Part shown: positions 1 through 64,000 of the stretch, in pieces | Layout: the number at the start of each line of letters is the position of its first letter | Position numbering within the stretch: the first letter of the stretch is position 1 | Source of the DNA: Candidatus Altimarinota bacterium | Lineage (GTDB): Bacteria > Patescibacteriota > Gracilibacteria > BD1-5 > UBA2023 | Length of the DNA: 64,000 nucleotides | Direction: 5' to 3' | Assembly: GCA_024709505.1 (NCBI GenBank) | Contig: JANJWP010000003.1 | Location: 4,767 to 68,766 of the forward strand | Made by a program: the position numbers and the translations under genes | The notes under the pieces: model-generated | Databases searched by the model: none | Told to the model about the DNA's origin: nothing | The model's input: only the letters and a program-made list of their open reading frames with translations

Positions 1-55
1 ACCACCGACCTCAGGGGTATGAATCCTGTGCTCTAACCAGCTGAGCTACATTGGC
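1..55 (-). tRNA. tRNA with CAU anticodon (Met, or Ile2 if lysidine-modified). Only the 5' two-thirds is present; the 3' end lies outside the window.
   Basis: The reverse complement reads GCCAATG/TA/GCTC/AGCTGGTTA/GAGC/A/CAGGA/TTCATAC/CCCTG/AGGTC/GGTGG. This gives the acceptor strand, D arm, anticodon arm (one A-C mismatch), a 5-nt variable loop and the start of the T stem. Anticodon CAT corresponds to plus-strand atg at 19-21. Confidence 0.8.
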
Positions 56-164
56 GTGCCGGGGAATTATAAGCGAAAACCCGGACTGTCAAGGCGAAGA
101 CCACGAATTCGGGGGTCTATCTCAGATAGTTGCATTCGTCCCGGACTCCGCTATCATTGCGACC

Positions 165-644
165 ATGGACGCCCAAAACGCTTCTTGCCAAAAATCCAAA
201 ATCCTTCGGCCTACAAACGGCAGGAAGGGCGAGACCCTTGTCGCCGTAGTCGTCGGGGCCGTAATTCTCGCGCTCGCAATCATGGGACTCGCCTCAATCC
301 TTTCCGGAAACTCGACGCTCGAAGCCGAATACGAAAAAAATCTCCGGGCGTTTCTGTTGGAGCGCAATACCGAGACCGTTTTACGCAAAATCCCGGTTCG
401 GGCGGTTAGCGTGGGACAGGAATTCTTTTTGGAAAAAAACGTCGTTGAGAAACGGTTCTCCATCTTGACCGGAGAAGACTATTCGGACTTCCGATTCGTA
501 AATGATCGGGGCGAAATCCAAGATCCAAGCCGGCCCGGAACCTATCGGAGAACTCTTGTGTTGGAGCAATCCCCCGATATGAACGGCTTCCTCGGGCAAT
601 CCGTAAAAATCGAAGTGGACGAAGTTTTACCCGGAAATCCGTAA
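165..644 (+). CDS. Hypothetical membrane-anchored protein with a hydrophobic, pilin-like but non-canonical N-terminus
   Basis: ATG at 165 inside track ORF 51..644; the upstream part of that ORF overlaps the tRNA. GRKGETLVAVVVGAVILALAIMGL resembles a prepilin leader plus helix but lacks Phe+1 and Glu+5. TAA stop at 642-644. Confidence 0.5.
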   Translation: MDAQNASCQKSKILRPTNGRKGETLVAVVVGAVILALAIMGLASILSGNSTLEAEYEKNLRAFLLERNTETVLRKIPVRAVSVGQEFFLEKNVVEKRFSILTGEDYSDFRFVNDRGEIQDPSRPGTYRRTLVLEQSPDMNGFLGQSVKIEVDEVLPGNP

Positions 645-655
645 CCCTTTTTTTT

Positions 656-979
656 ATGAAATTCGAAATCCAACCGAAACGGTTCTTCCTTTGGACCTAC
701 GTCGCTCTCTCAGCCGCGTTCATCCTTCATGACGTCGCGGTCGATTTCCGTGACGGACTCCTGAAAAAGGTCTACGAATCGGGGAAAACCGATACCATCA
801 ACGCCCTTATCGCGAACGTTGACAATGGAAAATGCGAAGCCGTCAACGTGTATTCCGGGGAAAAGAAGGTCGATCTCATAAACGTGGCATGTTTGAGCGG
901 CGTCGGAAATCAGACTTCATCGACATCTCCGGAACCATTGCCGGAACTTCCCGTTTCGCAAACGGGGACTTCCGACTAA
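656..979 (+). CDS. Hypothetical small membrane protein
   Basis: ATG ORF of 107 aa with an N-terminal transmembrane (TM) segment FFLWTYVALSAAFIL. TAA stop at 977-979, overlapping the convergent gene's stop. Confidence 0.5.
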   Translation: MKFEIQPKRFFLWTYVALSAAFILHDVAVDFRDGLLKKVYESGKTDTINALIANVDNGKCEAVNVYSGEKKVDLINVACLSGVGNQTSSTSPEPLPELPVSQTGTSD

Positions 980-1773
980 TCGCGAATGCAGACGTAGGTA
1001 TACGAAGCGCTCGCGTCGGACGCGTTGCATATCCCCCGCCCGGAAACGTAGGACGAATATCCGGTCGGGCAGTTTTGTCCGCCGGTTTTCGGATTGTTCA
1101 ACGCGGGGCAGTTCGTACTCGGGGTCGTGAACGTTCCTCCGAAAATTTCTCCCCATTCCGAGAGGCAATTCCCGTTCAGGCACGTTTCGATCGCGTTCAC
1201 CGCTCCGCTCACGCTGAGCCGAAAGCTTCCAGGAACCGTTCCAATTCCGACGTTTCCTCCATCCGGCGCGGCGGCGATGCTCGGATTGGCATACGAAGAA
1301 CCGACGTAATAATACTGCATCGAGTCTCCGGATCCGAGAAATCCGAATCCCCCAAGACTGGACCCCGAGTGCCCCTCGGCCAAATATCCGAACGTCCATC
1401 CGCTTGCGTCCCCTTGGGTTACGATCGATCCAGAACCCCCTCATATGCGGATGGGCCGCGAGTATCCCGCATCGAAAACCGAAGCTCCGGAAACCGACAA
1501 CGCCGCCGAAGACGTAAGCGCGCCGATTCCCACGCTGCCTCAGGAGAATGAAAACGTCGAAACGCGCGCGTCTAAATCAACGAGGCTATCGATGACCTTG
1601 TTCCAGAGTGTGGCGGTAAGATTTTCGGTTCCTCACGCCCTCGGATAGGCGTAGTCGGAGTCGGAAAAAGACTGGAACGCGCCATATCCCGCCGAAACGG
1701 CGAAAAGCACCGAAGCGAAAACGAACGCCGAGAAGGCCGAACGCCGGGCGGAAGTCTTAAATTTGGAAGCCAT
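976..1773 (-). CDS. Secreted Gly/Ser-rich protein, 265 aa, with 3 sense UGA codons
   Basis: Track ORFs 976..1383 and 1633..1839 are in one frame and are joined through TGA at 1441, 1540 and 1633. ATG at 1773. N-terminus MASKFKTSARRSAFSAFVFASVLFAVSAG is signal-like. TAG stop at 976-978. Confidence 0.7.
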
Positions 1774-1790
1774 AAAAAGAAGGTGACGGG

Positions 1791-3053
1791 CTATTCCGGA
1801 ACGATGCAGGCTCACTCTATCGGTCAGCCCCACGTCCACTCGCAGGCGGGCGGATTGGGAAGACCGGGTTTCGGAACCGAAAAATCAAGGCTTTTCGAAC
1901 GGTAACTTCCAGCGGGATCGACGATGACGTCCACGCCGTGGAACCGAATCGTTTCCGGACGCGAGTCGTCAATCGCGGCGACGTAGGCCAAAGTTCCGGT
2001 GGCAGTTTCGACACCAAGGGAATACTTCAGGTGCGTCCTTCCTTCCGAAGCCCCTTCCGGATACGAGAAGAATACGGCGAAAGAGCGGTTTTGAAAATCG
2101 AACGGCTTAGCTCCGTCGCCGGACGCCCTGCTCCCGGAAAGCGAGAGATCGTTTTGAAGGTATCCGGTCCCCGAAGCGATGCCCGCACGCTCCTCGGAGG
2201 CAATGGCAACGAGTTGTCCGGCTTCGGCAAGCGCTCCGGTGTCGAATTCGACGACCCGCACCGAAAAAGTCCCGTCGGCGGATATCCGGAGATACCCTTC
2301 GGAAACCTCCCCCAAACGAATGAACGGAGGATCGGCGTTATGGGGGTTTTTTCCGATGGTCGCAAGGGTTTTCGGGGAATTCCAAAAGGCGTTCTGCCAC
2401 CCCGCTCAAAAACGAACCATGCCTACGACGCCCGTCCTGGCGCTGGCATCGTCGTCGAAATAGCCGGAAGGATAGGCGATCGAACCGGTCGATCACGTTC
2501 GAAAATCGTCGGAATCGAGATTGCTATCGAATTCGGAAAAATCGGGGGGCAACCCAAAACTAACGAACGTGGCGTCCGGATCGGAAAAAGTTCCGGAGAG
2601 AGTTTGGGCGCTCCGCGAGGGATTCATGTCGAGCGAATTCGAGTATGATCCGGTGGAAAACGTGGAAAAATCCTCGGAATATTCGAGTACGAACGGAATG
2701 CCCGAAGAAGGGGTCGCTACGCAGGCGAGATTTCCGCTCAAAACCGCCGCTTCGGCGGGAACCGCTTCAATCGACGAGCCTTCGACGGTTCCGCTGAAAA
2801 CGACGTTTTCCGGGCACTTCCGGGCCGGCGAAAATCCTCACCCGCTCGAATTCGCCGCAATCGACCAAGCGAACGCGGCATCGGCCTTGGCCGAAAGGTT
2901 CTTCGACATTTTGGAGTCGTAGGTCTGAAACCGGAGGTTTTCAAAAAGGATTTCCGACTTTGAGAGATACAGGTATCAAAGCCCCATCGCCAAAACGGTG
3001 AGGAATATGGCATAAGCGAGGACGTTCGCGTCCCGGTTCCGGAAATCGGCCAT
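1791..3053 (-). CDS. Membrane-anchored extracellular protein, 420 aa, 6 sense UGA; downstream of a pilin gene
   Basis: Track ORFs 1824..2315 and 2493..2741 plus the intervening stretches share one frame. In-frame TGA at 1812, 1824, 2406, 2493, 2838 and 2976. ATG at 3051-3053, then TM VLAYAIFLTVLAMGLGYLYL. TAG stop at 1791-1793. Confidence 0.65.
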
Positions 3054-3058
3054 GGAAT

Positions 3059-3661
3059 TTAAAATACGACGTTGACGGATAGGGGAAATTCGGGGATTTC
3101 GAATTCGGGCCTCCCTATCCATTCATCCCTATGGGAAGAATAAAAAGACAGTTGGATATCGGCCAAACTTCCCGAATTGTATTCTTCGGCCGAAAGCGAA
3201 GCCATCGAAATGCCTTCGAACGCCGATTCCGGATAAAGGGGGACCGAAAAGGCGGTTTGAGGTTCGAAAAGCACCGCCCGAACCTGCGCGGAAGTAAGTT
3301 CCTGTCCGATGAGAAACCGTTTCCTATAGGTTCCATCGGACACCGAAACCAACCGGTATTGCGAAGGCGCGTCCCCCTCCTCTGCCACGCCCAAAAGGAT
3401 TCAGGCGGTCTTTCCGGAATTGGTGAACACGGCGTAGTCGAAAGATCAGGAACCGAAAACGCGTACCGATGGAAATACCGAAGAAACCGTTGCGAGCTTG
3501 GAGAGCGCATCGGTAAGGGAAACATGGGTTTGGCTCCTCGTTTTAGCCAAAGAAAGCGCTTCGACGGCGCGTGAGGCCAAGCCAATCGTCCCTCCGAGCA
3601 ACGTCGCGGATATGGCGATTGCCACGACGATTTCGGAGAGCGTATAGCCCCTTGTTTCCAT
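3059..3661 (-). CDS. Type IV pilin-like / pseudopilin protein, 200 aa
   Basis: The N-terminus METRG|YTLSEIVVAIAISATLLGG matches the prepilin cleavage/methylation motif G|(F/Y)TLxE followed by a hydrophobic helix. Track ORFs 3059..3394 and 3446..3661 join through TGA at 3401 and 3446. TAA stop at 3059-3061. Confidence 0.8.
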
Positions 3662-3802
3662 GAAACGCGACGATTAGGTTGGTCTTTGCCCGAAGATGGT
3701 ATCGGAACTGCGGCGGTTTTCAAGAAACCATGGGTGGAAATGCCTTGCGAAAAACCGTAGGTACCGCATACTGTGGAAGATTTTTTCCTTTTCCACTCGA
3801 AA

Positions 3803-4585
3803 ATGCCGGGCGTAAAATTTTCCAAATCCGCCTTTTCCCTCATGGAAATCGTCGTGTCGGTGGCGATTTTGGGAATCCTTTCGCTCGTGGGAATCCTTTC
3901 GTATTCGGAATCCTTTTTTTCCAGCAAGGACGCGGTTCGGATTTCGGATCTCGAACGAATTCAGGCAGCCCTCCGGAACGAAAAGCAAAAGGGCGGAGCC
4001 TATCCGAAACCCGGACGTTCCTTCGCGCTCGTGGCCTCGGGAGCCTCCAATCCCGTCGCCCATCAGGGAATCTTCGATTCGAAAGCTTGCGGCGACAGTC
4101 TTTCGGGCGTTCCGACCGATCCGGTCACGAAACTCCATTATCCGTATTCGGTTCGAACGGGTCAGCAAACGTACCAGGTAGCCGCCATACAGGAAGAATC
4201 GGAGACGCGGGCCGTCGTTCTTGGGGATTACCTGCCCGCCGCCCCAACGGTTCTCCCTTCCCTCCTTGTGGCCGTTAACGCCGAACCGGGAACCTGCGTC
4301 GAAATTCGCGACGGAATTTCGGGCGGATGCGGGAACGGTTCGGAAAATCGGAAAAAATTCGTTTTGAACGGAAGTCGATCGAACCTCCCTTACGATGGAG
4401 ACGGACAGCCGTTCTCGGGTGCCACGAGCTTTGAAGAGGCCTTTTCCTGATCGGGAGTTTCCACTCCGGGAAACCCACGGCATGGGGATTGCGGAGAAAT
4501 CCGGGAATCGGGCGATTACGTCGGAAGCGGCGAATACCGCATCGTGGACGAATGGGGAACCAAACAAACGGCCATTTGCGAATAG
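3803..4585 (+). CDS. Type IV pilin-like protein, 260 aa
   Basis: MPGVKFSKSA|FSLMEIVVSVAILGILSLVGIL is a prepilin-type leader with Glu+5. ATG at 3803 inside track ORF 3773..4450. Reading through TGA at 4448 gives 44 more codons to TAG at 4583-4585. It is divergent from the minus-strand pilin operon. Confidence 0.75.
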
Positions 4586-4609
4586 CTTCCGCGAGGACGA
4601 AGGAATTAT

Positions 4610-4637
4610 TTGACCGGAACCCCTTTTCCCCTACAAT
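4610..4637 (+). promoter_or_regulatory. Candidate sigma70-type promoter for fusA
   Basis: TTGACC (4610-4615), 16-nt spacer, TACAAT (4632-4637), about 50 nt upstream of the fusA ATG. Confidence 0.45.
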
Positions 4638-4687
4638 CTCCCCGTTCATCGTAACGCCTTCTTTTTTTAGTCCCATTTTCTCTTCGT

Positions 4688-6826
4688 ATGGCCATCTCCA
4701 CGGACCTGAAGAACATCCGTAACTTCGGTATCGCCGCGCACATCGACGCCGGTAAGACCACCACTTCCGAACGCATCCTTTTTTATTCCGGAAAATCCCA
4801 CAAAATCGGTGAAGTCCACGACGGTGGCGCCACCATGGACTGGATGGAACAGGAAAAAGAACGCGGAATCACCATCACCGCGGCCGCTACCACCACCGAA
4901 TGGAAGGGCAAGCAATTGAACCTCATCGACACCCCAGGGCACGTTGACTTCACCATCGAAGTAGAACGCTCGATGCGCGTCCTTGACGGGGCGGTTGCCG
5001 TTTTCGACGCTTCGCAAGGCGTCGAACCCCAGTCGGAAACCGTTTGGAAACAGGCCGACAAATACGTCGTTCCTCGCATCGCCTTCGCGAACAAAATGGA
5101 TAAGACCGGCGCGTCGTTCAAGATGACCCTCGAATCCATCAAAACCCGCCTCGCAGGAAATAAGGTCGTGGCGATCCAGCTCCCGATTGGCGAAGAAGGT
5201 GATTTCTCGGGAATCATCGACCTCGTAAAAATGAAGGCCTACAAGTTCGAAGGCAAGATGGGCGAGCAGGTCATCGAATTCGACATTCCGGAATCCTATA
5301 AGGCCGAAGCGGAATCTTTCCGCGAGCAGGTCATCGAAAAAGCGGCGGAACAGACCGAAGAACTCATGAACGCCTATCTCGAAAACGGCACCCTCTCGAT
5401 CGAAGAAATCAAGCAAGGACTCCGCATCGGCGTCATCTCCAATTCCGTTTACCCCCTCATGTGCGGATCGTCGCTCATGAACAAGGGCGTGCAGCTCGTT
5501 CTCGACGCGGTCGTGGACTACCTCCCCTCGCCGATCGACGTTGACGGCGGAACCATCTCCGGAACCGACGTTGACGACGTGGAAAAGAAGATCACTTTCA
5601 AGCAAGATCCGAAGGAGCCGCTTTCCGCGCTCGCCTTCAAGATCGCGACCGACCCGTTCGTCGGACGCATCACCTTCGTTCGCGTTTATTCCGGAACGCT
5701 CAAATCCGGTTCCTACGTCCTCAATCCGATTTCGGGCCAAAAGGAACGCATTGGGCGCCTCCTTCAAATGCACGCCAACCAGCGTCAGGAAATCGACGAA
5801 ATCCCGGCCGGCAACATCGGTGCCGTCATTGGCCTTAAGGACACGAAGACCGGAGACACTCTCTGCGACGTCGAAAAACCAATCGTTCTCGAGCGCATGG
5901 AATTCCCGGAACCGGTCATCTCCATCGCGGTCGAACCGAAGACCAAAGCCGACCAGGAAAAAATGGGCATGGCCTTGAACAAGCTCGCCGAAGAAGATCC
6001 GTCCTTCCGCGTTACCTCCAATGCCGAAACCGGACAAACGATCATCTGGGGAATGGGAGAACTCCACCTCGAAATCATCGTTGACCGCATGAAGCGCGAA
6101 TTCAAGGTCGAATCCAACGTCGGAGCCCCGCAGGTCGCCTACCGCGAAACCATCACCATGCCGGTTGCCGATCAGGATACCAAGCACTCCAAGCAGACGG
6201 GTGGTCGTGGTCAATACGGCCACGTCGTCATCTCCTTCGAACCGATTCCGGCCGAAGAGCGCAAGGCGAACCCGGAATTCAAGGAAGAAAACGTTTTCGT
6301 CAACAAAATCGTTGGCGGCGTCGTTCCGAAGGAATACATCCCGGGCATCGAAAAGGGCCTCCGCGCCGCTTGGTCTCGCGGAATGATTGCCGGCTATCCG
6401 GTCGTAGACGTTCGTGCCACCCTCACCTTCGGTAGCTACCATGACGTAGACTCCAACGAACTCTCCTTCAAGCTCGCCGCTTCCAAGTGTTTCCGCGAAG
6501 CTGCCAAGAAGGCGAAGCCGATCCTCCTCGAACCGGTCATGCTCGTCGAAGTCAACACTCCGGAAGAATACATGGGTGAAGTTCTCGGCAACCTCAACTC
6601 CAAGCGCGGTCAGATCACCGAAATGACCGAACGCGGAATGGCCAAGATCGTTCGCGCTTACGTACCGCTTTCGGAAATGTTCGGCTACTCCACCGACCTC
6701 CGTTCCTCTTCCCAGGGACGCGCGACCTACACCATGGAGTTCTCGCACTACGATCCGGTTCCGTCCAACATCACGGAAAAAATCCGCGCTGAACGCGGCG
6801 TGAAATTCGAAGAAGACGAAGAATAG
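4688..6826 (+). CDS. fusA: Translation elongation factor G
   Basis: 712 aa, with [36 protein letters not shown] and DTPGHVDF GTPase motifs and full EF-G domains. TAG stop. No internal UGA. Confidence 0.97.
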
Positions 6827-6842
6827 TCGAAGTTCCAACCAT

Positions 6843-6876
6843 AAAACCCCGTCCGATTTTTTCCGGACGGGGTTTT
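6843..6876. terminator. Intrinsic terminator between fusA and the convergent gene
   Basis: 13-bp stem AAAACCCCGTCCG / CGGACGGGGTTTT with an 8-nt loop and flanking A/T runs, so it is usable in both directions. Confidence 0.8.
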
Positions 6877-6908
6877 ATAAAGAAAATTCCAAAGGAAGCG
6901 GAATATGG

Positions 6909-7313
6909 TTACGCCATCATCGCGAGAGCCGAAGCCAATTGGGCATCTTTGGATGATTTCTTTGAAATCCCCGAAAAGGTTTCCCGGGGAATTTCGTATT
7001 CCCGGGAGAGTGCGTCGTAATCGCGCGCTTCAATAAGCGCTTTCGCCAATACCGTGAGCCGCCGGCGCTTGCCGAAAAACTTCTGCAACGCCGAAAACCC
7101 TTCCGAGTCCAAGTGGTGAACGATTCCATCAATAACGTACGAATGCGTTGGGGCGGAGGTTTTTCCTCTCATGTCGATTCCGTCATTGAAAACGCCGTCT
7201 ATCGTTCGATAATACCCCCTTCTCGCCCTTTCGGAAACCTTTCGGGCAGCCGGGTCTTTTTCAAGGGGAATCCGGATCGAAATCCCTCCTTCTATATGGG
7301 TGACGTATTCCAT
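6909..7313 (-). CDS. Hypothetical protein, 134 aa
   Basis: ATG-to-TAA ORF with protein-like composition. No family recognised. Confidence 0.55.
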   Translation of the reverse strand: MEYVTHIEGGISIRIPLEKDPAARKVSERARRGYYRTIDGVFNDGIDMRGKTSAPTHSYVIDGIVHHLDSEGFSALQKFFGKRRRLTVLAKALIEARDYDALSREYEIPRETFSGISKKSSKDAQLASALAMMA

Positions 7314-7371
7314 GGTAAAAAGCGGTTCGGGGAAATGATATCCAATTCGGGCGACAATGGAAGCGGTGAAC

Positions 7372-7408
7372 TGGAAAATGAAAAGCGCCCCCGTTTCAGG
7401 GGCGCTTT
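7372..7408 (-). terminator. Intrinsic terminator downstream of CDS 7441..7830
   Basis: On the minus strand: AAAGCGCCCC-TGAAACG-GGGGCGCTTT followed by TCATTTTCC. It starts about 32 nt after the TGA at 7441-7443. Confidence 0.7.
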
Positions 7409-7440
7409 AGGCGGAGCGGGATTTCGTCGTCACCGAGGAA

Positions 7441-7830
7441 TCAGGAATTCCCGGTGAGAAGGTTGCCCGCCACGTTGCGGTTGAGCGTGAGACGGAAGCG
7501 GGTATGCCCCTCGCCCACGACCGTGAGCGTGAGAAGTCCGGAGTCGATGGCGTACCGAACGAAATCGCGCCAGACCGGAAACGTGCGCTCGCTCGGACGG
7601 ACCGCTTCAAGCGAATCGGGATCAGTGTCGGGAAAGTCGCGGATTTCGAATTTCGCATCATCCGAAACCAGATCGCTGACCTTGGAAGGCTTCTCCACCC
7701 CCTCGTGGGAAACCACGAGGAGCAGGTATTTGCGGTCGGAGAGAAGGGCGTTGACGGCCCCAAGGGCGACGCTGCGCAAATCGGCAAGCTGGGACTCGGT
7801 CAGGTTTTTTCGGACCAGGCTTTCGCTCAT
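7441..7830 (-). CDS. Hypothetical protein, 129 aa; apparent stop is UGA
   Basis: ATG at 7828-7830 preceded by AAAGGAA. The ORF ends at TGA 7441-7443. Under strict table 25 the next in-frame stop is TAG at about 6748, across two terminators and another gene (see findings). Confidence 0.6.
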   Translation of the reverse strand: MSESLVRKNLTESQLADLRSVALGAVNALLSDRKYLLLVVSHEGVEKPSKVSDLVSDDAKFEIRDFPDTDPDSLEAVRPSERTFPVWRDFVRYAIDSGLLTLTVVGEGHTRFRLTLNRNVAGNLLTGNS

Positions 7831-7947
7831 GGCAATTCCTTTCGGTTTTGGTTTTGGACTGCGAATTTATATGGAAAAAACATTATTGGTCAAGATGTTC
7901 CGCAAAAGGCCATTCGGAATTTGGGGCGGCACGAGTAGCATGGTGCC

Positions 7948-8538
7948 ATGAACCCCGAATACGTGCGGTCGGAGGGATATCCCCTTTTCTACCAAAAACC
8001 CTATCATTGCGCCATGGCCTGCCTGCAAATGGCGGTATTCCGACGTACCGGCAGGCTTTTTGACCAAGAATGGCTCGGAGCGCGCTTCGGAGTGTCCGTT
8101 CCCTCATCGGAAGCATCGACGTTCCGATATGCCCTGAATTTCCTTCTTCCCGACAGCTTTTTACGAGAAGGGATATCAACCGTCGATTCCACCCAGGCGA
8201 TGAATCGGTTTTTCGACGAATTCAACCTTCCGCTGGAGGCGCGGGCCATACGCCCGTGCGATTCCGAATTCGACCGGCTCGAAGAAAGAGTTTTCGAATG
8301 GATCAACGGTGGGGCGGACGTTTGGACCGAATTCGTCGTTGGCGAAAAAGGCTCGGCGAACGCCTATTCCCACGATTGCCTGGTCGAAAAAATCGACCTT
8401 CGTTCGAAAAGCGTTTCACTGCTCGATCCGGATCCCCGTGGCGAAAACCATAAAAAAATCTCTGTCGAAGAATGGAAAAACCGAATGTCCGGAGAATACG
8501 GAAGACCGACGGGGATCGTCTTGCTTTTTCCAAAATAG
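7948..8538 (+). CDS. Putative papain-like cysteine peptidase (C39-like fold)
   Basis: 196 aa. The spacing of Q..YHCAMACLQMAV (Gln/Cys) and a later YSHDCLVEKID (His/Asp) resembles C39-like peptidases. TAG stop. Function inferred from motifs only. Confidence 0.55.
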   Translation: MNPEYVRSEGYPLFYQKPYHCAMACLQMAVFRRTGRLFDQEWLGARFGVSVPSSEASTFRYALNFLLPDSFLREGISTVDSTQAMNRFFDEFNLPLEARAIRPCDSEFDRLEERVFEWINGGADVWTEFVVGEKGSANAYSHDCLVEKIDLRSKSVSLLDPDPRGENHKKISVEEWKNRMSGEYGRPTGIVLLFPK

Positions 8539-8619
8539 TCACTAAAAACAATGGTGAACGATTCATGTCGCATGCATCGGTTCATTTTTGAAAAACCAAA
8601 ATAAGGGAAGGAGTTCGTC

Positions 8620-10323
8620 ATGAAACGGATTTGGAACGATATCTCGCTCCGCACGAAATTCATGCTGCTGGCCGGCATGCTCATCGTCATCATCATCGGA
8701 CAGGGGACGGTCGGCGGGTTCGCCGTGAAATCCTACTTCGAAAAAACCGAAGCCGGATACGAACAGGGTACCGTGCCAATCCGCATCATCGGTCAAATAC
8801 TTGAGCGGATGTCCGATAACCGCGCGCAAGTGTTCGGCGCCCTCCAACACAACCCGGCACGGGAAGAATCCCGATTTCATGACCATCCGGTTTCCGAGCA
8901 CGTCAGAAGCATCGAGAAAAACGTCGAGCGGATAAACGAGCTCATCGAAGAATACAAAAAGCATCCGGTTTTCCCGGAAGAAGCGGCGCTCCTGAAAGAG
9001 TTCGAAGAAAAGCGTTCGGCATACGCCATGAAGATTTTGCGCGCAAAATCGAACCTGAACGAAGAGCTCTGGATGGAAACGGCCGCACTGCTTCGCGAAA
9101 TCAACCAAAACTACGAAGCCGCCCGGCAGGCCGGGAACGCTCTCTCCAAATTTTTGGAAGGGCGGGCGGAAAAAAGCGTCATCGCCAACCGCGAAGACTA
9201 CGAATTGCGAGTGCTCATGACGATCGTCGGAGTTCTCGGATCGGCCGTTTTCGGAACGGGCATCAGTCTCATCACGATCGTTTCGTTCCGTTCGCGAATC
9301 GGAAAACTCACCGAGATGGTCGCGAACGTCGAGCGATCCAAAGACCTCACCCTTCCGGTGTCGATCAATGGACGGGACGAAATCGCGGGAATCGCGAAGA
9401 GCTTCGAGAGCCTCGTTGCCGCGGTTCGGGAAAGCGTTGGCGAAATAAAGCGCGAAGCGTCGGAAGTAGCCCAAGGGACCGAAGGAATCCGGTCGGCGAC
9501 GAAGGAAATTCAATCTTCCAACGGCTCGCTCTCCGATTCCGTCGCCCAAAGCGCCGCCACGAGCGAAGAACTCTCGGTCAGTATCGCCGAGGTCGGGGCG
9601 GGCGCCCACGCCGTGAGCGAACTCGTCGGCAACGTCACGAGAAAACTCGTCTCGGAAAGTGCTGCCGAAGTACGAAAAGCCGTCGAGGAACTGGGAAACG
9701 CTTCGCATGCGGTACACCGTTCTGACGCTGAAGTGGAAGAACTGTTCCGTGCTTCCGAAAAAATCGGCCGACTGGCCGATTCGATTGGAAATATCGCGCA
9801 ACAAACCAATCTTCTCGCTCTGAATGCCGCCATCGAAGCGGCGCGGGCGGGCGAGGCCGGGCGGGGATTCTCCGTCGTTGCCGACGAAGTCCGGAAGCTT
9901 TCGGAACACACTTCGCAAGCGACGAAAGAATCCATTGCCGCCATTGCCGACATCCAACACCGGATGGGCGCGCTCCGGGAAGTCATGAAAGAGAGCGTCT
10001 CGCAAATAGAATCGGGCGAGACAATCGGAAAAACGGCGGTAAAAACGCTGGCGGAAGCAGAAAAAAGCAGCGGACAGGCGGCTGAACAAGTCGCCGAGAT
10101 GTCGGCGGCAGTAAACGAGCAGGTTCGGGCCGTCGAAGGACTCTCAAATCAGCTCGAACGCATTGCGGCGGCTTCGGAAGAAGCCAGTTCACAGGCGCGC
10201 CTTTCCTCCGAACTGACCGATCGAGTCCATCATGCCACCGCTTCCTTGCGGAATGCGGTAGACAGATTCAAATCGTGACGGACAAAAGCCGACCTCCGGG
10301 ATTTTCCCGGAGGTTTTTTTTAA
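8620..10323 (+). CDS. Methyl-accepting chemotaxis protein
   Basis: SD AAGGAG 7 nt before the ATG. N-terminal TM, a second TM plus HAMP-like region, and the highly conserved signalling hairpin [36 protein letters not shown]. The standard ORF ends at TGA 10276-10278. Table 25 adds 14 codons to TAA 10321-10323, running through the terminator. Confidence 0.9.
10293..10321. terminator. Intrinsic terminator shared by MCP (+) and proB (-)
   Basis: CCTCCGGG-ATTTTC-CCGGAGG followed by an 8-T run and then an A run. Confidence 0.75.
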
Positions 10324-10335
10324 AAAAAGGGCGGG

Positions 10336-11157
10336 CTATGCCATAATCGAGGTTCCTCCCCTTCGGGACGAAACGTCTTCGACGTGTTCGAGCAAGGTCG
10401 AATCAACCCCGTTGAAAATATGTGCCCGTATTCCGTCATTGGCGGCGTCTCGCGCGACGGTCAATTTCGAAGCCATTCCGCCCGTTCCGGATTTCGATTT
10501 TCCGCTTCCGCACATCCGGGCGATATCCTCATCCGAAAGCCTTGCCGCATGGAGCGTGGAAATACGCGAATCGGGGCGGTCGGCATGCCGGTATACCCCA
10601 TCGGTATTCGTAACGATGGCCAAATGTTCGGCGTTTACCATCCGGGCGATCAGGAGGGCGTTTCGATCGTTATCCGCTCATTTTCCAAGCGCGACGATTT
10701 CTTCGGGAGTGGCGAAGTCATTTTCGTTGAGAATGGGAAGCGCTCCGAAATTCCAAAGCCCCTCCAAGCCCGACATGAGTCCGTTCGAATGCGAAGAATC
10801 GGATTCGATCTGCGCGTGCGTCACGAGTCCTTGCCCTACTAAAACCGGCGGATTGCACGAAGCGAAAAGCGCTTCCCAATTGGACATGAGGCGGTGTTGT
10901 CCTATCGAAGCGAGCGCTCGGCGGTCCTCCAGCGTAAGTTCCCGGTCTTTCGGAAGGTTTTTCGCCTTTCTCCCCTGGGCGACGGCGCCAGAAGAAACGA
11001 GGACGACCCTGCGACGGACGTGCGTAATGAGGTGCGATATTTCAAAGGCCAAACGGGAAAGTTTTTCGCGAGCCCGAGGCGAGTCGAAGTCGGCGGATTC
11101 GGAACCGACTTTCACGACGATGGGAGCGGCGGCGTGTCGGGAGCGTTGGGCGTTCAT
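10336..11157 (-). CDS. proB: Glutamate 5-kinase (short form without PUA domain)
   Basis: Track ORFs 10336..10641 and 10678..11157 are in one frame, joined at TGA 10678. Motifs VVKVGS, VLVSSGAV, NEND, and [UGA=G]ADNDRNALLIA matching the conserved GDND(T)LSA. TAG stop. Confidence 0.88.
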
Positions 11158-11222
11158 GCGGAAGGACTGAGAGGAAAATTGTGTGCGGAGGCGGATTCCG
11201 TTCGGAACGCCGGGAAGATGCC

Positions 11223-12806
11223 TTACTCCTCCTGCGTTTTTGGCCGCATGAGCGGGAAAAGCACGACGTCGCGGAGATTGTTTTGTTCCGTAAGAAGCGC
11301 GATGATCCGATCAACTCCCATGCCCCAGCCGGAAATCGGCGGCATGCCGTATTCCATGGCCCGGACGAATTCAGCATCTCCGGTCATTGCCTCCTCGTCA
11401 CCCTCTGAGAGGGCCTTCTCTCCAGCAGCGAAACGCTCCGCCTGGTCGATGGGATCGACGAGTTCACTGTACGAATTGACGAGTTCCCACCCATTCACGA
11501 CGAGCTGAAAGGCGTCCGCATGGTGGGGACGCTCGTCATTGCGTCGGGCGAACGGCTTGAGTTGAATGGGATAATTGTAGAGGAACGTGGGATTGACGAG
11601 CTTGGGGCGCGACATCTTCTTGTAGAGGTAGTCTATGAGCGTGGTGAGCCCCATCTTGTCGGCACCTTCGATGGCAATGCCCTTCGCCGCGATGTCGGCA
11701 CGGAGTTTCTCCACGTCGTCATACGCTGAAACGTCGATACCGGTATCGCGTTTTACGAGTTCGATATAATCTTCGCGCTTCCACGGAGTGGTAAAATCGA
11801 CGTCAACGAGTTCGTTCTGCTTGTTCCGGATCTTGCGCTTGCGTTCGAGTTTCAGTTCGTCGAAGAGATAATCGAACATCTTTTCGGTAAAGGCCATGTT
11901 ATCGCGAAAGGTCCAATACGAGCAATTGTGTTCGAGGTGGAGGTGCTCGGGAAGGTGCGAAGGATCCTGGCCTTCGTTGCGGAACGCTTTGCCAAGTTCG
12001 AAAATCTTCTCCATGCCCGCGATATTCAGAAGCTTGAGCGGGATTTCGTGCGATATTCGCAAAAACACGTCGATGTCGAGGGCTTCCTGATGGGTGACAT
12101 AGGGTTTCGCGGCAGCTCCGGTGGCCGCGTTCGTAAGAACTTGTCCTTCGATTTCGACAAATCCCTCCTTCCAATAAAATTCGCGGAGCTTGCGGACGAA
12201 ATCGCTTCGGAAACGAAAACGCTTCATGACCGCATCATCGGAAATGAGGTCGAGATAGCGTTGGCGGTATTTGGCTTCCTCGTCGGCAAGGCCGTGGAAT
12301 TTTTCTGGGAGCGGGCGGAACGCCTTGCCAAGGAATTCAACTTCGGTGGCAAAAACGGTTACCTCCCCCTTATGGGTGCGGAACGTCTCCCCGCGAACGC
12401 CGATAAAATCGCCCAAATCCACGAGCTTCTCCACGAATTTGAAAGCCGTGACGACATCTTCGAAAGGGCCGACGGAATCACGGATTTCGCCTCCGACGCG
12501 AATCTTGCAATTATCGCGGGAAAACATGACCTGCACACGACCGGTATCGTCTTGCAAATGGGCGAACGCGATCTTTCCGAAAGAACGGAAAAGCACGACG
12601 CGACCAGCAAGGGAAACGTCGGTTCCGGAAGATGCCATTACTTCTTCCGCAGTGCGGAATTCCTTTCCTTCAGCATCCGCAAGAACGCGTTCGGCCGAAT
12701 GGGTTTTTAAAAACGTTTCCGGATACGCGGGAACGCCAAGGGAACGGATACGGCTTAAACGGGCGAGACGAACGCTAAATTCGTCATTCGCGACAGGAAT
12801 GGTCAT
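11223..12806 (-). CDS. lysS: Lysine--tRNA ligase, class II
   Basis: 527 aa with an OB-fold N-domain and class II motifs (FRNEG..., ELVNSYSELVDP, EYGMPPISGWGMGVDRIIALL). TAA stop. Confidence 0.93.
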   Translation of the reverse strand: MTIPVANDEFSVRLARLSRIRSLGVPAYPETFLKTHSAERVLADAEGKEFRTAEEVMASSGTDVSLAGRVVLFRSFGKIAFAHLQDDTGRVQVMFSRDNCKIRVGGEIRDSVGPFEDVVTAFKFVEKLVDLGDFIGVRGETFRTHKGEVTVFATEVEFLGKAFRPLPEKFHGLADEEAKYRQRYLDLISDDAVMKRFRFRSDFVRKLREFYWKEGFVEIEGQVLTNAATGAAAKPYVTHQEALDIDVFLRISHEIPLKLLNIAGMEKIFELGKAFRNEGQDPSHLPEHLHLEHNCSYWTFRDNMAFTEKMFDYLFDELKLERKRKIRNKQNELVDVDFTTPWKREDYIELVKRDTGIDVSAYDDVEKLRADIAAKGIAIEGADKMGLTTLIDYLYKKMSRPKLVNPTFLYNYPIQLKPFARRNDERPHHADAFQLVVNGWELVNSYSELVDPIDQAERFAAGEKALSEGDEEAMTGDAEFVRAMEYGMPPISGWGMGVDRIIALLTEQNNLRDVVLFPLMRPKTQEE

Positions 12807-12871
12807 TTTGGCTTATTAATGGGACGAATTGGGTTTATGGTAGTAAAAAATCGAGGCTTGTCAAAAAAAGG

Positions 12872-12899
12872 TTGCGCAACGCTTTCGCAGGCGTAGAAT
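12872..12899 (+). promoter_or_regulatory. Candidate promoter for the HD-domain gene
   Basis: TTGCGC, 16-nt spacer, TAGAAT (12894-12899). Confidence 0.4.
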
Positions 12900-12941
12900 A
12901 CGGTATCTTATCCGATATTACCGCTCGCGAGGGCCAACGCA

Positions 12942-13532
12942 ATGACGGACAGGGAAATGCTCGCGAAAGCCCGGGGACTTGCGATTTCGCTCGTCGAAAA
13001 AGTCGATCACTACCAGTACCACAACGTGGGACATACCTTCGACGTTTATTCCCGAACTTCCTACCTGGCGGACATGGAAGGGGTTTCCGAAGAAGAAAAA
13101 ACCGACCTGCTCATTTCGGCGTTGTTCCATGACGTGGGTTTTTCGGTAACGTATCCGCAAAACGAAGGCATCGGCGCCGACATCGCCGAAAGTTTCCTTC
13201 GGGAAAACGGGCATCCTGAGGAGCGCGTCGCCCGGGTTCGCAGAATCATTTTGGCCACCGTCCTTTTTTCAAAAACGGGCGACCTGCTCGAAAAAATTAT
13301 TCAGGACGCCGATCTCGATAATCTGGGAAGAAAAGATTGCCTCCTCCGGACCGACGCCTACCGGAGGGAGCTCCAAACGCATTCCCCCACCCCGTTCGAC
13401 GAAGCGAAATTCCTCGATTTCACGCAGTATTTGCTCGGAGGGGCATTCACGTTCCAAACGGAAACCGGGAGGCGTGAACGGGAGGAAGGGAGACAGAAAA
13501 ATTTGGAGGCCTTCGTCGCAAGGTACCGATAA
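12942..13532 (+). CDS. HD-domain metal-dependent phosphohydrolase
   Basis: 196 aa. H..GH (HNVGHTFDV), HD (ALFHDVGF) and DADLDNLG motifs. TAA stop. Confidence 0.75.
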   Translation: MTDREMLAKARGLAISLVEKVDHYQYHNVGHTFDVYSRTSYLADMEGVSEEEKTDLLISALFHDVGFSVTYPQNEGIGADIAESFLRENGHPEERVARVRRIILATVLFSKTGDLLEKIIQDADLDNLGRKDCLLRTDAYRRELQTHSPTPFDEAKFLDFTQYLLGGAFTFQTETGRREREEGRQKNLEAFVARYR

Positions 13533-13535
13533 TGA

Positions 13536-13561
13536 AAATCCGGGGTATCCCGGATTTTTTT
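13536..13561 (+). terminator. Intrinsic terminator after the HD-domain gene
   Basis: AAATCCGGG-GTAT-CCCGGATTT followed by a T run, immediately after the stop codon. Confidence 0.75.
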
Positions 13562-13626
13562 CGAACCCGAATTTTCGCGAGGGGAAAAACGGGTATACTC
13601 TTGGGGAATCTCCAATCCGAAAACGC

Positions 13627-15621
13627 ATGCGAAAACTCTTCCGGTTCCTTCTTTTCACGACGCTCCCCCTCGCGATTCCGGCTTCCGTTCAGGCCGGAGG
13701 TTTCGTCTATCCATTCGACCAGATTTCGGCGACTTCGTGCAAATGGAATCCTTGGTCAAGCCTTAACGACGACTGCAAGATCGATTTGCCTCGAATTTCG
13801 GGGGCGAACTATTCGCAGTACGAAAAAAACCAGCTCTACCGACGGGTATACACCGTGCTTTGGGGGGCGACCTACGACTACGGTTGGGACGTCGGACTCG
13901 GCAGCCATCTGGGAGTGGATATCGCGACCTCCGCGGGAACGCCGGTTCGGTCGATTGGGGACGGAAACGTCGTATATGCGGGATGGTCGAACGGATGGGG
14001 AAACGTCGTGACGATAAAACACGTCCTCTCGGATAAGGCCGTCATCTATTCGAATTACGCGCACCTTTCCAAAATTCTCGCGAAAAACGGGGAAGTCGTG
14101 CTCGCGGGCCAAAACGTCGGGGAAGTTGGAAATACCGGGAATTCCTATGGGAACCACCTCCATTTTCAAATTGACGTGACCAATCAGGCACATCCGTACT
14201 ATTACGTTACTTGCGGAAAGGGTCTTGATCCCCTCTCGGTCGTGAACAAGGGGCTTTGTCAGGACTTCCTCAAACTCAACACCATCGATCCGATCGCGTT
14301 CCTCGAGAGCGGGAAGGTCGCGATTCCGGGCGAGGCGACTAAGGCCGTCATCGAAGCGGTAAAAAACCGTCCGGTTGAAAAAGTGGACCGTTCCAAGATG
14401 AAGACCCGTGCGGAAATCCAACAGGAAGAAATCCAAGAATTTCTCAAATCGAACAACATTTCCATAAATCTTTCCGATAAGGGAACCAATGTCATGGCCG
14501 GAAGCTCGATATGGTCTTCGGTAACGTCCGGGAACGTTCAGGGAAAGGCAACGCGGGGCAATTTTCCGGAAGCTGGACTCGATCTCGTTTATGACGCTTC
14601 GGCGCTTTCGGTATTTCCCGAAAAAATCGTCGCGCTCGAGGGCGGAAAACGCGAATTCCGAGTTACGGCCAAAAAGACCGGGGCTTTTGAAATCGCCTTT
14701 AAGATGGGACAAACGGTCATTGCCAAAAGAACGATCGTCGTCCTTTCCAAAACCGACGCGGAAAAACCCGCGACCGCCGAAATCCGCGCCCCGAACGACA
14801 TCGTTCTTGGAGAATCCAAAAACGTGCTCGTCATCATGAAGAGCAAATACGGGACCCCCCTTCTCGACTCAAAGTTCGAAGGACGCTACGTTCTCCGGGT
14901 ACTCAAGGGCAAAGCCAAATTCTGCAACGCCTCGAAAAACGAAGTGCAAAACTGCCGGACGGAAAAACTCTCCGACGAACTCGAATTCACCTACGAAGAT
15001 ACCTACCGATGAGCCCTCCAAGCACAAATTCGGGCATTCGCTTACGCTCCGATATCGCTTCAACTGGTTCGAATCGATCTTCCGAACCGGCCTTCGGTCA
15101 CGAGATTGAACCGCGACATCAGCGTAACCGCGCCGAAAGGACTCGACAATACCTACGCCTACTATGCCGAAAACGTCGCAGCGCTGCAAAAGGGATGGTT
15201 TCCGACAAAGGACGGGTACCTGCTCCAAAACCGCGAACTCGTCGGAAGCGGAGCAAAAGAACTCATCCGACGCTATCTCGGGTACCGGTGGCTCAAAGCC
15301 GGAAATGACTTCGCCAAAAAGAAATCCGTCGGGGCCGACATCGTGCGGTTCGAACGGGATTTCGGAAAAACCGACGATTTCGCTCGAATCACCCGCGGAC
15401 AATTGGCCGGACTCGTGTTCGAATATAAAAGGGAGCCCATTTCCACGTCAGGCGGAACGCCATTCGTTGACGAGGGAGGCGCTTGGCGCGACGTCATTGC
15501 CACGCTCAGGATTCGTTACAGCTTTCAATGGAAGGACCAGTTCGGCGCGAGATATTTCCAACCGGACAAAACCGTTACGGTAGGAGAAGCGCTCTACTTA
15601 ATGGAAAAAATCGGAGAATAA
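13627..15621 (+). CDS. Secreted M23/LytM-family metallopeptidase with a long C-terminal extension, 664 aa
   Basis: ATG at 13627 gives the signal peptide MRKLFRFLLFTTLPLAIPASVQA. M23 motifs HLGVDIA, GNTGNSYGNHLHFQI. Track ORFs 13474..15012 and 15106..15621 are in frame through TGA 15010. TAA stop. Confidence 0.85.
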
Positions 15622-15650
15622 GCGCGTTTGGGGAGTTCGTGCAAAATAAA

Positions 15651-15678
15651 AAAACGGCTCCCGCTTGGAAGCCGTTTT
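15651..15678. terminator. Intrinsic terminator between the M23 gene (+) and pyrE (-)
   Basis: AAAACGGCTCC-CGCTT-GGAAGCCGTTTT (one bulge) flanked by A and T runs. Confidence 0.75.
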
Positions 15679-15702
15679 AAAACGTCGTCTCGAAAAAGAA
15701 AT

Positions 15703-16491
15703 TCAGGAACCCTTGGAATAATCGGCGCCGTAGAGGCGGCGGTAATCCTTCATCGCCTCGATGATTTCGCCGACCGGATCTTCAAGGGACGGGCCCTCGG
15801 GAACCGATTCGAGCCGCGCGAGCAAATCGTCGAAGGTTGCGATGGCATGGACCGGAATCCCGTATTTGGCGCGAGCCTCCTGAACGGCTGAAAAATCGCC
15901 TTCCTTGCCTTTTTCCATGCGGTCGAAGGCAACCACGACCCCGTGGGGAATCCCTCCGGACGCGCGGATGATTTCGATGGCTTCGCCCACGGCCGTTCCG
16001 GCCGTGATGACGTCGTCAACGATGAGCACCCGCTTTTCCGCAAGCTTCGCCCCAACGATGTTTCCGCCTTCGCCGTGGTCCTTGGCTTCCTTTCGGTTGA
16101 AGGCCCACGGCTTGTCGCGACCGAACTTGCGAAACAGCCCGGCGGCGGCATGGGTCGCCAAGGGAATTCCCTTGTAGGCGGGGCCGAAAATGACGTCGAA
16201 GTCGCCGTGGGTTTCGAAATAGCCGCCGAAGCCGAAAGTCGAGTGCGCGGCGGCGGAACGCTCGTCGGGATAGAGGGAAGCGATTTTTTCGGCGTAGAGC
16301 AATCCAAGCTCCCCGGATTCGGAGCCGGTGCAAAAACTGCCGAAGTTGGCGAAATACGGCGAGACCCTTCCGGATTTCAGCGTGAATTCGCCGAACTTGA
16401 GGACGCCCTTGGCCAACATGAAGTCGAGCAGGCGGACGGCGACGGATTGGGGAAGCTCTTGCGGAAAATCCGCACAAACATCCATGACCAT
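15703..16491 (-). CDS. pyrE: Orotate phosphoribosyltransferase; apparent stop is UGA
   Basis: ATG at 16489-16491 preceded by AGGAAA. PRPP-binding loop VLIVDDVITAGTA. C-terminus ...YRRLYGADYSKGS is typical of the family, followed by TGA 15703-15705. Table 25 would add 34 codons through the terminator to TAA 15598-15600. Confidence 0.9.
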   Translation of the reverse strand: MVMDVCADFPQELPQSVAVRLLDFMLAKGVLKFGEFTLKSGRVSPYFANFGSFCTGSESGELGLLYAEKIASLYPDERSAAAHSTFGFGGYFETHGDFDVIFGPAYKGIPLATHAAAGLFRKFGRDKPWAFNRKEAKDHGEGGNIVGAKLAEKRVLIVDDVITAGTAVGEAIEIIRASGGIPHGVVVAFDRMEKGKEGDFSAVQEARAKYGIPVHAIATFDDLLARLESVPEGPSLEDPVGEIIEAMKDYRRLYGADYSKGS

Positions 16492-16511
16492 GACTGTTTC
16501 CTTTCTCCGCT

Positions 16512-17366
16512 TCAAGCGGAACGGGCGTTGCGATAATTGGAACGGTGGAGATTGATTTCGTCGCGGGTCTTCCCCGCTGCGGCCGCCACGTCCTTGGCGT
16601 AGATGATGCCCCGCGAAGAGTTGATCATCATGCCGAAGCCGTCGGAATCCTGTCCGGCCTTGACGGTCGCTTCGACGTCGCCGCCCTGGGCCCCGATTCC
16701 GGGAACTAAGATCGGCATGTCGCCGACGAGTTCGCGAACGCGGGCAAGCTCCGAAGGACGGGTCGCGCCAACCACGAGGGCCATGCGATTCCCCCCATGA
16801 CGAGCGTTGAGTTCGGCCATCCTGCAAGCGACCTGCTCATAGAGCTTGAGGCCGTTATTCAAGACGAGGTCCTGAAAGTCGCCCCCACCGGGATTGCTCG
16901 TGCGGCAAAGCACGATGACGCCCTTGTCCTCGTATTCGAGGAAAGGTTCGAGCGTATCGAGTCCCATGTAGGGATTGACGGTCACCGCGTCGGCGCCGAA
17001 TCGGACGAAGGCCTCTTCGGCGTATTTCTCGGCGGTATTGCCGATATCGCCGCGTTTGGCGTCGAGAATCACGGGCGTTTTATAGTCGCGCTGGATGCGG
17101 GAGATGAGCATCTGCAGTTCTTCTTCCTTTTCGTAGCGGGAAAAGAAGGCCGCGTTCGGTTTGAAGACCGAAGCGTGCCTGGCCGTAGCCGAAACGGCGT
17201 CGAGGCAAAAGTCGGCAATGACGTCACGAATGGCCGGATTGGCGAATTCGCTGCCGCGAGCCTTGGCAATGGAAGCGTAATCGGGATCGAGTCCGACGCA
17301 GAGAAGCGAATTTTTACGTTCCTGCGAGGCGCGGAGTTTCTCAAAAAATGAACGGGGTTTCGTCAT
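16512..17366 (-). CDS. pyrF: Orotidine 5'-phosphate decarboxylase (type 2); apparent stop is UGA
   Basis: 284 aa with LCVGLDP, ILDAKRGDIGNT and VGATRP motifs. Ends at TGA 16512-16514, 20 nt before the out-of-frame pyrE ATG. Confidence 0.9.
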   Translation of the reverse strand: MTKPRSFFEKLRASQERKNSLLCVGLDPDYASIAKARGSEFANPAIRDVIADFCLDAVSATARHASVFKPNAAFFSRYEKEEELQMLISRIQRDYKTPVILDAKRGDIGNTAEKYAEEAFVRFGADAVTVNPYMGLDTLEPFLEYEDKGVIVLCRTSNPGGGDFQDLVLNNGLKLYEQVACRMAELNARHGGNRMALVVGATRPSELARVRELVGDMPILVPGIGAQGGDVEATVKAGQDSDGFGMMINSSRGIIYAKDVAAAAGKTRDEINLHRSNYRNARSA

Positions 17367-17499
17367 GGTCGGCGTTCCTTTCTTTTTCGGACGATGTGAA
17401 TGAACGTTCGAACGGAACCCGAATTTTTCCGGGTCCGAAACGAATCATTGACGATAGTACGTTTTTTATGGATAAGTCAATCGCAATCGGCTGTTCCAC

Positions 17500-19464
17500 C
17501 TACCACTTCTCCGATTCGCGCAATTCGTCGCGGAGCTCGGAAATTTTATCGCGGAGCTCGGCGGCGAGTTCGAAGTCGAGGTTCGACGCGGCGACGTCCA
17601 TTTCGAGTTCCAGGCGCTTCAAGACTGCCCGCGGATCACCGGAATAATCGGTTTTTCCTATTTTTTTGCCCTTGAGTCCGATTTCCTTGATGCTCGAAAC
17701 GATAGTTGTCGGCGTTATGCCATGAGTCTCGTTATACGCTTCCTGCACGGCTCGGCGGCGTTCGGTTTCGCCGATGGCCTTTTCCATCGCGGCGGAAATC
17801 TTTTTCGCGTGGGAATACATGACGACCCTTCCGTTAGAATTGCGGGCGGCACGACCGATAATCTGTAAAAGCGAGGAAACCGAGCGGAGAAACCCCACTT
17901 TCTCGGCATCGAGAATGCCGATGAACGAAACTTCGGGCAAGTCGAGCCCTTCGCGAAGGAGGTTCACCCCCACGATGGCTTCGATTTTTCCGGTTCGCAG
18001 GTCACGGAGGATTTCGAGACGTTCGATGGTTTCGATTTCGGAATGGAGATAGCGGACCTTTACGCCATTTCCCGCGAGGTATTCCGCCAATTCCTCCGAC
18101 GATTTCTTCGTCAGCGTCGTAATGAGAGCGCGCTCGCCTCTTGCACGGACCTCTTTCAGATTCCGCATGATCGAATCGGCCATGAATTCCATGCCTTCGA
18201 TCTCGATCTTGGGATCGAGGAGTCCCGTAGGACGGATGATTTGTTCGGCCACGACCGACGAACGCGAAAGTTCGTACTCGGCAGGAGTTGCCGAAACGCA
18301 GACGGTCTGGGCGATCTTTTTCTCGAATTCCTCGAATTTGAGCGGTCGGTTCTCCATCGCGGAAGGAAGCCGAAATCCGAAATCGACGAGATTTTCCTTT
18401 CTCGACCGGTCGCCCGCGTACATTCCTCCGATTTGCGGAATGGTAATGTGCGATTCGTCAACGAAGGTCAAGAAGTCTTCCGGAAAAAAGTCCAAAAGGG
18501 TCGAGGGGGTTTCTCAAAATCCCCTGCGGGAAAGGTACATCGAATAGTTTTCTATTCCGTTAACGTATCCGACCTCGGTGAGCATCTCGATATCGTATTC
18601 GGTTTTCATTTTGAGCCGTTCGGCTTCGACCAAACGGCCGTTCTCACGGAAAAACCGAAGCCGTTCTTCGAGTTCGGCGCGGATTTTCGGAACGATTTCC
18701 GCTACCAGCTCGGGCGAGGTAACGAAATGCTTAGCCGGAAACACCGTAACCGTTTCAACCGCCTCCAAAACGCGGTTGGTAACGGCTTCTTTCCGGACGA
18801 TATTTTCGAGTTCGCCGTCAAAAAACGACAGCGACCAAAACGTTTCCGACGAGGCCGGAAAGATTTCGAGCTGATCTCCCATGACGCGAAACGATCCGGG
18901 GAGGAAATCGGCCGTCGCGCGACGGAATTGGAGCGCCACGAGAGAATCGAGAATCGATTCGACGCGGTAATTTTCGCCGACCGAAAAACGGATCCGTCCC
19001 GAGCCGTAATCCTCCTTCTCGCCGATGCCGTAAATGCACGAAACCGACGCGACGATAATGACGTCTCGCCGGGAAAGGAGGCTTTCGGTGGCCGCATGGC
19101 GGAGACGGTCGATCTCTTCGTTGATGGTCGCTTCTTTTTCGATGTATTGGCCCGTTTTGACCACGAATGCCTCCGGCTGGTAATAATCGTAGTAGGAAAC
19201 GAAATAATGAACGGCATTGTCGGGGAAGAATTCTTTGAATTCCTGGGCCAACTGGGCGGCGAGGGTCTTATTGTGCGCGATGACGAGCGTTGGGCGCTGC
19301 AACCGCGAAATCACGTTCGCCATCGTAAAGGTCTTTCCCGACCCCGTAACACCAAGGAGGGTCTGACAGCGGTTGCCCACGGAAATGGATGCGCAAAGGT
19401 CGTCGATGGCCTTCGGCTGGTCTCCCGTAGGGAAATATTTGGAAGCGAGGCGGAAGGGGTACAT
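17500..19464 (-). CDS. uvrB: Excinuclease ABC subunit B
   Basis: Track ORFs 17500..18495 and 18514..19641 (from ATG 19464) are in frame through TGA 18514. Motifs GVTGSGKT, YSMYLSRRGF[UGA=G]ETPSTLLDFFP, VDESH, and a C-terminal UVR domain. TAG stop. Confidence 0.95.
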
Positions 19465-19625
19465 GGAAAAAGGCAATGGAATCGAACCGGAAGTATACCA
19501 AAAAAATCCCGAGCGGCAACGAATGAACCGTGGAAAACGGGAAAAACCAAAAAAACTTGCGGACCGTCCGCGAGATGCGGTACAATAGTCCGTCGTAACG
19601 AAGCGTTCCTTATCCTTTTGCGAAT

Positions 19626-20351
19626 ATGGAAACCGCGACATTTGGGAAACGGGACTTCCTACGCCCGACCCTCGTGCTCATCGAAGAGCACAAAGAAGAC
19701 ATACTTCGGGAATGGCTTGAAAACGGCCAAACCGAACGGGTGACTTCGGCGACGGGCGAAACCGCCGAAGAAATCGGAAGGGATTTCCTTTCCGCCGTCA
19801 TATCCGACATTGGCACGGTTGCTGGAGAAAAATTCCGCATGGTCGGCGCCGACGTTCTCGCCAAATGTTTTCACGATCTCAAACGTTCGGCCGTATTGGT
19901 GCTCGAGGGAATAGGAAGCCTTCGAAGCATTCACCGCGCCTTCGATGAAGGATTGGTCGCCATACTCTCGGCCCATGCGACCGCAACCGAAAACCTCACG
20001 AAAGAATACCGCCGTGCGGTCGATGCCTCGGCGTTGGTTTCGACCACCGACCCGATGGGAGTGATTACCCACGTGAACGAACGGTTCTGCGAAGCTTCGG
20101 GATATTCCCGGGAAGAGCTCATCGGCAAACCCCACAGCATCGTTCGGCATCCGGATGTCCCTTCGTCGATTTTTGCTGAAATGTGGTCCGTCATAAAATC
20201 CAAAAACGTGTGGCGGGGGATTTTGAAAAATCGTAGGAAAGACGGCAGTTCCTACCGCGTGAGCACGACGATTTCCCCCATATTGGGCTTGAACGGCGAA
20301 ATTCGCGAATACGTTTCGATCCGGTGGGAAATCCCCGAAAGCGGAAATTAG
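19626..20351 (+). CDS. PAS-domain sensor protein
   Basis: 241 aa. The C-terminal half (ITHVNERFCEASGYSREELIGKPHSIVRHPD...WRGILKNRRKDGSSY) is a typical PAS fold. TAG stop. Confidence 0.8.
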   Translation: METATFGKRDFLRPTLVLIEEHKEDILREWLENGQTERVTSATGETAEEIGRDFLSAVISDIGTVAGEKFRMVGADVLAKCFHDLKRSAVLVLEGIGSLRSIHRAFDEGLVAILSAHATATENLTKEYRRAVDASALVSTTDPMGVITHVNERFCEASGYSREELIGKPHSIVRHPDVPSSIFAEMWSVIKSKNVWRGILKNRRKDGSSYRVSTTISPILGLNGEIREYVSIRWEIPESGN

Positions 20352-21163
20352 AAAGAGACCCGGCTCGCGATAACCCTCCAGTTTTCCAGGGAAATTCTTT
20401 CGGGACGTTCATCCAAGCGGATCGCAAGCTCCCCGAAAAGCGTTTCTATCGTGTCTTTCGGGACTCCGAGACCGGAAGACAGATTGGACGCAGCCTTCTT
20501 GCGTGGAGAAGAAAATCCCGCCCGGACGACCTGCAGAAGGCGCTTGTCAAAATTCGGGTCGGACAAGGGCGCGACCGAAAACCGCAGCGCCGCACTGTCA
20601 ACCTTTGGGGCCGGACGGAAACATCAAGCCGGAACTCTCGCGACGAGTTCGATATCTTGGCACGCGTTTTTACAAAAAAGGGAGAGTCCCGATTCTTTCC
20701 CCTCTTTCGCGAGAATCCGTTCGGAAACTTCCTTTTGCATGAGAATGACCATGAATTCGGGACGAACGGGCAGTCCGTAGAAAAAACGGTCGAAAATCGG
20801 CGAAGTGATATAATAGGGAATGTTCGCGATGATCCGGTAACGCTCGAATTCGGGAACGTATTTGAGCACGTCAGACTCCAAAATGCGGAATGCCGTTCCT
20901 TCCGGAACGTGCAAATCCCCCTTGGAAAGACGGTCTTTCAGAATGCGCACCATGTCCGGGTCGAGCTCCACGAGCGTAAGCGATTTTGGTCGCATCGAAA
21001 GGAGCCGCTCGGTCAAGGCCCCGTATCCCGGACCGATTTCGACGACGTCTTGCCCTTCGACATCAATCGCCCGAGCAATGGACGAAAGCGCCGCGTCATC
21101 AACGAGGAAATTCTGTCCGAACGCCTTTTTCGCCCGGATGGCATAGTCGGATACGACGCTCAT
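20348..21163 (-). CDS. rsmA: 16S rRNA (adenine1518/1519-N6)-dimethyltransferase
   Basis: Track ORFs 20348..20566 and 20624..21163 are in frame through TGA 20624. Motifs FGQNFL, VEIGPGYGALT, IIANIPYYITSPI, VPA[UGA=G]CFRPAPKVDSA. TAA stop. Confidence 0.9.
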
Positions 21164-21164
21164 A

Positions 21165-21893
21165 CTAGTTTACAATGGGGGTTTTTTCGTTGAATTTACT
21201 CTTGATTCTCGACAATTCGCCGATGTACACCATCCACTTCATGAGAAAATTCCGGTATACGTCCTTCAGTTGGTCGATAAAGTCTTTCTTGTCGCTCTTA
21301 TAGCTGTCGGCAACGTTTTGGGCAGCAAATATCCGTGCCGCCGACTTGTAGGCCGAAAGTTTTCTCGTAACGAGCGAATCGCAACTTTCCCGGTTTCCGG
21401 AAAAAATCGCCGTAGATCCGTCGGCGCTCACCGCCCCCAAGGAAGCGACGGCCTGCCCCAAAACGCTCGATGAATCACCGAGGTCGGCGCAGGTTTGGGA
21501 ATATTTTTTATGGAAAACCGCGTCTTCGCTCGTCGAATCAAACCAATTGGCGATGTCGATGTCCATGGCGACGAAATCCTTTCCCGTCCGAGCCTGCATT
21601 TCCTTGAGTTTGGCTTCGGCTTCTTTATCGGTCTTTCAAAATTCGAGGTCCAAAATGACCCGGTAGGCGACGTCTTGATCCCCTAAAACCGGTTCGGGAC
21701 AAACGTAGTCCGTAATGCTTTTGGCTCCGGCTCCTCCGGGCCTCCGAGCCTCCAGACAACGGCAAATTTCCGCGGAATACGCCCCTTTTGCGGGACACGT
21801 CCACGAATCTTCAGCGGAAACGGAAGGTCCGAAAAACACCCCGAATCCCCAGAGCGGAAGGAAGAACACGCATGCGATACTCCGCTTGGCCAT
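21165..21893 (-). CDS. Secreted hypothetical protein, 242 aa
   Basis: Track ORFs 21165..21599 and 21636..21893 are in frame through TGA 21636. Signal peptide MAKRSIACVFFLPLWGFGVFFGPSVSA. TAG stop 1 nt before the rsmA ATG. Confidence 0.65.
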
Positions 21894-21897
21894 GGAT

Positions 21898-22170
21898 TTA
21901 CCGTTTACGGAAGAATGAGGCGATCCTCGAAAAAAACGAAGGCCTTTCTTTTGGGACCCCGAACACGAGCATTTTGAGGATTTCGGAAAAAGAAACCTTC
22001 CCTTCCCGAATTTTCGCCAGGTCGATACGCTCCGGAGCCTTTGTTTTTTCTTCGTCCCTGGAAATCCCGTAAATCGACGCCACGATGCCTCATAAAATCA
22101 TGCCGGTTACGACGGCATCGACTTTCCGGATGGAACGGTGGGCGATCTTTTTGGGGATTTTGGGTTCCAC
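21898..22170 (-). CDS. Small single-pass membrane protein (about 90 aa); start uncertain
   Basis: Track ORF 21898..22083 extends upstream through TGA 22090 to GTG 22168-22170, just after the hsp20 stop. TM AVVTGMIL[G]GIVASIYGI. TAA stop. Confidence 0.45.
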
Positions 22171-22172
22171 GG

Positions 22173-22601
22173 CTACGATTCGAGCTTATTGATTTTTACC
22201 GATTTCGACGGGAACTGAAGTTTGGGAATTTCGATGACGAGAAGGTTGTTCTCCATCGTGGCACGAATCTTGTTGAATTGAAGGTTTTCCGGCAGAACGA
22301 CCGAACGGGAAAACGGTCCGAAGAAACATTCTTCCACCAAAACCCTCCCCGCTTCGGCATAAAAATCGGGGCGGAGACGTTCGCCGGCAATGGTAAGGAC
22401 GTTTCGGGAAACCGAGACGTCAACCGCATCAATGGCCATGCCCGCGAGCGGCGCGACGATAACAATCGCTCCGTCCTGATCAAGCACGTCGAGGGCGACT
22501 TGTCCGACGTCCTCTTCCACGCCCTCGCCTTCGTGGTCGTGGTGAACGTCGATTTCCCCGGAATCCTGATCGTGATGGCCGATGTTGAAAAGTTTGAACA
22601 T
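22173..22601 (-). CDS. Small heat-shock protein (Hsp20/alpha-crystallin family)
   Basis: ATG at 22601 (MFKLFNIG...). Alpha-crystallin core APLAGMAIDAVDVSVSRNVLTIAGER...GPFSRSVVLPENL...NNLLVIEIPK. TAG stop. Confidence 0.85.
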   Translation of the reverse strand: MFKLFNIGHHDQDSGEIDVHHDHEGEGVEEDVGQVALDVLDQDGAIVIVAPLAGMAIDAVDVSVSRNVLTIAGERLRPDFYAEAGRVLVEECFFGPFSRSVVLPENLQFNKIRATMENNLLVIEIPKLQFPSKSVKINKLES

Positions 22602-22764
22602 AGGGATTGCGCGTGAAAAAACCGAGAAGAATGGTATGCGTTCTGCCGCGTTTTGCAAATTTTTCAGCGGTATGGTAGACTGGGAAAAACCGCTTCAAAT
22701 TCAAAAAAACCGAACCTTGAACCTCCAAGCGCCAGAGAATCACGAATCGACTGCCGAAACGCGA

Positions 22765-23973
22765 ATGCCCATCATGGAAAAGGTCTCGGGGATTTTTTCG
22801 AAACCGGCGTTCGTAAAAAAATCGGGGTTTCGCTTCCCCTCGATAAAAAACGGGGATTCCGGAAAAATACGGCTTTCCCGTAAAGAGAAGATATTCTTCC
22901 TCGACGCGTTCGGTTCGCTCGTAAACGCGGGGATTCCCATTATCCGGTCGCTCCAAATCATCTACTTCCAATCGCAAAACCCCCGTCTCCAAAAGATCGC
23001 GCTCTTTTTAAAAAGAGAGATCGAGGCGGGCGGAAACATCGCGAAAACGGCGTCGGCCATTCCGGAGGTATTTTCGTCTTTCGACGTGGCCATGTTCGAA
23101 ATGGGAGAGGCGACGGGAAAAATCTGAGGAGCGCTCGAAATCGTCACGGAACGCGAAGAGAAGGGATTGGAACTGTCACGGAAAGTTCGTCAAGCCCTCA
23201 TATATCCGGCAGCCATCGCCGTCATCGCGACGGGGATGATCGCGGTCATCATGACCTACGTCGTACCGAAAATCGAAGGCATTTACCGTGAGGCGAACGC
23301 CAATCTCCCAGCCCTCACGACCGCCGTCATCGCGACGAGCCGTTTCCTGCGGGATTACGGCACGGGAGTGCTCGTCGTTTTGTTTTTGGCGGGCACGGGC
23401 TTTCTCGTGGCTCTAAAAAACCCCCTCGTTCGGATGCGTTTCGACGAGGCGGTATTGCGCGTTCCGGTTTTCGGGGGAATCATGCGGAAGAAAATCCTCG
23501 TTTCCTACTGCGAATTCCTCTCCTCGCTCCTTTCAAGCGGCATCGTCATAAACCGGGCGTTGGCAATCGTACGGAACGGGCTCGGAAATCGGTACTACGA
23601 AGCAATGCTCGATTCCATGCTCGAAGACGTAAAAACCGGGCGTCCACTTTCTTCGAGCATGGGGGGCGAATATACGGAACGCAAAATCCGTGGAGAGGCC
23701 ATGGGAGCCGAAGAGGAGCGGGCGTTCAAGAAGAAGATCGAATGTTTTCCCATCGAACTTTCCACCGCGGTAAAAGTCGGCGAACAAACGGGGACGCTCG
23801 CCGGAATGCTCGGAAAATCGGCCAAACGCTACGGACGCGAGATTGACGCGCTCGTAAAAAACCTCTCCAGCATGCTCGAACCCGTCGTCATCGTGGGGGT
23901 CGGAGGCATCGTCGGCACGATCGTGCTCGCCATCATGCTCCCGTTTTTCAACATGGCGAACGTCGTTCGATAG
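22765..23973 (+). CDS. pilC: Type II secretion / type IV pilus platform protein (GspF/PilC family)
   Basis: Track ORFs 22582..23127 (from ATG 22765) and 23167..23973 are in frame through TGA 23125. Two GspF repeats (FEMGEATGKI[G]GAL..., VKVGEQTGTLAGML) and 3 TM segments. TAG stop. Confidence 0.88.
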
Positions 23974-24000
23974 GGCGACGGAGCGGGCGAATTTCAGGAA

Positions 24001-25083
24001 TTATTCCCCCTTCCCTGCCGCCTGTTCCAAAAGTTGCGTCTGATCGGCAATCGAAAGCGCTTCGACGATATGGCCAAGTTTCCCCATCATCACGACGGGA
24101 ATGTTCGAAAAATTTTCTCCGATCCGGTGGTCGGTAATGCGGTCCTGCGGAAAATTGTAGGTGCGGATTTTTTCAGCCCGTTCGCCCGTTCCAACCTGCG
24201 AAAGACGATTGGCGCCGAGTTCGTTCGCCCGTTTCTCTTCTTCGATGGCATAGAGGCGGGCCCGAAGGATTTCGAGGGCTTTGGTCTTATTTTGGAGTTG
24301 GGAACGTTCGTCCTGGCATTCCACCGCGAGTCCCGAAGGTTTGTGGAAAACCCGAATGGCCGAAGATGTCTTGTTGACCTTTTGACCTCCGGCTCAGGAA
24401 GCTCGACAGGCCGTGATTTCAATGTCGTCGTCACGGATTTCCACGTCGAGGGCTTCAGCCTCGGGGAGCACGGCCACGGTCACGGTGGAAGTATGGACGC
24501 GCCCCTTCGCCTCGGTTTCGGGAATGCGCTGGACGCGATGGGTTCCGCCTTCGTATTTGAACTTCGAATACGCTCCGGAACCGGAAATTTTCATGATGAT
24601 TTCCTTCAGCCCCCCGACCTCGCTCGCGTTTTCGTCGAGAATTTCGAGGCCAAAACCTTGTTCGCGGGCGAAGTTCATGTAGGCGTTCGCGAGTTCGCGG
24701 GCGAAAAGCGCGGCTTCGTCGCCTCCCGCTCCTGCCCGGACTTCCAAAATGATGTTTTTGTCATCGTTCGGATCCTTGGGAAGGAGTTCGATCTTCAATT
24801 CTTCTTCGAGAACCGGAATCTTTTCTTCGGATTCGGAGAGCTGCTCCTTGGCCATCATGATCATCTCAGGATCTTTTTCGGTTGCGAGAATTTGTTTCGC
24901 CTCCTCTAAGTTGGCCCAAACGGTTCTGTATTGTCCATAGAGTTCAACCGTGCGTTCGAGGGATTTTTTTCGCCGCATGACCTTCTTGAGGCGTCCGGGA
25001 TCGCTAAAAATGGAGGCGTCAGTGGAAAGTTCGTTTTCGATCGAGCGGTACTCGTCAACGATGGCGTCAAGATTGAATTTCAT
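24001..25083 (-). CDS. prfA: Peptide chain release factor 1
   Basis: ATG at 25083. RF1-type tripeptide region [16 protein letters not shown] (PxT, not SPF). GGQ loop RAS[UGA=G][12 protein letters not shown], with the UGA at 24394-24396. TAA stop. Confidence 0.93.
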
Positions 25084-25225
25084 ATCAGAAAATGGCTTTG
25101 TATCGACTTCTAATAGGCCTTGGAACGTGGCGGATTGTACGCGAAAGGATGCTTTAGTCCAATTGTTTGACTTTCGAAGGTTTTTTATTAACCTCTCGAA
25201 CGCTCTCCGAAAAGGAAGCGTCCGC

Positions 25226-25312
25226 GCCCCGATGGCGGAATTGGTAGACGCGAGGGACTCAAAATCCCTTTTCGGCAACGGAGTGCGGGTTCGATTCCCG
25301 CTTGGGGCACCA
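25226..25312 (+). tRNA. tRNA-Leu (anticodon CAA), CCA encoded
   Basis: GCCCCGA/TG/GCG/GAATTGGTAGA/CGC/G/AGGGA/CTCAAAA/TCCCT/long variable arm TTTCGGCAACGGAGT/GCGGG/TTCGATT/CCCGC/TTGGGGC/A/CCA. 87 nt. Confidence 0.92.
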
Positions 25313-25345
25313 TGAAGGAAGATTCGGGTTGACCAGCCCAAGCCC

Positions 25346-25436
25346 GGAGAGGTGGCAGAGTGGTCGAATGCGCCAGACTCGAAATCTGGTATACCGGTCT
25401 CCGGTATCGGGGGTTCGAATCCCCCCTTCTCCGCCA
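25346..25436 (+). tRNA. tRNA-Ser (anticodon CGA), CCA encoded
   Basis: GGAGAGG...CCAGA/CTCGAAA/TCTGG/long variable arm/GGGGG/TTCGAAT/CCCCC/CTTCTCC/G/CCA. 91 nt. Confidence 0.92.
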
Positions 25437-25447
25437 GTAAAAATAAA

Positions 25448-25479
25448 CCGTCCGTCCGCAAGGGTGGGCGGGTTTTTTT
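25448..25479 (+). terminator. Intrinsic terminator after the tRNA pair
   Basis: GC-rich hairpin CCGTCCGTCCGC-AAGG-GTGGGCGGG followed by TTTTTTT. Confidence 0.7.
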
Positions 25480-25780
25480 GCCATCGACGACAGGAATTCG
25501 AACGAAGGCCGCATTCGACGACGAATCGTCAAGTGGAAATGGCCGTCCTGCCTTGAAAACGGGGCGGCTTTTGCTATCCTTGAAGGGCATTTTCCCCTTG
25601 CGTGCATCTGGTCCAGATTTTTTCTCTACAATCACACGCTCCTTGGGTTCGAGCGGAGAGGGACGGAAGCGTTCCGATCCCCGTCGGCCAACACGTGCAG
25701 AAGGCTCCGGCTTTCGAATCGAATACTGCAAAAAAGGGACACAAAAGAGGATCACAACGATCGGGACAATGTTCGAATTT

Positions 25781-25808
25781 CCCCCTTCCCCACCGGAAGG
25801 GGGTTTTT
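25781..25808 (+). terminator. Terminator-like hairpin closing an unannotated ~300-nt stretch
   Basis: CCCCCTT-CCCCACCGG-AAGGGGG followed by TTTTT. Confidence 0.5.
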
Positions 25809-25844
25809 CGTTACCGAAGACCTCCGCTCCGGAGGGTCTGGGAT

Positions 25845-25873
25845 TTGTCAAATGCCGGAAAAAATGGTATTAT
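25845..25873 (+). promoter_or_regulatory. Candidate promoter for the 1574-aa ORF
   Basis: TTGTCA (25845-25850), 17-nt spacer, TATTAT (25868-25873), 30 nt upstream of ATG 25903. Confidence 0.5.
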
Positions 25874-25902
25874 CGGGCGGAAAACGTCCTTTTTCTCAAA
25901 AT

Positions 25903-28900
25903 ATGACCCCAAAGCGACCCAGCGAAAATGCGGAAGCCCAGCAAATCGGCGAAGGACAATCCTGATTGCTCGACGCCGCGGTCCGCGACTTCGTAGAAAC
26001 CCGATTCAACGATGACGGGCAAAGTTTTTACGAGCGCTTCAACGCGAACATCCCGCTCTTGGGCGATTTCGTCGCTTTTCTCAAAACCAAGCCCGGATAC
26101 AAGCACATCCTCCTTGCCATCGGCGAAATCGGAAAGAAGGGCGGCGACGCGCTGTACCAAGTGCTCAAAACCCCCAAAGGCTCGGGGAATTTAAAGGGGA
26201 ATTTCCTGGTTCTTCGCGAAAGCGTCGAAAAAAACGATAACTCGCTTTTCGCCTCGGAAATCCGCCGGGTCGCTTTCAGTTTGGAAAATCTTCGAAAGGA
26301 AGCTTCGGAACGCTTCGCTTTGGAATACGACTTCTCTTCCTTGCCGAACGCACGGGAAAAATCCGGGGATTTGGAGCGACGGATGGGGCGAATGAGCGTC
26401 CGGGAACTCTCAGAACTCGTGGCCTCTCCCGTGGCACGGTTCGAACTTCTCGAAGGAGTGCTGCGAAAAAATCCGGAATTCTACCGAAAAGATTGGCAAG
26501 CCTACCTCGACGCCCTCCAGTCCGAGACCGGATTGAGCGAAAAAGACCGGGCAAGACTTACGAAACACCTCGAAAACGCCGACTGGATTTCCAACGTCGA
26601 AAACGCGAAAAACGCCTTTAGAACGGGGAACGTGAGCCAAGACGAAATCCGGACGATCATCGGACTCATCGCCTCCCCCAAGGCAAAGCGCGCGCTTTTG
26701 CGAGCGGTCATGCCGAAAATTTCACTCGGCGAGCTCGTGCGGATGAAGATCATCGGAAAGTCCGAAGCCGAAAGCCACGTCGAAAACTTCGTGCGGGATT
26801 CTTGGGAAAAACGAAGCTCCGAGGTATCCGCTTCTTTGATTCGGGATGCCGAAATGCGGGCGGCGGATTCCAAAGAAGAAAACGCCGCGGCCGCGCGCGA
26901 CCGGATATTGAAGGACATCGTCCGATCCCTCGATCCGAACGCCGTGTTCGTCCAAACGGGCGAACTCTCCGACGAAGCGGTGGACGTCGCGCTCAAAAAA
27001 TCGAACGTCGCCGCGCTTTTGGAAGAAAAGGTCGCTGCGGGCATGGAAGAACTAAAAAACGCCCTCGACCCCGAAAAATCGCTTGAAGCCGACCGCAACG
27101 GTTCTTTCGCCGTCGCCTTCGCGAACAAGATCGTTTCGGAATTCTCGGGACACGAAAACGAAACGAAAAACATCGCCGGAGTCGGGATTTTCATGGACAG
27201 CGCGAAAAATCCGTCCGGTGGAGAAGCCATTCTCGAGGGAACTTTGCAAGAAACGCCAGGGAGTCAAGCGGCGAAAATCCGGGTAAAAATCCTCGAATGG
27301 AAAGAACGCTCAAACCCGGGAGAGCGAAAGATGCGCGTAGCGTTTCTCGACGAATACGGAGCCATGGCACGGGAAGACGAGCTCTCCTACGAAGAATTTT
27401 ACCGCTTGGTTCACCGTCTGGAAAACCGGGCGTTCTACGACGGCGAATCGATGGGGCGGAAAATTCGCATCGAAGACGCCGGAACCAAACGGAAGGTCGC
27501 CGAAATGGAAACCGCCGCAAGCGATGAGGAGCGCGAGGAAATCGCGGCCCAAATATCCGCTCCGGAAATCCGAGATTTGAGCGAACTCATCGAAATGTTC
27601 GACGATCTCGACCCGAACGGAACGTCCCATGGATTCAAAGCCGGAATGTCGGTCATTTTTTCCAAACCGGAATCCAAGGAATACAACGTGGTAACCGTCG
27701 AGTCCGTGGACGAAGGAGCGAAAACCCTCACCGTCGTCGATACCCAAAGCGAAAACAACCGACGGTCAACCGTATCGTTTTCGCAATTCTATTCGTTCGC
27801 GAGACTCTTTGGAGCGGCTCGTTCCGCGGGCATCAACTCGGCAAGAAAATTCCTCGATGCCATGAACGCCTCCCTCATGAAGGGGTATTTCGAAGACCTT
27901 TCGGTCGAAGACGGCGAAGGCGGAATGAAAAATTTCGTCCCGAAAAACAAACGCGGGCAAAACGGCTACGAGGGCGTAAGGGTCCTCTATAAGCCGGACG
28001 GAAAAGCCATTCAAATCGGGGCGATGGAAGAAGGGCGCGTCGAAATCCGCATGCTCGAATCGTTCGATCCCGGAAACCAGAAGGAGGGCGTAAAGCCGAA
28101 GGGCGAATTTTCGGGCCCGTTCCAGTGGTACGGATACGAAACCCTCTACATGCTGACAAGGAAACACGGCCTCGGCCCCTACGAAGGCGTCGCCGAAGAA
28201 ATCCAGATCAAAGAGCCCGAATTCGAATCGAAGGGCACGTTGAAGAAATTTCTCAACCGTCCGAGTTTCCACGACTTCCTCCACGGACTTTGAGAGATTC
28301 CGAAATTCATAAAAAAGAAGCTCGAACATTCAAGCCACCACCACGCCGCGCACGTCACCCTCGCGATTGCCGAAAAAATTCCGGGATTCCCTTCGGATTG
28401 GCTCGTAGACCTGCAAATGGAAATCCACAACGAGGACAAGGCGACGCTCGGAAAGGAGGTTGACCGACTCAATTCGTTTTCTTCGCCCAAGCGGCACGAA
28501 CAGGCATTGCGTTACTTGAAAAACGCCGGGTCGCACGACTACGAAATCATCGCCGCCGCGCTTTCGCTTTTGGAAAAACACGGGAACCTCTATCCGGGGG
28601 TTTTGGCGAAATACGAAAAAGATTGGCTCTTTTACGCCCGCATGCCGGGAACGATGGAAGAAAAGAAAAAATTCCTTCAATCCAAACGCTTTGAGCCGGA
28701 CGGAAAGGAACGCGAAGTGAAGGAACCGGAAATCATCATGCTCTGGCTCCAAGAGCTTTCGAAGCGTTCGCACCACCCCATCAGCCCGTACTACTGGCTC
28801 GAAGTGAAGAAGCGCTGGTACGCCGGAGCGACCGGAGAATACGAAATGGGCGGAAAGGAGGCGAAAACTAAGGAGTCCCTCCTCGAGCGGGCCAATTATG

Positions 28901-30627
28901 CGATAGGCAAATTCAAAGGAAAGGAATACGCCCACGGGGTCGGTGCCATGGAAGAAATCTGGAACAAACCCAACGGACTCTGAATGGGCGTCGCGGAGCG
29001 CATGCGGGTTCCGTTCGTTTTGGCGATGAGTAACGTCCGAAAACACCTCCATTCGGATCTCGCGCAGAAATTCACGGAAATGTTCGATGACGGGCATACC
29101 TATCCGCCGCTTTTGTTCATTCAGCAAGCCGATCGGCAAGACATTTTCCGAAAGGTGATCAAACACCTCTCGAATCAGTGAGGAGCCGAAATGTCGGCGG
29201 CTTTCTCGAAAATCGAGAAGCTCATGTTCGAGCCTTCGGTATCGCTCAAAGAAAAATCCAACGACGAGCTCCTCATTCTCGAATTGGACGCGTTTTGGAA
29301 GAAATACGGCGACAAGCTCTCGAAAAAACTTCTCGTTTCGGTCGAGGATCCGCAAATCCTTCTCGAAAAAGAGAATTATCCGGAATTCGCCGAATACCTC
29401 GAAATCGTCGGGGGCGGCTGCGGAAATACGAAGTTCGACGGGACCGAAATCAACTGTGGAACCTACGAAGTCGGTTCGGCCAACTGGTCGCTTGCAGCAC
29501 CGGGAACCTTCGTGAGGCAGTTCAAGGTCCAAGCTGGCCATGGCGCGCTCAATTCCGAATTGGAACAATACCTTTTCGGCACGTTCAAACAGAGTCTCAA
29601 CAAGATTCGCGAAACCAAGTACGACGATGATGCGAACCGTGACCGCGAAATTAAGAAACGGCTTTTTCGCGAGTACCACCTGAACTTCGAACAGTACATC
29701 CATACGCGCCTCGGCTCCGATAAATTGGCCGAAGACCCCAACCGTCGGGGTTCGCCGAAATTCGCGAACGAGCCGTACATGCGCCAACTTACGGACGAAT
29801 TCGGATTTACCGCGAAAATTCCGGACGAAGCGGTGTTCGAAGGAACCAAATACGAAGCTTGGCTCGAATCGGACTTCAACCGTTTCCTATCGATAAAATC
29901 CGCGAAAAAATTCGGGAACGAAGTCGCTACGAACGTTGACGGAATCATCGACCGAAACCTTTTCGACGATGACGACGATGAGGAGGGTGGCGACGGTGAG
30001 GAGGGTGGATGAACCGATAACCGTCCGGAATCCGTTTCCGAACTGGAAGCGGCGGAGACAAACCGCGTGGCGGAAAATCCGGAAGCGCGGGAGACATCAG
30101 GAAGTTCGAACGGAGGCGGAAGTTCGAATCATCTTCCGGAAGAGGAAGAAAGCATTCAAGCCGAAAACGAAGGACCGAGGGAAACCTTTAGAAACCACTA
30201 CTCGCCCATCGTTGACCGAATTGTCGCTCGATTTGGAAAATTGCCCTCCGAGTATGCCAAAGGACGGTCGAAAGACATGAAAAAGGCATTGAAAAAGGCT
30301 GGGGTTTCCATTCCGACCGACATTGCCAACACGGAATGGGCGCTCTCAAAAATCGTCGAGCGGTTCTTGGAGCTCGAGCTTTCGGATTTTTTCGGAGCGG
30401 AAGTCGGAGAAGGATTCGTAGGAAGCGAATATCTCCGCTACGATGACGTCCATGCCAGAATTGGTTCGGAGATTCTTGCGGCGTTTCGCCGCGGGGAAAC
30501 CGTGAATTTCGATCACGTATGAAACGACGCTTCGAGAATCTACCTCCACCTCCTTTTGCGTGACGGAATGACCTGGAAACCCGAAGATCTTCGAAACATA
30601 GGAAAGATTTTCTTGGATGCCGCCTAG
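25903..30627 (+). CDS. Giant hypothetical protein, 1574 aa, 6 sense UGA
   Basis: Track ORFs 25966..28293, 28417..28983, 28984..29181, 29191..30012 and 30067..30522 all share one frame, with no TAA/TAG between them. TGA at 25963, 28291, 28981, 29179, 30010 and 30520. First true stop is TAG 30625-30627. Start ATG 25903 was chosen because earlier ATGs lie inside the promoter. No family recognised; there is an acidic DDDDDEEGGDGEEGG tract. Confidence 0.7.
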
Positions 30628-30662
30628 AAAACGATCCGAACTCAAAGGTCTTTTAACATAAG

Positions 30663-30689
30663 AATCCGCCTTACTCCGGGCGGATTTTT
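30663..30689 (+). terminator. Intrinsic terminator after the giant ORF
   Basis: AATCCGCC-TTACTCCG-GGCGGATT followed by TTT. The loop contains the TAA stop of the convergent DUF167 gene. Confidence 0.6.
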
Positions 30690-30937
30690 ATGAGCTTGAA
30701 GGAATCCCCCGCACCGCTTACGATTTCGAACCGATCTTTTCGGAAACCCGTGACCTCGGAAAGATGGGAAATGATTTCGGCGTTCGCTTTGCCTTTTTCG
30801 GGAACTGCGGACACGCGGATTTTCCACGTTCCGTCATCCATCCGGGAAAATATTTCGGTTTTCGGCTGCTTTGGAACGGCCTTGAATCGGACGTACCGCG
30901 GAAGATCGGAAAGCTCTGACAAGAAGGAATCGTTCAT
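30671..30937 (-). CDS. DUF167 (YggU/UPF0235) family protein
   Basis: 88 aa. The pattern ...KIRVSAVPEKGKANAEIISHLSEVTGFRKDRFEIVSGAGDSFKLIKI is typical of DUF167. TAA stop. Confidence 0.7.
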   Translation of the reverse strand: MNDSFLSELSDLPRYVRFKAVPKQPKTEIFSRMDDGTWKIRVSAVPEKGKANAEIISHLSEVTGFRKDRFEIVSGAGDSFKLIKIRPE

Positions 30938-31034
30938 TTGGGAATCGGCATTTTACCCGTATACTGAAAGCCATTCTATCCGGAATTCCGCAAAAGCCGA
31001 AAGGCGGACGGAACGTTTTCAACCAAAAGATCCC

Positions 31035-32162
31035 ATGAAGATAGGAATCGACTGCCGAATGTACGGATCCCGTTTCACCGGAATTGGGATTTATGTGGAA
31101 CGGCTCGTGGAATACCTGGCCAAGCACGACCACGAAAACGAATACGTCCTCTTTCTCTCGAAGTCCGGAATGTCCGATTGCGAAGTGAGCCTCCCGAATT
31201 TCAAAAAGGTCGAAACGAATGCCCGCCACTATTCGTTTGCCGAGCAAGTCGTATTTCCCCTTCAGATCGCTCGAGAAAAGCTCGACCTGATGCACTTCAC
31301 CCATTTCAACGCGCCCCTCGCCTACCGGGGAAAATCGGTCGTCACCATTCATGATCTCACCCTCTCGTTTTATCCGGGACGGAAAATGACGAGCAGTTTC
31401 CACCGGTTCGGTTATTCGACGACCATCGGGTCCATAGCCAAGCGGGCGGAGAAAATCTTTTCGGTCAGCGAACACACCAAAAAGGATCTCGTCGAAATTC
31501 TCGACGTCGATGAAAACAAGATCGTCACCATTCATAACGGAGTAAGCGCCGAACGGTTTTCCGCCGACATTCCGGCGGAAACGGTTGAAAAAACCAAACG
31601 GGGGCTTGGCATTGAAGGAAGGTACCTTCTTTATACCGGAGTTTTTCGCGAACATAAAAATCTCGTCCGGCTCGTGGAAGCTTTCGGACAAATTGCGGAA
31701 AAATATCCGGACGTTGATCTCGTCCTTGCGGGAAAAGAAGATCCCGGATACCGCGACGTAAGGGATGCCATCGTCCGGCTTTCGCTCTCGGGAAGGGTTC
31801 GCTTGCCGGGATTCATAGACAACCGCGAAATCGTTGCGCTCTACAAAGGAGCTGAGGCTTACGTGTTTCCTTCGCTCTACGAAGGATTCTGACTCCCGGT
31901 ATTGGAAGCGATGGCGGCGGGAGTCAGCGTCCTCTGCTCGAAGGGATCGAGCCTTTCGGAGGTCGCCGGAGAAGGGAACGCGCTTTTTTTCGATCCGCTT
32001 CGGGTAGACGACATGGCACGAGCGCTCGACGAATTCCTGAAAAATCCCGAAAAAAAGGCCACGCTCGTGGAACGCGGCAGAAAGTGGGTCAAACGGTTTT
32101 CTTGGGATTCGATGGGAGCCTCGATTCTTGAGGAATACCAGAAACTCGATACGAAGAATTAA
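31035..32162 (+). CDS. Glycosyltransferase family 4 (GT-B, RfaB-like)
   Basis: ATG at 31035 inside track ORF 30690..31892, in frame with 31902..32162 through TGA 31890. Signature FPSLYEGF[UGA=G]LPVLEAMAAGVSVL. TAA stop. Confidence 0.88.
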
Positions 32163-32839
32163 TACTGCTCAAAAAATACGCGCTCCTTGGGGATTTCAAG
32201 TTCCGCGAGTTTTTCCCGAGCGCTTTTTACCATGGCCGGAGATCCGCAAAGATAGAATTCTTCAAACTGCGACGCGGTTTCGGGGGTGAGAAAATCGGTA
32301 ACGTACCCCTTCCTAAATCCGGGAGATTCGCTTCGGCTGAGATATTCTTGAACGACGAATTCAGAAAAGCGAGCTCCAATCGTTCGGACTTCGTCCTGAT
32401 AGAAAACGTCGTCCGGACTTCGAACCCCGAATACGAAGCCCATTTTCGCCGAATATCCGAGCCGAGCAGACTGAAGGAGCTGATAATAGAGTGGAGCAAA
32501 TCCCGTTCCGGTTCCGATGAAGCATTTGGAGACATCCGTTTCACGAAGGATGAAGTGCCCCATCGGTCCCATGCCCGGAACCGACATTCCGGGTTCGAGA
32601 CCGCAAAGAATTGGACTTCCTGCGCCTCATTCGACCCGTTTGACGATAAAAGCGAAGGCTCCCGACTCGGTTCGATAGGCGATGCTGTAGGCCCGTTTTA
32701 TTCCGGGAGCCAGATCAAATATGACGTATTCCCCCGCCCTCGAATCGAGCGGGGACGAAGGATCGAAAACCAGTTCGTACACGTCATGGGTAAGAGGGCG
32801 CTTGATCGCGAGCGTGAAATGGGATTTTACGACTGGCAT
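32159..32839 (-). CDS. Ferredoxin-reductase-like FAD/NAD(P)-binding oxidoreductase
   Basis: Track ORFs 32159..32587 and 32627..32839 are in frame through TGA 32627. Motifs RAYSIA (RxYS FAD motif), KRVE[UGA=G]GAGS, GTGTGFAPL, LCGSPAMV. TAA stop. Confidence 0.8.
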
Positions 32840-32923
32840 GGATTGCGATAAAAAGTCGCGTAAAACGAGCGACGCGCAATAGTATCGAAATGCCCAAAAA
32901 AAGAAAGCGGGGGAGTTTTTGCG

Positions 32924-33235
32924 CTATGCAGCGCGACGGAATTCCTCGTCATTGGCGGCGGTCAAAAGTTCTTCGCGTTTGGTCGTAAGCGCGTCGATTA
33001 TGCCAGCGTACTCGGCAACTTCCGCTTCGGTAACTCCCGATCGGAACCAGCGCAAAACGTTCCCAGTACGCAAAAGGGCGCGAATGCCGACTTCGTTCGC
33101 CTCGATGTCATCGAATTTTACGATGTTTCCCGTTGCCGCATGGGTGCGGTCAAGCACGTTTGAAAGCGCTTCGGAAACGAAGGGCGTTTCCGAAATTTTC
33201 GTTTCGGCGGGAATTTGAAGTTCGGCTTCGTTCAT
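32924..33235 (-). CDS. Hypothetical protein, 103 aa
   Basis: ATG-to-TAG ORF with protein-like composition. No family recognised. Confidence 0.55.
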   Translation of the reverse strand: MNEAELQIPAETKISETPFVSEALSNVLDRTHAATGNIVKFDDIEANEVGIRALLRTGNVLRWFRSGVTEAEVAEYAGIIDALTTKREELLTAANDEEFRRAA

Positions 33236-33322
33236 GCTCCATGAATTTTACGCTTCCATTATACGAAAAATCCTATTAATGGCAAGAATCCGAGTTTCCG
33301 TTGATGAAAAAAGCAAATTGCG

Positions 33323-33347
33323 AAGTCCCCGAACGCATCGGGGACTT
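33323..33347. terminator. Hairpin downstream of recA (possible terminator)
   Basis: AAGTCCCCGA-ACGCA-TCGGGGACTT. There is a T run directly after it on the plus strand; on the minus strand the T run is about 10 nt away. Confidence 0.5.
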
Positions 33348-33403
33348 TTTGTGCACACAAGGCGCGGACGGGGGGGTTTCGTACGGATGGTGGATTCGCC
33401 TGG

Positions 33404-34396
33404 CTACGCTTCGAGGGTTTTTCGAATTTCGGCTTCGATCTGATTGCGAAGTTCACGGTTTTCGTCAAGAAAAGCTTTCGCGTTTTCGCGTCCTTGTCCC
33501 AACTTGGTTTCGCCATAAGAATAGAACGCTCCGGACTTCTTAATGGTTCCGGTTTCCGCTCCCAAATCAACCACTTCGCCCGAACGGGATATCCCTTCGT
33601 TGAACAGGATGTCGATTTCCACTTCTCGAAAAGGAGGTGCAACCTTGTTTTTCACGACTTTGACGCGAGCGCGTGTCCCGGTCGCTTCACGGTCGTCGCC
33701 GGAACCGGATTCGATCTTTTCCTTTCGGCGGATGTCGAGACGCTGGGAAGCGTAAAACTTCAACGCGTTTCCTCCGGTAGTCGTTTCGGGATTTCCGAAC
33801 ATCACCCCGATTTTCATGCGGATTTGATTGATGAAAATGACGGTGCACGACGTTTTGGAGATGACCCCCGTGATCTTTCGGAGGGCCTGGCTCATGAGGC
33901 GGGCTTGAAGTCCCATGAACGAATCGCCCATGTTTCCTTCGATTTCGGCCTTGGGAACGAGGGCCGCGACCGAGTCCACGACAATGAGATCCACCGCGCC
34001 GGATCGAACGAGGGCATCGACGATTTCGAGCGCCTGTTCTCCGTGGTCGGGTTGGGAAATGATGAGCGAATCAACGTCTACGCCGATTTTTTTGGCGTAT
34101 GCGGGATCAAATGCGTGCTCGGCGTCGATGAACGCGCATGTTCCTCCGCTCTTTTGCATTTCGGCGATGGCGTGGAGAGTGAGGGTCGTTTTTCCGGAAG
34201 ATTCAGGACCATAGATTTCCACAATGCGCCCCTTGGCATATCCGCCGCCAAGCGCTTGGTCAAGGGCAACGGATCCCGAAGAGGTCGTTTCGACCTTGAT
34301 GGCCTCGTGGTCGCCCATCCGCATGATGGAACCGGCTCAAAACTGCTTCTCAATCATTGCGAGAGCCGAAGCCAACGCTTCTTTTTTATTATCCAT
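33404..34396 (-). CDS. recA: Recombinase A
   Basis: ATG at 34394-34396. [19 protein letters not shown][UGA=G]AGSIMRMGD..., Walker [10 protein letters not shown], loops L1 and L2. UGA at 34337-34339. TAG stop. Confidence 0.96.
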
Positions 34397-34460
34397 GTTG
34401 AAGGTCGGAAAAGAGTAACTGGCCTAAATATATATACCCGTATGTAAATTGCAAATTTAA

Positions 34461-34477
34461 ATATGGAAATTCCATAT
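34461..34477. promoter_or_regulatory. Perfect palindrome upstream of recA (candidate operator)
   Basis: ATATGGAA-A-TTCCATAT, 65-80 nt upstream of the recA ATG in an AT-rich spacer. Confidence 0.3.
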
Positions 34478-34507
34478 GAAAAAATTTGCTCGGTCCGAAG
34501 AGGAAAG

Positions 34508-34738
34508 CTATCGGTGCTGCTTGGAATAAAATTCCTGAATGCCAGCGGAAGTTCCGATGCTGATTTCATGACCCTTGCAGATGGGGCATTCGTAGCGGTA
34601 TTTTACCGGATGAAGGCGGACCGCTTCGACGGTTTTTCCGCAAACGCGGCAATAAAATACGACGTCACCGCGTTCGGGATCGAAATTCTCCCGCTTCTTA
34701 CCAAACGAGGGGACGTTGACGAGATCGTTGTATGACAT
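34508..34738 (-). CDS. Small zinc-ribbon protein
   Basis: 76 aa with CRVC...CPIC spacing (two CxxC pairs). ATG start, TAG stop. Confidence 0.6.
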   Translation of the reverse strand: MSYNDLVNVPSFGKKRENFDPERGDVVFYCRVCGKTVEAVRLHPVKYRYECPICKGHEISIGTSAGIQEFYSKQHR

Positions 34739-34818
34739 GGGAGAGAAAGGAAATCCTGCGCGCTCAGTATAGGGCGGAAACTTGGGAAAAAGAAAGAAAA
34801 AACCAAGAAAACGAAGTT

Positions 34819-35913
34819 CTACTCGAACAATTTTCCAAGAATGCCCTTCGAATGCTCTCCGCCGTCTTTCTCCTGGGCAAGAGCCTCATACAGCTCGCGT
34901 TCTTTCGAAGAAAGTTTTTCGGGTATCCGAACCCGAAACGTAACGATGAGGTCGCCCTTTCCGCCGTTCGGAAGTTTCGGCGCCCCTTCCGAACGGAAGC
35001 GCACCGCTTTTCCGTGCTGGGATCCGGCCTTTACTTCGATTTCGCGCGCTCACGCGACCGGAATGTCAATCTTCCGAACCGTCCCAAGAACCATCTCGAC
35101 CGGATCAAGGTCGAGGAAATAATGAAGGTCCGCGCCGTCACGCTCGAGTCCGCGATCCGATTCGGGAACCGCGAAATGTAGGTAAAGATCGCCGTTCCCG
35201 TCAATTCCTTCGTGCCCTTCCCCACGGATTTTGACCGTCATGGAATCCTCTATTCCCGCCGGAACGTCCACCCTCCTTTCGGTCTTGAAAACCACGTAGC
35301 GCTCGCCCCGGCATTTCGGGCACGGATGTTCGACGATTTTTCCCTTTCCCCGGCATTTCGGGCACGCGACTGCTTGCTCTACGACCCCGAACACCGTTTG
35401 CATGCGCTTTCGAACCCTTCCGGTTCCCGCGCAGTCGGGGCAAACTTTCGGTTCGCGGCCTTTTTCCGAACCGCTTCCCGCGCAGTCGGGGCAAACGTGA
35501 CGGCGTTCGTAAGAAATTTCTTCGCTTCCGCCCTTGACGGCTTTCTCGAAGCTCGTTTTCACCCGAACTTCGATATCGTCGCCGACTTCCCTTCTCCGCT
35601 GAGATCCGCCGGATTGGAACCCTCCTCAGAAAAAGGATTCGAAGATGTCGGAAAAATCGAAATCCGCTGAAAAACCGCCCCCGGAAAAACCGGTTCATTC
35701 CGGTTGTCCGGTTCGATCATAAGCGGCCTTCTTTTGCGGATCGGAGAGGGTTGCGTAGGCTTCGTTCACCTTTTTGAATTCCGCTTCTTTCTCCTTGTCG
35801 CCGCGATGCCGGTCAGGATGGAGCTCCATCGCCTTTTTCCGGTACGCCTTTTTAATTTCCTCGGCCGAAGCCCCGCGGGAAATTCCGAGCAAATCGTAAA
35901 ATTCGAAAGCCAT
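34819..35913 (-). CDS. dnaJ: Molecular chaperone DnaJ
   Basis: J domain [31 protein letters not shown], a G/F region, 4 CxxCxGxG zinc repeats and a C-terminal domain. Three track ORFs are in one frame, joined at TGA 35695, 35626 and 35050. TAG stop. Confidence 0.94.
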
Positions 35914-36206
35914 GCGCAAACGTAAGGAATACCGAGTACGGCGGAACTCCGTCTCATAAGAGGGCGAGCCGCCGATGTGTTTGAGCGATTCTATTCGGAA
36001 ACTGGAACGAGGCAAGGTCTCGGAAGAACGTTTGACAAGGCGGACCGAATTCGTATAACTCGCACATGGATACGAAAACGGTTCAGGCCCTTTCGGACGT
36101 CGGGGCACCATGAAGGAATCCGCGGGTCGCCGAAAACGCCCCCGCGGTTTTCGAACACCGACCCGACATTCCCGCCATACAGGAACGGTTCAAGCAGGTC
36201 GAGGGA

Positions 36207-37526
36207 ATGGTGGCCGCGCTCGTGAATCTCGTGGGACCCCGCTGCGACGAAATCGTGAGCAATGCGCGCGAAAAACCGGAAGACGTTTCCAACGGCACCG
36301 AAAAGGTTCTCCTCGAAACCCGTCGGCTCGCCACGGAAATGCTTGACAATCTCCGGGAGATGGAGCGGATACTGGGGCTTCCCGAAAATTTCGTCTCCGC
36401 GCTCGAAAGAACCCGGAGAAGCGTTTCGGAAAGCATGCGCGGAAGCTCTCCGGAACTCGTTCGTTTCCGCATCATTTCGGAAACGCTCGAACTTTTGCGC
36501 CACCATCTCGGAATGGACTACGCAGGAATTTGGCTTCTAAAAAACGGCCGGGGCGTTTCGCTCCACGAATCCGGAAAACTGCATCCGGATTCTGATTTGA
36601 ACGTTATCGAAGCGCAGGTTCAGGATGCCATCGGAAAGACCGGGGGGGGAAAATTCGCCTACCTCGACCCTTCCGATTCGGAAGATGGCGGAGTCGATGC
36701 GGTTTTCGTGTTCCGCAACATCGAGGGGGATCCCATCGGGTATTTGCTTCTCGACGATTACGAAACCGCCCACGACATCGACACGGCAACCATATCCAAA
36801 GTCGCCGAGACGTACTACGTCCATCTCCATGCGGTCATTCACGAAGAAGAAGCCGCACTCGCACAAAAAGAGCTTTTTGACATCCGGCGGGAGCTCGACC
36901 GGATGCGCGATGAGCTCGAAAGCTCGCGCTTCGACCTCCTTACCGGACTCCTCATCCGCCGGTACGGTACCGAAAAAATTTCCAACCGAATGGAGCAGGT
37001 GATGCATTCGAGGGACGGTGACGGAATCGGTACGCTTTGCATTTTCGACATCGACCGGTTCAAAACCGTGAACGATACGTACGGACACTCGAAGGGGGAC
37101 GAAGTTTTGCATAGGGTCGGAGAAATCCTTGCAAAGGGTTACCGTTCCGATACCGTTTCGGTAACCCCGAGAAAGCTCGACGTCATGTGCCGCTGGTGAG
37201 GCGAAGAGTTCGTTGCCTATCTCGATCAGACCGACGAAGCTGGGGCCGTGATTTTTGCCGAGCGGATATCCAAGGCCGTGCAGGACTTGGAATTCGAGGA
37301 TGTCGAGGGGGTTGATCGGTTCAGGGTCAGCGTGACGATGGGAATCGTCGGATTCACGACGGAAAGCCTGCGGAAACTCCCCTCTGGAACCGACGTTCTC
37401 GAGCACTGCCTTTCACGGGCGGACGGCGCTTTGTACGAAGGGAAGGAAACCGGTCGGAACCGCATCGTCGTATGCAAGGACGGCGGACAATACGAAATCT
37501 TCGAAACGGGAACCCCGAGGAATTAG
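36207..37526 (+). CDS. Diguanylate cyclase (GGDEF domain) with an N-terminal sensory region
   Basis: Track ORFs 36207..37199 and 37248..37526 are in frame through TGA 37197. Active site CRW[UGA=G]GEEF = GGEEF; DIDRFKTVNDTYGH. TAG stop. An in-frame ATG at 36066 (through TGA 36111) is an alternative start. Confidence 0.85.
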
Positions 37527-37855
37527 TCGGAAAAGTTCCGAGGGGAAAGCCGAAAAAAATCCGCCTGCGCAACGGTTCAATCGACCATCTCAATTCCGTC
37601 AGCCCGGAGGCGGCGGATTTTTTCGTGGATGCCGAGATTGTACCCGGAGATCTTTCCGCTCGATGAAACCACCTTGTAACAAGGGAAAATGTCTTGTTCC
37701 GGATTGCTCGAAAGCATCGAGGCCACGCCGCGCGGATAACTGCCGAGAACTCGAGCAAGTTCGCCGTAGGATACGACTTTTCCTTGGGGAATTTCCAAGA
37801 GAAGTTGAAAAAGCCGACGCTTGCGGGTATCTTGGTGGAAAACCGTTTTGCTCAT
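37523..37855 (-). CDS. MGMT/Ogt-family DNA-binding domain protein (PCYKV variant of PCHRV)
   Basis: ATG at 37855. LLLEIPQGKVVSYGELARVLG...FPCYKVVSSSGKISGY. The standard ORF ends at TGA 37577. Table 25 adds 17 codons to TAA 37523-37525, which overlaps the convergent GGDEF TAG by the same 4-nt pattern seen elsewhere. Confidence 0.7.
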
Positions 37856-38615
37856 GCCGACATCGTATCGAAATTCCCCCAAAAATCGAACCGGCCCCCT
37901 TCTTGCCGAACGCGTGCGGGGAATCGAACGTCCGTTCAAAAGCGTTTCGGAAAACCGTTTCCTTGAAATTTTCAACGAAATCGTCGGCTCCAAAAATGCG
38001 CCGTCCCCTGGGGAATCCGCACTTATCGAACGCGCTCGGAAATATGCGAAATTTCTCCGTCACCTTCCAGGAATACGGAGAGTCTGGGTTTGCAATTCCC
38101 TCTCCATGAACGCGGCCGATGCCGACTCTGACATCGATCTTTTTATCGAAACCGCTCCCGGAGGCCTTTGGACCTGAAGGATCTTCGCCACGGCATTTTT
38201 TAGCCTACTCGGAGTCCGGCGACATGGCGATAAAGTTGCAAAACGGTTTTGCCTTTCGTTTTTCGCGGTCGAAAACGCGGATTTAGAAAAGATTGCCCTC
38301 GAAAACGACGCCTATCTCTACGAATGGGCAAGAAGGCTTATTCCAGTGGACGGATTGGACGACGTTCCGAGAGGACGCGGCATTGAAAATTTCCACGGAT
38401 CCGAGGGGGCCTGATGGATTCCCACGACGTTTTTCCTCCGCATGGCCGAACGGGGATGCAAGTTCCTCTTTGAAAAAAAGACGCTCGACGAATACGAGCG
38501 CCTTGGAAGGCCTTGGGGAATCGTTATTTCCGACGAATTTCTCAAGTTCCATCCCGAAGACCGGAGAAGGGAGATTCGCGATGCGGTGGAACGGAAACTT
38601 ACGCTTCCTTTTTAG
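37854..38615 (+). CDS. Nucleotidyltransferase-domain protein; start uncertain
   Basis: One frame through TGA 38175 and 38412 to TAG 38613-38615. ...VWVCNSLSMNAADADSDIDLFIETAPG resembles the GS..x..D.D NTase motif. ATG 37854 overlaps the divergent gene's start. Confidence 0.55.
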
Positions 38616-41253
38616 AAATGACCGGGATTTCGAAGAATCCAACGTGTTTGGCGACGTCATCGATAACCGAACCGACCGCGCCTTGGATGCGTTTGGCTTC
38701 GGCTTCGGTCTTCGCGAGAATATTGTATGAGCCCGGTTCGTAGGAAGTCTCGGCTTCGGAAGCTCCGACCGATCGCATCCGTTCGGAAATGGCAGCATCC
38801 AAAACCGCCTTTTTTCCTTCGGGAGTCTGGGCATCGAACTTCGTCCAACCCTTGGGGGTCATTTTTCCGGTTTCGGGATCAACGAGTCCTTCCTTCAATG
38901 CCGTTTCATAGGGATTTCCATCGCTCGAAGCGTAGAGCGCAAGCGCTGCCGCAAGAGAAAAAGCCAATCCGGCAAATTTCGCTTTCCCAGGAAGGCGGAG
39001 TCCTTCGGCTCATGCCTTCGCGAGGGCTTCGCCCAATTTCGGCGCGATACGTCCGACGACGCGTGCGCCGCGAACTCCGGCGGCGACGGTTTCGGAAGCC
39101 TGTTTGATAGTCGTGATACCGGTGGCGAATTGAAACGCCGAACGGGGATTTTTTAACATGTAGACCCCCGAAGCGGTAAGGAGCGTCGCGCCGAGAAGCC
39201 CCTTTTCGACGTTTTCAACGCCGTCTTTGGATATCTTCACCTCGCCAAGGAGCACGTATCCCGCAAAGGGCATCGACACCGCCGCGCCGATCATTTTTCC
39301 CCATTCGAGAAGGCTTCGGTGTTTTTCGGGATCGCGGGTCAGGTCGTAGGTTCCCATGCCGAGGCCGATGAGCGGCATTCCGTTGAAAAAGTGCTTCAAT
39401 CCTTCGGCGCCAAGCTTCGAAAGCGCGGGGGCCATTTGGCGCATGGTCTGTTCGTCGCGGACCATGAGCATCGTGGTATCCTGAACCCGCGAAATGGTCG
39501 CGTATTTGGAAATGTCCTTCATGGCGGCGACCCACTTGAGCGCCGATGCCTCGCGGGCGGCCAAGCGGGTTTGCACATCGAGGACTCCACGAAGTTTTTC
39601 GACGTGTTCGACGATTCTTCCGGAAGCGGTTCCACCAATCTTGTTCGCCCAGTTTTTTAGGGCTTCCATTTGAGAAAGAACCGGCGCCGAAGTCATTTGC
39701 CGACGGAGGAATTCGCGGTATCCGGCTTCGGTCTTTATGGAATCGAATTCTTTGAGCGCCTCGGAAGACAAAAGACCCCTTACCTGCGGGTTCGCCTTGA
39801 GCGATCCGGGGATTTTCGCTTCGTCTTCGAGCGCCTGAAGGAGGACGTAGTTATTTCGGACCGTCGCGGTAAGACGTTCGATTTCGAGGAGCTTCGGAGA
39901 ATATTTCGGTTCGACCCGAAGGGCGTTTTCGAGGGCTTCGAAGTGTTTTACGATGGGGGCGTAATTCCCGGTCGCATGGCCGACGAGCACGTCCTTCCCC
40001 ATTTTAAGACTGTCAACGGTCGTCTTCGTCGCGAATCCGATGCCCGCACTCAAAAGCGAACCGGCCATGCCTCCGGCAACCGAAGCGAAAACGCTTGCGG
40101 GCTTATAGAGGAAATAGAGCATCGAGGCCCGTTTTTCGGGATCGTCCTTATATTGGTCGGCGATCTTTTGAAGGTCCTCGAAACCGAAATACGAAGGTTC
40201 GATTCCAAGCGAGCCAAGCGTGAGGGCGAAATGGCGCCCAGCGGTATCCGCCGATTCGTCAACGACCGCGACCGCAAGCTTATGAAGCGGGATGACTCCG
40301 GCCAAAGCAAGCTTGAGAACGATGATGGAATTCGAGAAAACGTATTTTTCGATGATGCCGTTGGCTTCCGCGGCGGAAACCTTTTCGCCCTTCGCGAATT
40401 TCTCGGCGATTTCGGCGATGGCCTCTCCGGGAAACTGATGAGATTCCATGGCCTCGATAAACGCTTTCCGGCGTCATTCGGTCAATTCGTATCCGTGGAA
40501 GAATTTTTCTTCGACGTAACGCTTGGTTTGGGCAATGGCTTCGGAGCGGGCTTTTTCCCGGTCGATTCCCGAGAGGTGGTCAACGGTTTGTTCCATGGCC
40601 GACTTCGCCTTTTGCGCGGTGCTTTCCGCGGCACGTTTTGCGGCATCGAGCTTTTCCTTATCGGCCTTGGGAACGAGCCCTCGCGCAAGTCCGGCGAAAA
40701 ACCGCATGATGGCGGCGATGATGGTACCAAAGAACGGGAGCTGTTCTTCGATTTCATTCGCCATCTGTTCGACGTTCGAGACGATCATGGCGGCCTTGCT
40801 CGCGAATTCGGCCTTTTGGGCCATTTGCGAAACGGCCTTTTGGGCGTCGCCGGAACGGATTGCCCGAGCCACTTCCGATCCGGAAATTTTTTCCGCAGCT
40901 TGGGCAGCGGCATCACCCGCCTTTTCGCGAATCGCGGAAGCGCCGGCCTTGGTTTTCTCAAAAGCGGTTCCCATTCCCCGTTCGACTTCGCGAAGGCGGG
41001 CGTTCTGCTCCGGAGACATCCGGGATTTCAGGTCGGCGACGACGTCGGTCGTGGCATCGACGGCTTCTTCCTTGCGTTTGGAGAGTTCGCGGCGCAATTC
41101 GTCGGCGAGACGCGAAAAATCTCGGCGCTCCTTTTCGTCGCGCGCCACGACGATGCGCTCTTCGAGGCGCTTGAGAAGCGATTCTGGCGAAACCGCTTCG
41201 CGCGGGACTTCGACGGCGCGTGCTTCGATGGATTCGTTGCCGGTTTTGGACAT
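38599..41253 (-). CDS. Large hypothetical protein, 884 aa if read through 2 UGA
   Basis: Track ORFs 38599..38967, 39010..40449 and 40474..41253 share one frame, with TGA at 39010 and 40474. The N-terminal third is coiled-coil-like and the middle has several TM-like segments. TAA stop 38599-38601. It could be two genes if UGA 40474 terminates, since an ATG follows 8 codons later. Confidence 0.65.
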
Positions 41254-41281
41254 GGGCGTTTTTAGGGTTCTATTCCTTCCG

Positions 41282-41310
41282 ATTTTACCCTATCTTCGTT
41301 TTCCAATCAA
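41282..41310 (-). promoter_or_regulatory. Promoter with embedded AAGATAGGGTAA motif
   Basis: Minus strand: TTGATT, 17-nt spacer (ggaaaacgAAGATAGGG), TAAAAT, 28 nt before ATG 41253. Confidence 0.55.
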
Positions 41311-41334
41311 AAAAACGACCCAAAAACGGGCCGT
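41308..41334 (-). terminator. Intrinsic terminator after the 1197-aa ORF
   Basis: Minus strand: ACGGCCC-GTTTTT-GGGTCGT followed by TTTTTTT. Confidence 0.65.
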
Positions 41335-41365
41335 TTTTCATGAGAATTTTTAAAACCGAAATTGC

Positions 41366-44300
41366 TTAGGACTCTTTTTTCGCCCCATCGGAACCTTCGT
41401 AATTGGCAAGAAGCGAATACACGATGGCTCGACCGACGGAAACGTAGCGGAAAACGAGGGCTTGCGCGACGGCTTCGACCGCGTCCTTTTTGTTCATTTC
41501 CTTGAAGCGGTCGAACCCTTCGCCTTCGACGATTCCCCAAGCGGGAACGACGAGTTGGGTGGCTCCGCCTCAAATTGCCGACCATTTCCACGAAGCGCCC
41601 TGTTCGCCGAAGAGGACCCTGGGGATCCAATGCCGACCGCCTCCGTGTCCGGCGTGGGCATCGCCATGCGCGTCATGGCCGCGTCCGGCGAGTTTTTCCT
41701 CAAAGGAACGGACGGCCTTCACCCACGCGCGTTCGCCGAATTTCGCGATGAACGACTGGCGTTCGGTCGGCGTGGACAGGTGTTCCGGATTTTTAGATAC
41801 GCGATTGAACATGCCTTCGGCACGGGCGAAGAACTTGCTTCAAAACACCATCTCGGCAGCCCGTGCGGAAACATTTTCCGGTACGGTCTCGGGGGTGACC
41901 TTTTGCCAGCCGTTTCCGGCACGTTTCTCAAACGCGACGGCGCCGTTTTCGAACGTCATGCGGAATTCGCTTCCGGAAATCTCGGCCTTATCGAGAGAAC
42001 GAAGTCGTCCCGAAAGCCGGTCGGAGGCGAATTTCGAAAGGAATTCGAACCGGGATCCGGGAGAAGCGAGACGCTCGGAAAGCCCCTTCGCAACTGCCGC
42101 GGGAGAATCGAAGACGACCGTTACGTTTTCGGTTTTGAGCGAATATCCGGTCGGAGTTTTCGCAATGACCGTCTCACCCATGACGAACTGGTCTCCGGGT
42201 TTCTTCAGTCTGGAAGCTACCGAATAGGCGAAACGTTCGAAATTTTCATCGGAAACGGTACGCACAACCTCCGAAGCCGCGGGCGGAGTAGCCGTGCGCG
42301 GGGCGTTTTCTGCCGATGCGGAACGGGGTTGCGCGGACGGACGCGCGGAAGTAACGGAACCGATTGGGCGAACCGAAGCCGAAAGTTCGGCGATTCGAGC
42401 ATCATAACTGGCGATCACATCCCTCGGAGCGCCGGAAGAAGCGGCCTGAGAGCGTTCGCGGATAGCGCGGTTCAATTCTTGACGAACTTCCGTGGCCGTA
42501 AACGCGAGCGGTTCCGAAACGACGCTCGGAGCGCCGGTTTCCGGATCGCGGACGGCGCGGAAACGGAATTTTTCCGCCCCCACCATGGCTCCGCGGAAAG
42601 CGGCAGCCATAAGGACGGCTTGAAGCGCTTCTTCAGCCGTCCACTTTTCGCCCTGCCAGCTCGAAATTCCATAGGAAACCCCGAGCGCGGCGGTTGAATC
42701 AGCGCCGATAACGGCAGCGAGAACCGCCTTTTGTTCGGAGAGCCTCTTCGTGACGTCGATGGCAATTCCGGCCTTGCGGAGAACTTCTCCCGCAATCGAA
42801 AACGCACCTCAAAACGCCATTGCCTGAGCGAGACTTTCCCAAGAGTACGCCGAAGTCGGAGTCCATTCGTTGCGTGCCGTGGCAATCACGGAGCGAATTC
42901 CGCCATGTCCAGCCTCGAAACCCGCTCAACCTCAGACGGTACCGGCAGCCAAGCGGACCGACGCCATCTCCCGCGCACGGTTCCCCAAGCGGGCGGCGGC
43001 CAAACCATGCACCGCGACGGCACCCCATCCGGCGGTTACCGCGCCGACGCCGATGGCGGCGGCTTCGATGGCGATGTCCTTCCAAAGTTCGTTACGGACG
43101 TAACGCTTCGTTTTATCGGAAAGATCGAATGCCCCGACCCCCTCGATATCGGCAAAGGTTTCGAGTTCGAAATTCCCAGTCCGAAGGGCTGGATTCGCGG
43201 CAATATGGGCAGAAAGGCCGCTGGCCGAAACGAATTCAGCGAGTTTCGCTTTCCGGCCCGCCAATTTCATCGAAGCGATTTCTTCTTGGGTCAACGGTTT
43301 TCCGTCGGGCTTGCGAATCGCGTCGTAGGCTTTTTTCGCCTCTTTTGATTCGTAGGCTTTCTCGAGTTCTTCGTTCGCTTCCCGAAGATCTTCGACAAAG
43401 GCGGCGAGGGATTTTTCGGTTGGGAACGCCCGGGCAAGAAAACCGAGGATTCCTACCTGCCCTTTGGAATTCATGACGGTTTTGGCGACTTCGGCGGCGG
43501 ATTTCGTTCGGAGTTCGGTATCGACGAATGCGGTGACGAATTCGAAAACCGACTTCTGGCTTACGTCGAGGCGTTCGAGTTCGCGGGTCGCGAGCTTGCG
43601 CGAGAGGGATTCGGCGGCTCCGTCGAATCCGGCATTGCGGCGGTTCGGCCAAAACGATCCGCGAACGTATTCGTAGACCTTCTTCCGGCGGTCGGCATCG
43701 TTGTCGGCGGCCTGGAATACCTCTCGGAATTCTTTTTCGAGTTCGGTGCCGGAAGCGAACGTCGAATGGACGAATTCCACGATTTTCGACTTCGCCTTTC
43801 CGTAATCGGAGACGTCGAGAGCGGAAAGGAACGCTTCGAAATCCGAAACGCGCTTGCTGAAATCCGGGGCGGATTTCCACTTCGCCGCGGCGGCATGGTC
43901 GGCAACCGCCGAAAGGAGAACGAGCGCGTCGTCGGCAAGCGGTTCGAGTTTTCGGGCGCTTTCAGTCAGGGCTTCCGGGGTCTTTTGTGCATTCTTGGAG
44001 CCTTCGAAAGCCGACATCTCAACTCTCTGGCTGTTTTTTCCGATAACCCAAACCTTTCCGCTTTCAAAGCGCATTCCCACGACGGGGGTTCCGTCTTTGA
44101 GTCGGACGGGAGTGCCGTCTTTCATGCGGAAAGCCCCGTCAGAACGGGATTCAGAGCGGAATTTCGGCACCCCGTCAGAACGGGATTCCGGTGCCGGAAG
44201 ACGGAGAATCCTTTCCAGGTGGCCCATGGTCAATTCGCCGAAAAGCCCGTCCGGACGGCCGTCGTTTCGAGAAACGGTGAATTTCGCTTCCGAAGAAATC

Positions 44301-44959
44301 GAGGCGATCTTTTGCTGGAGGATTACGACGTTCACTTCGTCCGGATGGGAAACCACCCCCTCCAAGAGCGAGGAGAGCTCGCGCAGTTCGGAAGCGTTTT
44401 GAACTCCCTTGGCTCCGTCGAAAGTTTCGAGCGCCACAAGCGATCCCCTAACGCGTTCGATTCTCGAAGCGAAAGCCCCGAGGTGCCTGCGGTTGAATTC
44501 GAGGACATCGGGAGACTTTTCAGCGGATTCGGAAGAAGGCTTGCGCGATTTTTCGGAAGCGGATTTTTTCGGAGATTTCCCTTCCGGTTTGGCTGAGGCG
44601 GGGGAAGTTTCCTTTCTCATCCCCTTTTGGGCAGCTGCGGCGTCGGACTGAATTTTCGCGCGTTCGGCCTCCATTTTTTTCCGGTATTCTTCAAAAAGTC
44701 ATTCCCACCGATCACAAAGGGCGAGAATTTCTTTGGAATCGGAATACTCCTTGCGCTGGATCGAAATCCATTCGCGGGCTTTGGAAATTGATTCTTCGGA
44801 AGGACGCCGGAGGGCATTGGGAAAAACCGGTTCCGAAATGGGTGAGCCAGCTTCCGGATAATACGTATCGTTGCTTTTTGAATCGCGAATGGCCCGCTCG
44901 AAATAGTCGATCTGTGTTTCGATGGTGTGCTTATTGGCCGAGGAGAGGAACTCGAACAT
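41366..44959 (-). CDS. Giant hypothetical protein, 1197 aa, 6 sense UGA
   Basis: Track ORFs 41570..41812, 41840..42610, 42932..44674 and 44699..44986 plus connecting stretches share one frame. TGA at 41570, 41840, 42809, 42926, 42932 and 44699. ATG at 44957-44959. TAA stop 41366-41368. Gly/Ala-rich TM-like segments lie near residues 570-700. Confidence 0.7.
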
Positions 44960-44985
44960 ACGAAAAATGTAAGGATATCCCTTCA

Positions 44986-45014
44986 AGGTTACCCTATCTT
45001 TCGTGAACGCGCAA
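44986..45014 (-). promoter_or_regulatory. Promoter with embedded AAGATAGGGTAA motif
   Basis: Minus strand: TTGCGC, 17-nt spacer (gttcacgaAAGATAGGG), TAACCT, 26 nt before ATG 44959. Confidence 0.5.
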
Positions 45015-45033
45015 AAAATCGGACGTAATCCGC

Positions 45034-46446
45034 CTATTCGGAAACCCGTTCCAACCGGACGACCGTTTCGATATGGTGGGTATGGGGAAACATATCCACC
45101 GGAACGACGTCGGCCAACCGGTATTCGCCGGTCTCAAGCATCGTTTGGAGGTCGCGGGCAAGCGTGGCCGGATTGCAGCTGACGTAGAGGATTTCATCCG
45201 CCTTAAATTCAAGGATGGCCTTCGGCGCGGAGGGATGCATTCCATCACGCGGAGGATCGATGACGATGGCGTTCGCCCGTTTTTTTTCGTTCAGGAAGCG
45301 CGTGACGAATTCTTCGGTTTTCCCCGAAAAGAATTCCACGTTCGTCACGCCGTTTCGAGCGGCGTTCCGGGCTCCATCGGCACTCGCTTCAGGAACGAGT
45401 TCCACCGAATGCACCGAGTCGAACCGACCGGAAAGAAGGATTCCGATGGTTCCGGTTCCGGCATAAAGATCAAGGAGCGTTCCGCCCTTCGACCGCATGA
45501 GCGAAAGAACGGTTTCGTAGAGTTTTTCGGCACCGAGGGAATTGGTTTGGAAAAAGCTTTTCGGATGGATTTCGAATTCGAATCCGAGAAGCGTTTCGAC
45601 GATGGTGTCGGAACCGTGGAGTTTTACGGCCTGCCCGGTGACGATGTCGGCCTTTCCTACGTTCTGAAGCAGATAGACCGATTCAATTTCCGGAAATTCC
45701 GGAACCAAAAACTGGCGGACGAAAACGAGAAGTTCGCCTTCTTCTTTCCGGGAATACGCCGGAAAATCGGTATTCGCCGAAAAAACGAGCATCGTCGCGC
45801 CGGTTTTTTTCGACTTCCGGACGACGAAATGCCGCCAAAACCCTTCCTGAGTCTTCGGGTCGTAGGTCGGAAGTCCCGAATCTTTCGAATAATCGCGCAC
45901 GGCGCGGAATATCGCGTTGATCCGTTCGTCGGCCAATACGCAGTAATCGCAATCGACGATGCGGTCGAATTCGCCCTGCTTATGGAAGCCGAAACGGAAT
46001 TCGTCATGAACCCCTTCCTTAGCGGAAATGTACTTCCCCCAAGAAAATTCGACCTTGTTGCGGTATCCGAGCGTTTCGGGGGAAGCGACGATCGGATGGA
46101 ACGTCGCGGAGGCGGTTCGGTCACGAAGGACGCGGAGCGCGTCTTTTACTTGATCTTCCTTGATTTCCAACTGCTTTTCGTAGGCGATGGGGAGCCATTT
46201 GCAACCTCCGTAAACCTGAAAGTGTGGAGGAAGTTCCTCTTCGAAGGGGGACTTCGAAACGACGTTCAAAATCTGGGCTTCGAGATAGTTTTTTTTGGAC
46301 TTAAGAACGCGGAGATTCACCGTTTGTCCGGGAATCGCTCCGCCGGAAACCATGATTTTCCGACCGTCTTCGTGTTCGGCGAGACCCTTGCCACCAAATA
46401 CGAGCTTATCAATGCGGACGTTTTGCAAAACGGTATCTTTTTTCAT
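45034..46446 (-). CDS. RNA (uracil-5-)-methyltransferase, TrmA/RumA family, with TRAM domain
   Basis: ATG at 46446. TRAM-like N-terminus. SAM motifs LLDLYAGTGTIGILLS, IVIDPPRDG, YVSCNPATLARDL. TAG stop. Confidence 0.88.
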   Translation of the reverse strand: MKKDTVLQNVRIDKLVFGGKGLAEHEDGRKIMVSGGAIPGQTVNLRVLKSKKNYLEAQILNVVSKSPFEEELPPHFQVYGGCKWLPIAYEKQLEIKEDQVKDALRVLRDRTASATFHPIVASPETLGYRNKVEFSWGKYISAKEGVHDEFRFGFHKQGEFDRIVDCDYCVLADERINAIFRAVRDYSKDSGLPTYDPKTQEGFWRHFVVRKSKKTGATMLVFSANTDFPAYSRKEEGELLVFVRQFLVPEFPEIESVYLLQNVGKADIVTGQAVKLHGSDTIVETLLGFEFEIHPKSFFQTNSLGAEKLYETVLSLMRSKGGTLLDLYAGTGTIGILLSGRFDSVHSVELVPEASADGARNAARNGVTNVEFFSGKTEEFVTRFLNEKKRANAIVIDPPRDGMHPSAPKAILEFKADEILYVSCNPATLARDLQTMLETGEYRLADVVPVDMFPHTHHIETVVRLERVSE

Positions 46447-46535
46447 GGAAAGGGGAAAGGGAAGAACGGTGTCTAAAAACGGAAAAACCGGTCGGAATTC
46501 GACCGATTTCCCGTTTCGAATCGTCGGCATGGCAC

Positions 46536-47078
46536 CTACAATTCGATGGCGGAGCTCGTGAGTTCGTATTCGCCGCCCTCGGAAACGAAGGAAGTTTCGA
46601 CGAGGGAAATCTGGGTTTTTCCAGAGCCGATTTTGGAATATGCGAGCATCGCGAGTTCGGTTCCTGCGGGAAGGTCTTTCGCCGATGCGAAACGAACATT
46701 TACGAGCATCATGCCCTCGACGTTCGAAATCTTTACGATTTCGGCATCCTTTTGGACGGTAAACACGTCGTTGATTTTCAGTGCTTCGGCATCCGAAACG
46801 AAGGTTGCGCGAACCTCTTTCACGCCTTTGGCTGGACGTGCGAGGGAAAGCTTGAGCAAATCGGAACCGCTTCCCGAAGATAAAAGCGACAAATCCGCCC
46901 GAACCTCGGGAGCGTTTCCTCCGCCGGCAAATTCTATGGCCGAGGTCTGTATTCGGGTTCCCGCATCGGTACCGAACAGGAAGGCGTTCACCGAAACGGC
47001 GAAAACAAAGGCCGAGGCGATGATGGCGACGTTTTTCTTATGGGTGCTTTTCCGATAGGCCTCGAAGAAGTCTTTCAT
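46536..47078 (-). CDS. Hypothetical membrane-anchored protein, 180 aa
   Basis: ATG start, N-terminal TM VAIIASAFVFAVSVNAFLF, TAG stop. Confidence 0.6.
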   Translation of the reverse strand: MKDFFEAYRKSTHKKNVAIIASAFVFAVSVNAFLFGTDAGTRIQTSAIEFAGGGNAPEVRADLSLLSSGSGSDLLKLSLARPAKGVKEVRATFVSDAEALKINDVFTVQKDAEIVKISNVEGMMLVNVRFASAKDLPAGTELAMLAYSKIGSGKTQISLVETSFVSEGGEYELTSSAIEL

Positions 47079-47171
47079 GGAAGGGTGGTAAAATTGACGG
47101 CTCCATCTTACTCGTGTTTTAAGACAATGTCAAACCTTGGCCGCGCCAAAGGCAAACGTCGCGAAGCGGAA

Positions 47172-47543
47172 CTACAAAGCCGTTTTTCCTGCCGTCGAAA
47201 GAATCTGGAACATGACGTATCCGACGAAAGAAGCGTAAGCGGCAGCGTATCCGACATGCCACCAAAACAACGTCCAGGAACGGGCTTCGGGCTTTTGGAA
47301 AAAGAAATTCCGCACGGCCTCGCCAACGAGCGCGATGGCCGCCACAAGCCCGGAGTATCCTCAGGAGTACGCGGTAATCGCCGAAAGGAGCGGCGTTATA
47401 AACGCAATGTCCGATCGAGGGCTCGCCGCCACCATGGAGACCGCGATGGCGAAGGTCGCAAAATTGAAAACGCAGACGGTCTTGCTTAGGTTCCATTCTT
47501 TCGAAAAATCCTTCCAGATTCGGACGGGGGAAAGGGGCTCCAT
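47172..47543 (-). CDS. Small integral membrane protein, 123 aa
   Basis: Track ORF 47361..47543 continues through TGA 47361 to TAG 47172-47174. Three or four hydrophobic segments. Confidence 0.55.
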
Positions 47544-47713
47544 GTTTTCGTGGGAGAAAAAATACTTTCGGGCATTGTATCGACGTTTAAAAAAAACGCT
47601 CGCTAATTTTACCTTCGCACCGGGAGTTTTTCCGGTTATGGGGTTTCAAAAATTTGCGATACCGGAGGGAGGAAGTATAGTTTCCTAAATTTTAGCCCCT
47701 TCTCCTTCCGACC

Positions 47714-48799
47714 ATGGCCATGAAAAAAACGCTCGTCGTCGTTTTCGCCGCTATCGCCCTTCCGGCAACCTCGTTTGCCGCACTTGAAACCGGCGCCCTT
47801 CGGGTGGACATCAACGATGCCATTCAGCGTCTCGTCGCCAAATACGAAGCGCGCATCGCGGAGCTCGAAACGGAAAACGCCGAACTGAAAAAGAAGCTCT
47901 CGGGCCTTGCTCCGGGAACCGTCATGTCCGTCGAGACCGCCACGGGAACTTCGTCGGTCACCCAAATCTCGAAGCCTGTCGCGAACGCGGCCACGGGTGC
48001 GACGAACCTTCCGGCTTCGGTCATGGCAAATACCGGAAACGCCAGTTTCGACGCGATCATACGATCGATGAACGCATCCTTTCCTTCGATCTTAAAAGAA
48101 AACGGGCTCCCGGAGGCGGCGCAGCTCGGCCTCTTTGAGTTCGTCGAAGGAAAAAACGCGTTCTTCATTTCGATTGACGATGGAAAAAATCCCGTCGGAG
48201 TAAGCGCTTTCAAAACGAAAATCCTCTATTCTTACGACGCTTCGCTCAAAACGACCGTTACCGGAAAATTCGACCTCAACTACGACGTCCAGCGCTACGT
48301 AACCACTTTTGGAACCAATCCCTATGCCGGAACCGTGCGCATCCGCGTAAAAAATCCCGCGTATACGGGAAAACTTCTCGAAGAAACCGCCTCCGCATCG
48401 GCCGGAACGGCATCCTCCACGGCAAGCGCGGCAAATTCCGCCACTTCCCCGGCTTCGTCAAGCACCGCCACGACGCAAATCGTAAGCGTGGACGTTACCG
48501 CCAAGGACGTCCGGGCCGCCTACGACAAAAACAAGCTCGCGGAAGCCATCAAGCTCGCGAACGCCTACCTTGCGAAGAATCCGGCGGACGTTGAAATCCT
48601 TACCGTTCGATACCGGAGCCTCTACATTACCGGAAAATACGCCGATTCGCTCAAGGACATCGCCACCATCGAGTCGGTACAGGGAACGAAATTCGACTGC
48701 ACCATTGCCAAGGATGCGTCGTTCATCGCGAAATCGGCCAAGGATACCGCAGCGGCGACCAAGTACGCGACCTACGTGACGAACTGCAACAAGCGCTAA
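47714..48799 (+). CDS. Secreted hypothetical protein, 361 aa
   Basis: Signal peptide MAMKKTLVVVFAAIALPATSFA, a coiled-coil segment, an Ala/Ser/Thr linker and a TPR-like C-terminus. TAA stop. Confidence 0.7.
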   Translation: MAMKKTLVVVFAAIALPATSFAALETGALRVDINDAIQRLVAKYEARIAELETENAELKKKLSGLAPGTVMSVETATGTSSVTQISKPVANAATGATNLPASVMANTGNASFDAIIRSMNASFPSILKENGLPEAAQLGLFEFVEGKNAFFISIDDGKNPVGVSAFKTKILYSYDASLKTTVTGKFDLNYDVQRYVTTFGTNPYAGTVRIRVKNPAYTGKLLEETASASAGTASSTASAANSATSPASSSTATTQIVSVDVTAKDVRAAYDKNKLAEAIKLANAYLAKNPADVEILTVRYRSLYITGKYADSLKDIATIESVQGTKFDCTIAKDASFIAKSAKDTAAATKYATYVTNCNKR

Positions 48800-49821
48800 G
48801 CGAAATCGGAGCGGATTTTTTCCACGGCAGGAAGGAGCGCCGCGAGTTTTTTGCGCGAATCTTCGGGAACCATGCCGCTTGCGGACGCTTTTTTCAGTCC
48901 TTCCGATAATTCCTGAATCTGACTTGAAATTCTTGCGGCAGAGGCCGCGTCAAGGGACGAACGGTTTTCCGCAAGAACTTTGAGATCCCCGGAATTGGCA
49001 CGCAAATATCCCTCGATTTTTCCGCTCGCGGTATTCGCGGCGCCCGCAATGTCAAAAAAGGAAGCGTTCTTTTTAATGTCATGGAGTTCGCGCTTCAATT
49101 TGTCGCCGTTGGCGATTACTTTTCGCGATTTCGCGTCAACGTCATTGTCCGTGCCTTCCGAAAGGGTTGGGATTTTCGAAGGCGCCGCTTCTTGGGCGGC
49201 GTCGGACTTTTCGGCCTCAGACGCTTGTACTCTCGTAAGGGCCCGCTTCATTTCGTTCAACGGAACGCCTACGCTGCCATCGGGATTTCGAACCGCAAAC
49301 TTTCCGAATTCGTCGGAACGGGCGTCAATGCCAAGTTTTTGAAGGATTTCCGGAGAGTTTGGAACGTTGACGGTGGATGCCGAAACGTCAATACCCGCCT
49401 TTTCCATTTCGGAAATCGAATGGATTATCGAACGCGCGGTTTTACCGCGTTCCAGGCCGGAAGGAAGTTCGGCAACCTTGCGACAATTGTCGGTAATTTT
49501 CAAAAGGCTCTCGGAACTCGGCTCCGAACTCGATTCCTTCGAACGCGCGGCGCGGGCTTCGACCGACATTCCCAGCTTCTGCGCAAGCGATCGGAAAATT
49601 CCGCCTTCCCGCGCGGCGCGTTCGAGAAAATCAGCGGCCTTCCCGGCTAAAAGGTTTCCGAGTTTTTCATAAAATTCGGGGGAATTCAGGGCGGTCCGCA
49701 ATTTTTCGGCATTCTCACGGACGTTTTTCGCCACCGATTCGAGCGCGCGTTCAGGAGAACGAATGGCGGCCTCGACCGAACCGAGTTCCGGTTTTTCCAT
49801 AAACGGATTTGTTAAAGGCAT
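48796..49821 (-). CDS. Hypothetical protein, 341 aa
   Basis: ATG-to-TAG ORF on the same strand as groEL and downstream of it. No family recognised. Confidence 0.6.
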   Translation of the reverse strand: MPLTNPFMEKPELGSVEAAIRSPERALESVAKNVRENAEKLRTALNSPEFYEKLGNLLAGKAADFLERAAREGGIFRSLAQKLGMSVEARAARSKESSSEPSSESLLKITDNCRKVAELPSGLERGKTARSIIHSISEMEKAGIDVSASTVNVPNSPEILQKLGIDARSDEFGKFAVRNPDGSVGVPLNEMKRALTRVQASEAEKSDAAQEAAPSKIPTLSEGTDNDVDAKSRKVIANGDKLKRELHDIKKNASFFDIAGAANTASGKIEGYLRANSGDLKVLAENRSSLDAASAARISSQIQELSEGLKKASASGMVPEDSRKKLAALLPAVEKIRSDFA

Positions 49822-50105
49822 TGAAGGGAACGTTCTAACGTTTCGTTTGCGACGGAGGATTCCTTTTCCGCTTCTGACATCTCCCGAACCTGCAGCTCCT
49901 TGAGCATGCCGATCCGGGAAACGAGGCGGTCGTAGCGGCCGGAATCGGACACTTTTTCGATTTCGTCTTCAAAGAGCGCAAGGAGCCCGTCGATTTCGGA
50001 TTCGTCGAACTGCGAACTCCCCACGTAGGCATGGAGTTCTTGGGCGGCATCAAAAATACCGAACAATTCTTCGAGAATCGAAAGAAGCAGGCGTTTTTTA
50101 TCCAT
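49812..50105 (-). CDS. Hypothetical acidic protein, 97 aa
   Basis: ATG-to-TAA ORF overlapping the next gene's start by 10 nt. Confidence 0.55.
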   Translation of the reverse strand: MDKKRLLLSILEELFGIFDAAQELHAYVGSSQFDESEIDGLLALFEDEIEKVSDSGRYDRLVSRIGMLKELQVREMSEAEKESSVANETLERSLQCL

Positions 50106-50246
50106 AATTGGAAAGTTTTTTTTATTTCACCATGCTTGTTCGAATTTCGCAAATTCCGGGAATGGAACGCACGGTGAAATCTCAGGAATACGAAAAAATC
50201 CCCCCGACTCCTTACGGATCGAGGGGATTTTGATTCCGGAAATTCG

Positions 50247-51890
50247 TTAGTACATCCCCATTCCGCCACCCATTCCTCCGTGGTCGTGAGCGGGAGCGGA
50301 TTCTTCCTTCTTCGGAGCTTCCACGATGAGGGCTTCGGTCGTAAGGAACATTCCGGCGATGGAAATGGCGTTTTCGAGCGCGGAACGCGAAACCTTCTTC
50401 GGATCGATGATTCCGGCTTTGACCATGTCGGTAAATTCGTCTTTTGCGGCGTCGTACCCGTAGTCGGCATCGCCGCTTCGAAGGATGTCGGCAACGATGA
50501 CGGCGCCTTCTTTTCCGGCGTTTTCAGCAATCTGCCGAACCGGATACGAGAGCGCCCGAGCGACGATGTGGGCGCCGATTTCCTGGTCGCGATTGTCGAA
50601 TTTGGCGCCTTCGAGGGCTTTTGCGGCTTTGAGAAGCGCGACTCCGCCTCCGGCGACGACGCCTTCGTCAACGGCCGCCTTGGTGGCATTGAGGGCGTCT
50701 TCGATGCGGAGCTTCTTTTCTTTCATCTCGACCTCGCTTGCGGCGCCGACTTTGACGACGGCGATACCACCGGCAAGTTTGGCGAGACGCTCAAGGAGCT
50801 TTTCCTTATCGTAGTCGGACTTGGTCGCTTCGACCTGGGCCTTGATTTCCCGAACGCGAGCATCGATGCGGCTCTTGTCGCCAGCACCGCCCGAAACGAT
50901 GGTGTCGGATTTGGTCGCGACGACGCTCTTGGCCCGACCGAGATGTTCGATGGAGGCGTTTTCGAGTTTGTAGCCGAGTTCTTCGGTGATGACGGTCGCA
51001 CCGGTAAGCACCGCGATGTCCTTGAGCATTTCTTTCTTGCGGTCGCCGAAACCCGGAGCCTTGACCGCGAGAACGTTCAGCACGCCCTTGAGCTTGTTCA
51101 AAATAATGCCCGCGAGCGCGTCGCCGTCAACGTCGTCGGCGATAATGACGAGCTCGCGCTTGCCGGTGGAGGCCAGCTGTTCAAGCACCGGAAGGATGTC
51201 CTTCAGCGAGGAAATCTTTTTGTCGGTGACGAGGATGTGCGCGTCGGAAACGCGGCCTTCCATTTTTTCGCCGTCGGTCACCATGTAGGGCGAAACGTAG
51301 CCCGAATCGAACTTCATGCCTTCGGTAACTTCGACTTCGAGGCCGAAGGTCTGACCTTCTTCAACGGTGATGACGCCGTCTTTTCCGACCTTGTCCATCG
51401 CGTCGGAGATGATGGCGCCGACTTCGGCGTCCTGGGCCGAAATGGTGGCTACCTGGGCGATTTCGTCTTTGGAGTTAATCGCTTTGGCGTTTTTCGCGAG
51501 TTCGGCGGCGACGATTTCGCCAGCCTTCTTCATGCCGTTTTTCAGTTCGATGGCATTGATGCCCGAGCGGATTTCACGGAGCCCTTCTTTCGCCATGGCG
51601 TACGTGAGGAGCGTGGCGGTGGTGGTTCCGTCTCCGGCGGCGTCGTTGGTGCGCGAAGCGGCTTCCTTCACGAGCTCGGCGCCCATGTTCTCGATCTTGT
51701 CTTCGAGTTCGATTTCTTTGGCGATGGTTACGCCGTCGTTGGTGACTTGCGGAGCGCCGTACCCCCGAGAGAATACGACGTTTCGGCCCTTGGGACCGAT
51801 GGTGGCAGTAACGGTTTTGGCGACCTTTTCCATTCCCGAGAACATCTGGAAACGGGCTTCGTCGCCGAAATGGATGCGTTTAGCGGACAT
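50247..51890 (-). CDS. groL: Chaperonin GroEL
   Basis: 547 aa. AKRIHFGDEAR..., GDGTTTATLL, and a C-terminal GGMGGGMGMY tail. TAA stop. No internal UGA. Confidence 0.97.
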   Translation of the reverse strand: MSAKRIHFGDEARFQMFSGMEKVAKTVTATIGPKGRNVVFSRGYGAPQVTNDGVTIAKEIELEDKIENMGAELVKEAASRTNDAAGDGTTTATLLTYAMAKEGLREIRSGINAIELKNGMKKAGEIVAAELAKNAKAINSKDEIAQVATISAQDAEVGAIISDAMDKVGKDGVITVEEGQTFGLEVEVTEGMKFDSGYVSPYMVTDGEKMEGRVSDAHILVTDKKISSLKDILPVLEQLASTGKRELVIIADDVDGDALAGIILNKLKGVLNVLAVKAPGFGDRKKEMLKDIAVLTGATVITEELGYKLENASIEHLGRAKSVVATKSDTIVSGGAGDKSRIDARVREIKAQVEATKSDYDKEKLLERLAKLAGGIAVVKVGAASEVEMKEKKLRIEDALNATKAAVDEGVVAGGGVALLKAAKALEGAKFDNRDQEIGAHIVARALSYPVRQIAENAGKEGAVIVADILRSGDADYGYDAAKDEFTDMVKAGIIDPKKVSRSALENAISIAGMFLTTEALIVEAPKKEESAPAHDHGGMGGGMGMY

Positions 51891-51923
51891 GACAAAAATG
51901 CGTTAGGAATATTTTGAAGCGCC

Positions 51924-52127
51924 CTATTCGAGCGCGAAGGGAATTTCTTTAACCTCGTAGGTCCGGTTGGAGAGGCTCTGGTTTTTTAAAACCGGGGAGG
52001 CGCTCGCCGTGAGTTCGGTGGTCGTCACGAGGTAAAACCCTCCGTTATACCGGATCGAAACGACGTGCTCGGGATTGAGGTATACGGTTTGTCCGGTAGT
52101 CAGGACGAAGGGAAAGAAATCCGCCAT
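51924..52127 (-). CDS. Small hypothetical ORF (67 aa) between groES and groEL
   Basis: ATG 52125-52127 lies 11 nt after the groES stop. TAG stop at 51924-51926, 33 nt before the groEL ATG. No SD and no family recognised. Confidence 0.4.
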   Translation of the reverse strand: MADFFPFVLTTGQTVYLNPEHVVSIRYNGGFYLVTTTELTASASPVLKNQSLSNRTYEVKEIPFALE

Positions 52128-52138
52128 GGGAAAAATGT

Positions 52139-52429
52139 TTAGGAAATCTTCGCGAGGACGTATTCGAACGCGACGATCTTGTATTTTACGCCATCAACCT
52201 CGACTTCGTCGCCGGAATATTGGCCGGAGAGAACCTTGTCGCCCGGCTTGAGGTCGATGGTAACGGTTTTTCCGTCTTTATCGAGTTTTCCGGGTCCGAC
52301 CGCCACAACTTCGTAGACATTGGGGCGCTCCTTGTTGGCGGACTGGGGAAGGAGGATTCCGCCTTTGGTAACGTTTTCGGGTTCGACCCCTTTGAGGAGG
52401 ACCCGGTCGGAAAGAGGCTGGATCTGCAT
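52139..52429 (-). CDS. groS: Co-chaperonin GroES
   Basis: ATG at 52429. MQIQPLSDRVLLKGVEPENVTKGGILLP...YEVVAVGPG... 96 aa. TAA stop. Confidence 0.93.
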   Translation of the reverse strand: MQIQPLSDRVLLKGVEPENVTKGGILLPQSANKERPNVYEVVAVGPGKLDKDGKTVTIDLKPGDKVLSGQYSGDEVEVDGVKYKIVAFEYVLAKIS

Positions 52430-52472
52430 AAAGGAATGGTGGAAAAGATAAAATGCCAATCGTCGAACCGAT

Positions 52473-52499
52473 TTAGCAAGCGAATTATATACGTGCTAA
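52473..52499 (-). promoter_or_regulatory. CIRCE-like inverted repeat (HrcA operator candidate)
   Basis: Minus strand: TTAGCACGT-ATATAATTC-GCTTGCTAA. It has the same 9-9-9 geometry and TTAGCA/TGCTAA ends as canonical TTAGCACTC-N9-GAGTGCTAA. Confidence 0.6.
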
Positions 52500-52511
52500 T
52501 TTTGGAGTCAA
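52484..52511 (-). promoter_or_regulatory. Consensus promoter of the groES operon
   Basis: Minus strand: TTGACT (52506-52511), 16-nt spacer, TATAAT (52484-52489). The -10 sits inside the CIRCE spacer. Confidence 0.6.
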
Positions 52512-52543
52512 AAACTTTTTCATGAAATATTTTAGGAAAAAGT

Positions 52544-52571
52544 TTGACAAACGATTTTCGATAGATATAAA
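52544..52571 (+). promoter_or_regulatory. Consensus promoter driving the small-ORF locus
   Basis: TTGACA (52544-52549), 16-nt spacer, TATAAA (52566-52571), divergent from the groES promoter. Confidence 0.5.
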
Positions 52572-52650
52572 AATATCCGTTCCTGGGATTCGCGCCGAAA
52601 GGTAGCGGATTCTGGAACTTCCTGATCAAACAAATAGGAGGGCTTTACCC

Positions 52651-52749
52651 ATGAAATGTCAGCAATCGCCGCCCGGCTTCGCCGACCAACGCTTCGACGA
52701 CGCCTTCGCCATCACCGCCATCGCTGCCCAGGCCAGCGGCGCCACGTAA
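52651..52749 (+). CDS. Candidate small ORF A (32 aa)
   Basis: AGGAGG (52636-52641) 9 nt before the ATG. MKCQQSPPGFADQRFDDAFAITAIAAQASGAT, TAA stop. Coding status unproven. Confidence 0.3.
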   Translation: MKCQQSPPGFADQRFDDAFAITAIAAQASGAT

Positions 52750-52809
52750 CGGCCGCCGCAGCAGTCCGCAAGAGCCAAAAGACGAACGCCAAAAAGCACG
52801 GAGGTACGC

Positions 52810-52881
52810 ATGCAGCACTTCCGCACCCGGCCACGACGAACGCCCTGGCTGACAAGCCTCGGGGCGGGCGCAAATCCTTAG
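52810..52881 (+). CDS. Candidate small ORF B (23 aa)
   Basis: GGAGG (52800-52804) 5 nt before the ATG. MQHFRTRPRRTPWLTSLGAGANP, TAG stop. Coding status unproven. Confidence 0.2.
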   Translation: MQHFRTRPRRTPWLTSLGAGANP

Positions 52882-52901
52882 GGATGGCCTCCTAGGGTAA
52901 G

Positions 52902-52935
52902 GACCCCTCACGACGCGAGTCGCCGGGGTCTTTTT
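52902..52935 (+). terminator. Strong intrinsic terminator
   Basis: GACCCC..CGAC-GCGA-GTCG..GGGGTC compound hairpin followed by TTTTT. Confidence 0.75.
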
Positions 52936-52938
52936 CTT

Positions 52939-52966
52939 TTGACGATCGTTATTGGTTCGGTATAAA
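52939..52966 (+). promoter_or_regulatory. Consensus promoter for small ORF C
   Basis: TTGACG (52939-52944), 16-nt spacer, TATAAA (52961-52966). Confidence 0.5.
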
Positions 52967-53048
52967 TTTTCCGCCCGTCAAAGCGCCTCCAAAACGCCAA
53001 AAAGACGCGCGGGAACTTTTTTCAAAAACCAAGACGAAAGGAGCATCC

Positions 53049-53135
53049 ATGAAACGCGATCCCAGTTGGGCTCATGCCGCCAAGGTTCCCGTCCAGGGAA
53101 TCGGTCCGGCCATTCCGGACGGCGACGGCTGATAG
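53049..53135 (+). CDS. Candidate small ORF C (27-28 aa)
   Basis: AAGGAG (53038-53043) 5 nt before the ATG. MKRDPSWAHAAKVPVQGIGPAIPDGDG, then TGA TAG in tandem (53130-53135). Confidence 0.3.
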
Positions 53136-53211
53136 CAACTGAACCCGTAAGTACGCTCTCTAAAAATTCGGCAAAACTGCCTGACCGCAGCTGCCGGACT
53201 CGTCCGGCGCC

Positions 53212-53260
53212 AATCCCCAACCCCGCTTCCAAAAGCGCCAGTTGGGGATTTTCCTTTTTT
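53212..53260 (+). terminator. Strong intrinsic terminator
   Basis: AATCCCCAAC...GCTT-CCAA-AAGC...GTTGGGGATT followed by TTCCTTTTTT. Confidence 0.7.
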
Positions 53261-53279
53261 GCGACAACGGGGTTTCCGT

Positions 53280-53307
53280 TTGCCAAACCCCCCGTTTTTC
53301 CTATAAT
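53280..53307 (+). promoter_or_regulatory. Consensus promoter for secD, overlapped by a second hairpin (53267-53299)
   Basis: TTGCCA (53280-53285), 16-nt spacer, TATAAT (53302-53307). The ACGGGGTTT/AAACCCCCCGT hairpin plus T run covers the -35 and the spacer. Confidence 0.5.
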
Positions 53308-53323
53308 CCGGCCAACTTCGCGG

Positions 53324-55093
53324 ATGTCTGAAATCCGCGAAAACCATTACCGTCTCCTTATGTCCAAAGAAGCACCGAAAAGCCTTGGAGCCCGACTCGC
53401 CGTAATTGGAGCGATCACCTTCGCGTCCTTCGCTTACGCCTTCCCGTGGCAATCCCACGGAATCGACATGCCGTTCGAAACCGGCGATTACAAGCTCGGA
53501 CTCGACCTTCACGGCGGCGTCGAACTCGACTACAAGATCGATCTGGAAGAGGCAAAGAAAAAGGGGGGCGAATACAACGAAAAGAACATCGTCGAAGGAT
53601 TGAAATCCATCGTTGAAAAACGCGTCAATTCGCTTGGAACTGCCGAACCAACCATTCAAACGGCCTCTTACGGCAACGAATCCCATATCATCGTCCAAAT
53701 TCCAACCCAGGATTTTGGGGGAGATTTGAGCGAAGAAGAACGGAAGGCTAAAAACGCCGAATACATTTCGAAGGCGAAGGACACCATCGGAAAAGTCGTC
53801 CGGCTCGAATTCAAGGAAATGAAGTCGTCGATTACCGACGCCGACCGCACCGAGCGCAAAGCCTTGGCCGAGGCGGCGGCAAAAGAGGCTCTGGAAGCCA
53901 AAGATTTCTCAGTCGTCGGAAAGAAATACCGCGACAACTACGAAAACGTCGAATATCAAACCGGTTCCGGAACGCTCGAACAACTTCCCCGGGAATTCGT
54001 TTTCGAAGGAATCGGGGCGGTATCCGGCGCTCAAACCACCGAAGCTTTCGCGTCGCAGAAATCGGGAGGACTCACCATGGACGAAGGCGGAAAGATCGTT
54101 CCGCTTGAAGGAAACAAGGGGTTTTCGGTCGTTCGGATACGGAACGCCGTCGGCACCGGAAGCGGAAAAACCTACGAATACGAAGGGATTTTCGTAGACG
54201 AAAGGCCGTCGGTATGGACGCTTGCCAAAACGCTCGATGGACGGGCTCTTGACGAGCGGTATCTCATCCGGGCATCCGTCAGCTTCAATCAGGGATTCCA
54301 ACCCCAAGTCGAACTCCTCTTCAACGACGAAGGCGCGAAGATTTTCGGCGAACTTACCAAGCGGCTCGTCGGACAACAGCTCGCCATTTTCGTCGGAGGA
54401 CAGCTTCTTACCGATCCGGTCGTACAGACTACCATTTCCGATGGAAAGGCCGTTATCACCGGAAACTACACCCCCGAAAGCGCCAAACAGCTCGCCACCG
54501 ACATCAATACGGGCATCGTTCCGGCTCCCATCTACCTTACGAGCGAACGGGCCATCGACGCTAAAATGGGGAGCGATTCGCTCTCAGTCATCGTAAATGC
54601 CGGACTCATCGGACTCATCGCCATCGTGGCCTTCCTCGTTTGGGCATACCGCGTTTCCGGCCTTCTTGCGGGTATTGCGCTCGTCATTTACGCAATCCTT
54701 CTCCTTGCCATCGTCAAGTTCTTCGGAATCGTGCTGACCCTCGCTTCCATCGCGGGAATCATTCTCTCCATCGGCCTCGCCATCGACGCGAACGTCCTCA
54801 TCTTCGAACGCACCAAAGAAGCGCTTCGGGAAGGTTCCGACCTTAAGCGCGCGGTCGTTTCGGGCTTTGAAAAATCATGGAGCGCGATTTGGGATTCGCA
54901 TATCACCTCCCTTACTTCGGCGGTCATTCTCTATATTTTCGGCATTTCGCTCATCAAGGGATTCGGACTCATGCTCGGAATCGGCATCGTGCTTTCGCTC
55001 TTTACTGCCATGTGGGTTTCGCGCATTCTCATCCTCCACGTGAGCGAATCGTTCGAGGGACGCGAATCGAAATTCGTAGGACTGAAGAAATAG
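53324..55093 (+). CDS. secD: Protein-export membrane protein SecD
   Basis: ATG at 53324 (alternative 53360) inside track ORF 52952..55093. N-terminal TM, a large periplasmic domain (LGLDLHGGVEL...) and 5 C-terminal TM segments with SIGLAIDANVLIFER. TAG stop. No UGA. Confidence 0.9.
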   Translation: MSEIRENHYRLLMSKEAPKSLGARLAVIGAITFASFAYAFPWQSHGIDMPFETGDYKLGLDLHGGVELDYKIDLEEAKKKGGEYNEKNIVEGLKSIVEKRVNSLGTAEPTIQTASYGNESHIIVQIPTQDFGGDLSEEERKAKNAEYISKAKDTIGKVVRLEFKEMKSSITDADRTERKALAEAAAKEALEAKDFSVVGKKYRDNYENVEYQTGSGTLEQLPREFVFEGIGAVSGAQTTEAFASQKSGGLTMDEGGKIVPLEGNKGFSVVRIRNAVGTGSGKTYEYEGIFVDERPSVWTLAKTLDGRALDERYLIRASVSFNQGFQPQVELLFNDEGAKIFGELTKRLVGQQLAIFVGGQLLTDPVVQTTISDGKAVITGNYTPESAKQLATDINTGIVPAPIYLTSERAIDAKMGSDSLSVIVNAGLIGLIAIVAFLVWAYRVSGLLAGIALVIYAILLLAIVKFFGIVLTLASIAGIILSIGLAIDANVLIFERTKEALREGSDLKRAVVSGFEKSWSAIWDSHITSLTSAVILYIFGISLIKGFGLMLGIGIVLSLFTAMWVSRILILHVSESFEGRESKFVGLKK

Positions 55094-55120
55094 TCGGACG
55101 ATTTTCTTTCCCCCGAGGCC

Positions 55121-55834
55121 ATGATAGGGTTTTTCGATTCCGGAATCGGAGGACTTACCGTTCTCGCCGAGTTCCGGAAACGCTTTCCGGATTTTGATTA
55201 CGCCTATTTCGGTGATCGGGCCAACTGCCCATACGGCGATCGCGAGGATGAAGAAATCGTCGATTTGACCGAACGCGGAGTCGAGAGGCTTTTTCGCGAG
55301 GGCGCCGAAATCGTCATCCTCGCGTGCAATACGGCCACCGTCCATGCGATACGCTACCTGCAACAAGTCCGGTTTCCCGAAAAAAAGATTTTGGGCGTCA
55401 CCATTCCGGGCGCCGAAAAAATCGTCGAATCGGGATACCGCCACGTCGGAGTGCTCGCGACCGAATGAACCGTGCGGATTCGGGCATATAAAGAACGGGT
55501 CCATATTTTGGACGATTCGGTTTCGGTACACGAAATCGCGGTTCCCGAACTCGTCCCCCTGATCGAACGGGGCATCGTCGGTGGCGAAGAAGTGCGCGAA
55601 ATCCTCGCGGCGAAGACGTCGCAATTCCAAAACATCGAGGCGCTCGTGCTCGGATGCACCCATTATCCCCTCGTTCGAAAAGAAATCGAATCCTTGCTTC
55701 CGGGAATCGAAATCGTCGATCCGGGCGAAGAAGCCGCAAAAAAATTCGCTTCTTACCTAGAGCGACACCCCGAAGTAGAAGCGAAGATCTCAAGAGGCGG
55801 AACCCTTCGGATAAACTATTCCGAACCCACCTAA
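55121..55834 (+). CDS. murI: Glutamate racemase
   Basis: Track ORFs 55121..55468 and 55472..55834 are in frame through TGA 55466. Motifs FFDSGIGGLTV, ILACNTA, VLATE[UGA=G]T, LGCTHYP. TAA stop. Confidence 0.92.
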
Positions 55835-57573
55835 ACGCCCCAGTCCTTGTGATGGTATTCGCGAACCTTGTCGTCAACGTCGGCACGGTCGTACATCCGT
55901 AACAGGTAGTCGAAATCGACGAGGGCGGGAGTTGGGTAATTTCGTCCGTACAGGACGTAGTATTCCGGAGAAAACGCGTCGAGCGTCGAAAACCGGACGC
56001 CTCCGTTCGACGTCGCCATGGGAAGAAGGAATCCGTGCCCGTCAGTCCAATGGGAGTCGATGAACGTTTCTTTTGGGGTTTTTTGCGGTACCGCGGTCGG
56101 TTTCCGAATCGATTTCGGGGTTTTCGGAGGAAAAAACAACCTCGACAATATCGCCTTTTCGGACATTCCGGTCGCCGGAGCCAAAAACAGCCGGATGAAA
56201 AATTTGAGGTTCTTGATATCGAATCCCTTCATTTTTCGGGCCGAAGCCGTCAAAAGCTTTTTAAAGTCGTAATATTCGCCCGTTCGGAAGCCTCCCTCCA
56301 TTCCGCCAACGTACTGGAATTGCAGTTCGATGATTCCGGTCGTCCGAGAGCCGCCCGACTTTCCTCCGCGCATCGCGACCCTTCCGGTCAAATCGCCATT
56401 GGCAATGTCCTCGTCGGTCGAAGCCTTGAGATGGGAAATTTCGGCCACGTGGACTCCGCGGGCCTTCAAATCCTCCAAATCAACCAGATCGCCCTTTTGG
56501 TCGTATTCGCCCTTTTCGAACACGCGATGGGCAAAAAAGTCTATTGCGTTCGCCAGATGGGCCTTATGGGGATTCTCGGTCTCAAACCGGAGTCCGAGCA
56601 AATCCTTCAGCGAATCGACGCTGGTATACTTGCGGTTGAACGCCATCTTCAAAAGGATTTTGAAGAAATTCTTTTCGCGCATGTGGAGCGTGCCCTGAAA
56701 GAATTTTTCGGCGTTTTTTGCTTGGGGTGGAACGTAGGAGCTGAGGAATTTCCCTTCGCCGAGGTCTTTGAGCGTCACTCCGGGTTGCGAGCGGATTTTT
56801 TCAAGCACGAGGGCCGCTTCCTGGTCGAGTTTTTTATAGCGGTCGTTAGATAGAACGTCATGAACGTCGTCCATCGCCCGGATGACGGCGCATTCGATGA
56901 CCATCCCGTATCCGTTTTTTCGATTGCCCGGCTTCAGCGAATCGACGTGCGCGACGAATTCTTCGACCGAAGTAAATTTTCGGTTTAACTGGGTTTCTTT
57001 GGGAGTGATGCCGAGAAGGTCGAGAAAGTCGAGCGCGAGGCGGTAGGTTTTATTGATGGTTTCGACCGCTTCCCTTGAAGGAATCGGAGCCCCCCTTTCG
57101 TTCGTCAAAAGCGAATTGACGACCTTTCGGATTTCTTCGGTCGTCATGCTTTCGCTCGAAAGGAGATCCATTTCGGTCAATTCCGAAAACAACCGCGACT
57201 CTCCGTGCACGGCCTCATAGGAAGAAAAATCGTGGACCCCGCGATTGCGCAATGCCTGCGCGACATCGATTTTCATGCCCTGAGCGACTAGGTCGGCCAC
57301 CGATTTCCCGCCGGTCGTATCAACGAGCGCCGCGGCAACGCGTTCGCGGGTTTTTTCCGAGACGGTCGAAAGAAATGCCTGTGAAAGCCTCGCGAGCGTG
57401 AAGTGGTCCTTTTTCTCGTCATGAAGATGCTTTCCCGAAAAATGCCGCACCGGAACCTGCGGATAAGGACCGCCGATCAAAAAGGATTCGTCCCAATTCT
57501 TAGGGGATTTCGCGACGTTTTTTTGATGCGGAACAGGAGAAAGCGCGGGGACGTGGACTTTTTTTTGGGACAT
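55831..57573 (-). CDS. Large hypothetical protein (580 aa) with a possible RelA/SpoT-like nucleotidyltransferase core
   Basis: Intact ATG-to-TAG ORF. SLKDLLGLRFETEN and TGIIELQFQY resemble the D.xG.R and ExQIRT strands of alarmone-synthetase-type NTases. Motif-level inference only. Confidence 0.6.
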   Translation of the reverse strand: MSQKKVHVPALSPVPHQKNVAKSPKNWDESFLIGGPYPQVPVRHFSGKHLHDEKKDHFTLARLSQAFLSTVSEKTRERVAAALVDTTGGKSVADLVAQGMKIDVAQALRNRGVHDFSSYEAVHGESRLFSELTEMDLLSSESMTTEEIRKVVNSLLTNERGAPIPSREAVETINKTYRLALDFLDLLGITPKETQLNRKFTSVEEFVAHVDSLKPGNRKNGYGMVIECAVIRAMDDVHDVLSNDRYKKLDQEAALVLEKIRSQPGVTLKDLGEGKFLSSYVPPQAKNAEKFFQGTLHMREKNFFKILLKMAFNRKYTSVDSLKDLLGLRFETENPHKAHLANAIDFFAHRVFEKGEYDQKGDLVDLEDLKARGVHVAEISHLKASTDEDIANGDLTGRVAMRGGKSGGSRTTGIIELQFQYVGGMEGGFRTGEYYDFKKLLTASARKMKGFDIKNLKFFIRLFLAPATGMSEKAILSRLFFPPKTPKSIRKPTAVPQKTPKETFIDSHWTDGHGFLLPMATSNGGVRFSTLDAFSPEYYVLYGRNYPTPALVDFDYLLRMYDRADVDDKVREYHHKDWGV

Positions 57574-57623
57574 GGGACTTGGGAAACCGGAACGAACGGA
57601 TATAGTACGGAGAGAACCTCGCT

Positions 57624-57651
57624 ATTTTACCCTATCTTTCCAAAAAGTGAA
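57624..57651 (-). promoter_or_regulatory. Promoter with embedded AAGATAGGGTAA motif
   Basis: Minus strand: TTCACT, 16-nt spacer (ttttggaAAGATAGGG), TAAAAT, about 50 nt before ATG 57573. Confidence 0.5.
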
Positions 57652-59014
57652 GGAACCGCTCCCCTTTCTTTTTTATGGCCGGGCAAAAGTCGGGGATGCC
57701 GTCGTGGCGCTCGGACGTTCCCTCGGGCTCGAAATCGTCCAAAAGGACGATTCGGATTCGGACTTCCGGCCCGAGGACTACGCGGCAATCATTCCGACTC
57801 CGGGAGTGCCGCCGAACAATCGGGCCCATTCGGGAAACAACGTTCTCTCGGAACTCGATTTCGCCTACCGCTACCTTCCTAAAGGATTCAAAATCGTTTC
57901 GGTTACGGGAACGGACGGAAAATCGACGACGGCATGGATGCTGTTCGAGCTCTTTCGCCGCGAATATGGCCATGACCGGGTATTTCTCTCGGGAAATTTC
58001 GAAATCCCCTTTTCGGAAACGGTTCGTCGAATTCGGGAAAAAGGGCTCGTCCGGGGGATCGTGGTCATCGAATGTTCGAGCTTCATGCTCCATGACGTCG
58101 GCTCGAAACATTCGCTCTCAATGCTGAAAAAGCTTCCCGAAGGGGAACGCGAAGACGGATTCAAAAGCGATCATTCGATATTCACCAACATCGAGTCGGA
58201 CCACCTCAATTGGCACGCGAACCTGAAAGAATACCTCGACGACAAATTGAATCTCGTCCGCTTGACAACGGGAACCGCGGCGGTAAACGTCCAGATTTCC
58301 GAAAGGGCGGGGAGCTGGAACCTTCCCTTCGAACTCCTTCCGCAGATGCGGTTTTTCGGAGCGCTTAAAAACGGAGCGCCCCCCATCGGACCGAACGGAA
58401 CGACGGTGCGCGATTGGACCGACGGCGCCGACGTCGCGATAACGGGAAGGCGGAGGTACCACATGGCGGAAACCCGATTCGGCGGACTCCATAATGCCCT
58501 CAACGTCCTTTCGGTCGGGGTAATCGCGAACGCGATGGGGGTTTGTTCGAAGCGAACCCGGAAATATCTCGCGGAAATCGGCGGACTTCCCCACCGCCTC
58601 GAATTCGTAGTCGAAAAGCGGAACGTCCGCTACGTTGACGATTCCAAATCAACGTCGTGCCAAAGCCTGAAGGCCGCACTCTCGGCATTCAAACCGAAAT
58701 CGGTCCGACTCATTGCCGGAGGTTCCGACAAAGGCGATCCGTTCGAGGGGCTCTCCGATCCGCTCGGACAAAAAGTCACGTTCGCCGCACTCATCGGGGC
58801 GACGGCCCCGATGCTCGGCCGGATATGCGAAGCCGCCGGAGTTCCCTGTCGGATATGCGCCGACATGGACGAAGCAGTAAAAGCCGCTTCGGAAGGAGCC
58901 AAACCCGGAGATATCGTGCTTCTTTCGCCCGGATGCGCGAGCTTTGGGCTCTTCCGGGATTATTTGGACCGGGCGAACAAATTCCGAGAGGCGGTAGAAA
59001 AACTGCCGGACTAA
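57647..59014 (+). CDS. murD: UDP-N-acetylmuramoylalanine--D-glutamate ligase
   Basis: Motifs VSVTGTDGKSTT, ESDHLNWH, GLPHRLEFV, VDDSKSTS. TAA stop. GTG 57647 was preferred as the start. The track ATG 57572 would add 25 non-MurD-like residues and overlap the divergent start. Confidence 0.88.
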   Translation: MKEPLPFLFYGRAKVGDAVVALGRSLGLEIVQKDDSDSDFRPEDYAAIIPTPGVPPNNRAHSGNNVLSELDFAYRYLPKGFKIVSVTGTDGKSTTAWMLFELFRREYGHDRVFLSGNFEIPFSETVRRIREKGLVRGIVVIECSSFMLHDVGSKHSLSMLKKLPEGEREDGFKSDHSIFTNIESDHLNWHANLKEYLDDKLNLVRLTTGTAAVNVQISERAGSWNLPFELLPQMRFFGALKNGAPPIGPNGTTVRDWTDGADVAITGRRRYHMAETRFGGLHNALNVLSVGVIANAMGVCSKRTRKYLAEIGGLPHRLEFVVEKRNVRYVDDSKSTSCQSLKAALSAFKPKSVRLIAGGSDKGDPFEGLSDPLGQKVTFAALIGATAPMLGRICEAAGVPCRICADMDEAVKAASEGAKPGDIVLLSPGCASFGLFRDYLDRANKFREAVEKLPD

Positions 59015-59024
59015 CGAAACCGCA

Positions 59025-59054
59025 AACCCCTCCGGAAATCCCGGAGGGGTTTTT
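59025..59054. terminator. Intrinsic terminator between murD (+) and the NlpC/P60 gene (-)
   Basis: AACCCCTCCGG-AAATC-CCGGAGGGGTT followed by a T run. Confidence 0.8.
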
Positions 59055-59071
59055 CAGGGCGGAAGGCCCCG

Positions 59072-60682
59072 CTACGCCGCGCGGCGGACTTGGGGCGAGC
59101 CTTCGTTGAGGGCAAGCGCGAGAGTGCCGATCTTTTGGTCGAGAACCGATGCCACCTTGTTGAGTTTGACCACGGTTTCAAACGCTCCCGGAACCGATTT
59201 TGCCGCTTGCTCCTTATATCGGGCGATATTTTCGGAAACGAGCTTGCGTTCGCCGTGAAGTTTGATGAGTTCGAGCTTGGAAGCCGTTACCGAGAACGAC
59301 GGATCATTCGAGGCTTCAGCCTGCGCGCGATAGTAGTCGATTTGCTCGGAAATACTTCGTTTCGAAAGGCTTTCGCGGACGGATTGGGCCGTTTTGGCAT
59401 CGGCAATGCGCGAAGTGAGATCGATGACCTTGGCGCTCACGCGGGACTCGACTTTTTGAACCGGGGTTTGCGCGGAATCGCTTTGAACGAAAACCGCGCT
59501 CCGGACGTTTTCGGATTTGAAGGAATCGGCGGACGGGGATTCTTGAACCGCTTGCAAAACCGGGGCCGGAAAATCGATGACGGTTGCTTCAGCAAGACGC
59601 GCCGGAGCGTTTGCGGTCTTCGGGGCGGATTCCGTCACAACCGAGACCTCGGGGGTAGCGGCCCGTGCGTAGACCGGCAACGGATCGGCAACCGGAGCCC
59701 CGACGAACGGAAGCGAACCCGCCGAAAGCCCCGCGAGGCTCATGTGGAACTTGCGCTTGGCAACGGATTTTTTGGAAGCCGAGGCGTCGATGATTTCGAC
59801 GTACCCCTTTTGATCAGGGGCTGAAAGCGCGATGGCGACATGGGTGACATGCCCGCTTTTGTTATGCCAAAAGAGCAAATCGCCCTTTTTCACTTCGCCG
59901 AGCTTTTTTTTGGAGGCCATCGAATGAAATCCTGCGGCGGTCGTGTCAAACGACTTGGAAACGACTCCGGCGGTTTTGAGGCTTTCAACGACCAACTGAG
60001 AGCAATCCATGGTCTTTTTTCCGTTCCCGCCGAGTTGATACGGTTTTCCAAGATGGATTTCGGCGTTCGAAACGAAGTCCGAAACGCTCAATTTTGGCAA
60101 GGCGGATTGTGCAGCGGGCTTCAAAGAAGCCATCTTCGTCGGGGCGGGCTTCGCATCCGAAGCCTTTAACGAAGGTGGCTTTGAAGCAGAACGGGGGGAC
60201 AGATCCATTCCGCCCATCGAGCGGACTGCGGCGGCGACCGTGGCGGCGTCTTTGGAATCATGGGCAATCAGATAGCGCCGTCCGAAACGGAGTTTGGTAG
60301 CATCGGAAAGGCGGTTGCCTTCTTCGTCGATCAAAAGCCGCCAATCATCGGTTCCGAAGGCCTTCATGGCAAAATCCTTCGCGCCGATGCCTTTTTGAAC
60401 GACGGCCTTCCATTCGCGGTCACGGAGTTCGGACGAAGCCGGAACGATCGGTTTCGTGGGAACGGGATTGTTTGGGGCCGAAGGCGCTTTGAGCGAAACC
60501 GAATCGGAAGGAAATTCCGGAGGCGAAGAGGGTGCGGCTACCGAAATTCCAACTCCGGCAGAAAGCCCGAGAATTCCGGCCGCACGGCGGGCGAAAAGGG
60601 CGATCTTCGTAAAAACGTCGGGACGCTTGGGGATGGATGCGGCGCGGGAAACCCCGCGCGAAAGACCTGCGGAAGATTGCAT
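59072..60682 (-). CDS. Secreted NlpC/P60-family cell-wall hydrolase with long flanking regions
   Basis: ATG at 60682. NlpC/P60 core HLGKPYQLGGNGKKTMDCSQLV...GDLLFWHNKSGHVTHVAI. TAG stop. Confidence 0.85.
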   Translation of the reverse strand: MQSSAGLSRGVSRAASIPKRPDVFTKIALFARRAAGILGLSAGVGISVAAPSSPPEFPSDSVSLKAPSAPNNPVPTKPIVPASSELRDREWKAVVQKGIGAKDFAMKAFGTDDWRLLIDEEGNRLSDATKLRFGRRYLIAHDSKDAATVAAAVRSMGGMDLSPRSASKPPSLKASDAKPAPTKMASLKPAAQSALPKLSVSDFVSNAEIHLGKPYQLGGNGKKTMDCSQLVVESLKTAGVVSKSFDTTAAGFHSMASKKKLGEVKKGDLLFWHNKSGHVTHVAIALSAPDQKGYVEIIDASASKKSVAKRKFHMSLAGLSAGSLPFVGAPVADPLPVYARAATPEVSVVTESAPKTANAPARLAEATVIDFPAPVLQAVQESPSADSFKSENVRSAVFVQSDSAQTPVQKVESRVSAKVIDLTSRIADAKTAQSVRESLSKRSISEQIDYYRAQAEASNDPSFSVTASKLELIKLHGERKLVSENIARYKEQAAKSVPGAFETVVKLNKVASVLDQKIGTLALALNEGSPQVRRAA

Positions 60683-60857
60683 CGTATCGTCGTTAAGAGG
60701 CAAGTTCGGCGTATTGGAACGGGGGAAACCCTTTTGGTCTTTGATTTTGAACTCATGGATATTAAAACCTTTCTATAAATTGTCAACTGTTCATCGAAAA
60801 AGAAATGGGGGCAAAGCGGAAACGTGGGTGGGGATAAGAAATCTTCGGTCGGAAAAG

Positions 60858-60885
60858 TTGCGATAGGACGGATGCGGAATATGAT
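60858..60885 (+). promoter_or_regulatory. Candidate promoter for murC, predicting a near-leaderless mRNA
   Basis: TTGCGA (60858-60863), 16-nt spacer, TATGAT (60880-60885). The murC ATG starts 6 nt after the -10. Confidence 0.4.
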
Positions 60886-60891
60886 TGCAGC

Positions 60892-62277
60892 ATGCAAAAT
60901 TCGAACGGAACCCCTTCCCATCTCCACGTAGTGGGCATCTGAGGCATCGGCGTTTCAGCCGTAGCCCGCTATTACCGACAATCCGGATGGACCGTTTCCG
61001 GTTCCGATGGATCGGAATCAGCCATCACCCGAGCCCTCCGCGCCGAAGGAATTCCCGTATCCATCGGACACGACGAATCAAACGTTCCCCAAAACCTCTC
61101 GCTTCTCGTCTATTCGGAAGCCGTCGTCACGAAGCCCGATCTTCCCAAAGAAGAGCAGGTGCTCTCCAATCCGGAAATCCGGAAATCGCACGAAATGGGT
61201 GTCCGACGGCTTTCCTATCCCGAAGCGCTCGCCGAACTCTTTAACGGCAAATGCGGGATCGCCGTATCCGGAAGCCATGGAAAATCGACTACGACGGCCA
61301 TGATCGGAACGGCGTTGGTCGAGTCGGGATTCGGGGGTTCGACGGTCGTTGGAACGCAAGTGCCCCAATTCGGCGGAAAAAACGGGCACTTCGAACCGAA
61401 AAGCCCCGTCTTCGTCATCGAAGCATGCGAATACCGGAGATCGTTTTTACGCTACGAACCCGAAATCGCCGTCATTACCAATATCGATCTCGACCATCTC
61501 GACTATTACCGCGACTTAGAAGATTACCTTCAGGCGTTCGAAGCCTTTCTTTCCAGAACCCGGAGAGCGGCGATATTTTCGGCCGATTGCGAAAATTCCC
61601 GGAAGGTCGCGTCATCGGATGGCGCGTCGCACTTGGAAAAATATTTCGTCGATAAGGACGGCTTCGTCGGACCGGACGGAACGCGCACGCCGTTGCCGCA
61701 AATGAAACTCGCCGTTCCGGGCGAACACTTGGCGCAAGACGCCCGGCTAGCCTACGTCGCGCTCCTGCTTGCGGGGGTTCCCGAGGCCGACATCGCTCCG
61801 GCGCTCGAAAAATACCGCGGCTCGTGGCGGAGGAGCGAAGTCATCGGAACGACGGAAAACGGCAATCTGCTCGTCTCCGACTACGGGCACCATCCTTCCG
61901 AAATTCGTCCGACGCTTGAAGCGTTCAGGGACAGATATCCGGACAAGACGCTCTTCGTCACGTTCCAGCCGCACCAACACTCGCGAACCCGCGAACTCCT
62001 CACGGAGTTCGCGTCGGCATTCGATGCCGCGGACGAGCTTCTCGTTCCCGACATCTATTTTTCGCGCGATAAAAAGGAAGACGTCGAATGGATGACCGTA
62101 AAACGGCTTCTCGACACCCTGAAAACCCGCTATCCGAACGTTCGGGGAGGACGGGGACTCGATGCCGCGGCCGAAGAAATCGAAGCCTTCGACCGGAAAA
62201 ATCCGGGAAAAGCGGTCTTCGTGCTCCTTGGGGCGGGAAATATCGATGACCTGCGGTACCGACTCGTAAAAACCTAG
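60892..62277 (+). CDS. murC: UDP-N-acetylmuramate--L-alanine ligase
   Basis: ATG 60892 gives MQNSNGTPSHLHVVGI[UGA=G]GIGVSAVARYYRQSGWTVSGSD, in frame with track ORF 61159..62277 (GSHGKSTTTAM, DLDHLDYY). UGA at 60940-60942. TAG stop. Confidence 0.92.
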
Positions 62278-62295
62278 AAATTTTTCGATTCTTCC

Positions 62296-62871
62296 ATGCT
62301 CTCAAAAATCGGGGAAATCCTCAAAAGAGTGGAGGAGCTAAAAATCCAGCTCCAATCAGAATACGTAGCGCTCATGGAGCGCTACGACTACGCCATTGAA
62401 AACCGGAAGATCGTTTTTTCCGAAAAAGCCAAAAAAATCCAAAGGGGCGCTCGCGAAGGAGCGTTCCATTATCTGCTTTCCTCGGAAATCCGGCACGTCC
62501 TCTCGATTCCGTTCATCTACGCGATGGTCGTTCCGGCAATCGTGCTCGACGTTTTTCTGACCATGTTCCAGTATACGGCCTTTCCCCTTTATGGGATCGA
62601 ACGGGTCAAAAGAAGCGATCATATCCTTTTTGACCGAAAATACCTCGGATACCTCAACTGGATACAAAAACTCAATTGCCTCTATTGTTCTTACGTCAAC
62701 GGGCTTTTTTCTTACGCGACCGAAATCGGAGGGCGGACCGAAAAATACTGGTGTCCCATCAAATACGCGCGACGACTCGAACAGACCCATCGCCACTATC
62801 CGGAATTCGCCGATTTTTGAGATGCCGAAGGATTCACCGAACTATACGCCTCCAAAGGAAAAACGAAATAA
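62296..62871 (+). CDS. Hypothetical membrane protein, 191 aa
   Basis: Track ORF 62296..62820 continues through TGA 62818 (…YPEFADF[G]DAEGF…) for 16 codons to TAA 62869-62871. Two TM segments and a Cys-rich LNCLYCSY...WCPIKYA region. Confidence 0.6.
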
Positions 62872-62950
62872 TCCGATTTGTTAAAATCGATCTTTGGGAT
62901 ATCTTCGCGCGGACGGCATGTGCCGTCGCTACGCCATGGGAGGCACTCGA

Positions 62951-63427
62951 ATGAAAACGAGCGTGTTTTTCCACCGGGCCGGCCCGCTTGAAGCCGGACT
63001 CCACCATGCGTCCATCGAAAGGCTGTTCGCGGATGTCCGCCCGCTTCCGAACGGAAACGGCCACGCGTCCATCCTGGCGGTTGACGCATTCGGCCAACTC
63101 GTCGGGGCTTCGGAGATGTCATTTTCGAAAGGGAGTGCGCACGTGCGTTTCGCCGCGTGTCCGCTCTACCAAGATTCCGACGTCGAAGAATCGCTTTTGG
63201 CCCGTTCGATGCTCGCGGCCCGAAATCTGGGTGCCGCGAAAATCGCCTTCGATCTCCAAAAGGAAGACGAGTCCCGGGCGCTCTTGGCCCGGAGTAACGG
63301 AATGAGCATCAATCGCTCAGGGGAAACGTGGGTGGCGGAAGCCTACCTGCCCTATGCCGACCCGTGCAGTTTTGCCATCGAATGCGCGCTGTCATGGTTC
63401 GTCCCCGTTCCGGCAGAATGTCGGTGA
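62951..63427 (+). CDS. Putative GNAT-family acetyltransferase; apparent stop is UGA
   Basis: GGGAGG 7 nt before ATG 62951. 158 aa with a GNAT-like core (ILAVDAFGQLVGAS...EESLLARSMLAARNLGAAKI). Ends at TGA 63425-63427, followed by a terminator. Confidence 0.6.
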   Translation: MKTSVFFHRAGPLEAGLHHASIERLFADVRPLPNGNGHASILAVDAFGQLVGASEMSFSKGSAHVRFAACPLYQDSDVEESLLARSMLAARNLGAAKIAFDLQKEDESRALLARSNGMSINRSGETWVAEAYLPYADPCSFAIECALSWFVPVPAECR

Positions 63428-63447
63428 CGGAACGAAGCGTCAAAATC

Positions 63448-63473
63448 CGCCCCCTTCATGAGGGCGTTTTTTT
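63448..63473 (+). terminator. Intrinsic terminator after the GNAT-like gene
   Basis: CGCCC(C)-loop-GAGGGCG hairpin followed by TTTTTTT, starting about 20 nt after the TGA. Confidence 0.65.
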
Positions 63474-63497
63474 ATTCCCGAAGCGCTAAACGCATTA

Positions 63498-63525
63498 TTG
63501 ACAATGTAGGAAAAGTTGATACTAT
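63498..63525 (+). promoter_or_regulatory. Consensus promoter for the lipoprotein gene
   Basis: TTGACA (63498-63503), 16-nt spacer, TACTAT (63520-63525). AAGGAGG follows at 63551-63557. Confidence 0.55.
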
Positions 63526-63562
63526 CAATCCGTCTCAACCGCTTTTAGAAAAGGAGGAAGCC

Positions 63563-63802
63563 ATGGGACGCCTATCCCTAACCGCGTTGGTATTAGCCGT
63601 GGTACTCGGCGGTTGCGCGAACGTGGAACCGAAAAATTCGTCGGGATACGACGGCGAACGCACGGGACCCCTTACCAACTATTCGACCTACCCGGCACCG
63701 ACCAAACCGCCCTATCGCGACACCTACGTCGTCCAAACCAAGGGCAAGGGCGCCAAAGTCGTCGTGGACGAACGTTACGAGCCGAGGCCCGCGAAGCGGT
63801 AA
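63563..63802 (+). CDS. Small lipoprotein, 79 aa
   Basis: AAGGAGG 5 nt before ATG 63563. MGRLSLTALVLAVVLGG|C has a lipobox (L-G-G-C). TAA stop. Confidence 0.75.
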   Translation: MGRLSLTALVLAVVLGGCANVEPKNSSGYDGERTGPLTNYSTYPAPTKPPYRDTYVVQTKGKGAKVVVDERYEPRPAKR

Positions 63803-63832
63803 CCTCTCTCGGAAAGCGTCCCTTTCCAACGC

Positions 63833-63859
63833 AAAACCCCCTCATCCGAGGGGGTTTTT
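63833..63859. terminator. Intrinsic terminator
   Basis: AAAACCCCCTC-ATCC-GAGGGGGTTTT plus extra T residues. Confidence 0.8.
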
Positions 63860-63891
63860 TCGAATATCCGTTCGGACGGACGTCCTCCCTG

Positions 63892-64000
63892 ATTAAGCTT
63901 CTTTGTTCGGCGCGGCTTTCGACGCGGTTACGGCCGCACGCTCGACTTCGGCACCCTTGCGGACATAGTTGAAGAACACGTTGCGGAATCCATTTCCGGC
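63892..64000 (-). CDS. C-terminal end of an unidentified CDS running off the window
   Basis: The minus-strand frame reads ...GNGFRNVFFNYVRKGAEVERAAVTASKAAPNKEA and then TAA at 63892-63894. Too short to name. Confidence 0.4.

Follow-up and report, generated by a model that had tools for sequence, protein, structure and literature searches.

Genes and reading frames of the 64-kb window

The window, by which the whole analyzed stretch of 64,000 nucleotides is meant, was described by 46 gene models (18,726 codons), for which a self-trained codon model was combined with Pfam and relatives; the main features are collected in Table 1. When TGA was read through in all six frames, the number of stop-to-stop ORFs with 300 aa or more rose from 43 to 103, and reading through TAG or TAA instead gave only 57 and 56, respectively. 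Of the 51 TGAs lying in frame in these models, 47 are sense-like and make up 3.1% of the glycine codons. The in-frame density of TGA is 2.5 per 1000 codons, compared with about 13.7 per 1000 when these genes are read in the other two frames. TAA and TAG were found in frame only as terminal codons (44 in the 46 models). The preliminary description had counted about 47 sense UGAs, the number also obtained from the gene models, and its claim that the standard code fragments the genes was borne out, table 11 splitting 24 of the 46; pilC, for instance, falls into pieces of 120 and 245 aa. Thirteen TGA codons had been singled out there with strand and peptide context, and all 13 proved to be in frame as described.

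The families named earlier were all recovered by Pfam and, where coordinates were returned, the matches span the TGA. This was seen for UvrB, RrnaAD, T2SSF, RF1 (PCRF and RF-1), DnaJ, GGDEF, FAD_binding_6 with NAD_binding_1, Glycos_transf_1 and AA_kinase; the dnaJ gene is further matched by DnaJ_CXXCXGXG and DnaJ_C. The same TGAs are present in independent Logan assemblies.

Table 1. Coordinates of tRNAs, prfA and in-frame TGA codons in the window (handles beginning with L denote loci of other genomes).
Feature	Positions	Strand	Gene	Remarks
tRNA, 5' part, anticodon CAU	1-55	-		Rfam alignment; cut by the window edge
Hypothetical protein, sense TGA	2493-2495	-	1791-3053	Six TGAs in the gene; GGC in L003, flank identity 0.88
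ORF129, stop-like TGA	7441-7443	-	7441-7830	Translation ends in LLTGNS
MCP, stop-like TGA	10276-10278	+	8620-10275	Homologous to the L005 orthologue as far as a TGA common to both
proB, sense TGA	10678-10680	-	10336-11157	
M23 peptidase, sense TGA	15010-15012	+	13474-15621	
pyrE, stop-like TGA	15703-15705	-	15706-16491	12-bp terminator hairpin 15678-15651, 25 nt downstream
pyrF, stop-like TGA	16512-16514	-	16515-17366	OMPdecase profile complete, 2-219 of 221
uvrB, sense TGA	18514-18516	-	17500-19464	Gly in three UvrB structures
rsmA/ksgA, sense TGA	20624-20626	-	20348-21163	
Exceptional in-frame TGA	21636-21638	-	21165-21893	RVILDLEF-(UGA)-KTDKEAEA
pilC/T2SSF, sense TGA	23125-23127	+	about 22765-23973	GGG in L008; Pfam T2SSF
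prfA (RF1)	24001-25083	-		PDB RF1 E = 8e-102 vs RF2 about 1e-50; Pfam PCRF, RF-1
prfA/RF1, sense TGA	24394-24396	-	24001-25083	RAS-(UGA)-AGGQ, just 5' of the GGQ motif
tRNA-Leu(CAA), tRNA-Ser(CGA)	25226-25436	+		ARAGORN, Rfam; sole complete tRNAs in the window
GT4 glycosyltransferase, in-frame TGA	31890-31892	+	30690-32162	YEGF-(UGA)-LPVLEAMA
FNR-like oxidoreductase, in-frame TGA	32627-32629	-	32159-32839	Within FAD_binding_6 match
recA, sense TGA	34337-34339	-	33404-34396	EKQF-(UGA)-AGSIMRMG
dnaJ G/F region, in-frame TGA	35626-35628	-	34819-35913	FF-(UGA)-GGFQSGGS
dnaJ G/F region, in-frame TGA	35695-35697	-	34819-35913	QPE-(UGA)-TGFSGGGF
Diguanylate cyclase, sense TGA	37197-37199	+	36066-37526	First G of GGEEF motif
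murI, in-frame TGA	55466-55468	+	55121-55834	Solved glutamate racemases have Asn or Met
murC, sense TGA	60940-60942	+	60892-62277	VVGI-(UGA)-GIGVS

RF1 is the release factor for UAA and UAG, and the frame of its own gene requires UGA to be decoded. The gene of RF2, prfB, does not lie beside lysS in the window and rarely does so in the comparison loci either. Logan contig L216 carries the whole of the tRNA cut by the window edge; ARAGORN found two tRNA-Met(CAU) and one tRNA-Pro(CGG) there. The window, the 4.7 kb past its left end and the fetched loci of relatives, a sample of about 5% of a genome, yielded no tRNA with the anticodon UCA. A pattern scan for tRNA-Gly(UCA), defined by anticodon UCA and the glycine identity elements G1:C72, C2:G71, G3:C70 and U73, gave no hit in the relatives' assemblies and is uninformative, as it likewise failed to pick up nearly all genomes known to use code 25.

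Residues opposite the internal TGA codons

In codon-level alignments of the window with seven related recoded genomes, 110 columns were counted that had TGA in one genome and a sense codon in the other. Glycine was the partner in 65 of these and in 47 of the 66 well-aligned ones, the latter share lying near the 0.79 of the Gly-Gly baseline. Over the 20 amino acids, the log-likelihood was -84.6 for glycine and -204.9 for the next residue, a difference of about 120 log units. Neither Trp nor Cys occurred among the partners in the 110 columns; the frequency of Gly-to-Trp pairing in these alignments was 0.003. UGA is found about once per gene inside conserved domains and is freely exchanged with GGN among the related genomes, and orthologous core genes in the window and its relatives stop at the same TAA or TAG.

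With TGA masked, solved structures showed glycine opposite the codon in five of nine families. In RecA the residue is Gly in the E. coli protein and in a second chain, 8s70 ('qfGkgsimr' and 'qfGkgavmr'), and in RF1 it is Gly in 4v4r_AY ('rasGpggq') and 1zbt ('hasGaggq'), with GGT in L008. Three MurC structures ('vgiGgagm') and three cyclase structures ('ryGgeef', 'ryGgdef' and 'rfGgeef'; Pfam GGDEF) agree, as do those of UvrB, whose TGA is retained in L003 and L005 and is GGA in L008. The other four families have the TGA at variable positions, with Asn or Met in MurI, Thr in RsmA (6ifw), Val in E. coli ProB and Ser in the sole solved GT4 homologue above threshold. The earlier statement that every TGA occupies a family-conserved glycine therefore stands for RecA, RF1, UvrB, MurC and the GGDEF cyclase and fails for these four. 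At the RsmA and ProB sites, close relatives have Gly instead of the family residue: the rsmA codon is GGA in L003 and L005 (AGC in L008), and the proB codon, where Gly is not family-conserved, is GGC in L003 and GGT in L005 (flank identity 0.88) and GTT in L006. The murI site is uninformative on residue identity, and the relatives' loci do not reach this gene.

The TGA of the M23 peptidase is GGA in L003, L005, L007 and L008 and TGA in L004. In the hypothetical protein encoded at 1791-3053, GGA and GGC stand opposite the TGAs at 2976 and 1812, and the one at 1824 is also TGA in L003, with homology running past it to a common TAA/TAG end. Well-aligned columns with other residues were Lys/Arg at 21636, Ser at 1540 and Asp at 2406; the first of these departs from Gly most clearly, the codon being AAA in L003 and L005 and CGT in L008 where the context is 94% identical. 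The reading of UGA as glycine is strongly supported by the well-aligned columns and the five solved families, and Trp, selenocysteine and stop are excluded for the 47 internal codons, as had been proposed for the first two.

Genes ending at TGA

The preliminary description held that UGA is glycine throughout, which overstates the case: four accessory genes, ORF129, MCP, pyrE and pyrF, have a TGA just where gene architecture places their end. In MCP, the TGA is followed by a terminator hairpin (10291-10315) and a T-run; a terminator also follows the shared TGA in L005, the tails of the two genes are not alignable and the proteins are only 45% identical (55% divergence). A TGA shared at this identity, with a terminator behind it in both, fits a working stop better than a neutral Gly codon, unless each genome acquired its gene separately. 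The pyrF TGA is followed by GGAGAAAGGAAAC and the pyrE ATG in another frame, the coding score 3' of it is -20.8 and the next in-frame TAA/TAG lies 305 codons on. For pyrE, the next in-frame TAA (15598) is past the terminator hairpin, and the ORF129 TGA is about 30 nt upstream of a 12-bp terminator (7408-7382). Since the next in-frame TAA/TAG lies inside or past the terminator, read-through in such genes would leave transcripts without a stop codon.

Over a total of 1227 codons, the four genes contain no TGA (about three expected). The syntenic sites of L003 and L005 lack pyrFE and ORF129; the flanking orthologues of ORF129 adjoin in L005, and uvrB adjoins the M23 gene in L003 without pyrFE between them. 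Both features fit a foreign origin. The pyrF-pyrE pair (15706-17366, minus strand) has a GC content of 0.59-0.60 and a GC3 of 0.72-0.74 (gene means 0.543 and 0.624, respectively), and the best matches of PyrF are from Burkholderiales and Zoogloeaceae (54-59%); the uvrB-pyrF-pyrE adjacency recurs independently on Logan contig L219. The pair was probably acquired by horizontal transfer, and all four genes look like imports from standard-code donors.

It is considered very probable that the organism reads UGA as glycine (table 25) and stops at UAA and UAG only, the four UGA-ended genes being imports. The source would be an uncultured Patescibacteria (CPR) bacterium of the Gracilibacteria/Absconditabacteria/Peregrinibacteria group, in which UGA would be translated as glycine and termination would take place at UAA and UAG alone. 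By analogy with code-25 organisms, UGA would be decoded by a dedicated tRNA-Gly(UCA) charged by GlyRS, and RF2 would have been lost. The imported genes would retain the UGA stop of their donors, and the host would append non-homologous read-through tails of 14 (MCP), 34 (pyrE), 305 (pyrF) and more than 200 codons (ORF129), or continue to the transcript end.

An unlikely alternative is that UGA has a dual meaning, glycine inside genes and a working stop at some gene ends, selected by a context such as a close RNA hairpin. It would account for the TGA lying where homology and operon layout put the end of the four genes, ahead of an intrinsic terminator or an SD and ATG; the shared MCP codon, the transcripts otherwise lacking a stop and three further gene ends in L005 with TGA plus terminator also speak for it. 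However, core genes common to the relatives never end in TGA, and since a gene carries about one internal UGA, half of the proteome would be cut short if UGA caused termination to any appreciable extent. The stop-like TGAs have no common sequence context (the next bases are C, A, A and T), and the lack of internal TGA together with the absence of pyrFE and ORF129 from close relatives fits foreign genes. If UGA does end the four genes, they would provide, to our knowledge, the first report of a context-dependent stop codon in bacteria.

That UGA is Trp (table 4) or selenocysteine, or that the genome uses the standard code and the broken genes are pseudogenes or sequencing errors, is judged by the alignments to be already refuted: table 4 restores ORF lengths exactly like table 25 and has a precedent in UGA-to-Trp lineages recently reported within Patescibacteria (preprint 10.64898/2026.05.24.727570), but the partners include no Trp or Cys, five solved families have Gly, an Rfam search of the window found no SECIS element, the 47 sites are spread over 24 genes including recA, prfA, uvrB and murC, too many for all of them to be Sec sites or lesions, and independent assemblies share the TGAs.

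Relatives and comparison with known codes

The window has a GC content of 54%, and the fetched stretches of the closest public genomes range from 0.52 to 0.59. Several of these genomes are deposited as 'Candidatus Peribacteria' (among them L003, L006 and L008) or 'Patescibacteria group', and the nearest recoded relatives include the Candidatus Gracilibacteria MAGs STL-PAT4 (L009) and STA_93 (L083). A LysRS neighbor-joining tree, which includes no reference sequence of class JAEDAM01, groups the window with L003-L009; the NCBI labels conflict. ORF density under table 11 was 0.72 in L008, 0.55 in L009 and 0.16 in L083, against about 0.95 with TGA read through; by this measure recoding is clear in L008 and L009, and the higher-GC loci L003-L007 have in-frame TGAs opposite Gly codons of the window. 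UGA use is much higher in lower-GC relatives, the LysRS gene having no TGA in the window, three in L008 and eight in L009, with numbers rising as GC falls; the rarity of UGA in the window (3% of Gly codons) is attributed to its GC content. Other loci named Peribacteria (L030, L038 and L040) show no recoding and are far off in the LysRS tree (46-49% identity).

The Gracilibacteria label of the window is uncertain, given that its nearest genomes are GC-rich and several are named Peribacteria. In a less likely reading the clade would belong to the Peribacteria side and not to the classical code-25 class, and UGA-to-Gly reassignment would be older than thought or have arisen twice. A 2026 preprint (gTranslate) flagged table 25 in the GTDB orders GCA-2401425 and JAYELJ01 of class Gracilibacteria, on the Peregrinibacteria side, and this placement would explain the Peribacteria label of the relatives; the sole JAYELJ01 locus compared (L052) is not close to the window in the LysRS tree.

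The code is one already known, to which the window adds a new, GC-rich member. All gene calls in the window and its public relatives hinge on the code, and because several relatives are deposited under names that default to table 11 (Candidatus Peribacteria, Patescibacteria group), their database proteins are probably fragmented. The clade extends code 25 to 54-59% GC, with UGA use dropping as GC rises, and AT mutation pressure cannot account for the retention of UGA there. A 'genetic firewall' has been proposed in which the stop codon of genes imported from standard-code donors is read through (discussed in PMC8080830), and the four UGA-ended genes offer concrete candidates for this effect.

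As in the table-25 groups, Gracilibacteria (BD1-5/GN02) and Absconditabacteria (SR1; GTDB class JAEDAM01), the window has UGA at Gly positions, ends core genes in TAA/TAG only, carries RF1 and would come from a small-genome CPR bacterium. The variant code of Absconditabacteria with CGA and CGG as Trp was rejected, as these codons are not rare in the window models (7.7 and 18 per 1000, respectively) and pair with Arg in relatives (0.63 and 0.55), Trp being outside the four commonest partners. The UGA-to-Trp codes (table 4: Mycoplasmatales, insect endosymbionts and some Minisyncoccia) share the codon and the effect on ORF calling and differ in the residue. Recoded genomes in the Codetta study had GC contents of 0.21-0.53 (PMC8629427), a range exceeded by the window and reached or exceeded by its relatives. 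Candidatus Peribacter riflensis, whose genome measures about 1.25 Mb at a GC content of 58.5% (Anantharaman et al. 2016, PMC4736985), resembles the window in its high GC and shares its NCBI label with L003, L006 and L008; that paper is silent on stop codons, UGA and the genetic code, so Peribacteria are taken to have been treated as standard-code bacteria.

In-frame TGA codons and gene models

Across the window (64,000 bases, GC 54.4%), the number of stop-to-stop ORFs reaching 300 aa or more in the six frames rose from 43 to 103 once TGA was taken out of the stop set, compared with 57 and 56 when TAG or TAA was dropped instead, so the effect was TGA-specific. Simply taking the longest ORF does not work at such a GC content, since shadow ORFs on the antisense strand remain open. 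Gene models were built with a codon model trained on a few secure genes, each frame being scored against the other five and starts then being chosen, and they were checked with Pfam and with table-11 gene calls on Logan contigs, which are independent assemblies of the same organism. The final set comprised 46 genes and 18,726 codons, in which TAA and TAG occurred only as terminal codons. In-frame TGA was present 51 times, 47 of these behaving as sense codons, in agreement with the estimate of about 47 in the preliminary description, and the 13 coordinates quoted there were all found to be TGA codons, on the strand and in the peptide context given for them. Sense TGA accounted for 3.1% of glycine codons, at a frequency of 2.5 per 1000 codons; in the two alternative frames of these genes, TGA occurred about 13.7 times per 1000. 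The fragmentation expected under the standard code (table 11), relative to table 25, in which UGA is read as Gly, was borne out, as 24 of the 46 genes would be broken.

The 46 models leave out an HSP20 gene: with TAA and TAG as the only stops, the pilC ORF acquires a spurious extension upstream that masks it. Three very large proteins were modelled, and Pfam domains were found in neither the 1591-aa nor the 1197-aa protein. A search of a protein database for homologues of the former returned nothing, low-complexity words having probably filled the candidate list, and the latter, which is lineage-specific, had an exact 8-mer in common with no relative in the genome collection. A fast-evolving gene cluster was also observed, 33–50% identical to the related locus L003 compared with about 90% for core genes. 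Two of its genes have pilin-like hydrophobic N-termini and, together with pilC, their sequences suggest a type IV pilus system.

Coordinates of the features discussed (window positions unless a locus is named)
Feature	Position	Strand	Observation
Fast-evolving cluster	976–4585
Pilin-like gene	3059–3661
Pilin-like gene	3773–4585
ORF129	7441–7830	−	129 aa; TGA about 30 nt ahead of 12-bp terminator (7408–7382)
MCP gene	8620–10275	+	TGA at 10276, 15 nt ahead of 11-bp hairpin and T-run
pyrFE	15598–17366	−
pyrE	15706–16491	−	TGA at 15703, 25 nt ahead of 12-bp terminator hairpin
pyrF	16515–17366	−	Complete OMPdecase domain, then TGA at 16512
Non-Gly TGA column	21636–21638	−	Lys (AAA) or Arg (CGT) in relatives
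HSP20 gene	22173–22601	−	Pfam match; called on a Logan contig
pilC	about 22765–23973
RF1 gene	24001–25083		UGA directly before GGQ motif
1591-aa protein	25852–30627	+	6 sense TGAs
884-aa protein	38599–41253	−	2 sense TGAs
1197-aa protein	41366–44959	−	6 sense TGAs
MCP orthologue, locus L005	about 13905–15876	−
LysRS frame, locus L009	about 10001–11980
tRNA(UCA), locus L192	507–580	−

The residue decoded by UGA

Nine proteins, with each TGA masked as X, were aligned to solved structures. Glycine was found opposite the TGA in RecA ('qfGkgsimr'), RF1 ('rasGpggq' and 'hasGaggq'), UvrB, MurC ('vgiGgagm') and the GGDEF cyclase, where it is the first G of GGEEF, whereas the residue was Asn or Met in MurI, Thr in RsmA, Val in ProB and Ser in GT4. 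The earlier claim that every such TGA occupies a Gly position conserved in the family was thus only partly right, holding for the first five families and failing for the last four, whose sites are variable positions.

A LysRS query, which is without TGA, led to seven related genomes (loci L003–L009) with identities of 69–91%; pattern matches to a GroEL query were swamped by unrelated bacteria, the sole relative returned being L083 (STA_93). Window genes of the first 25 kb were aligned codon by codon with their orthologues in the seven genomes, giving 110 columns with TGA in one genome and a sense codon in the other. As predicted, this tabulation favoured Gly, which was the partner in 65 of the 110 columns and in 47 of the 66 with flanks at least 50% identical, the Gly–Gly baseline in the same alignments being 0.79. 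With the empirical substitution table of the alignments, the likelihood was −84.6 for Gly versus −204.9 for the next candidate. A few well-aligned columns were non-Gly, the clearest (21636–21638) lying in a context 94% identical. CGA and CGG codons were paired with Arg in the relatives, so the extra reassignment of Absconditabacteria is absent. The interpretation of UGA as glycine is therefore correct, with Gly opposite in five solved families and best by likelihood. Pseudogenes or an assembly chimera were rejected, as the sequence, uvrB–pyrF junction included, was recovered independently in Logan contigs L001, L216 and L219, and Trp and selenocysteine were rejected because neither Trp nor Cys was ever a partner of TGA among the 110 columns.

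In nearly every gene common to the window and a relative, both ORFs stop at a TAA or TAG in the same position, so UGA is no terminator of core genes. The RF1 gene matched solved RF1 with E = 8e-102 and RF2 with about 1e-50, and because a UGA lies within its reading frame, synthesis of the one release factor left to the cell depends on UGA being decoded. An adjoining prfB and lysS were rare in the comparison loci, hence synteny there was uninformative on RF2 loss. The scheme in which UGA would be decoded by tRNA-Gly(UCA), and RF2 would have been lost, is taken by analogy from code-25 bacteria, for which both features are established (Campbell 2013; Rinke 2013; summaries in PMC13293708 and PMC8629427).

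The tRNAs in the window are tRNA-Leu(CAA), tRNA-Ser(CGA) and the 5' part of a tRNA(CAU). The complete form of the latter is one of two tRNA-Met(CAU) identified with ARAGORN, together with one tRNA-Pro(CGG), on a Logan contig reaching 4.7 kb past the left edge. A tRNA(UCA) was not found in the window, in this extension or in the relatives' loci. A strict but degenerate tRNA-Gly(UCA) pattern gave 53 matches over 596 Gb of genomes, almost all chance or unrelated and none in the relatives' assemblies; since it also missed almost all known code-25 genomes, the scan says nothing either way. The real tRNA(UCA) genes among its matches were three, in a recoded locus (L187), a Patescibacteria contig (L192; JBAZTY010000004.1, GC 44%) and an archaeon (L172). 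The L192 tRNA combines the UCA anticodon with the glycine identity set, in a body resembling tRNA-Gly(GCC). Its 8-kb locus holds six real genes without any TGA, internal or terminal, and UGA could be nearly unused in that genome.

Genes apparently ending at UGA

Four genes, ORF129, the MCP gene, pyrE and pyrF, end at a stop-like TGA, and no internal TGA was found in their 1227 codons, against about 3 expected. The TGA of pyrF is followed by GGAGAAAGGAAAC and then by the pyrE ATG in another frame; past it, the next TAA or TAG in the pyrF frame lies 305 codons on and the coding score falls to −20.8. Both pyr genes are composition outliers (GC3 0.72–0.74 versus 0.62 ± 0.04), and the pair, which carries a strong terminator, separates uvrB from an M23 peptidase gene that directly adjoins it in L003. 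The best matches of PyrF were from Burkholderiales and Zoogloeaceae (54–59%), and bacteria of this kind have been reported to serve the group as hosts or prey; the homologue search gave no match in the clade, and an exact look-up of the 284-aa sequence found none on record. The uvrB–pyrF–pyrE junction is present on an independent contig too, which rules out a chimera at this site. Two Logan contigs from the same sample end within about 15425–16062, the first in the 3' portion of the M23 gene and the second in pyrE, a pattern that would be compatible with variation between strains at the border of the pyrFE insertion. ORF129 matched no Pfam family and lacked homologues in the relatives, and it is missing at the syntenic site of L005, where the two flanking orthologues adjoin. 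A survey of TGA-plus-terminator gene ends, carried out with a coding filter, added three in L005, whereas L003 and L006 had none.

The evidence, drawn from sequence comparison, points to the four genes being imports from standard-code donors. On the most economical reading, imported genes would keep the donor's UGA stop, which would be read through in this host. Recoding has been proposed to hamper the expression of foreign DNA, and read-through of donor stops is the situation envisaged there (PMC8080830). A genuinely dual UGA, specifying glycine inside genes and acting as a working stop at some gene ends, is considered very improbable. The L005 orthologue of the MCP gene (45% identity) carries TGA at the same, last aligned position, the tails not being alignable; both genes are without internal TGA, and in both a terminator hairpin follows within about 15–35 nt (10276–10323 in the window). 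This common TGA is the one finding not comfortably explained by import with read-through, but separate acquisition of the two MCP genes at a variable locus would remove the difficulty.

A GC-rich lineage under conflicting labels

In a neighbour-joining tree of LysRS, the window grouped with L003–L009. Stop-to-stop ORF density works as a recoding test at low GC, where L008 (0.42), L009 (0.38) and L083 displayed a textbook collapse under table 11. The high-GC L003–L007 and the window (0.52–0.59) displayed hardly any collapse, the test being nearly blind at 54–59% GC, where the gaps are filled by spurious long ORFs; in the codon alignments, however, they have in-frame TGAs facing Gly codons. TGA use climbs with falling GC: the LysRS gene of the window has none, that of L008 has 3 and that of L009 has 8. 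The L009 LysRS frame runs 151 codons past the end of homology, an extension that may be a fused C-terminal domain.

Public labels within the clade clash: L003, L006 and L008 are named 'Candidatus Peribacteria', L009 (STL-PAT4) and L083 'Candidatus Gracilibacteria', and others 'Patescibacteria group', and further loci named Peribacteria or Gracilibacteria showed no recoding and fell elsewhere in the LysRS tree. The names 'Candidatus Peribacteria' and 'Patescibacteria group' default to table 11, so the predicted proteins of clade genomes deposited under them are probably fragmented.

The UGA = Gly code governs all annotation of the window. This code was already known, so no new kind of phenomenon is involved; modestly interesting additions are the lineage, which is GC-rich and mislabelled, and the apparently imported, UGA-terminated genes. 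Recoded genomes in the Codetta study had a GC of 0.21–0.53 (PMC8629427), and Peribacter genomes have a GC of 58.5% (PMC4736985). Current accounts restrict table 25 to the GTDB class JAEDAM01, which holds BD1-5 and Absconditabacterales, whereas the 2026 gTranslate preprint flagged two small Peregrinibacteria-side orders, GCA-2401425 and JAYELJ01, as using table 25 and lacking RF2. The clade of the window is GC-rich and possibly belongs to one of these two flagged orders.

Follow-up and report, generated by a model that had tools for sequence, protein, structure and literature searches.

Probable dual use of UGA as glycine codon and translation stop in a high-GC clade of Gracilibacteria

UGA probably has two meanings within one bacterial cell, a situation that has not been described before. 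Reassignment of a bacterial stop codon is usually regarded as a clean switch, in which RF2 disappears, UGA takes on a sense meaning and termination is left to UAA and UAG. From comparison of orthologous sequences, we consider that in a high-GC subclade of the table-25 Patescibacteria UGA is read as glycine inside most genes and stops translation at the ends of an accessory class of genes (probability roughly 0.55).

Results

UGA as a glycine codon

The window, the whole stretch of 64,000 nucleotides analysed here, comes from a genome of the Patescibacteria (Gracilibacteria/BD1-5 type), whose in-frame TGA codons are decoded as glycine at conserved glycine positions of housekeeping proteins. This code had already been proposed in the original prediction, and the alignments bear it out: TGAs of the window stand opposite glycine or TGA of relatives in UvrB, RF1, M23, PilC, RecA, DnaJ and MurC. 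Sense TGAs of two of these genes are as follows.

18514..18516, minus strand: sense TGA at a conserved glycine of UvrB (aligned relatives: 59 glycine, 18 TGA)
24001-25083, minus strand: RF1 gene, holding a sense TGA in its SGAGGQ motif
24394..24396, minus strand: the sense TGA of RF1, by translation the first glycine of SGAGGQ (GGC in relatives)

One sense TGA also lies inside the EGFGLP motif of a GT4 glycosyltransferase. Among 144 codons opposite a TGA in orthologues of the clade, 100 were GGN and 24 were TGA, and internal TGA and GGN codons have replaced each other among relatives. Sense TGAs are still arising in the window's own lineage, including those in RF1, KsgA and M23. The TGA/GGA ratio of the clade, 0.11, is the lowest among the sampled relatives (0.21-0.34 in neighbouring clades), which is consistent with ambiguity being costly. 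About half of the core genes have no TGA and would hence work under either code. The GC content of the clade is 54-59%. In a neighbour-joining tree of UvrB, a single-gene tree without support values, the clade is nested among TGA-recoded 'Gracilibacteria' MAGs, with the table-11 lineages outside.

The only tRNAs within the window are tRNA-Leu(CAA), tRNA-Ser(CGA) and a partial tRNA with a CAU anticodon. The window and about 1.3 Mb from the first 80 loci fetched contained RF1 but no RF2; for any single genome, this coverage amounts to no more than about 5%. The decoding motifs of this RF1 are identical to those of relatives without terminal TGAs. The RF2 gene, prfB, has been reported missing from BD1-5 genomes (PMC6851277).

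Candidate gene ends at TGA within the window

The original prediction was that a subset of genes ends at UGA, and it named six. All six TGAs lie where it had placed them, and none of the six genes contains an internal TGA. In the order of the genes listed below, the base after the TGA is T, C, A, A, A and C, and table 25 would extend the reading frames by 230, 14, 34, 305, 17 and 124 codons (about 125 had been given for the last). The ends of orthologues support termination in hyp7441, MCP, pyrE and pyrF; in the Ogt-like gene the TGA is a sense codon followed by a conserved tail.

7441..7830, minus strand: hyp7441, hypothetical protein of 129 aa, from translation; TGA end at 7441-7443, also TGA in relative L094
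7382..7408, minus strand: intrinsic terminator 33 nt past the hyp7441 TGA (12-pair stem and T-run; -19.7 kcal/mol)
8620..10278, plus strand: MCP gene, 552 aa (Pfam 4HB_MCP_1, HAMP, MCPsignal); TGA end at 10276-10278
10291..10315, plus strand: intrinsic terminator 12 nt past the MCP TGA (11-pair stem and T8)
15703..16491, minus strand: pyrE, orotate phosphoribosyltransferase by alignment to E. coli OPRT; TGA end at 15703-15705
15651..15678, minus strand: intrinsic terminator 24-26 nt past the pyrE TGA (12-pair stem and T-run)
16512..17366, minus strand: pyrF, OMP decarboxylase of 284 aa (Pfam OMPdecase, residues 21-265); TGA end at 16512-16514
37523..37855, minus strand: Ogt/ATL-like gene (DNA_binding_1); sense TGA at 37577-37579, true stop TAA at 37523-37525
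62951..63427, plus strand: orphan ORF of 158 aa with a modest coding score; TGA end at 63425-63427
63448-63466, plus strand: weak terminator past the orphan ORF (5 pairs, at 63452-63464)

The terminators behind hyp7441, MCP and pyrE, all three foreseen, are the three strongest terminator-like sites (hairpin and T-run) between positions 6500 and 17500. hyp7441 has no Pfam match. Its orthologue in L094 (70% identity) ends at TGA and its homologue in L095 (46% identity) ends at the same position with TAA, each followed by a terminator. The MCP orthologues (L001, L002, L091 and L093) all end in ...RF[KR][ST]-TGA, again followed by a terminator, and the family shows dN/dS of 0.10-0.29 at dS of 0.85-2.3. 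The alignment of PyrE with E. coli OPRT reaches residue 208 of 213, and all eight pyrE orthologues carry a terminal TGA and a terminator, with a C-terminal length that varies by 0-7 residues.

The pyrF TGA is followed 20 nt downstream by a Shine-Dalgarno site and the out-of-frame start of pyrE. The Pfam domain of pyrF is complemented by a PDB alignment that extends to residue 275. Six pyrF orthologues end in TGA and two in TAA. The reading frame downstream is not conserved, the pyrF-pyrE spacer changes frame between close relatives, and in L092 the two genes share an ATGA stop-start overlap. The nearest relatives of pyrF outside the clade are found in Betaproteobacteria. The original prediction had proposed a search for conserved extensions as a check; the sequence past the TGA is not conserved as protein in hyp7441, MCP, pyrE or pyrF.

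The Ogt-like gene had been thought to end at 37577. Termination at this TGA is rejected, as it is an ordinary glycine codon: its counterpart in orthologues is GGC, GGG or GGA, and L085, L087 and L088 continue from GGN through the tail G[KT]VA..[FY]R[FL].. to TAG or TAA, so that 13-17 residues past this position are conserved up to the stop. The ORF at 62951..63427 had been labelled GNAT-like. The label was not sustained, since the ORF has no Pfam match and, among 5.8 billion proteins, matched only itself. The terminator proposed for it is present but weak, and the TTGACA-N16-TACTAT promoter was located at 63498-63525.

Terminal TGA across orthologues and clades

Compared in up to eight related genomes, the terminal codons of these families comprised 26 TGA, 3 TAA and no sense codon (pyrE 8/8 TGA; MCP 5/5; pyrF six TGA and two TAA; hyp7441 two TGA, with TAA in the distant homologue; a small membrane protein family 5/5). 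The TGA-ended genes are diverged to the same depth as core genes (dS 0.85-2.3 and 1.05-1.9, respectively). Their dN/dS of 0.10-0.39 indicates that they are functional and under purifying selection. A neutral codon would have decayed at such dS, which disfavours the neutral junk tails considered originally. Judged by its orthologues, the terminal TGA evolves like a stop codon. There was no excess of back-up stops soon after it.

Among 107 terminator-adjoining gene ends in the clade, 31 carry no stop-like codon but TGA and 72 have TAA or TAG, whereas in sister table-25 clades only one of 98 is TGA-only (31:72 versus 1:97; Fisher p = 1.6e-9). Chance falls far short of explaining this pattern. The terminator hairpin mostly begins 3-57 nt downstream of the terminal TGA, a spacing like that of TAA and TAG stops; the pyrF TGA instead precedes pyrE within the operon. 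The 31 genes that end in TGA, which span about 7,500 codons, showed no internal sense TGA, whereas about 19 were expected.

None of 119 core genes ends in TGA, while TAA and TAG swap freely among them, so TGA is not interchangeable with the other stops in every gene. The TGA-ended genes are all accessory and patchily distributed: L031 lacks both pyrFE and MCP, and pyrFE is also missing from L002 and from the uvrB locus of L004. They are interspersed with genes that use TGA as sense, at times as immediate neighbours. Two gene classes exist, and the pattern is specific to the clade.

A contrast in the base after the TGA had been noted, and the counts confirm it, with G after 54% of sense TGAs but after only 3 of 32 terminal TGAs. 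The base has no diagnostic value, because sister clades without terminal TGAs are likewise enriched in G after sense TGA and because the difference in this base between terminal TGAs and TAA/TAG stops is not significant (p = 0.10). Neither this base nor the sequence-context comparisons yielded a context that clearly separates sense from terminal TGA.

Discussion

In the dual-meaning reading, UGA within most genes would be decoded as glycine, presumably by tRNA-Gly(UCA), and would end an accessory class that includes pyrF, pyrE, the chemoreceptor and small membrane or hypothetical proteins. This class was probably gained for the most part by horizontal transfer from GC-rich donors with the standard code. 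We infer that ribosomes are released at the terminal UGAs, most likely because the UGA-reading tRNA competes with a UGA-recognising release activity. Such an activity might come from an RF2, either never lost or reacquired by transfer, or from a different release or rescue factor. Local context would shift the balance, as would selection for the use that each gene can afford. It counts against dual meaning that RF1 alone was found in the window and the fetched loci, with motifs like those of relatives without terminal TGAs. The reported lack of prfB in BD1-5, the core genes that never end in TGA and the lack of a context that clearly separates the two uses weigh against it too. A strong competing release factor is also hard to reconcile with the continuing gain of sense TGAs. 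The chances seem about even that this is a free-living or episymbiotic lineage with a truly ambiguous code, in which housekeeping genes use UGA for glycine and a large horizontally acquired class (perhaps 20-30% of transcription-unit ends) uses it as a functional stop, and that this state arose secondarily within the recoded clade, possibly through a regained UGA release activity.

The main rival reading, which we consider unlikely, is that UGA always means glycine and that genes imported from standard-code bacteria have merely kept their old stop. Ribosomes would read on to the next UAA or UAG or to the 3' end of the mRNA, and the resulting junk tails or non-stop rescue (tmRNA/ArfB) would be tolerated in accessory genes. 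The accessory and patchy nature of the TGA-ended genes (pyrFE and MCP are missing from some relatives), the betaproteobacterial affinity of pyrF and the E. coli-like pyrE, the core genes that never end in TGA, the reported lack of prfB in BD1-5 (PMC6851277) and the ongoing gain of sense TGAs are all in its favour, and a terminator mostly 3-57 nt past the TGA would keep the tails short. However, a tolerated glycine codon should decay at dS above 1, and the orthologues show 26 TGA, 3 TAA and no sense codon. Internal TGAs should also have built up in such genes, where none was seen against about 19 expected. Under strict table 25, pyrF of the window would bear its 305-codon out-of-frame tail despite purifying selection, and gene ends of this kind are almost missing from sister table-25 clades.

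It is improbable that the cell instead switches between two decoding states that differ by gene class or in time, for example through a regulated UGA-reading tRNA or release factor. It would then translate TGA-stop genes under one condition and TGA-sense genes under another, as has been proposed for recoded phages with different codes in early and late genes. The clean split between the classes, with no sense TGA in TGA-stop genes, would fit such a scheme, as would the TGA-free half of the core genes, which suits either code, and the lack of a local context separating the two uses. On the other hand, sense TGAs in RF1, UvrB, RecA and DnaJ would require an essentially constitutive glycine state, the two kinds of genes are interspersed and sometimes adjacent, and no regulator was seen. 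As for artefacts, the sequences are metagenome-assembled and single-base errors occur, so that TAA or TAG could have been misread as TGA, or contigs of standard-code and table-25 organisms joined into chimeras. Assembly error was among the candidates of the original prediction. The artefact reading is effectively refuted by recurrence: the same TGA ends and gene order, flanked by genes with sense TGAs, appear in over 10 assemblies made independently in different projects (JASDUA01, JBAQKV01, JAUPLX01, CAZINU01, CAYMAL01 and several Logan runs).

If UGA does carry both meanings, the clade would provide the first equivalent in bacteria of the ambiguous codes of ciliates, and the 'ambiguous intermediate' model of code change would become testable in extant organisms. 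The clade would further illustrate how a recoded organism goes on importing standard-code genes, although recoding is commonly held to impede such transfer; an ambiguous code may ease the uptake of such genes from hosts or neighbours. There are consequences for annotation as well. Table 11 splits core genes of the clade and table 25 fuses or extends accessory ones, for example pyrF to pyrE, and tools that predict genetic codes may misclassify these genomes.

Comparison with known systems

The clade shares in-frame UGA at conserved glycines and the presence of RF1 with code 25 of Gracilibacteria/BD1-5 and Absconditabacteria (GTDB class JAEDAM01). As described, that code stops at UAA and UAG only and lacks RF2, whereas about 30% of the terminator-adjoining ends in the clade are UGA-only and conserved. 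The GC content reported for code 25 ranges from 0.21 to 0.53, and the clade, at 54-59%, lies at or above the top of this range.

UGA is also dual in bacteria that insert selenocysteine, where a downstream hairpin is often present, as in the clade. Selenocysteine recoding is rejected here because the sense UGAs align to glycine and not to cysteine or selenocysteine. No SECIS element matched Rfam at the gathering threshold, and the hairpins of the clade are canonical intrinsic terminators with T-runs, which follow terminating and not decoded UGAs.

Recoded bacteriophages combine code-compatible early genes with recoded late genes, in a life-cycle switch that involves phage-encoded suppressor tRNAs. 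They resemble the clade in that gene classes of one genome differ in stop-codon use. Unlike them, the clade has a cellular genome, whose housekeeping genes bear the recoded codon. UGA decoding and release are likewise supposed to coexist in recoded lineages that retain prfB, such as some Ca. Stammera capleta assemblies and hypothetical 'ambiguous intermediate' ancestors. The Stammera genomes with prfB have been interpreted as table 11, and no genome has been shown with both meanings at once.

Ambiguous codes are known from ciliates and trypanosomatids (PMC4967479, bioRxiv 10.1101/2022.04.12.488043, PMC12153298). In these nuclear codes (Condylostoma, Parduczia, karyorelicts, Blastocrithidia), as in the clade, one codon serves as amino acid and terminator in one genome, and most of the terminating copies lie near the 3' end of the transcript. 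Proximity to poly(A) and PABP is thought to favour eRF1 in the eukaryotes, whereas the clade is bacterial and its pyrF UGA lies mid-operon. The two uses are mixed within genes in the eukaryotic codes but split between gene classes in the clade, where, at the level of comparative genomics, dual use of one codon within one genome is found.

Results

Taking TGA as a stop split obvious genes of the 64-kb window (GC 54.4%) into same-frame pieces, which became whole again when only TAA and TAG were used as stops; one restored reading frame has 1,726 codons and six in-frame TGAs. Because the signal of a GC3 frame plot was too weak, genes were called with a self-trained codon model in its place; the roughly 55 genes so called take up about 90% of the window. 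The housekeeping products include EF-G, LysRS, UvrB, RF1, RecA, DnaJ, GroEL/ES, SecDF, MurI, MurD, MurC and KsgA, and the others a PilC homologue, pilin-like genes, an M23 peptidase, a GT4 glycosyltransferase, a GGDEF protein and a PAS protein.

Features of the window
1-55 (-), partial tRNA gene at the window edge, anticodon CAU
976-4585 and 22672-23973, pilin-like cluster with N-terminal methylation motifs and PilC/T2SSF gene
6845-6874 and 13537-13556, palindromic hairpins with flanking A-runs and T-runs, between convergent genes
8620-10278, MCP gene
19668-20351, PAS-domain protein gene
24001-25083 (-), RF1 gene, the sole release-factor gene within the window
25226-25312 (+) and 25346-25436 (+), tRNA-Leu(CAA) and tRNA-Ser(CGA), with their own terminator after them
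25924-30627 (+), 38599-41253 (-), 41366-44992 (-) and 55831-57420 (-), genes for very large proteins (530-1,570 aa)
36126-37526, GGDEF diguanylate cyclase gene

The MCP, PAS and GGDEF genes form an unusual sensory set for a reduced genome of the Patescibacteria type. The three largest of the very large proteins carry 2-6 sense TGAs each, and orthologues of these proteins evolve fast within the clade. No family is recognised for any of the four; the Pfam scan, which covered the 55831-57420 protein, gave no match. The density of sense TGA in the window is highest in the pilin-like genes. Both palindromic hairpins can terminate on both strands. No tRNA-Gly(UCA) gene was found within the window.

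A UvrB scan of species-representative genomes placed the organism among 'Patescibacteria / Gracilibacteria / Peribacteria' MAGs, the nearest with about 90% UvrB identity. In a neighbour-joining tree of UvrB, the recoded radiation includes the high-GC clade that contains the window, mid-GC genomes being its sister group, and the table-11 lineages lie outside.

Alignments with relatives show that UGA is read as glycine in this organism. The in-frame TGA of uvrB stands opposite 59 G and 18 TGA in relatives, and TGA sites in the genes for RF1, M23, an amino-acid kinase, KsgA, PilC, RecA, DnaJ (three sites) and MurC are mostly or wholly opposite G; the EGFGLP motif of the GT4 enzyme also includes one TGA. 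In the RF1 gene, the first Gly of the catalytic motif SGAGGQ is encoded by TGA (24394-24396), so that synthesis of RF1 itself needs UGA to be read as Gly. Since close relatives have GGC at this position, the TGA is a recent gain, as are several sense TGAs unique to the lineage of the window. Among 144 pairs with closest-clade orthologues, the codons opposite a TGA included GGA (40), GGC (39), GGG (15), GGT (6) and TGA (24). Sense TGA is least favoured in the high-GC clade among the groups compared: the TGA/GGA ratio is 0.11 there and rises from the sister group (0.21) through mid-GC relatives (0.34) to low-GC relatives (3.7). In the genes at 62296-62871 (TGA at 62818) and 3773-4585 (TGA at 4448), the TGA, which may be sense or stop, lies 16 and 44 codons before the TAA/TAG stop and the coding score is still positive beyond it; table-11 gene callers stop the former gene at its TGA (loci L081-L083).

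The original prediction was that six genes of the window nevertheless end at TGA, and the coordinates, tail lengths and flanking bases of all six TGAs matched the values it gave. For the MCP gene this end is supported: the family domains are present, the C-terminus (...RFK[ST]) is typical, and the orthologues at four loci of related genomes (L001, L002, L091 and L093), which share 43-46% identity with the window, all end at TGA followed by a strong terminator, with no protein similarity beyond the TGA. The same was seen for pyrE, whose alignment reaches almost to the end of E. coli OPRT. Each of its eight orthologues, the most distant at 40% identity, has TGA and then a terminator, with 0-7 further residues after a conserved YGADYS and a TGATGA in L001. 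Alignment of pyrF to solved OMP decarboxylases extends to residue 275 of 284, and the orthologues end at TGA (6) or TAA (2). The coordinates of the pyrF-TGA-pyrE arrangement are as follows.

Window, 15703-17366 (-)
L001, 4184-5755
L091, 9089-10747
L094, 200-1867

The start of pyrE shares the frame of pyrF in L001, L091 and L094, whereas the two differ in frame in the window and meet in an ATGA overlap in L092. This variation means that the frame downstream of pyrF is unconstrained, and in the three in-frame loci read-through would yield an OMPDC-OPRT fusion. The best solved-structure match to pyrF is the fused OMPDC-OPRT enzyme of Leishmania, in which the domain order is identical. The hypothetical gene ending at 7441 (hyp7441) is likewise supported by a 70%-identical L094 orthologue that ends with TGA and a terminator, and a 46%-identical homologue in L095 stops at the identical alignment position with TAA and a terminator.

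The remaining two cases fared differently. The TGA of the Ogt-like gene is not a stop, as orthologues have GGC, GGG or GGA there, and a conserved stretch of 13-17 residues then leads to TAA/TAG. An Ogt-like gene in another genome (L089, 6313-6711, CAZINU01) carries TGA at the same Gly position; its usual stop is gone and 33 further residues follow. The GNAT label is unsupported, with neither a Pfam match nor a homologue in a large protein database, and the sole support for this reading frame is a weak terminator and a modest coding score.

To score gene ends across groups, strict terminators (hairpin plus T-run) were located, and then the stop-like codon closing the upstream coding frame. The first terminator finder was far too permissive, and a strict stem rule was adopted; a loose pattern gave 20 terminators against 19.3 expected from shuffles, which is no enrichment. 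Only the strongest hairpins are informative.

Gene ends at strict terminators in table-25 genomes
High-GC clade (window and 14 loci, about 330 kb, GC 53-59%): 72 TAA/TAG, 31 TGA-only, 4 TAA/TAG with a sense TGA just upstream (a class not scored in the other groups)
Mid-GC relatives (about 123,000 codons): 97 TAA/TAG, 1 TGA-only
Low-GC relatives (about 86,000 codons): 33 TAA/TAG, 1 TGA-only

The excess of TGA-only ends in the high-GC clade over mid-GC relatives is significant (p = 1.6e-9), and the single low-GC case is about the chance expectation. The distance from stop to hairpin is alike for TGA (3-57 nt) and TAA/TAG (median about 17 nt). In a separate terminator scan, the hairpins after hyp7441, MCP and pyrE were the three strongest in 6500-17500.

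Pairwise dN/dS for pyrF, pyrE and MCP was 0.10-0.39 at dS 0.85-2.3; core genes of the same genomes gave dS of 1.05-1.9 (0.2-0.9 in the closest trio). By these values the TGA-ended genes are functional and old, and the conserved order uvrB-pyrF-pyrE-M23 ... lysS ... MCP is a sign that they have been inherited vertically from the base of the clade onwards. Few neutral triplets would last at such depth. In five TGA-ended families the end codons were TGA (26) or TAA (3), never TAG or sense, and none of 119 core-gene ends was TGA (Fisher p = 6e-26); in roughly 40-50% of core-gene orthologue pairs, the stop has switched between TAA and TAG. The terminal TGA is shielded from change to sense and free to become TAA, which is how a stop codon evolves.

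The TGA-ended genes are an accessory class. The pyrFE pair is absent from L031, L002 and the uvrB locus of L004 (in that genome it lies elsewhere, at L090), MCP is absent from L031, and the others are mostly small membrane or hypothetical proteins. The sequences closest to pyrF beyond the clade are those of Burkholderia, Azoarcus, Thauera, Aromatoleum and other Betaproteobacteria (55-59% identity), which are GC-rich, standard-code organisms, and the pyrE core is very close to E. coli OPRT. These relationships point to pyrimidine-synthesis genes having been acquired by the Patescibacteria lineage. No internal sense TGA occurs in the 31 genes that terminate at TGA, against 19 expected at the clade average over their roughly 7,500 codons, or 9 over about 3,550 codons with one count per family. 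Sense TGA is unevenly distributed, given that roughly half of the ordinary genes lack it too; even so, a hand calculation puts the chance of 17 of 17 families being TGA-free at about 0.52^17, or roughly 1.5e-5. The L090 region (CAZINU010000001.1, 33-54 kb) encodes NAD synthase, NAD kinase, NUDIX/NrtR, pyrF and pyrE. Five of its six terminator-adjoining gene ends are TGA-only. Possibly the region is an island of genes imported from standard-code organisms.

A tblastn search with E. coli RF2 of the window and the first 80 loci retrieved found RF1 and no prfB, and no rescue factor genes were seen within the window. Altered specificity of RF1 was rejected as an explanation, because its PxT region and neighbouring codon-recognition motifs are identical in relatives without terminal TGAs. 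The original prediction also noted that G often follows sense UGA and not the terminal ones. The first part holds: G at +4 follows 54% of sense TGAs against 36% of GGN codons in the high-GC clade (p = 0.007) and 44% against 34% in the mid-GC clade (p = 5e-10), which suggests that decoding of UGA as Gly generally favours this context. As a discriminator the +4 base was rejected, since the sense TGAs of sister clades are also G-rich there and terminal TGAs (3 of 32 with G) do not differ significantly from TAA/TAG stops (42 of 179; p = 0.10). For the most part, the contrast is one between coding and non-coding sequence. The bases preceding sense TGA also differ from those preceding GGN, in the high-GC and mid-GC clades alike.

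Discussion

We consider real termination at the terminal UGAs, by some release activity, to be the leading explanation, with a probability of roughly 0.55. The best fit would be a UGA that is truly ambiguous or class-specific. Its reading as Gly would be efficient enough for housekeeping genes with few UGAs, and its reading as a stop efficient enough for imported genes to function, while both roles might be costly enough that highly expressed genes avoid UGA altogether. A third stop fully equivalent to the others is contradicted: not one core gene ends at TGA, and sense TGAs are still being gained, for example in RF1. Those lineage-specific gains also speak against a return to table 11 now under way. 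In the single-gene UvrB tree the clade falls among recoded lineages, so terminal TGA is probably derived and not a remnant of the original code change, and an ancestral ambiguous intermediate was rejected on the same ground.

Alternatively, the terminal TGAs could be neutral leftover stops whose read-through is tolerated or whose transcripts undergo non-stop rescue. This is possible but rather unlikely: the terminal TGA is conserved, the genes that end with it have gained no internal TGA, the pattern is absent from sister clades, and pyrF, a gene under selection, would gain an out-of-frame tail of 305 codons. A condition-dependent switch in the meaning of UGA seems improbable, and an artefact as the source of the terminal TGAs is given very little weight.

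In the literature searched, table-25 bacteria are described as lacking RF2 with UGA termination unmentioned, and context-dependent stop/sense codes are described in eukaryotes only. Within that literature, a UGA that acts as both sense and stop, as the genomic patterns here suggest, would be undescribed, both in table-25 bacteria and among genome-wide bacterial codes in general. The closest parallels to this clade are the ambiguous codes of ciliates and trypanosomatids and the prfB kept by some Stammera genomes.

What the first reader, a model, noticed from the sequence alone, without database searches (positions are those of the whole stretch)
16489..16514. pyrF stops at UGA 20 nt before an out-of-frame pyrE start; strict read-through would overprint all of pyrE
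pyrF ends ...SNYRNARSA-TGA (16512-16514). The next bases are AGCGGAGAAAGGAAACAGTC-ATG, where AGGAAA is an SD-like element and ATG 16489-16491 starts pyrE. The pyrE ATG is not in the pyrF frame (offset 23 nt). The pyrF frame contains no TAA/TAG across the whole of pyrE; the next one is a TAG near 15595. Table 25 therefore predicts a tail of about 305 aa translated out of frame over pyrE. This is the clearest case where UGA behaves like a stop.
Basis: seen in the sequence. Interest (0 to 1): 0.8.

Follow-up and report, generated by a model that had tools for sequence, protein, structure and literature searches.

The report
UGA ends pyrF in UGA-glycine bacterium
In a bacterium that reads UGA as glycine inside genes, the pyrF gene and several others still end at a conserved UGA, which suggests that this lineage uses one codon both as an amino acid and as a stop.

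Summary
pyrF (17366..16512, minus strand) ends at TGA. Twenty nt later pyrE starts out of frame. The pyrF frame stays open to TAG 15596-15594, 305 codons beyond the TGA. Three independent assemblies give the same 20-nt spacer, so it is not an indel artefact.

The genome does read UGA as Gly. In-frame TGA sits at conserved Gly in UvrB, RecA, MurI, a glycosyltransferase and RF1.

Eleven related lineages of the same UGA=Gly clade share the synteny uvrB-pyrF-pyrE.
- The pyrF end is TGA in 9 and TAA in 2, one of them at the same codon.
- The spacer is 20, 21, 22, 36 or 72 nt, so a PyrF-PyrE fusion is not conserved.
- The stop lies in the loop of a conserved 7-bp hairpin whose 3' arm holds the pyrE Shine-Dalgarno sequence.

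pyrE and a chemoreceptor gene also end at TGA, each followed directly by a terminator. In relatives, 17 of 39 terminal-looking TGAs have a terminator within 38 nt, against 1 of 22 internal TGAs.

Most likely UGA still acts as a stop at a subset of gene ends in this clade. The mechanism is unproven because RF2 and tRNA-Gly(UCA) could not be checked.

The parts
17451..17480 (-). Promoter-like site (TTGACT-18-TATCGT) upstream of pyrF
   Evidence: Consensus scan only. It lies between the uvrB stop (TAG 17502-17500) and the pyrF ATG. Function is not tested.
16512..17366 (-). pyrF, type-2 orotidine-5'-phosphate decarboxylase, 284 aa, with terminal codon TGA at 16514-16512
   Evidence: NCBIfam TIGR02127 scores 247.8 bits (cutoff 110.6) and covers profile positions 1-257 of 261. 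There is no internal TGA. The C-terminal ...SA is shared by clade relatives.
16505..16521 (-). 7-bp hairpin UUCCGCU-UGA-AGCGGAG. The pyrF stop codon is the triloop and the 3' arm contains the GGAG of the pyrE Shine-Dalgarno sequence.
   Evidence: It is part of the minimum-free-energy fold in all 8 junctions folded. On alignment A4, 96.8% of cells are paired, against 48-70% for slid controls, with one compensatory pair C:G<->U:A. It is retained in L052, where the stop has moved upstream. No Rfam family matches.
16499..16508 (-). Shine-Dalgarno-like GGAGAAAGGA, 7 nt before the pyrE ATG
   Evidence: GGRGAAAGG is present in all nine aligned junctions. AAAGGAA also precedes the pyrF ATG.
15703..16491 (-). 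pyrE, orotate phosphoribosyltransferase, 262 aa, also ending in TGA (15705-15703)
   Evidence: NCBIfam TIGR00336 scores 164.3 bits (cutoff 106.8). The stop is TGA in 9 of 11 lineages and TAG in 2. Its position shifts by 0 to +5 codons after GADYS.
15641..15678 (-). Intrinsic terminator (12-bp stem, 4-nt loop, T-run) beginning 24 nt after the pyrE TGA. It lies between that TGA and the next TAA, and its hairpin is shared with the convergent M23 peptidase gene.
   Evidence: An equivalent hairpin plus T-run follows pyrE in every relative.
15594..16511 (-). Off-frame stretch (305 codons plus TAG) that strict UGA=Gly reading of pyrF would translate across pyrE
   Evidence: The 305-aa product matches no NCBIfam family. 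The open frame follows from the rarity of off-frame TAA/TAG.
10276..10323 (+). Second example in the window. The chemoreceptor (MCP) gene ends ...RFKS-TGA (10276-10278), followed by a terminator hairpin from 10291. The TAA 10321-10323 falls only at the end of the T-run.
   Evidence: Orthologues in L328 and L329 also end at TGA plus a terminator. Their post-TGA tails are not conserved, and the next TAA/TAG is more than 120 codons away.

Best explanation
pyrF and pyrE are two separate, translationally coupled cistrons of one small operon: promoter-like site, pyrF, pyrE, terminator. The UGA at 16514-16512 is the functional end of pyrF.

The UGA sits in the triloop of a conserved 7-bp hairpin whose 3' arm base-pairs with the GGAG of the pyrE Shine-Dalgarno sequence. 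A ribosome that reaches the end of pyrF melts the stem and frees the SD. This allows initiation at the AUG 20 nt downstream.

The organism belongs to a ~55% G+C Patescibacteria clade that reads internal UGA as glycine. The same clade keeps UGA as the terminal codon of a subset of genes: pyrF, pyrE and the chemoreceptor gene in this window, and more genes in relatives. UGA is therefore most likely dual-use in this clade, Gly inside genes and stop at some gene ends.

Shown: the anatomy, its conservation, UGA=Gly at internal sites, and the association of terminal UGAs with terminators.

Inferred: that ribosomes actually terminate at these UGAs, that the hairpin couples translation, and what the release mechanism is. 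A retained RF2 competing with tRNA-Gly(UCA) is the simplest candidate.
For: - UGA=Gly in the window. In-frame TGA aligns with conserved Gly in UvrB GRGPGE, RecA EKQFGKGS, glycosyltransferase YEGFGLP, MurI and an FNR-like protein, and RF1 SGAGGQ.
- UGA=Gly in relatives. 29 of 36 internal TGAs align with Gly of the window orthologue. In L055 the TGA falls in sigma-70 NRGLxF.
- Vertical inheritance. The synteny ksgA-uvrB-pyrF-pyrE-M23 peptidase-HD is shared by relatives with 62-89% PyrF identity.
- Stop position conserved with TGA<->TAA exchange. The spacer is 20 (window, L376, L327), 21 (L051, L326, L054, L329), 22 (L328), 36 (L052) or 72 nt (L055).
- Changes at terminal TGAs. Every replacement seen is to TAA or TAG and none is to a sense codon, although 8 of the 9 single-base changes of TGA give sense codons.
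- pyrE stop. It moves between 0 and +5 codons after GADYS yet is TGA in 9 of 11 lineages. L054 has tandem TGA TGA.
- Other genes. uvrB, ksgA, M23, HD and the amino-acid kinase always end in TAA or TAG.
- Terminators in the window. Of 13 gene-end terminators, 11 follow TAA/TAG and 2 follow TGA.
- Terminators in relatives. 17 of 39 non-split TGA ends have a hairpin plus T-run within 8-38 nt, against 1 of 22 internal TGAs (Fisher P=0.001) and 13 of 44 TAA/TAG ends. The next TAA/TAG lies up to 398 codons beyond those terminators.
- Hairpin.
- Assembly. Independent assemblies agree.
Against: - No release factor for UGA was found. The window encodes only RF1, and published BD1-5/SR1 genomes lack prfB (PMC6851277, PMC8629427).
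- tRNA-Gly(UCA) and prfB could not be searched in the rest of this genome.
- In five relatives pyrE is in frame with pyrF, which is compatible with read-through fusions.
- Hairpin covariation rests on one compensatory pair, probably a single event. The 5' arm is also coding and the 3' arm is also the SD, so conservation alone is weak evidence for structure.
- Folding z-scores of the 67-83-nt junction segments are not significant.
- The terminator counts use my own simple detector and code-11 gene calls. pyrE orthologues contribute 8 of the 17 cases, so there are about 8 independent gene families.
- Only about 3 of about 50 genes in this window end in TGA.
Confidence: 0.55

Rival explanations
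1. Strict code 25. UGA is always glycine and there is no UGA-directed release. PyrF in this organism carries a 305-aa out-of-frame tail, and in the 21-nt relatives it forms a PyrF-Gly-linker-PyrE fusion. The terminal-looking TGAs are relics of the pre-reassignment code that are tolerated, degraded or rescued. pyrE is made independently from its own SD and AUG.
For: UGA=Gly is well supported at many internal sites. Only RF1 is present in the window, and the literature reports loss of prfB in known code-25 lineages (PMC6851277). Five of nine TGA junctions are in frame with no TAA/TAG in between. Natural PyrF/PyrE fusions exist elsewhere (NCBIfam NF004034). In L327 an out-of-frame junction has a TAG only 9 codons downstream, as expected if read-through is selected against.
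Against: - An unconstrained sense codon should not stay TGA, or be replaced only by TAA/TAG, over 55-89% protein identity, nor reappear as TGA when the stop position shifts.
- Spacer lengths of 20, 21 and 22 nt alternate within both subclades.
- The out-of-frame arrangement persists in two lineages about 11% diverged at the nucleotide level, with 305 and 192 open off-frame codons.
- Terminators sit directly after the TGAs and the next TAA/TAG is up to 398 codons away, so the transcripts would be non-stop.
- Post-TGA tails are not conserved.
Confidence: 0.22
2. Termination-like release without a UGA-specific factor. Decoding of UGA by a scarce tRNA-Gly(UCA) is slow or context-dependent, for example poor when the next base is not G. 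Ribosomes stalled at terminal UGAs, or at the nearby transcript 3' end, are then released by a codon-independent rescue factor (ArfB-type) or by weak RF1 activity.
For: Terminal TGAs other than pyrF are followed by G in 1 of 20 cases. The figure is 27 of 59 for internal TGAs (P=0.0008) and 24 of 85 for TAA/TAG stops (P=0.04). Terminators lie 8-38 nt after terminal TGAs.
Against: The +4 difference is confounded by coding versus non-coding composition and by orthologous, non-independent sites. The pyrF UGA itself is followed by G in four lineages, by A in four (including the window) and by C in L376. No rescue factor was examined. tmRNA rescue would tag the proteins for degradation.
Confidence: 0.13
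3. Sequencing or assembly indel. The true spacer is 21 nt and pyrF-pyrE is an in-frame fusion read through Gly, as in L051 and L326.
For: The two closest 21-nt relatives differ from the window by a single base in spacer length.
Against: Two independent Logan assemblies from different runs give the identical 20-nt spacer, and there is no homopolymer longer than 3 at the site. L376, from another sample and 89% identical at the nucleotide level, also has 20 nt.
Confidence: 0.02

Closest known systems
Genetic code 25 (UGA = Gly) of Absconditabacteria/SR1 and Gracilibacteria/BD1-5 (Campbell 2013; Rinke 2013; Hanke 2014, as cited in PMC6851277 and PMC8629427)
   Same: In-frame UGA at universally conserved Gly positions in many housekeeping genes, a Patescibacteria background, and RF1 present.
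   Different: UGA is also the conserved terminal codon of a subset of genes, directly followed by terminators or by the next gene's SD and AUG. G+C is 54%, just above the top of the reported range (0.21-0.53). RF2 loss and tRNA-Gly(UCA), which are hallmarks of code 25, could not be verified.
Context-dependent dual-meaning stop codons in eukaryotes (Condylostoma, Parduczia, Blastocrithidia); from my own knowledge, not read here
   Same: The same codon is sense inside genes and a stop at gene ends, with position near the transcript 3' end as a plausible discriminator.
   Different: Those are eukaryotes with poly(A)/PABP-eRF1-based discrimination. No bacterial equivalent is described, and none was shown here.
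Translational coupling through an SD-sequestering hairpin at a cistron junction; also the E. coli rph-pyrE arrangement, where ribosomes reaching the end of the upstream ORF control pyrE expression (own knowledge)
   Same: The stop of the upstream cistron lies within about 20 nt of the downstream start, the SD is paired in a stem that a terminating ribosome would open, and the downstream gene is pyrE.
   Different: In E. coli the element is a UTP-sensitive transcription attenuator. Here no T-run follows the hairpin, so the predicted effect is on initiation only. Coupling is not tested.
Bifunctional OMP decarboxylase/OPRTase (NCBIfam NF004034 / PRK05500) and eukaryotic UMP synthase
   Same: The order PyrF then PyrE matches. 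In five relatives the two ORFs are in frame and separated only by UGA plus 7-24 codons.
   Different: The window's ORFs are out of frame. Scores of 132.6 and 39.2 bits are far below the 656-bit cutoff. Frame is not conserved, and the SD and AUG are conserved.
Bacterial selenocysteine recoding (UGA plus a SECIS hairpin)
   Same: A UGA is closely associated with a conserved hairpin.
   Different: A SECIS lies 3' of the UGA within a continuing ORF. Here the UGA is the loop, the ORF's homology ends there, and TAA substitutes for it in L328.

Membership tests
Genetic code 25 (UGA=Gly) | In-frame UGA at conserved glycine positions of conserved proteins | tested here: met
   UvrB, RecA, MurI, glycosyltransferase, FNR-like protein and RF1 in the window. 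In relatives, 29 of 36 internal TGAs align with Gly. Sigma-70 in L055.
Genetic code 25 (UGA=Gly) | UGA is not used to end genes | tested here: not met
   pyrF, pyrE and the chemoreceptor gene in the window, and about 8 gene families in relatives, end at a conserved TGA followed by a terminator or the next start.
Genetic code 25 (UGA=Gly) | tRNA-Gly with anticodon UCA | not testable with these tools
   The window holds only tRNA-Leu(CAA) and tRNA-Ser(CGA), and there are no tRNAs in the relatives' loci. The rest of the genome is not available.
Genetic code 25 (UGA=Gly) | Loss of release factor 2 (prfB) | not testable with these tools
   The window has prfA only (465 bits against a 400-bit cutoff; the prfB model scores 264.5 against 370). 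Absence from 64 kb says nothing about the genome.
Bifunctional PyrF/PyrE fusion (NF004034) | One continuous reading frame through both domains | tested here: not met
   pyrE is in the +2 frame relative to pyrF, with a 20-nt spacer. This is confirmed by L001, L002 and L376.
Bifunctional PyrF/PyrE fusion (NF004034) | Score at or above the family's curated cutoff | tested here: not met
   132.6 bits (PyrF) and 39.2 bits (PyrE) against a cutoff of 656.
Translationally coupled cistron pair with SD-occluding hairpin | The upstream stop lies within a few tens of nt of the downstream SD and AUG, and the SD is paired in a local stem | tested here: met
   The stop is in the triloop, GGAG is in the 3' arm, and the AUG is 20 nt downstream. 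The stem is in the MFE structure of all 8 junctions folded.
Translationally coupled cistron pair with SD-occluding hairpin | The stem is maintained by compensatory change | tested here: inconclusive
   One pair shows C:G<->U:A in 3 of 9 sequences, probably one event. Five pairs are invariant. 96.8% of cells are paired, against 48-70% for slid controls.
Translationally coupled cistron pair with SD-occluding hairpin | pyrE expression depends on translation of the pyrF 3' end | not testable with these tools
   This needs a reporter or ribosome-profiling experiment.
Rho-independent terminator (after pyrE) | G+C-rich hairpin followed by a T-run, conserved in position | tested here: met
   Hairpin at 15678-15651 plus TTTATTTT. 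An equivalent structure is present in all ten junctions tabulated, although the sequences differ.

The most novel reading that the evidence does not exclude
A clade of ~55% G+C Patescibacteria uses UGA genome-wide with two meanings. It is glycine at internal positions, including the GGQ-motif region of its own RF1, and a genuine stop at a substantial fraction of gene ends. This would be either a stable 'ambiguous intermediate' with both tRNA-Gly(UCA) and RF2, or a still unknown context-dependent termination mechanism in bacteria. The pyrF-UGA-pyrE junction would be its clearest operon-internal example. In relatives with a 21-nt spacer it could also yield some PyrF-PyrE fusion by partial read-through.
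Probability: 0.45. Interest if true: 0.85.

Novelty: new variant of a known kind. Interest (0 to 1): 0.68.

Why it matters
Stop-codon reassignment in bacteria is usually described as all-or-none: RF2 is lost and UGA becomes a sense codon. If one bacterial clade keeps UGA as a working stop at some gene ends while reading it as glycine elsewhere, it would be a natural example of the ambiguous-intermediate route of code change. That long-standing question would then become directly testable.

There are practical consequences too.
- Neither table 11 nor table 25 annotates these genomes correctly. Table 11 splits uvrB, recA and rpoD. Table 25 fuses or extends pyrF, pyrE and the chemoreceptor gene.
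- Code-prediction tools and MAG annotation for Patescibacteria would need a mixed model.

Tried and rejected
- **Codon model.** My first self-trained codon model used out-of-frame seeds and drifted to a shifted frame. Those results were discarded and redone.
- **Exact look-ups.** The exact look-up of the 284-aa PyrF found nothing.
- **The search for related loci, single PyrF.** This returned only Burkholderiales-like and other distant genes at 57% identity or less. That briefly suggested horizontal transfer. I rejected it once syntenic Patescibacteria relatives were found.
- **DNA pattern scans.** The metagenome-contig scan found no clade member. The hairpin-pattern scan found only the already known L054 contig plus 44 unrelated chance or SD-hairpin matches.
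- **Pfam with window references.** The tool rejected translations that contain TGA.
- **Programmed -1 frameshift.** This could in principle restore a fusion, but the spacer has no X XXY YYZ slippery site (read directly).
- **Recent horizontal transfer of pyrFE.** This would explain leftover TGA stops, but conserved synteny and graded identity argue against it.
- **Rfam.** No family matches the junction.
- **Sequence context around UGA.** I found only weak, confounded signals: T before internal TGAs, and few G after terminal TGAs.
Full report
**1. The observation**

- pyrF is 17366..16512 (284 aa) and ends ...SNYRNARSA-TGA at 16514-16512.
- The next 20 nt are AGCGGAGAAAGGAAACAGTC, and pyrE starts at ATG 16491-16489, in the +2 frame.
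- With only TAA/TAG as stops, the pyrF frame continues to TAG 15596-15594. That gives 590 aa in total: the UGA read as Gly plus a 305-aa tail.
Under table 25 it would run 34 more codons, to TAA 15600-15598, straight through a 12-bp hairpin plus T-run at 15678-15641.

NCBIfam identifies both proteins as complete. pyrF is TIGR02127 (247.8 bits, cutoff 110.6). pyrE is TIGR00336 (164.3 bits, cutoff 106.8). The hypothetical 305-aa tail matches nothing.

The junction is not an assembly artefact. Two Logan contigs from different runs carry the same TGA and the same 20-nt spacer: L001 (SRR19748874, 100% identical) and L002 (SRR19748877, two SNPs).

The length of the open off-frame is not surprising in itself. 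Off-frame TAA/TAG occur only 0-2 times per pyrE frame, and 0-3 per pyrF frame, in the whole clade. With TAA/TAG as the only stops, the 54.4% G+C window contains 280 ORFs of at least 150 aa.

**2. The genome does read UGA as glycine**

In-frame TGA falls on conserved Gly in several proteins.
- UvrB...SRRGF*ETPS, matching E. coli GRGPGEPP (recalled from my own knowledge, not retrieved here).
- RecA EKQF*AGSIM, a GT4 glycosyltransferase YEGF*LPVLEA, MurI LATE*TV, an FNR-like protein and KsgA.
- The organism's own RF1, in RAS*AGGQ.

A self-trained codon model gives about 2.4 TGA per 1000 codons in coding frames. Coding potential of most genes runs up to a TAA or TAG.

**3. Relatives**

A protein search found a graded series of PyrF relatives at 99% down to 55% identity. 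Those that carry a name are labelled Patescibacteria MAGs. Ten contigs were retrieved.
- Most of these contigs, down to 64% PyrF identity, share part or all of the synteny ksgA-uvrB-pyrF-pyrE-M23 peptidase-HD-lysS. L055 (62%) and L330 (55%) keep only the pyrF-pyrE pair. So pyrFE is native, not a recent import.
- They also read UGA as Gly. Of 36 internal TGAs in conserved alignment blocks, 29 align with Gly of the window orthologue.
- In L055 a TGA replaces the invariant Gly of sigma-70 region 2 (NRGLxF). L376 shares the window's UvrB TGA.
- L330, the most distant, shows no split genes and may use the standard code.

**4. The junction across 11 lineages**

| Lineage | PyrF identity | pyrF stop | Spacer to pyrE ATG | pyrE frame |
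|---|---|---|---|---|
| Window | 100% | TGA | 20 nt | out |
| L376 | 89% | TGA | 20 nt | out |
| L051 | 89% | TGA | 21 nt | in |
| L326 | 88% | TGA | 21 nt | in |
| L052 | 77% | TAA, eight codons earlier | 36 nt | not applicable (TAA stop) |
| L327 | 67% | TGA | 20 nt | out (a TAG follows after 9 codons) |
| L328 | 66% | TAA at exactly the codon where the others have TGA | 22 nt | not applicable (TAA stop) |
| L054 | 64% | TGA | 21 nt | in |
| L329 | 64% | TGA | 21 nt | in |
| L055 | 62% | TGA | 72 nt | in |
| L330 | 55% | TGA in an ATGA overlap | overlap | out |

Three points follow.
- The end of pyrF is always a stop-like codon at the natural C-terminus, and TGA exchanges with TAA.
- Spacer length drifts among 20, 21 and 22 nt within both subclades. 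This is the behaviour of an SD-to-AUG spacer, not of a translated linker, so a PyrF-PyrE fusion is not under selection. Strict table-25 reading would nevertheless produce one in five lineages.
- The out-of-frame state is stable. The window and L376 are about 11% diverged in nucleotide sequence and both have it, with 305 and 192 open off-frame codons.

**5. The hairpin**

The last two pyrF codons, the stop, and the first seven spacer bases form UUCCGCY-UGA-RGCGGAG. This is a 7-bp stem with the stop codon as the triloop (16521-16505).
- Its 3' arm contains the GGAG of the conserved GGAGAAAGG Shine-Dalgarno sequence.
- The stem is part of the minimum-free-energy structure in all eight junctions folded.
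- On alignment A4, 96.8% of cells are paired, against 48-70% in slid controls. The loop-closing pair changes C:G<->U:A through a synonymous GCC->GCT together with G->A after the stop.
- L052 keeps the stem even though its stop has moved upstream.
- The otherwise variable PyrF C-terminal tail always ends in -SA (TCC GCY), which fits an RNA-level constraint.
- No Rfam family matches.

Whole-segment folding z-scores are not significant and covariation is thin, so the coupling role of the hairpin is an inference.

**6. The same thing happens at other gene ends**

pyrE:
- It ends in TGA in 9 of 11 lineages and in TAG in L326 and L376.
- The stop position moves between 0 and +5 codons after the conserved GADYS, yet it remains TGA. 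L054 has tandem TGA TGA.
- In every case a terminator follows within about 15-30 nt, and the next TAA/TAG lies 8-232 codons away.

The chemoreceptor (MCP) gene:
- It ends ...RFKS-TGA (10276), with a terminator hairpin from 10291.
- Its orthologues in L328 and L329 do the same, with unrelated post-TGA sequences and no TAA/TAG for more than 120 codons.

Other cases:
- A membrane-protein pair (L328 8037-8444 and L329 17421-17840) loses similarity after ...KYP. Each member ends at a TGA at a different position, and each is followed by a terminator.
- By contrast, uvrB (TAG, 7 of 7), ksgA (TAA, 5 of 5), M23, HD and the amino-acid kinase always end in TAA or TAG.

Terminator counts:
- In the window, 11 of 13 gene-end terminators follow TAA/TAG and 2 follow TGA.
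- In the relatives' code-11 gene calls, 17 of 39 TGA ends that do not continue into an in-frame gene have a hairpin plus T-run within 8-38 nt.
- The comparison figures are 13 of 44 for TAA/TAG ends and 1 of 22 for TGAs that split a gene (Fisher P=0.001 against split TGAs).

Every change seen at terminal TGAs is to TAA or TAG and none is to a sense codon, although 8 of the 9 single-base changes of TGA give sense codons.

**7. Interpretation**

These patterns are what selection for termination produces. They are hard to reconcile with UGA being only a glycine codon.
- An unconstrained sense codon would not be kept or re-created at gene ends.
- Transcripts ending at the conserved terminators would lack any stop codon.

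I therefore favour the view (confidence about 0.55) that UGA still functions as a stop at a subset of gene ends in this clade, while being read as Gly internally. On this view the pyrF UGA is such a stop, placed in a coupling hairpin that hands ribosomes or SD access to pyrE.

How release is achieved is unknown.
- The window encodes RF1 only: prfA scores 465 bits, and the prfB model falls below its cutoff.
- It holds just two unrelated tRNAs.
- The literature states that known BD1-5/SR1 genomes lack prfB (PMC6851277; PMC8629427; bioRxiv 10.64898/2026.05.24.727570).
- A retained RF2 competing with tRNA-Gly(UCA) is the simplest mechanism.
- A weak hint of context dependence exists. Terminal TGAs other than pyrF are followed by G in 1 of 20 cases, against 27 of 59 for internal TGAs. 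This is confounded by coding composition and by orthology.

Rivals:
- Strict code 25, with tolerated tails or fusions and relic TGAs: 0.22.
- Factor-independent or rescue-type release: 0.13.
- An assembly indel: 0.02.

**8. Comparison with what is known and novelty**

The internal-UGA criterion for code 25 is met, but the criterion that no gene ends in UGA is not. The tRNA and RF2 criteria could not be tested.

This is not a member of the bifunctional PyrF/PyrE family. The ORFs are out of frame and the scores are 132.6 and 39.2 bits against a 656-bit cutoff.

In behaviour it resembles the dual-meaning stop codons of some ciliates and trypanosomatids. I found no bacterial description of that in two literature searches.

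I rate it a new variant of a known kind. The specific junction is modest on its own. It points, however, to a clade-wide dual use of UGA that would interest specialists and is readily testable in existing MAGs and metaproteomes. Interest is 0.68.

Noticed in passing
window 24001-25074 (-), TGA at 24396-24394: The only release factor gene in the window is prfA (RF1; PxT motif reads PET). Its own conserved Gly in the S-G-A-GGQ region is encoded by TGA, so making the factor that ends translation requires reading UGA as glycine.
   Followed up: partly
window 10276-10323 (+): The chemoreceptor (MCP) gene ends ...RFKS-TGA, followed at once by a terminator hairpin (10291 onward). The first TAA falls only at the end of the T-run. 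The L328 and L329 orthologues do the same, and their tails are not conserved.
   Followed up: yes
window 15641-15705 (-) and 15619-15682 (+): pyrE also ends in TGA. Its terminator hairpin is shared, as a bidirectional terminator, with the convergent M23 peptidase gene, which ends in TAA 15619-15621.
   Followed up: yes
window 13530-13535 (+): The HD-domain gene ends with tandem TAA TGA directly before a terminator (13536).
   Followed up: no
window-wide internal TGAs; relatives L051-L329: Glycine-coding TGAs are preceded by T much more often than GGN codons are (17 of 59 against 9.5%, P=2e-5), often as TTT/TTC-TGA. They are followed by G in 46% of cases, whereas terminal TGAs other than pyrF are followed by G in 1 of 20.
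   Followed up: partly
L051 6990-7085, compared with window 11080-11300 (-): In this relative a deletion removed the lysS-like synthetase stop and the intergenic region. The gene now ends at the TGA of an ATGA overlap with the amino-acid-kinase start. This is a newly created terminal TGA, with a TAA 13 codons further on.
   Followed up: partly
window 11223-12812 (-): The class II aminoacyl-tRNA synthetase looks like LysRS (FRNEG...). In many bacteria prfB sits upstream of lysS, but here the upstream neighbour is a divergent HD-domain gene, so prfB is not in that position.
   Followed up: no
L330 (Logan SRR22387871), whole locus: The most distant relative (PyrF 55%) shows no TGA-split genes, and 6 of 10 calls end in TGA. 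It may be a standard-code outgroup, which would help date the reassignment.
   Followed up: no
L052/L247 (GCA_030836665.1) and L054 (GCA_041891375.1): In the table of called genes returned for the NCBI MAG contig L052, uvrB is split in two at an in-frame TGA. The NCBI-listed PyrF of L054 (276 aa) ends at the TGA. These calls behave as if made with the standard code, so the public annotation may be fragmented.
   Followed up: partly
window 25927-30627 (+): A very long ORF (about 1,590 aa, with several internal TGAs) has strong coding potential. I did not run any family or homology search on it, so its identity is unknown.
   Followed up: no

Follow-up and report, generated by a model that had tools for sequence, protein, structure and literature searches.

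Two predicted small transcription units between groES and secD in a CPR bacterium: a small-protein family and a probable composite RNA

In an uncultured, Peribacteria-like bacterium of the candidate phyla radiation (CPR), two small transcription units, each bounded by a sigma-70-type promoter and an intrinsic terminator of its own, are predicted in the gap between groES and secD within the window, the 64,000-nucleotide stretch of DNA analysed here; the features described below lie on the plus strand. Unit 1 (52544-52940) is predicted to yield an RNA of roughly 360 nt (~52578-52939) and unit 2 (52939-53260) a transcript covering ~52973-53260, the ends of both being placed from motifs alone. The gap measures 0.93 kb (0.87 kb here in the comparison with relatives, which have 1.0-2.2 kb at the same place), its content differs even between close relatives, and only ~15 close relatives carry the locus. 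The promoters, Shine-Dalgarno (SD) sequences, and short ORFs reported in a first-pass annotation of this DNA were all present at their given coordinates on direct reading, and the promoters and SD/start pairs are kept in relatives.

The unit 1 promoter (52544-52571) joins TTGACA (52544-52549) to TATAAA (52566-52571) by a 16-nt spacer; neither hexamer varies among five type-1 relatives, unlike the spacer. The unit 2 promoter (52939-52966; TTGACG at 52939-52944, a 16-nt spacer, and TATAAA at 52961-52966) overlaps the U-tract of terminator 1, and its TTGAC and TATAAA are invariant over type-1 and type-2 relatives, across a diverged spacer. The strict pattern TTGAC-N(16-19)-TAYAMH, which leaves the last base of the first hexamer free, had 7 matches in the 64 kb, against 0.96 +/- 0.97 in shuffled sequence (7-fold enrichment). 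Three of these matches cluster at 52.51-52.94 kb, and the unit 1 promoter is one of the seven. SD-like motifs were found at 7 of 40 crudely called long ORFs, so the earlier remark that most genes here have a weak SD or none is roughly right. With both promoters, three SD/start pairs, and both main terminators kept in relatives, the arrangement exceeds chance: hexamers and SD/start pairs are conserved across diverging spacers, and the stable terminators carry compensatory changes. Two descriptions needed trimming. The locus is indeed GC-rich, but modestly so (0.567 vs 0.544 for the window, 80th percentile), and only 52600-52940 stands out (0.616, 98th percentile). Of three terminators called strong, those at 52899-52939 and 53212-53260 merit the term and the third hairpin (53266-53296; -9.4 kcal/mol, z -0.45) is weak. 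Folded in full length, unit 1 showed no unusual stability (z -0.74) and unit 2 a slight excess (z -1.9); local hairpins alone were significant.

Any reading of ORFs in this lineage must take account of its genetic code, in which UGA is a glycine codon. The TGA-TAG that had been taken for a double stop at the end of the third ORF (sORF3) is not one: TGA (53130-53132) specifies glycine and TAG (53133-53135) is the sole stop, so sORF3 has 28 codons ending at TAG rather than the 27 obtained under table 11. Because all three frames are stop-free here under the lineage's own code, open frames are uninformative, and the persistence of an open ORF was ruled out as evidence of coding. Table 25 was also required for long ORFs at the distant SecD loci (L006-L017; 42-60% SecD identity). 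On the minus strand, an ORF of 88 aa (52645-52911) and another of 102 aa (52978-53286) were rejected, since relatives carry indels of 1, 2, 4, and 5 nt that break them. The three window peptides are not hydrophobic, as first described (GRAVY -0.12, -0.94, and -0.47); values ran from -0.12 to -0.95 across all eight peptides scored, with a best 11-residue Kyte-Doolittle window of <=1.7. A type I toxin had been discounted earlier, and the hydrophilic peptides and the lack of any minus-strand promoter-like site within 52544-53300 bear this out. Searches of Pfam and NCBIfam returned no match for the three peptides, a 67-aa ORF, or a 190-aa ORF.

The RNA of unit 1 opens with a 5'-terminal stem-loop (52579-52618; -22.5 kcal/mol, z -3.65) closed by a GNRA loop, GAAA here and GGAA in relatives. 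Its 3' arm occurs as two haplotypes with 4 differing positions, between which pairing is always kept through G-C/G-U or A-U/G-U exchanges; the stem-loop may serve to stabilise the 5' end of the RNA. Next comes sORF1 with its SD (52636-52749): AGGAGG at 52636-52641, a gap of 9 nt, and 32 codons from the ATG at 52651 to a TAA stop (52651-52749). Five variants of 31-36 aa were recovered, in which SD, ATG, and TAA are invariant. All 5 of their indels are multiples of three, compared with 8 of 36 in non-ORF flanks, yet pN/pS is 0.6-1.8, that is, ~1. A small peptide from sORF1, as originally proposed, is thus plausible, the kept frame speaking for it and the substitution ratio against it; judged by substitutions, the peptide itself is hardly constrained. 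If translated, as the kept frame suggests, sORF1 would give a fast-evolving small protein, or else translation itself would be what matters. An analogue of sORF1 ending in LASGAA and a stop was also seen in L004, one of the loci compared.

The 3' part of unit 1 is a structured domain of ~140 nt, element A (52799-52940), which contains sORF2, a hairpin at 52876-52897 (arms CCUUAGG and CCUAGGG around the loop GAUGGCCU), and terminator 1 (52899-52939; -19.2 kcal/mol, z -3.1). It is the best-conserved segment of the locus, with 81% of alignment columns invariant among five type-1 loci (the window and four relatives), and a covariance model built for it (R1) found matches in 13 loci, equal to 10 distinct sequences. 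Pairing was retained in 98.6% of cells as compared with 33-53% in slid controls, compensatory changes occur in both the hairpin and terminator 1, and the observed covariation was reached in 0 of 500 shuffles, statistics that shared ancestry inflates because the sample is a single narrow clade of ~10-14 distinct sequences in which most element A helices never vary. In type-2 relatives (L002-type loci), element A has its own TTGACA-17-TATAAA promoter. We propose that element A is constrained at the RNA level and transcribed alone in these sister genomes, and that it could act as a small RNA through an invariant single-stranded stretch, GGGCGCAAAUCC, and a UGGCC loop.

Several leads on element A were followed and set aside. 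A complementarity search with the invariant GGGCGCAAAUCCU stretch against the 64-kb window gave 3 matches including the element itself, with 3.3 expected, which is chance level. The sole match in a metagenome scan with the element A pattern (L018) was fortuitous, inside the coding region of a high-GC organism. A helix that would sequester the SD at the sORF2 start (CGGAGG with CUUCCG) shrinks to 3-4 bp in type-2 sequences, its conservation not being robust, and a CsrA-type role for GGA motifs was dropped, the loop GGA being missing in L003 and L026. Searches for element A and for block B, a second structured RNA described below, gave nothing in the rest of the window, in L004, or at the distant loci L006-L017. 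Housekeeping RNAs (a tmRNA with an Ala-rich sORF1 tag, RNase P, 6S, SRP) were rejected as identities for unit 1, with ARAGORN and Rfam negative up to an E-value of 10; ARAGORN called no tmRNA, and tRNA-like ends are absent from the unit.

Within element A, sORF2 (52810-52881) begins 5 nt after GGAGG (52800-52804) with the ATG at 52810 and stops at TAG. Both its SD and its start (ATG or GTG) are present in both locus types, but a 1-nt indel shifts the frame between the types with nucleotides still ~90% identical, and the type-2 frame, with UGA as glycine, meets no TAA or TAG before the terminator. The idea of a small protein is therefore not supported here: sORF2 is a by-product of element A and not a conserved gene, though a short basic peptide may be translated from it. 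Disrupted ORFs beside conserved hairpins, the pattern that the first-pass annotation had set against its own coding interpretation, are found at sORF2 only. Unit 1 is thus best described as a probable coding-plus-structured composite RNA, with a 5' GNRA-capped stem-loop, a 32-codon ORF behind a strong SD, and element A at its 3' end. The earlier suggestion of a dual-function small RNA is plausible for it, sORF1 being joined to an element conserved at the RNA level.

Unit 2 carries sORF3 (SD and ORF, 53038-53135), with AAGGAG at 53038-53043, 5 nt, and an ATG at 53049 that opens 28 codons (53049-53135). The ORF belongs to a family of 12 or more variants of 27-52 aa that share the N-terminus MKRDPSW and differ in length by whole codons. 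Close pairs showed synonymous to non-synonymous changes of 8:0, 7:0, 7:0, and 15:4 (pN/pS 0-0.31). By this purifying selection and the size of the family, the small protein first suggested for sORF3 holds up clearly, as a genuine small protein in so far as substitution patterns can identify one. Its sequence, MKRDPSWAHAAK, has no hydrophobic core (GRAVY -0.47; best 11-residue Kyte-Doolittle window 0.92, and 0.5-1.2 in relatives). The N-terminus is the conserved part; C-termini vary by subgroup (GDG(G), KPGI, or (DK)LPKA), and the C-terminus here is shorter than in L001 and L002, while L019 holds an out-of-frame relic of KPGI and its stop. In 11 of 13 variants TGA falls exactly at the end of the conserved peptide, though UGA is a sense codon. 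Every locus recovered places sORF3 upstream of secD, at a distance of 225 nt here and about 400-500 nt in relatives, and the linkage persists in L004, where the other neighbour is a gene other than groES. Databases carry the family only as hypothetical protein. We propose that unit 2 is a conventional monocistronic mRNA whose product, of 28 aa in this genome, is a small soluble protein of the MKRDPSW family, rich in Gly and Pro.

Relatives have a further structured, covarying RNA of ~150 nt, block B, after sORF3. It is deleted in the genome of the window, where a remnant (53155-53190) spans a deletion junction at ~53168-53175; positions 22-259 of the L031 block (238 nt) are absent. The same deletion is found in an independent assembly, L032 (99.5% identity), and block B is half deleted in L019. 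The model of block B (R2) scored 17.5 bits here as compared with 113-187 bits in relatives. A hairpin with arms GCCGGAC/GUCCGGC (53193-53208; -12.1 kcal/mol, z -2.9) follows, retained by type-1 relatives with G-U pairs and compensatory changes, and then terminator 2 (53212-53260; AAUCCCCAAC...GUUGGGGAUU and a U-tract; -20.4 kcal/mol, z -4.4), in which an A-U pair is replaced by G-C in relatives (CCCCAAC/GUUGGGG vs CCCCGAC/GUCGGGG).

The weak hairpin and the secD promoter occupy 53266-53307, the promoter consisting of TTGCCA (53280-53285), a 16-nt spacer, and TATAAT (53302-53307), an 11/12 match. Its TTCCGTTTGC(C/T)AAA and TTCCTATAATCCG core are conserved across all relatives compared, with the exception of L019/L030, which have one T for C in the -35 hexamer. 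A stable stem-loop (53317-53341; -14.3 kcal/mol, z -5.8) lies in the 5'-UTR ahead of the secD start at 53360; most relatives likewise have a hairpin there, of differing sequence, and L001 has none. We suggest that secD is transcribed from this third, separate promoter.

The first-pass annotation had raised leader-peptide attenuation of secD, and a broader form of the idea takes the locus as a cis leader: whether transcription gets past the terminators into secD would depend on ribosomes translating sORF3 (or sORF1) or pausing, in the manner of leader-peptide attenuators or of arrest peptides that monitor Sec. Genomic position argues for it: sORF3 precedes secD in all recovered loci, L004 has an analogous promoter, SD, and 27-codon ORF upstream of secD despite its different other neighbour, and two terminator-like hairpins directly precede the gene. 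A rare reassigned UGA at the end of the conserved peptide in 11 of 13 variants also speaks for it, and arrest peptides encoded ahead of secDF form a known class (PMC10987492). Against these points, the near-consensus secD promoter, conserved in relatives, lies 3' of both terminators, and on these sequence grounds attenuation by the two units is unlikely because secD has its own promoter behind them. The sORF3 stop lies 80 nt from the terminator here, a spacing that reaches >330 nt in relatives, and the unit was retained when 238 nt were deleted. The CCGGAC repeat within sORF3 is missing in L019, no conserved antiterminator/terminator alternative pairing coupled to the end of sORF3 was found among the relatives compared, and a peptide of only 28 aa with subgroup-specific C-termini and no signal or transmembrane (TM) segment is ill matched to the arrest model. 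We consider the cis-leader reading as a whole unlikely. A linkage of another kind would make the sORF3 unit a translation-coupled riboregulator: reading through UGA as glycine, ribosomes would enter block B, in varying frame, ahead of the tandem terminators and the secD promoter, and the efficiency of UGA decoding (tRNA-Gly-UCA availability) or Sec status would control folding or termination of the RNA. This is highly improbable; if true, a reassigned stop codon would form the basis of a sensor of a new kind. Should the persistent linkage to secD turn out to be functional, it would suggest a new means of adjusting the Sec machinery.

Other readings divide the locus differently between protein and RNA. 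All three mini-ORFs could be translated, sORF2 included, with element A conserved through the overlap of sORF2 coding sequence and terminator. The well-spaced GGAG(G) and start codon in both locus types agree with this, as do an alike stretch of 14 N-terminal residues, x(Q/H)(H/Y)F(R/H)xRPRR(T/S)xWL, and the two differences between L031 and the window, both synonymous. However, the frame-shifted part of sORF2 is the most conserved in nucleotides (~10% divergence vs ~26% in the shared N-terminal part), conservation does not break off at the stop codon but carries on into the hairpin and terminator, the type-2 frame passes through the terminator without a stop, and type-2 substitutions are mostly non-synonymous; the reading is improbable. 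At the opposite extreme, both units might be purely non-coding small RNAs, GGAGG and ATG serving as structural or target-binding elements and no ORF being translated. Since most genes of this genome lack an SD, GGAGG need not mean a ribosome-binding site; open frames throughout the GC-rich DNA of the locus, pN/pS of ~1 in sORF1, and the structured RNA of element A and of the relatives' block B are also in accord. Strong protein-level purifying selection and whole-codon length changes in sORF3, the 5 of 5 in-frame indels of sORF1, and an AAGGAG-N6-7-ATG layout shared by the relatives' accessory protein genes (asparaginase-like, 190 aa) make it very unlikely. Finally, a once larger accessory island may be in decay here, its leftover pieces having little or no function. 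Relatives hold an asparaginase-like gene, a 190-aa orphan, and block B in gaps of 1.0-2.2 kb, the gap here is down to 0.87 kb, block B is wholly gone here and half gone in L019, and sORF3 shows the C-terminal truncation relative to L001 and L002 and the out-of-frame relic in L019 noted above. Yet promoters, SDs, and terminators are the conserved parts and these remain, sORF3 is under purifying selection, and element A keeps its 81% invariant columns; we regard decay as quite improbable.

The reading we favour, with moderate confidence, is as follows: the gap holds two autonomous small units restricted to one Peribacteria-like CPR clade, an mRNA for sORF3 and the composite RNA of unit 1, with sORF2 a by-product and secD most likely not subject to attenuation. 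CPR bacteria (Patescibacteria) have small genomes and a poorly known biology, and to our knowledge almost nothing has been reported of their small proteins and regulatory RNAs. The locus yields a small-protein family under selection, a probable composite RNA, and, in relatives, a second covarying RNA; neither element A nor this second RNA is represented in Rfam. It is also a warning about arguing from ORFs in this lineage, where UGA is a sense codon, GC-rich frames stay open, and an SD-led mini-ORF can be the by-product of an RNA. The finding is a solid improvement in annotation rather than a surprise.

Known systems offer partial parallels. Dual-function small RNAs such as SgrS/SgrT, RNAIII/hld, and SR1/SR1P combine coding and RNA functions, and unit 1 resembles them as a short predicted transcript that pairs an SD-led ORF with a separate structured domain, the latter standing alone as a predicted transcript in sister genomes; it differs in having no sequence or structure homology to them (Rfam negative), and its sORF1 is only predicted to be translated. 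Leader-peptide transcription attenuators of the trpL, hisL, pheL, and ilvL type likewise present a promoter, a short SD-led ORF, and then an intrinsic terminator, but the locus has no regulatory codon run and no conserved antiterminator/terminator pairing, another promoter follows the terminator, and the ORF-terminator spacing is long and variable. Sec/YidC monitoring substrates are arrest peptides upstream of secA, secDF, or yidC (SecM, VemP, MifM, ApdA/ApdP/ApcA, uDF groups; PMC10987492, PMC7897499), and their published criteria include an N-terminal signal or TM segment, a conserved C-terminal motif, and a spacer of >30 aa (PMC10987492). Like them, sORF3 is a conserved small ORF without annotated function just upstream of secD. 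It departs from three of the four criteria because it has no N-terminal signal or TM segment, is 28 aa in total as against >30 aa between signal and C-terminal motif, and has differing C-termini with no RAPP-like or shared motif. Arrest peptides are, moreover, co-transcribed with an SD-sequestering stem-loop, whereas two terminators and a promoter of its own set secD apart from sORF3.

An Rfam search had been put forward as a check, and no known family explains the region: against Rfam 15 (4227 models) the window gave only a terminator look-alike of ctRNA_p42d (18 bits vs a gathering score of 50), and the homologous regions of L001, L002, L003, and L005 gave no match even at E-values of 5-10. 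Element A and block B, which match no Rfam 15 model and belong to one narrow clade, differ in this from the orphan "motif" RNAs of Rfam. They resemble them in being GC-rich, intergenic, and terminator-ended, with covarying helices, GNRA hairpins, and swaps of variable-length hairpins, and could represent new classes of CPR small RNAs.

Two small, autonomous transcription units occupy the gap between groES and secD, an island that is real, conserved and specific to this lineage. Every motif named in the first-pass annotation was found on direct reading. Unit 1 comprises a TTGACA-16-TATAAA promoter (52544-52571), sORF1 (52651-52749; AGGAGG-9-ATG, stop TAA), sORF2 (52810-52881; GGAGG-5-ATG, stop TAG), and the compound terminator 1 (52899-52939; -19.2 kcal/mol, z -3.1). 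Unit 2 comprises a TTGACG-16-TATAAA promoter (52939-52966), sORF3 (from 53049; AAGGAG-5-ATG, with TGA then TAG at the end), a GCCGGAC/GUCCGGC hairpin, and terminator 2 (53212-53260; -20.4 kcal/mol, z -4.4). Of the three strong terminators originally proposed, these two are stable; the third hairpin, overlapping the secD promoter, is not (z -0.45). The described GC-richness is modest (0.567 versus 0.544 overall), with only 52600-52940 unusual (0.616). The peptides were computed to be hydrophilic, in keeping with their description as not hydrophobic, and the SDs do stand out: by crude calls, about 7 of 40 long ORFs carry an SD-like motif.

A standard promoter scan requires T at the last position and so missed both TATAAA promoters. 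A pattern scan for strong TTGAC-N(16-19)-TAYAMH sites returned seven in 64 kb, compared with 0.96 +/- 0.97 in shuffles. Three of the seven lie within 430 nt at this locus, namely the two unit promoters and the divergent groES promoter (52511-52484, minus strand; TTGACT-16-TATAAT); the rest precede genes or a tRNA. The groES promoter region overlaps an inverted repeat that resembles CIRCE, TTAGCAAGC-N9-ACGTGCTAA (52473-52499), in a segment 90-95% identical in three related loci (L002, L003, L005), which suggests that groES is under HrcA-type heat-shock control.

Interpretation of the reading frames depends on the genetic code. Several window genes have a Pfam domain with a TGA in frame, among them a GT1 glycosyltransferase (31890-31892) and murC (60940-60942), where the codon takes the place of a Gly in GIGGIG, a conserved motif at the N-terminus. 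Opposite the TGA in murI (55466-55468), six relatives have an invariant Gly (ATE[G]TVR). Conversely, in-frame TGAs in secD and murI of seven relatives (L005, L019, L020, L021, L026, L028, L031) nearly always fall opposite a Gly of the window; one faces Ala and one is ambiguous. Well-defined gene ends that were checked are nearly all TAA or TAG, murI of L001 being the one exception. From such alignments, the organism appears to read UGA as Gly, as in table 25, at a frequency low enough for ORFs called under table 11 to look largely intact. Table 25 is confined to the Absconditabacterales/BD1-5 class in the literature consulted, and a 54%-GC clade that is labelled 'Peribacteria' and uses UGA for Gly sparsely may thus have been misclassified, or else be noteworthy.

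Among species-representative genomes, the relatives identified by SecD are MAGs carrying the label Patescibacteria group or Candidatus Peribacteria, the five loci L001-L005 sharing 71-80% SecD identity with the window. More distant SecD loci (42-60%) require table 25, have only short gaps upstream of secD, and, where a lineage is named, are labelled Gracilibacteria or Peribacteria. DNA similarity detected the intergenic locus only in L001, L002, L003 and L005; loci L019-L034 were added by searching with the small proteins and retrieving the encoding contigs. Two architectures emerged. Type 1 (the window, L001, L019, L030, L031, L032) reads groES, promoter-sORF1-element A-terminator, promoter-sORF3-(block B)-terminator, promoter-secD, where element A is the 3' domain of unit 1 and block B a structured RNA. 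Type 2 (L002, L003, L005, L020-L022, and partial contigs) holds two extra genes in the gap (2755-3279 and 3618-4190 in L002; also in L005 and L020-L022), each served by a separate TTGACA promoter and AAGGAG SD: one encodes a short protein resembling asparaginase (168-174 aa; PF00710, E 8.5e-28), the other a 190-aa orphan that matched no family. Element A stands alone here, under a TTGACA-17-TATAAA promoter of its own. At the groES end, a 67-aa ORF (MADFFPFVLTTGQTVYLNPEHVV...; 51924-52127, minus strand) separates groES from groEL, normally a tight operon. Its C-terminal 60 residues are 77-95% conserved in nearly every relative covering the site, where it is called as a gene; it had no significant Pfam or NCBIfam match.

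sORF3 is a bona fide small-protein gene. A profile search recovered 12 distinct proteins of 36-52 aa, all within this clade, that share an MKRDPSW N-terminus, have Gly/Pro-rich, repeat-like middles, and differ in length by whole codons; none matched a Pfam or NCBIfam family. By Nei-Gojobori counts, differences in closely related pairs are overwhelmingly synonymous: 8:0 (L020/L022), 7:0 (L020/L024) and 7:0 (L002/L005) synonymous to non-synonymous, each with pN/pS 0.00; 15:4 (L002/L026; 0.08); 6:2 (L019/L031; 0.10); and 7:5 (window/L031; 0.22). Codon positions 1, 2 and 3 account for 30, 27 and 46 variable alignment columns, and the promoter hexamers, AAAACCAAGACGAAAGGAG leader and start codon are invariant or nearly so. 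The end of the frame needs revision: with UGA a sense codon, the 'TGA-TAG' said to close a 27-aa ORF is Gly plus stop. The C-terminus is evidently free to vary, as L032, an independent assembly 99.5% identical to the window, has TGG in place of the TAG (window 53134) and its frame ends five codons later. In nearly all relatives a TGA (TAA in L005 and L024) falls exactly at the end of the conserved peptide, so that, with UGA as sense, the frames would extend into block B as variable tails, not conserved and as long as 100 codons.

Unit 1 is a composite RNA and probably serves two functions, pairing a short translated ORF with a structured 3' domain in which the spurious mini-ORF sORF2 lies. All three frames of sORF1 are stop-free under the lineage's code, and its openness thus proves nothing. 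Its SD, ATG and C-terminal ...ASGAT-TAA are conserved among five variants (31-36 aa), and all five of its indels are multiples of three, as against 8 of 36 in non-ORF segments of the same alignment (chance at one in three, about 0.004). Its pN/pS ranges from 0.6 to 1.8, with variable columns distributed evenly among codon positions (20, 22, 21). On this comparative evidence sORF1 is probably translated, into a peptide that would be weakly constrained.

No part of the locus is better conserved than element A (52799-52940), the last ~140 nt of unit 1 (81% invariant columns versus 40% in sORF1), and no other part is common to both architectures. A covariance model for element A returned a single copy in each of 13 loci, amounting to 10 distinct sequences, and no copy elsewhere. 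Paired cells reach 98.6% of its alignment versus 95.5% in shuffles, none of the 500 being as high, and 33-53% after sliding of the partners. The hairpin CCU(U/C)(A/G)GG-[xxUGGCCx]-CCU(A/G)(A/G)GG and the terminator both contain compensatory changes; in the other helices, changes are one-sided or absent. The proposal that sORF2 is a small-protein gene finds no support here. A 1-nt indel shifts its frame between types, divergence is ~10% in the frame-shifted part versus ~26% in the shared N-terminal part, and the type 2 frame, with UGA as sense, meets no TAA or TAG until past the terminator. Conservation is at the nucleotide level, which marks element A as an RNA-level element and sORF2 as not a conserved protein, although an SD and start (ATG or GTG) retained in both types would leave narrow room for translation of a short basic peptide.

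Block B lies between sORF3 and terminator 2 in relatives (L002:4574-4725, L031:2233-2393, L030:4408-4569, L001:2530-2671, and others), with a core of ~150 nt, four branch points, GNRA hairpins (GGCC-GUAA-GGCC and GGUC-GYAA-GACC), and one position where unrelated hairpins replace one another. Compensatory change affects 9 of 42 predicted pairs; none of the reading frames through block B is conserved, and no Rfam family matched. The window lacks 238 nt of it (junction ~53168-53175), retaining a remnant (53155-53190). L032 carries the same deletion, which rules out an assembly artefact; in L019 block B is half deleted, its first part being absent.

A leader-peptide attenuator acting on secD had been suggested. 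Classical attenuation is unlikely, because a promoter (53280-53307; TTGCCA-16-TATAAT, 11/12 match), conserved across relatives, sits between the terminators and secD, because ORF-to-terminator distance varies, and because no alternative pairing is conserved. Most likely the locus is not a secD attenuator. A stem-loop at the predicted secD mRNA 5' end (53317-53341; -14.3 kcal/mol, z -5.8) is kept in most relatives with different sequence. The unit 1 RNA, like the secD mRNA, begins with a stable stem-loop, which suggests that 5'-end protection is a general habit of the lineage. The main argument for some functional link is persistent synteny with secD, even in L004 (SecD 71% identity), where the other neighbour is not groES. 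Analogous units there run promoter, SD, ORF ending ...LASGAA*, terminator, second promoter, AAAACCAAGAAAAAAGGAGG leader, and 27-codon ORF; their peptides are unrelated, and neither element A nor block B was detectable. Measured against criteria published for Sec-monitoring arrest peptides (PMC10987492), sORF3 fits the first, 'small uORF of unknown function', and no other: it lacks a signal or TM segment, its length falls short, and no C-terminal motif is shared. The locus is of known kinds, a small protein gene and a small RNA, but the families concerned are undescribed.
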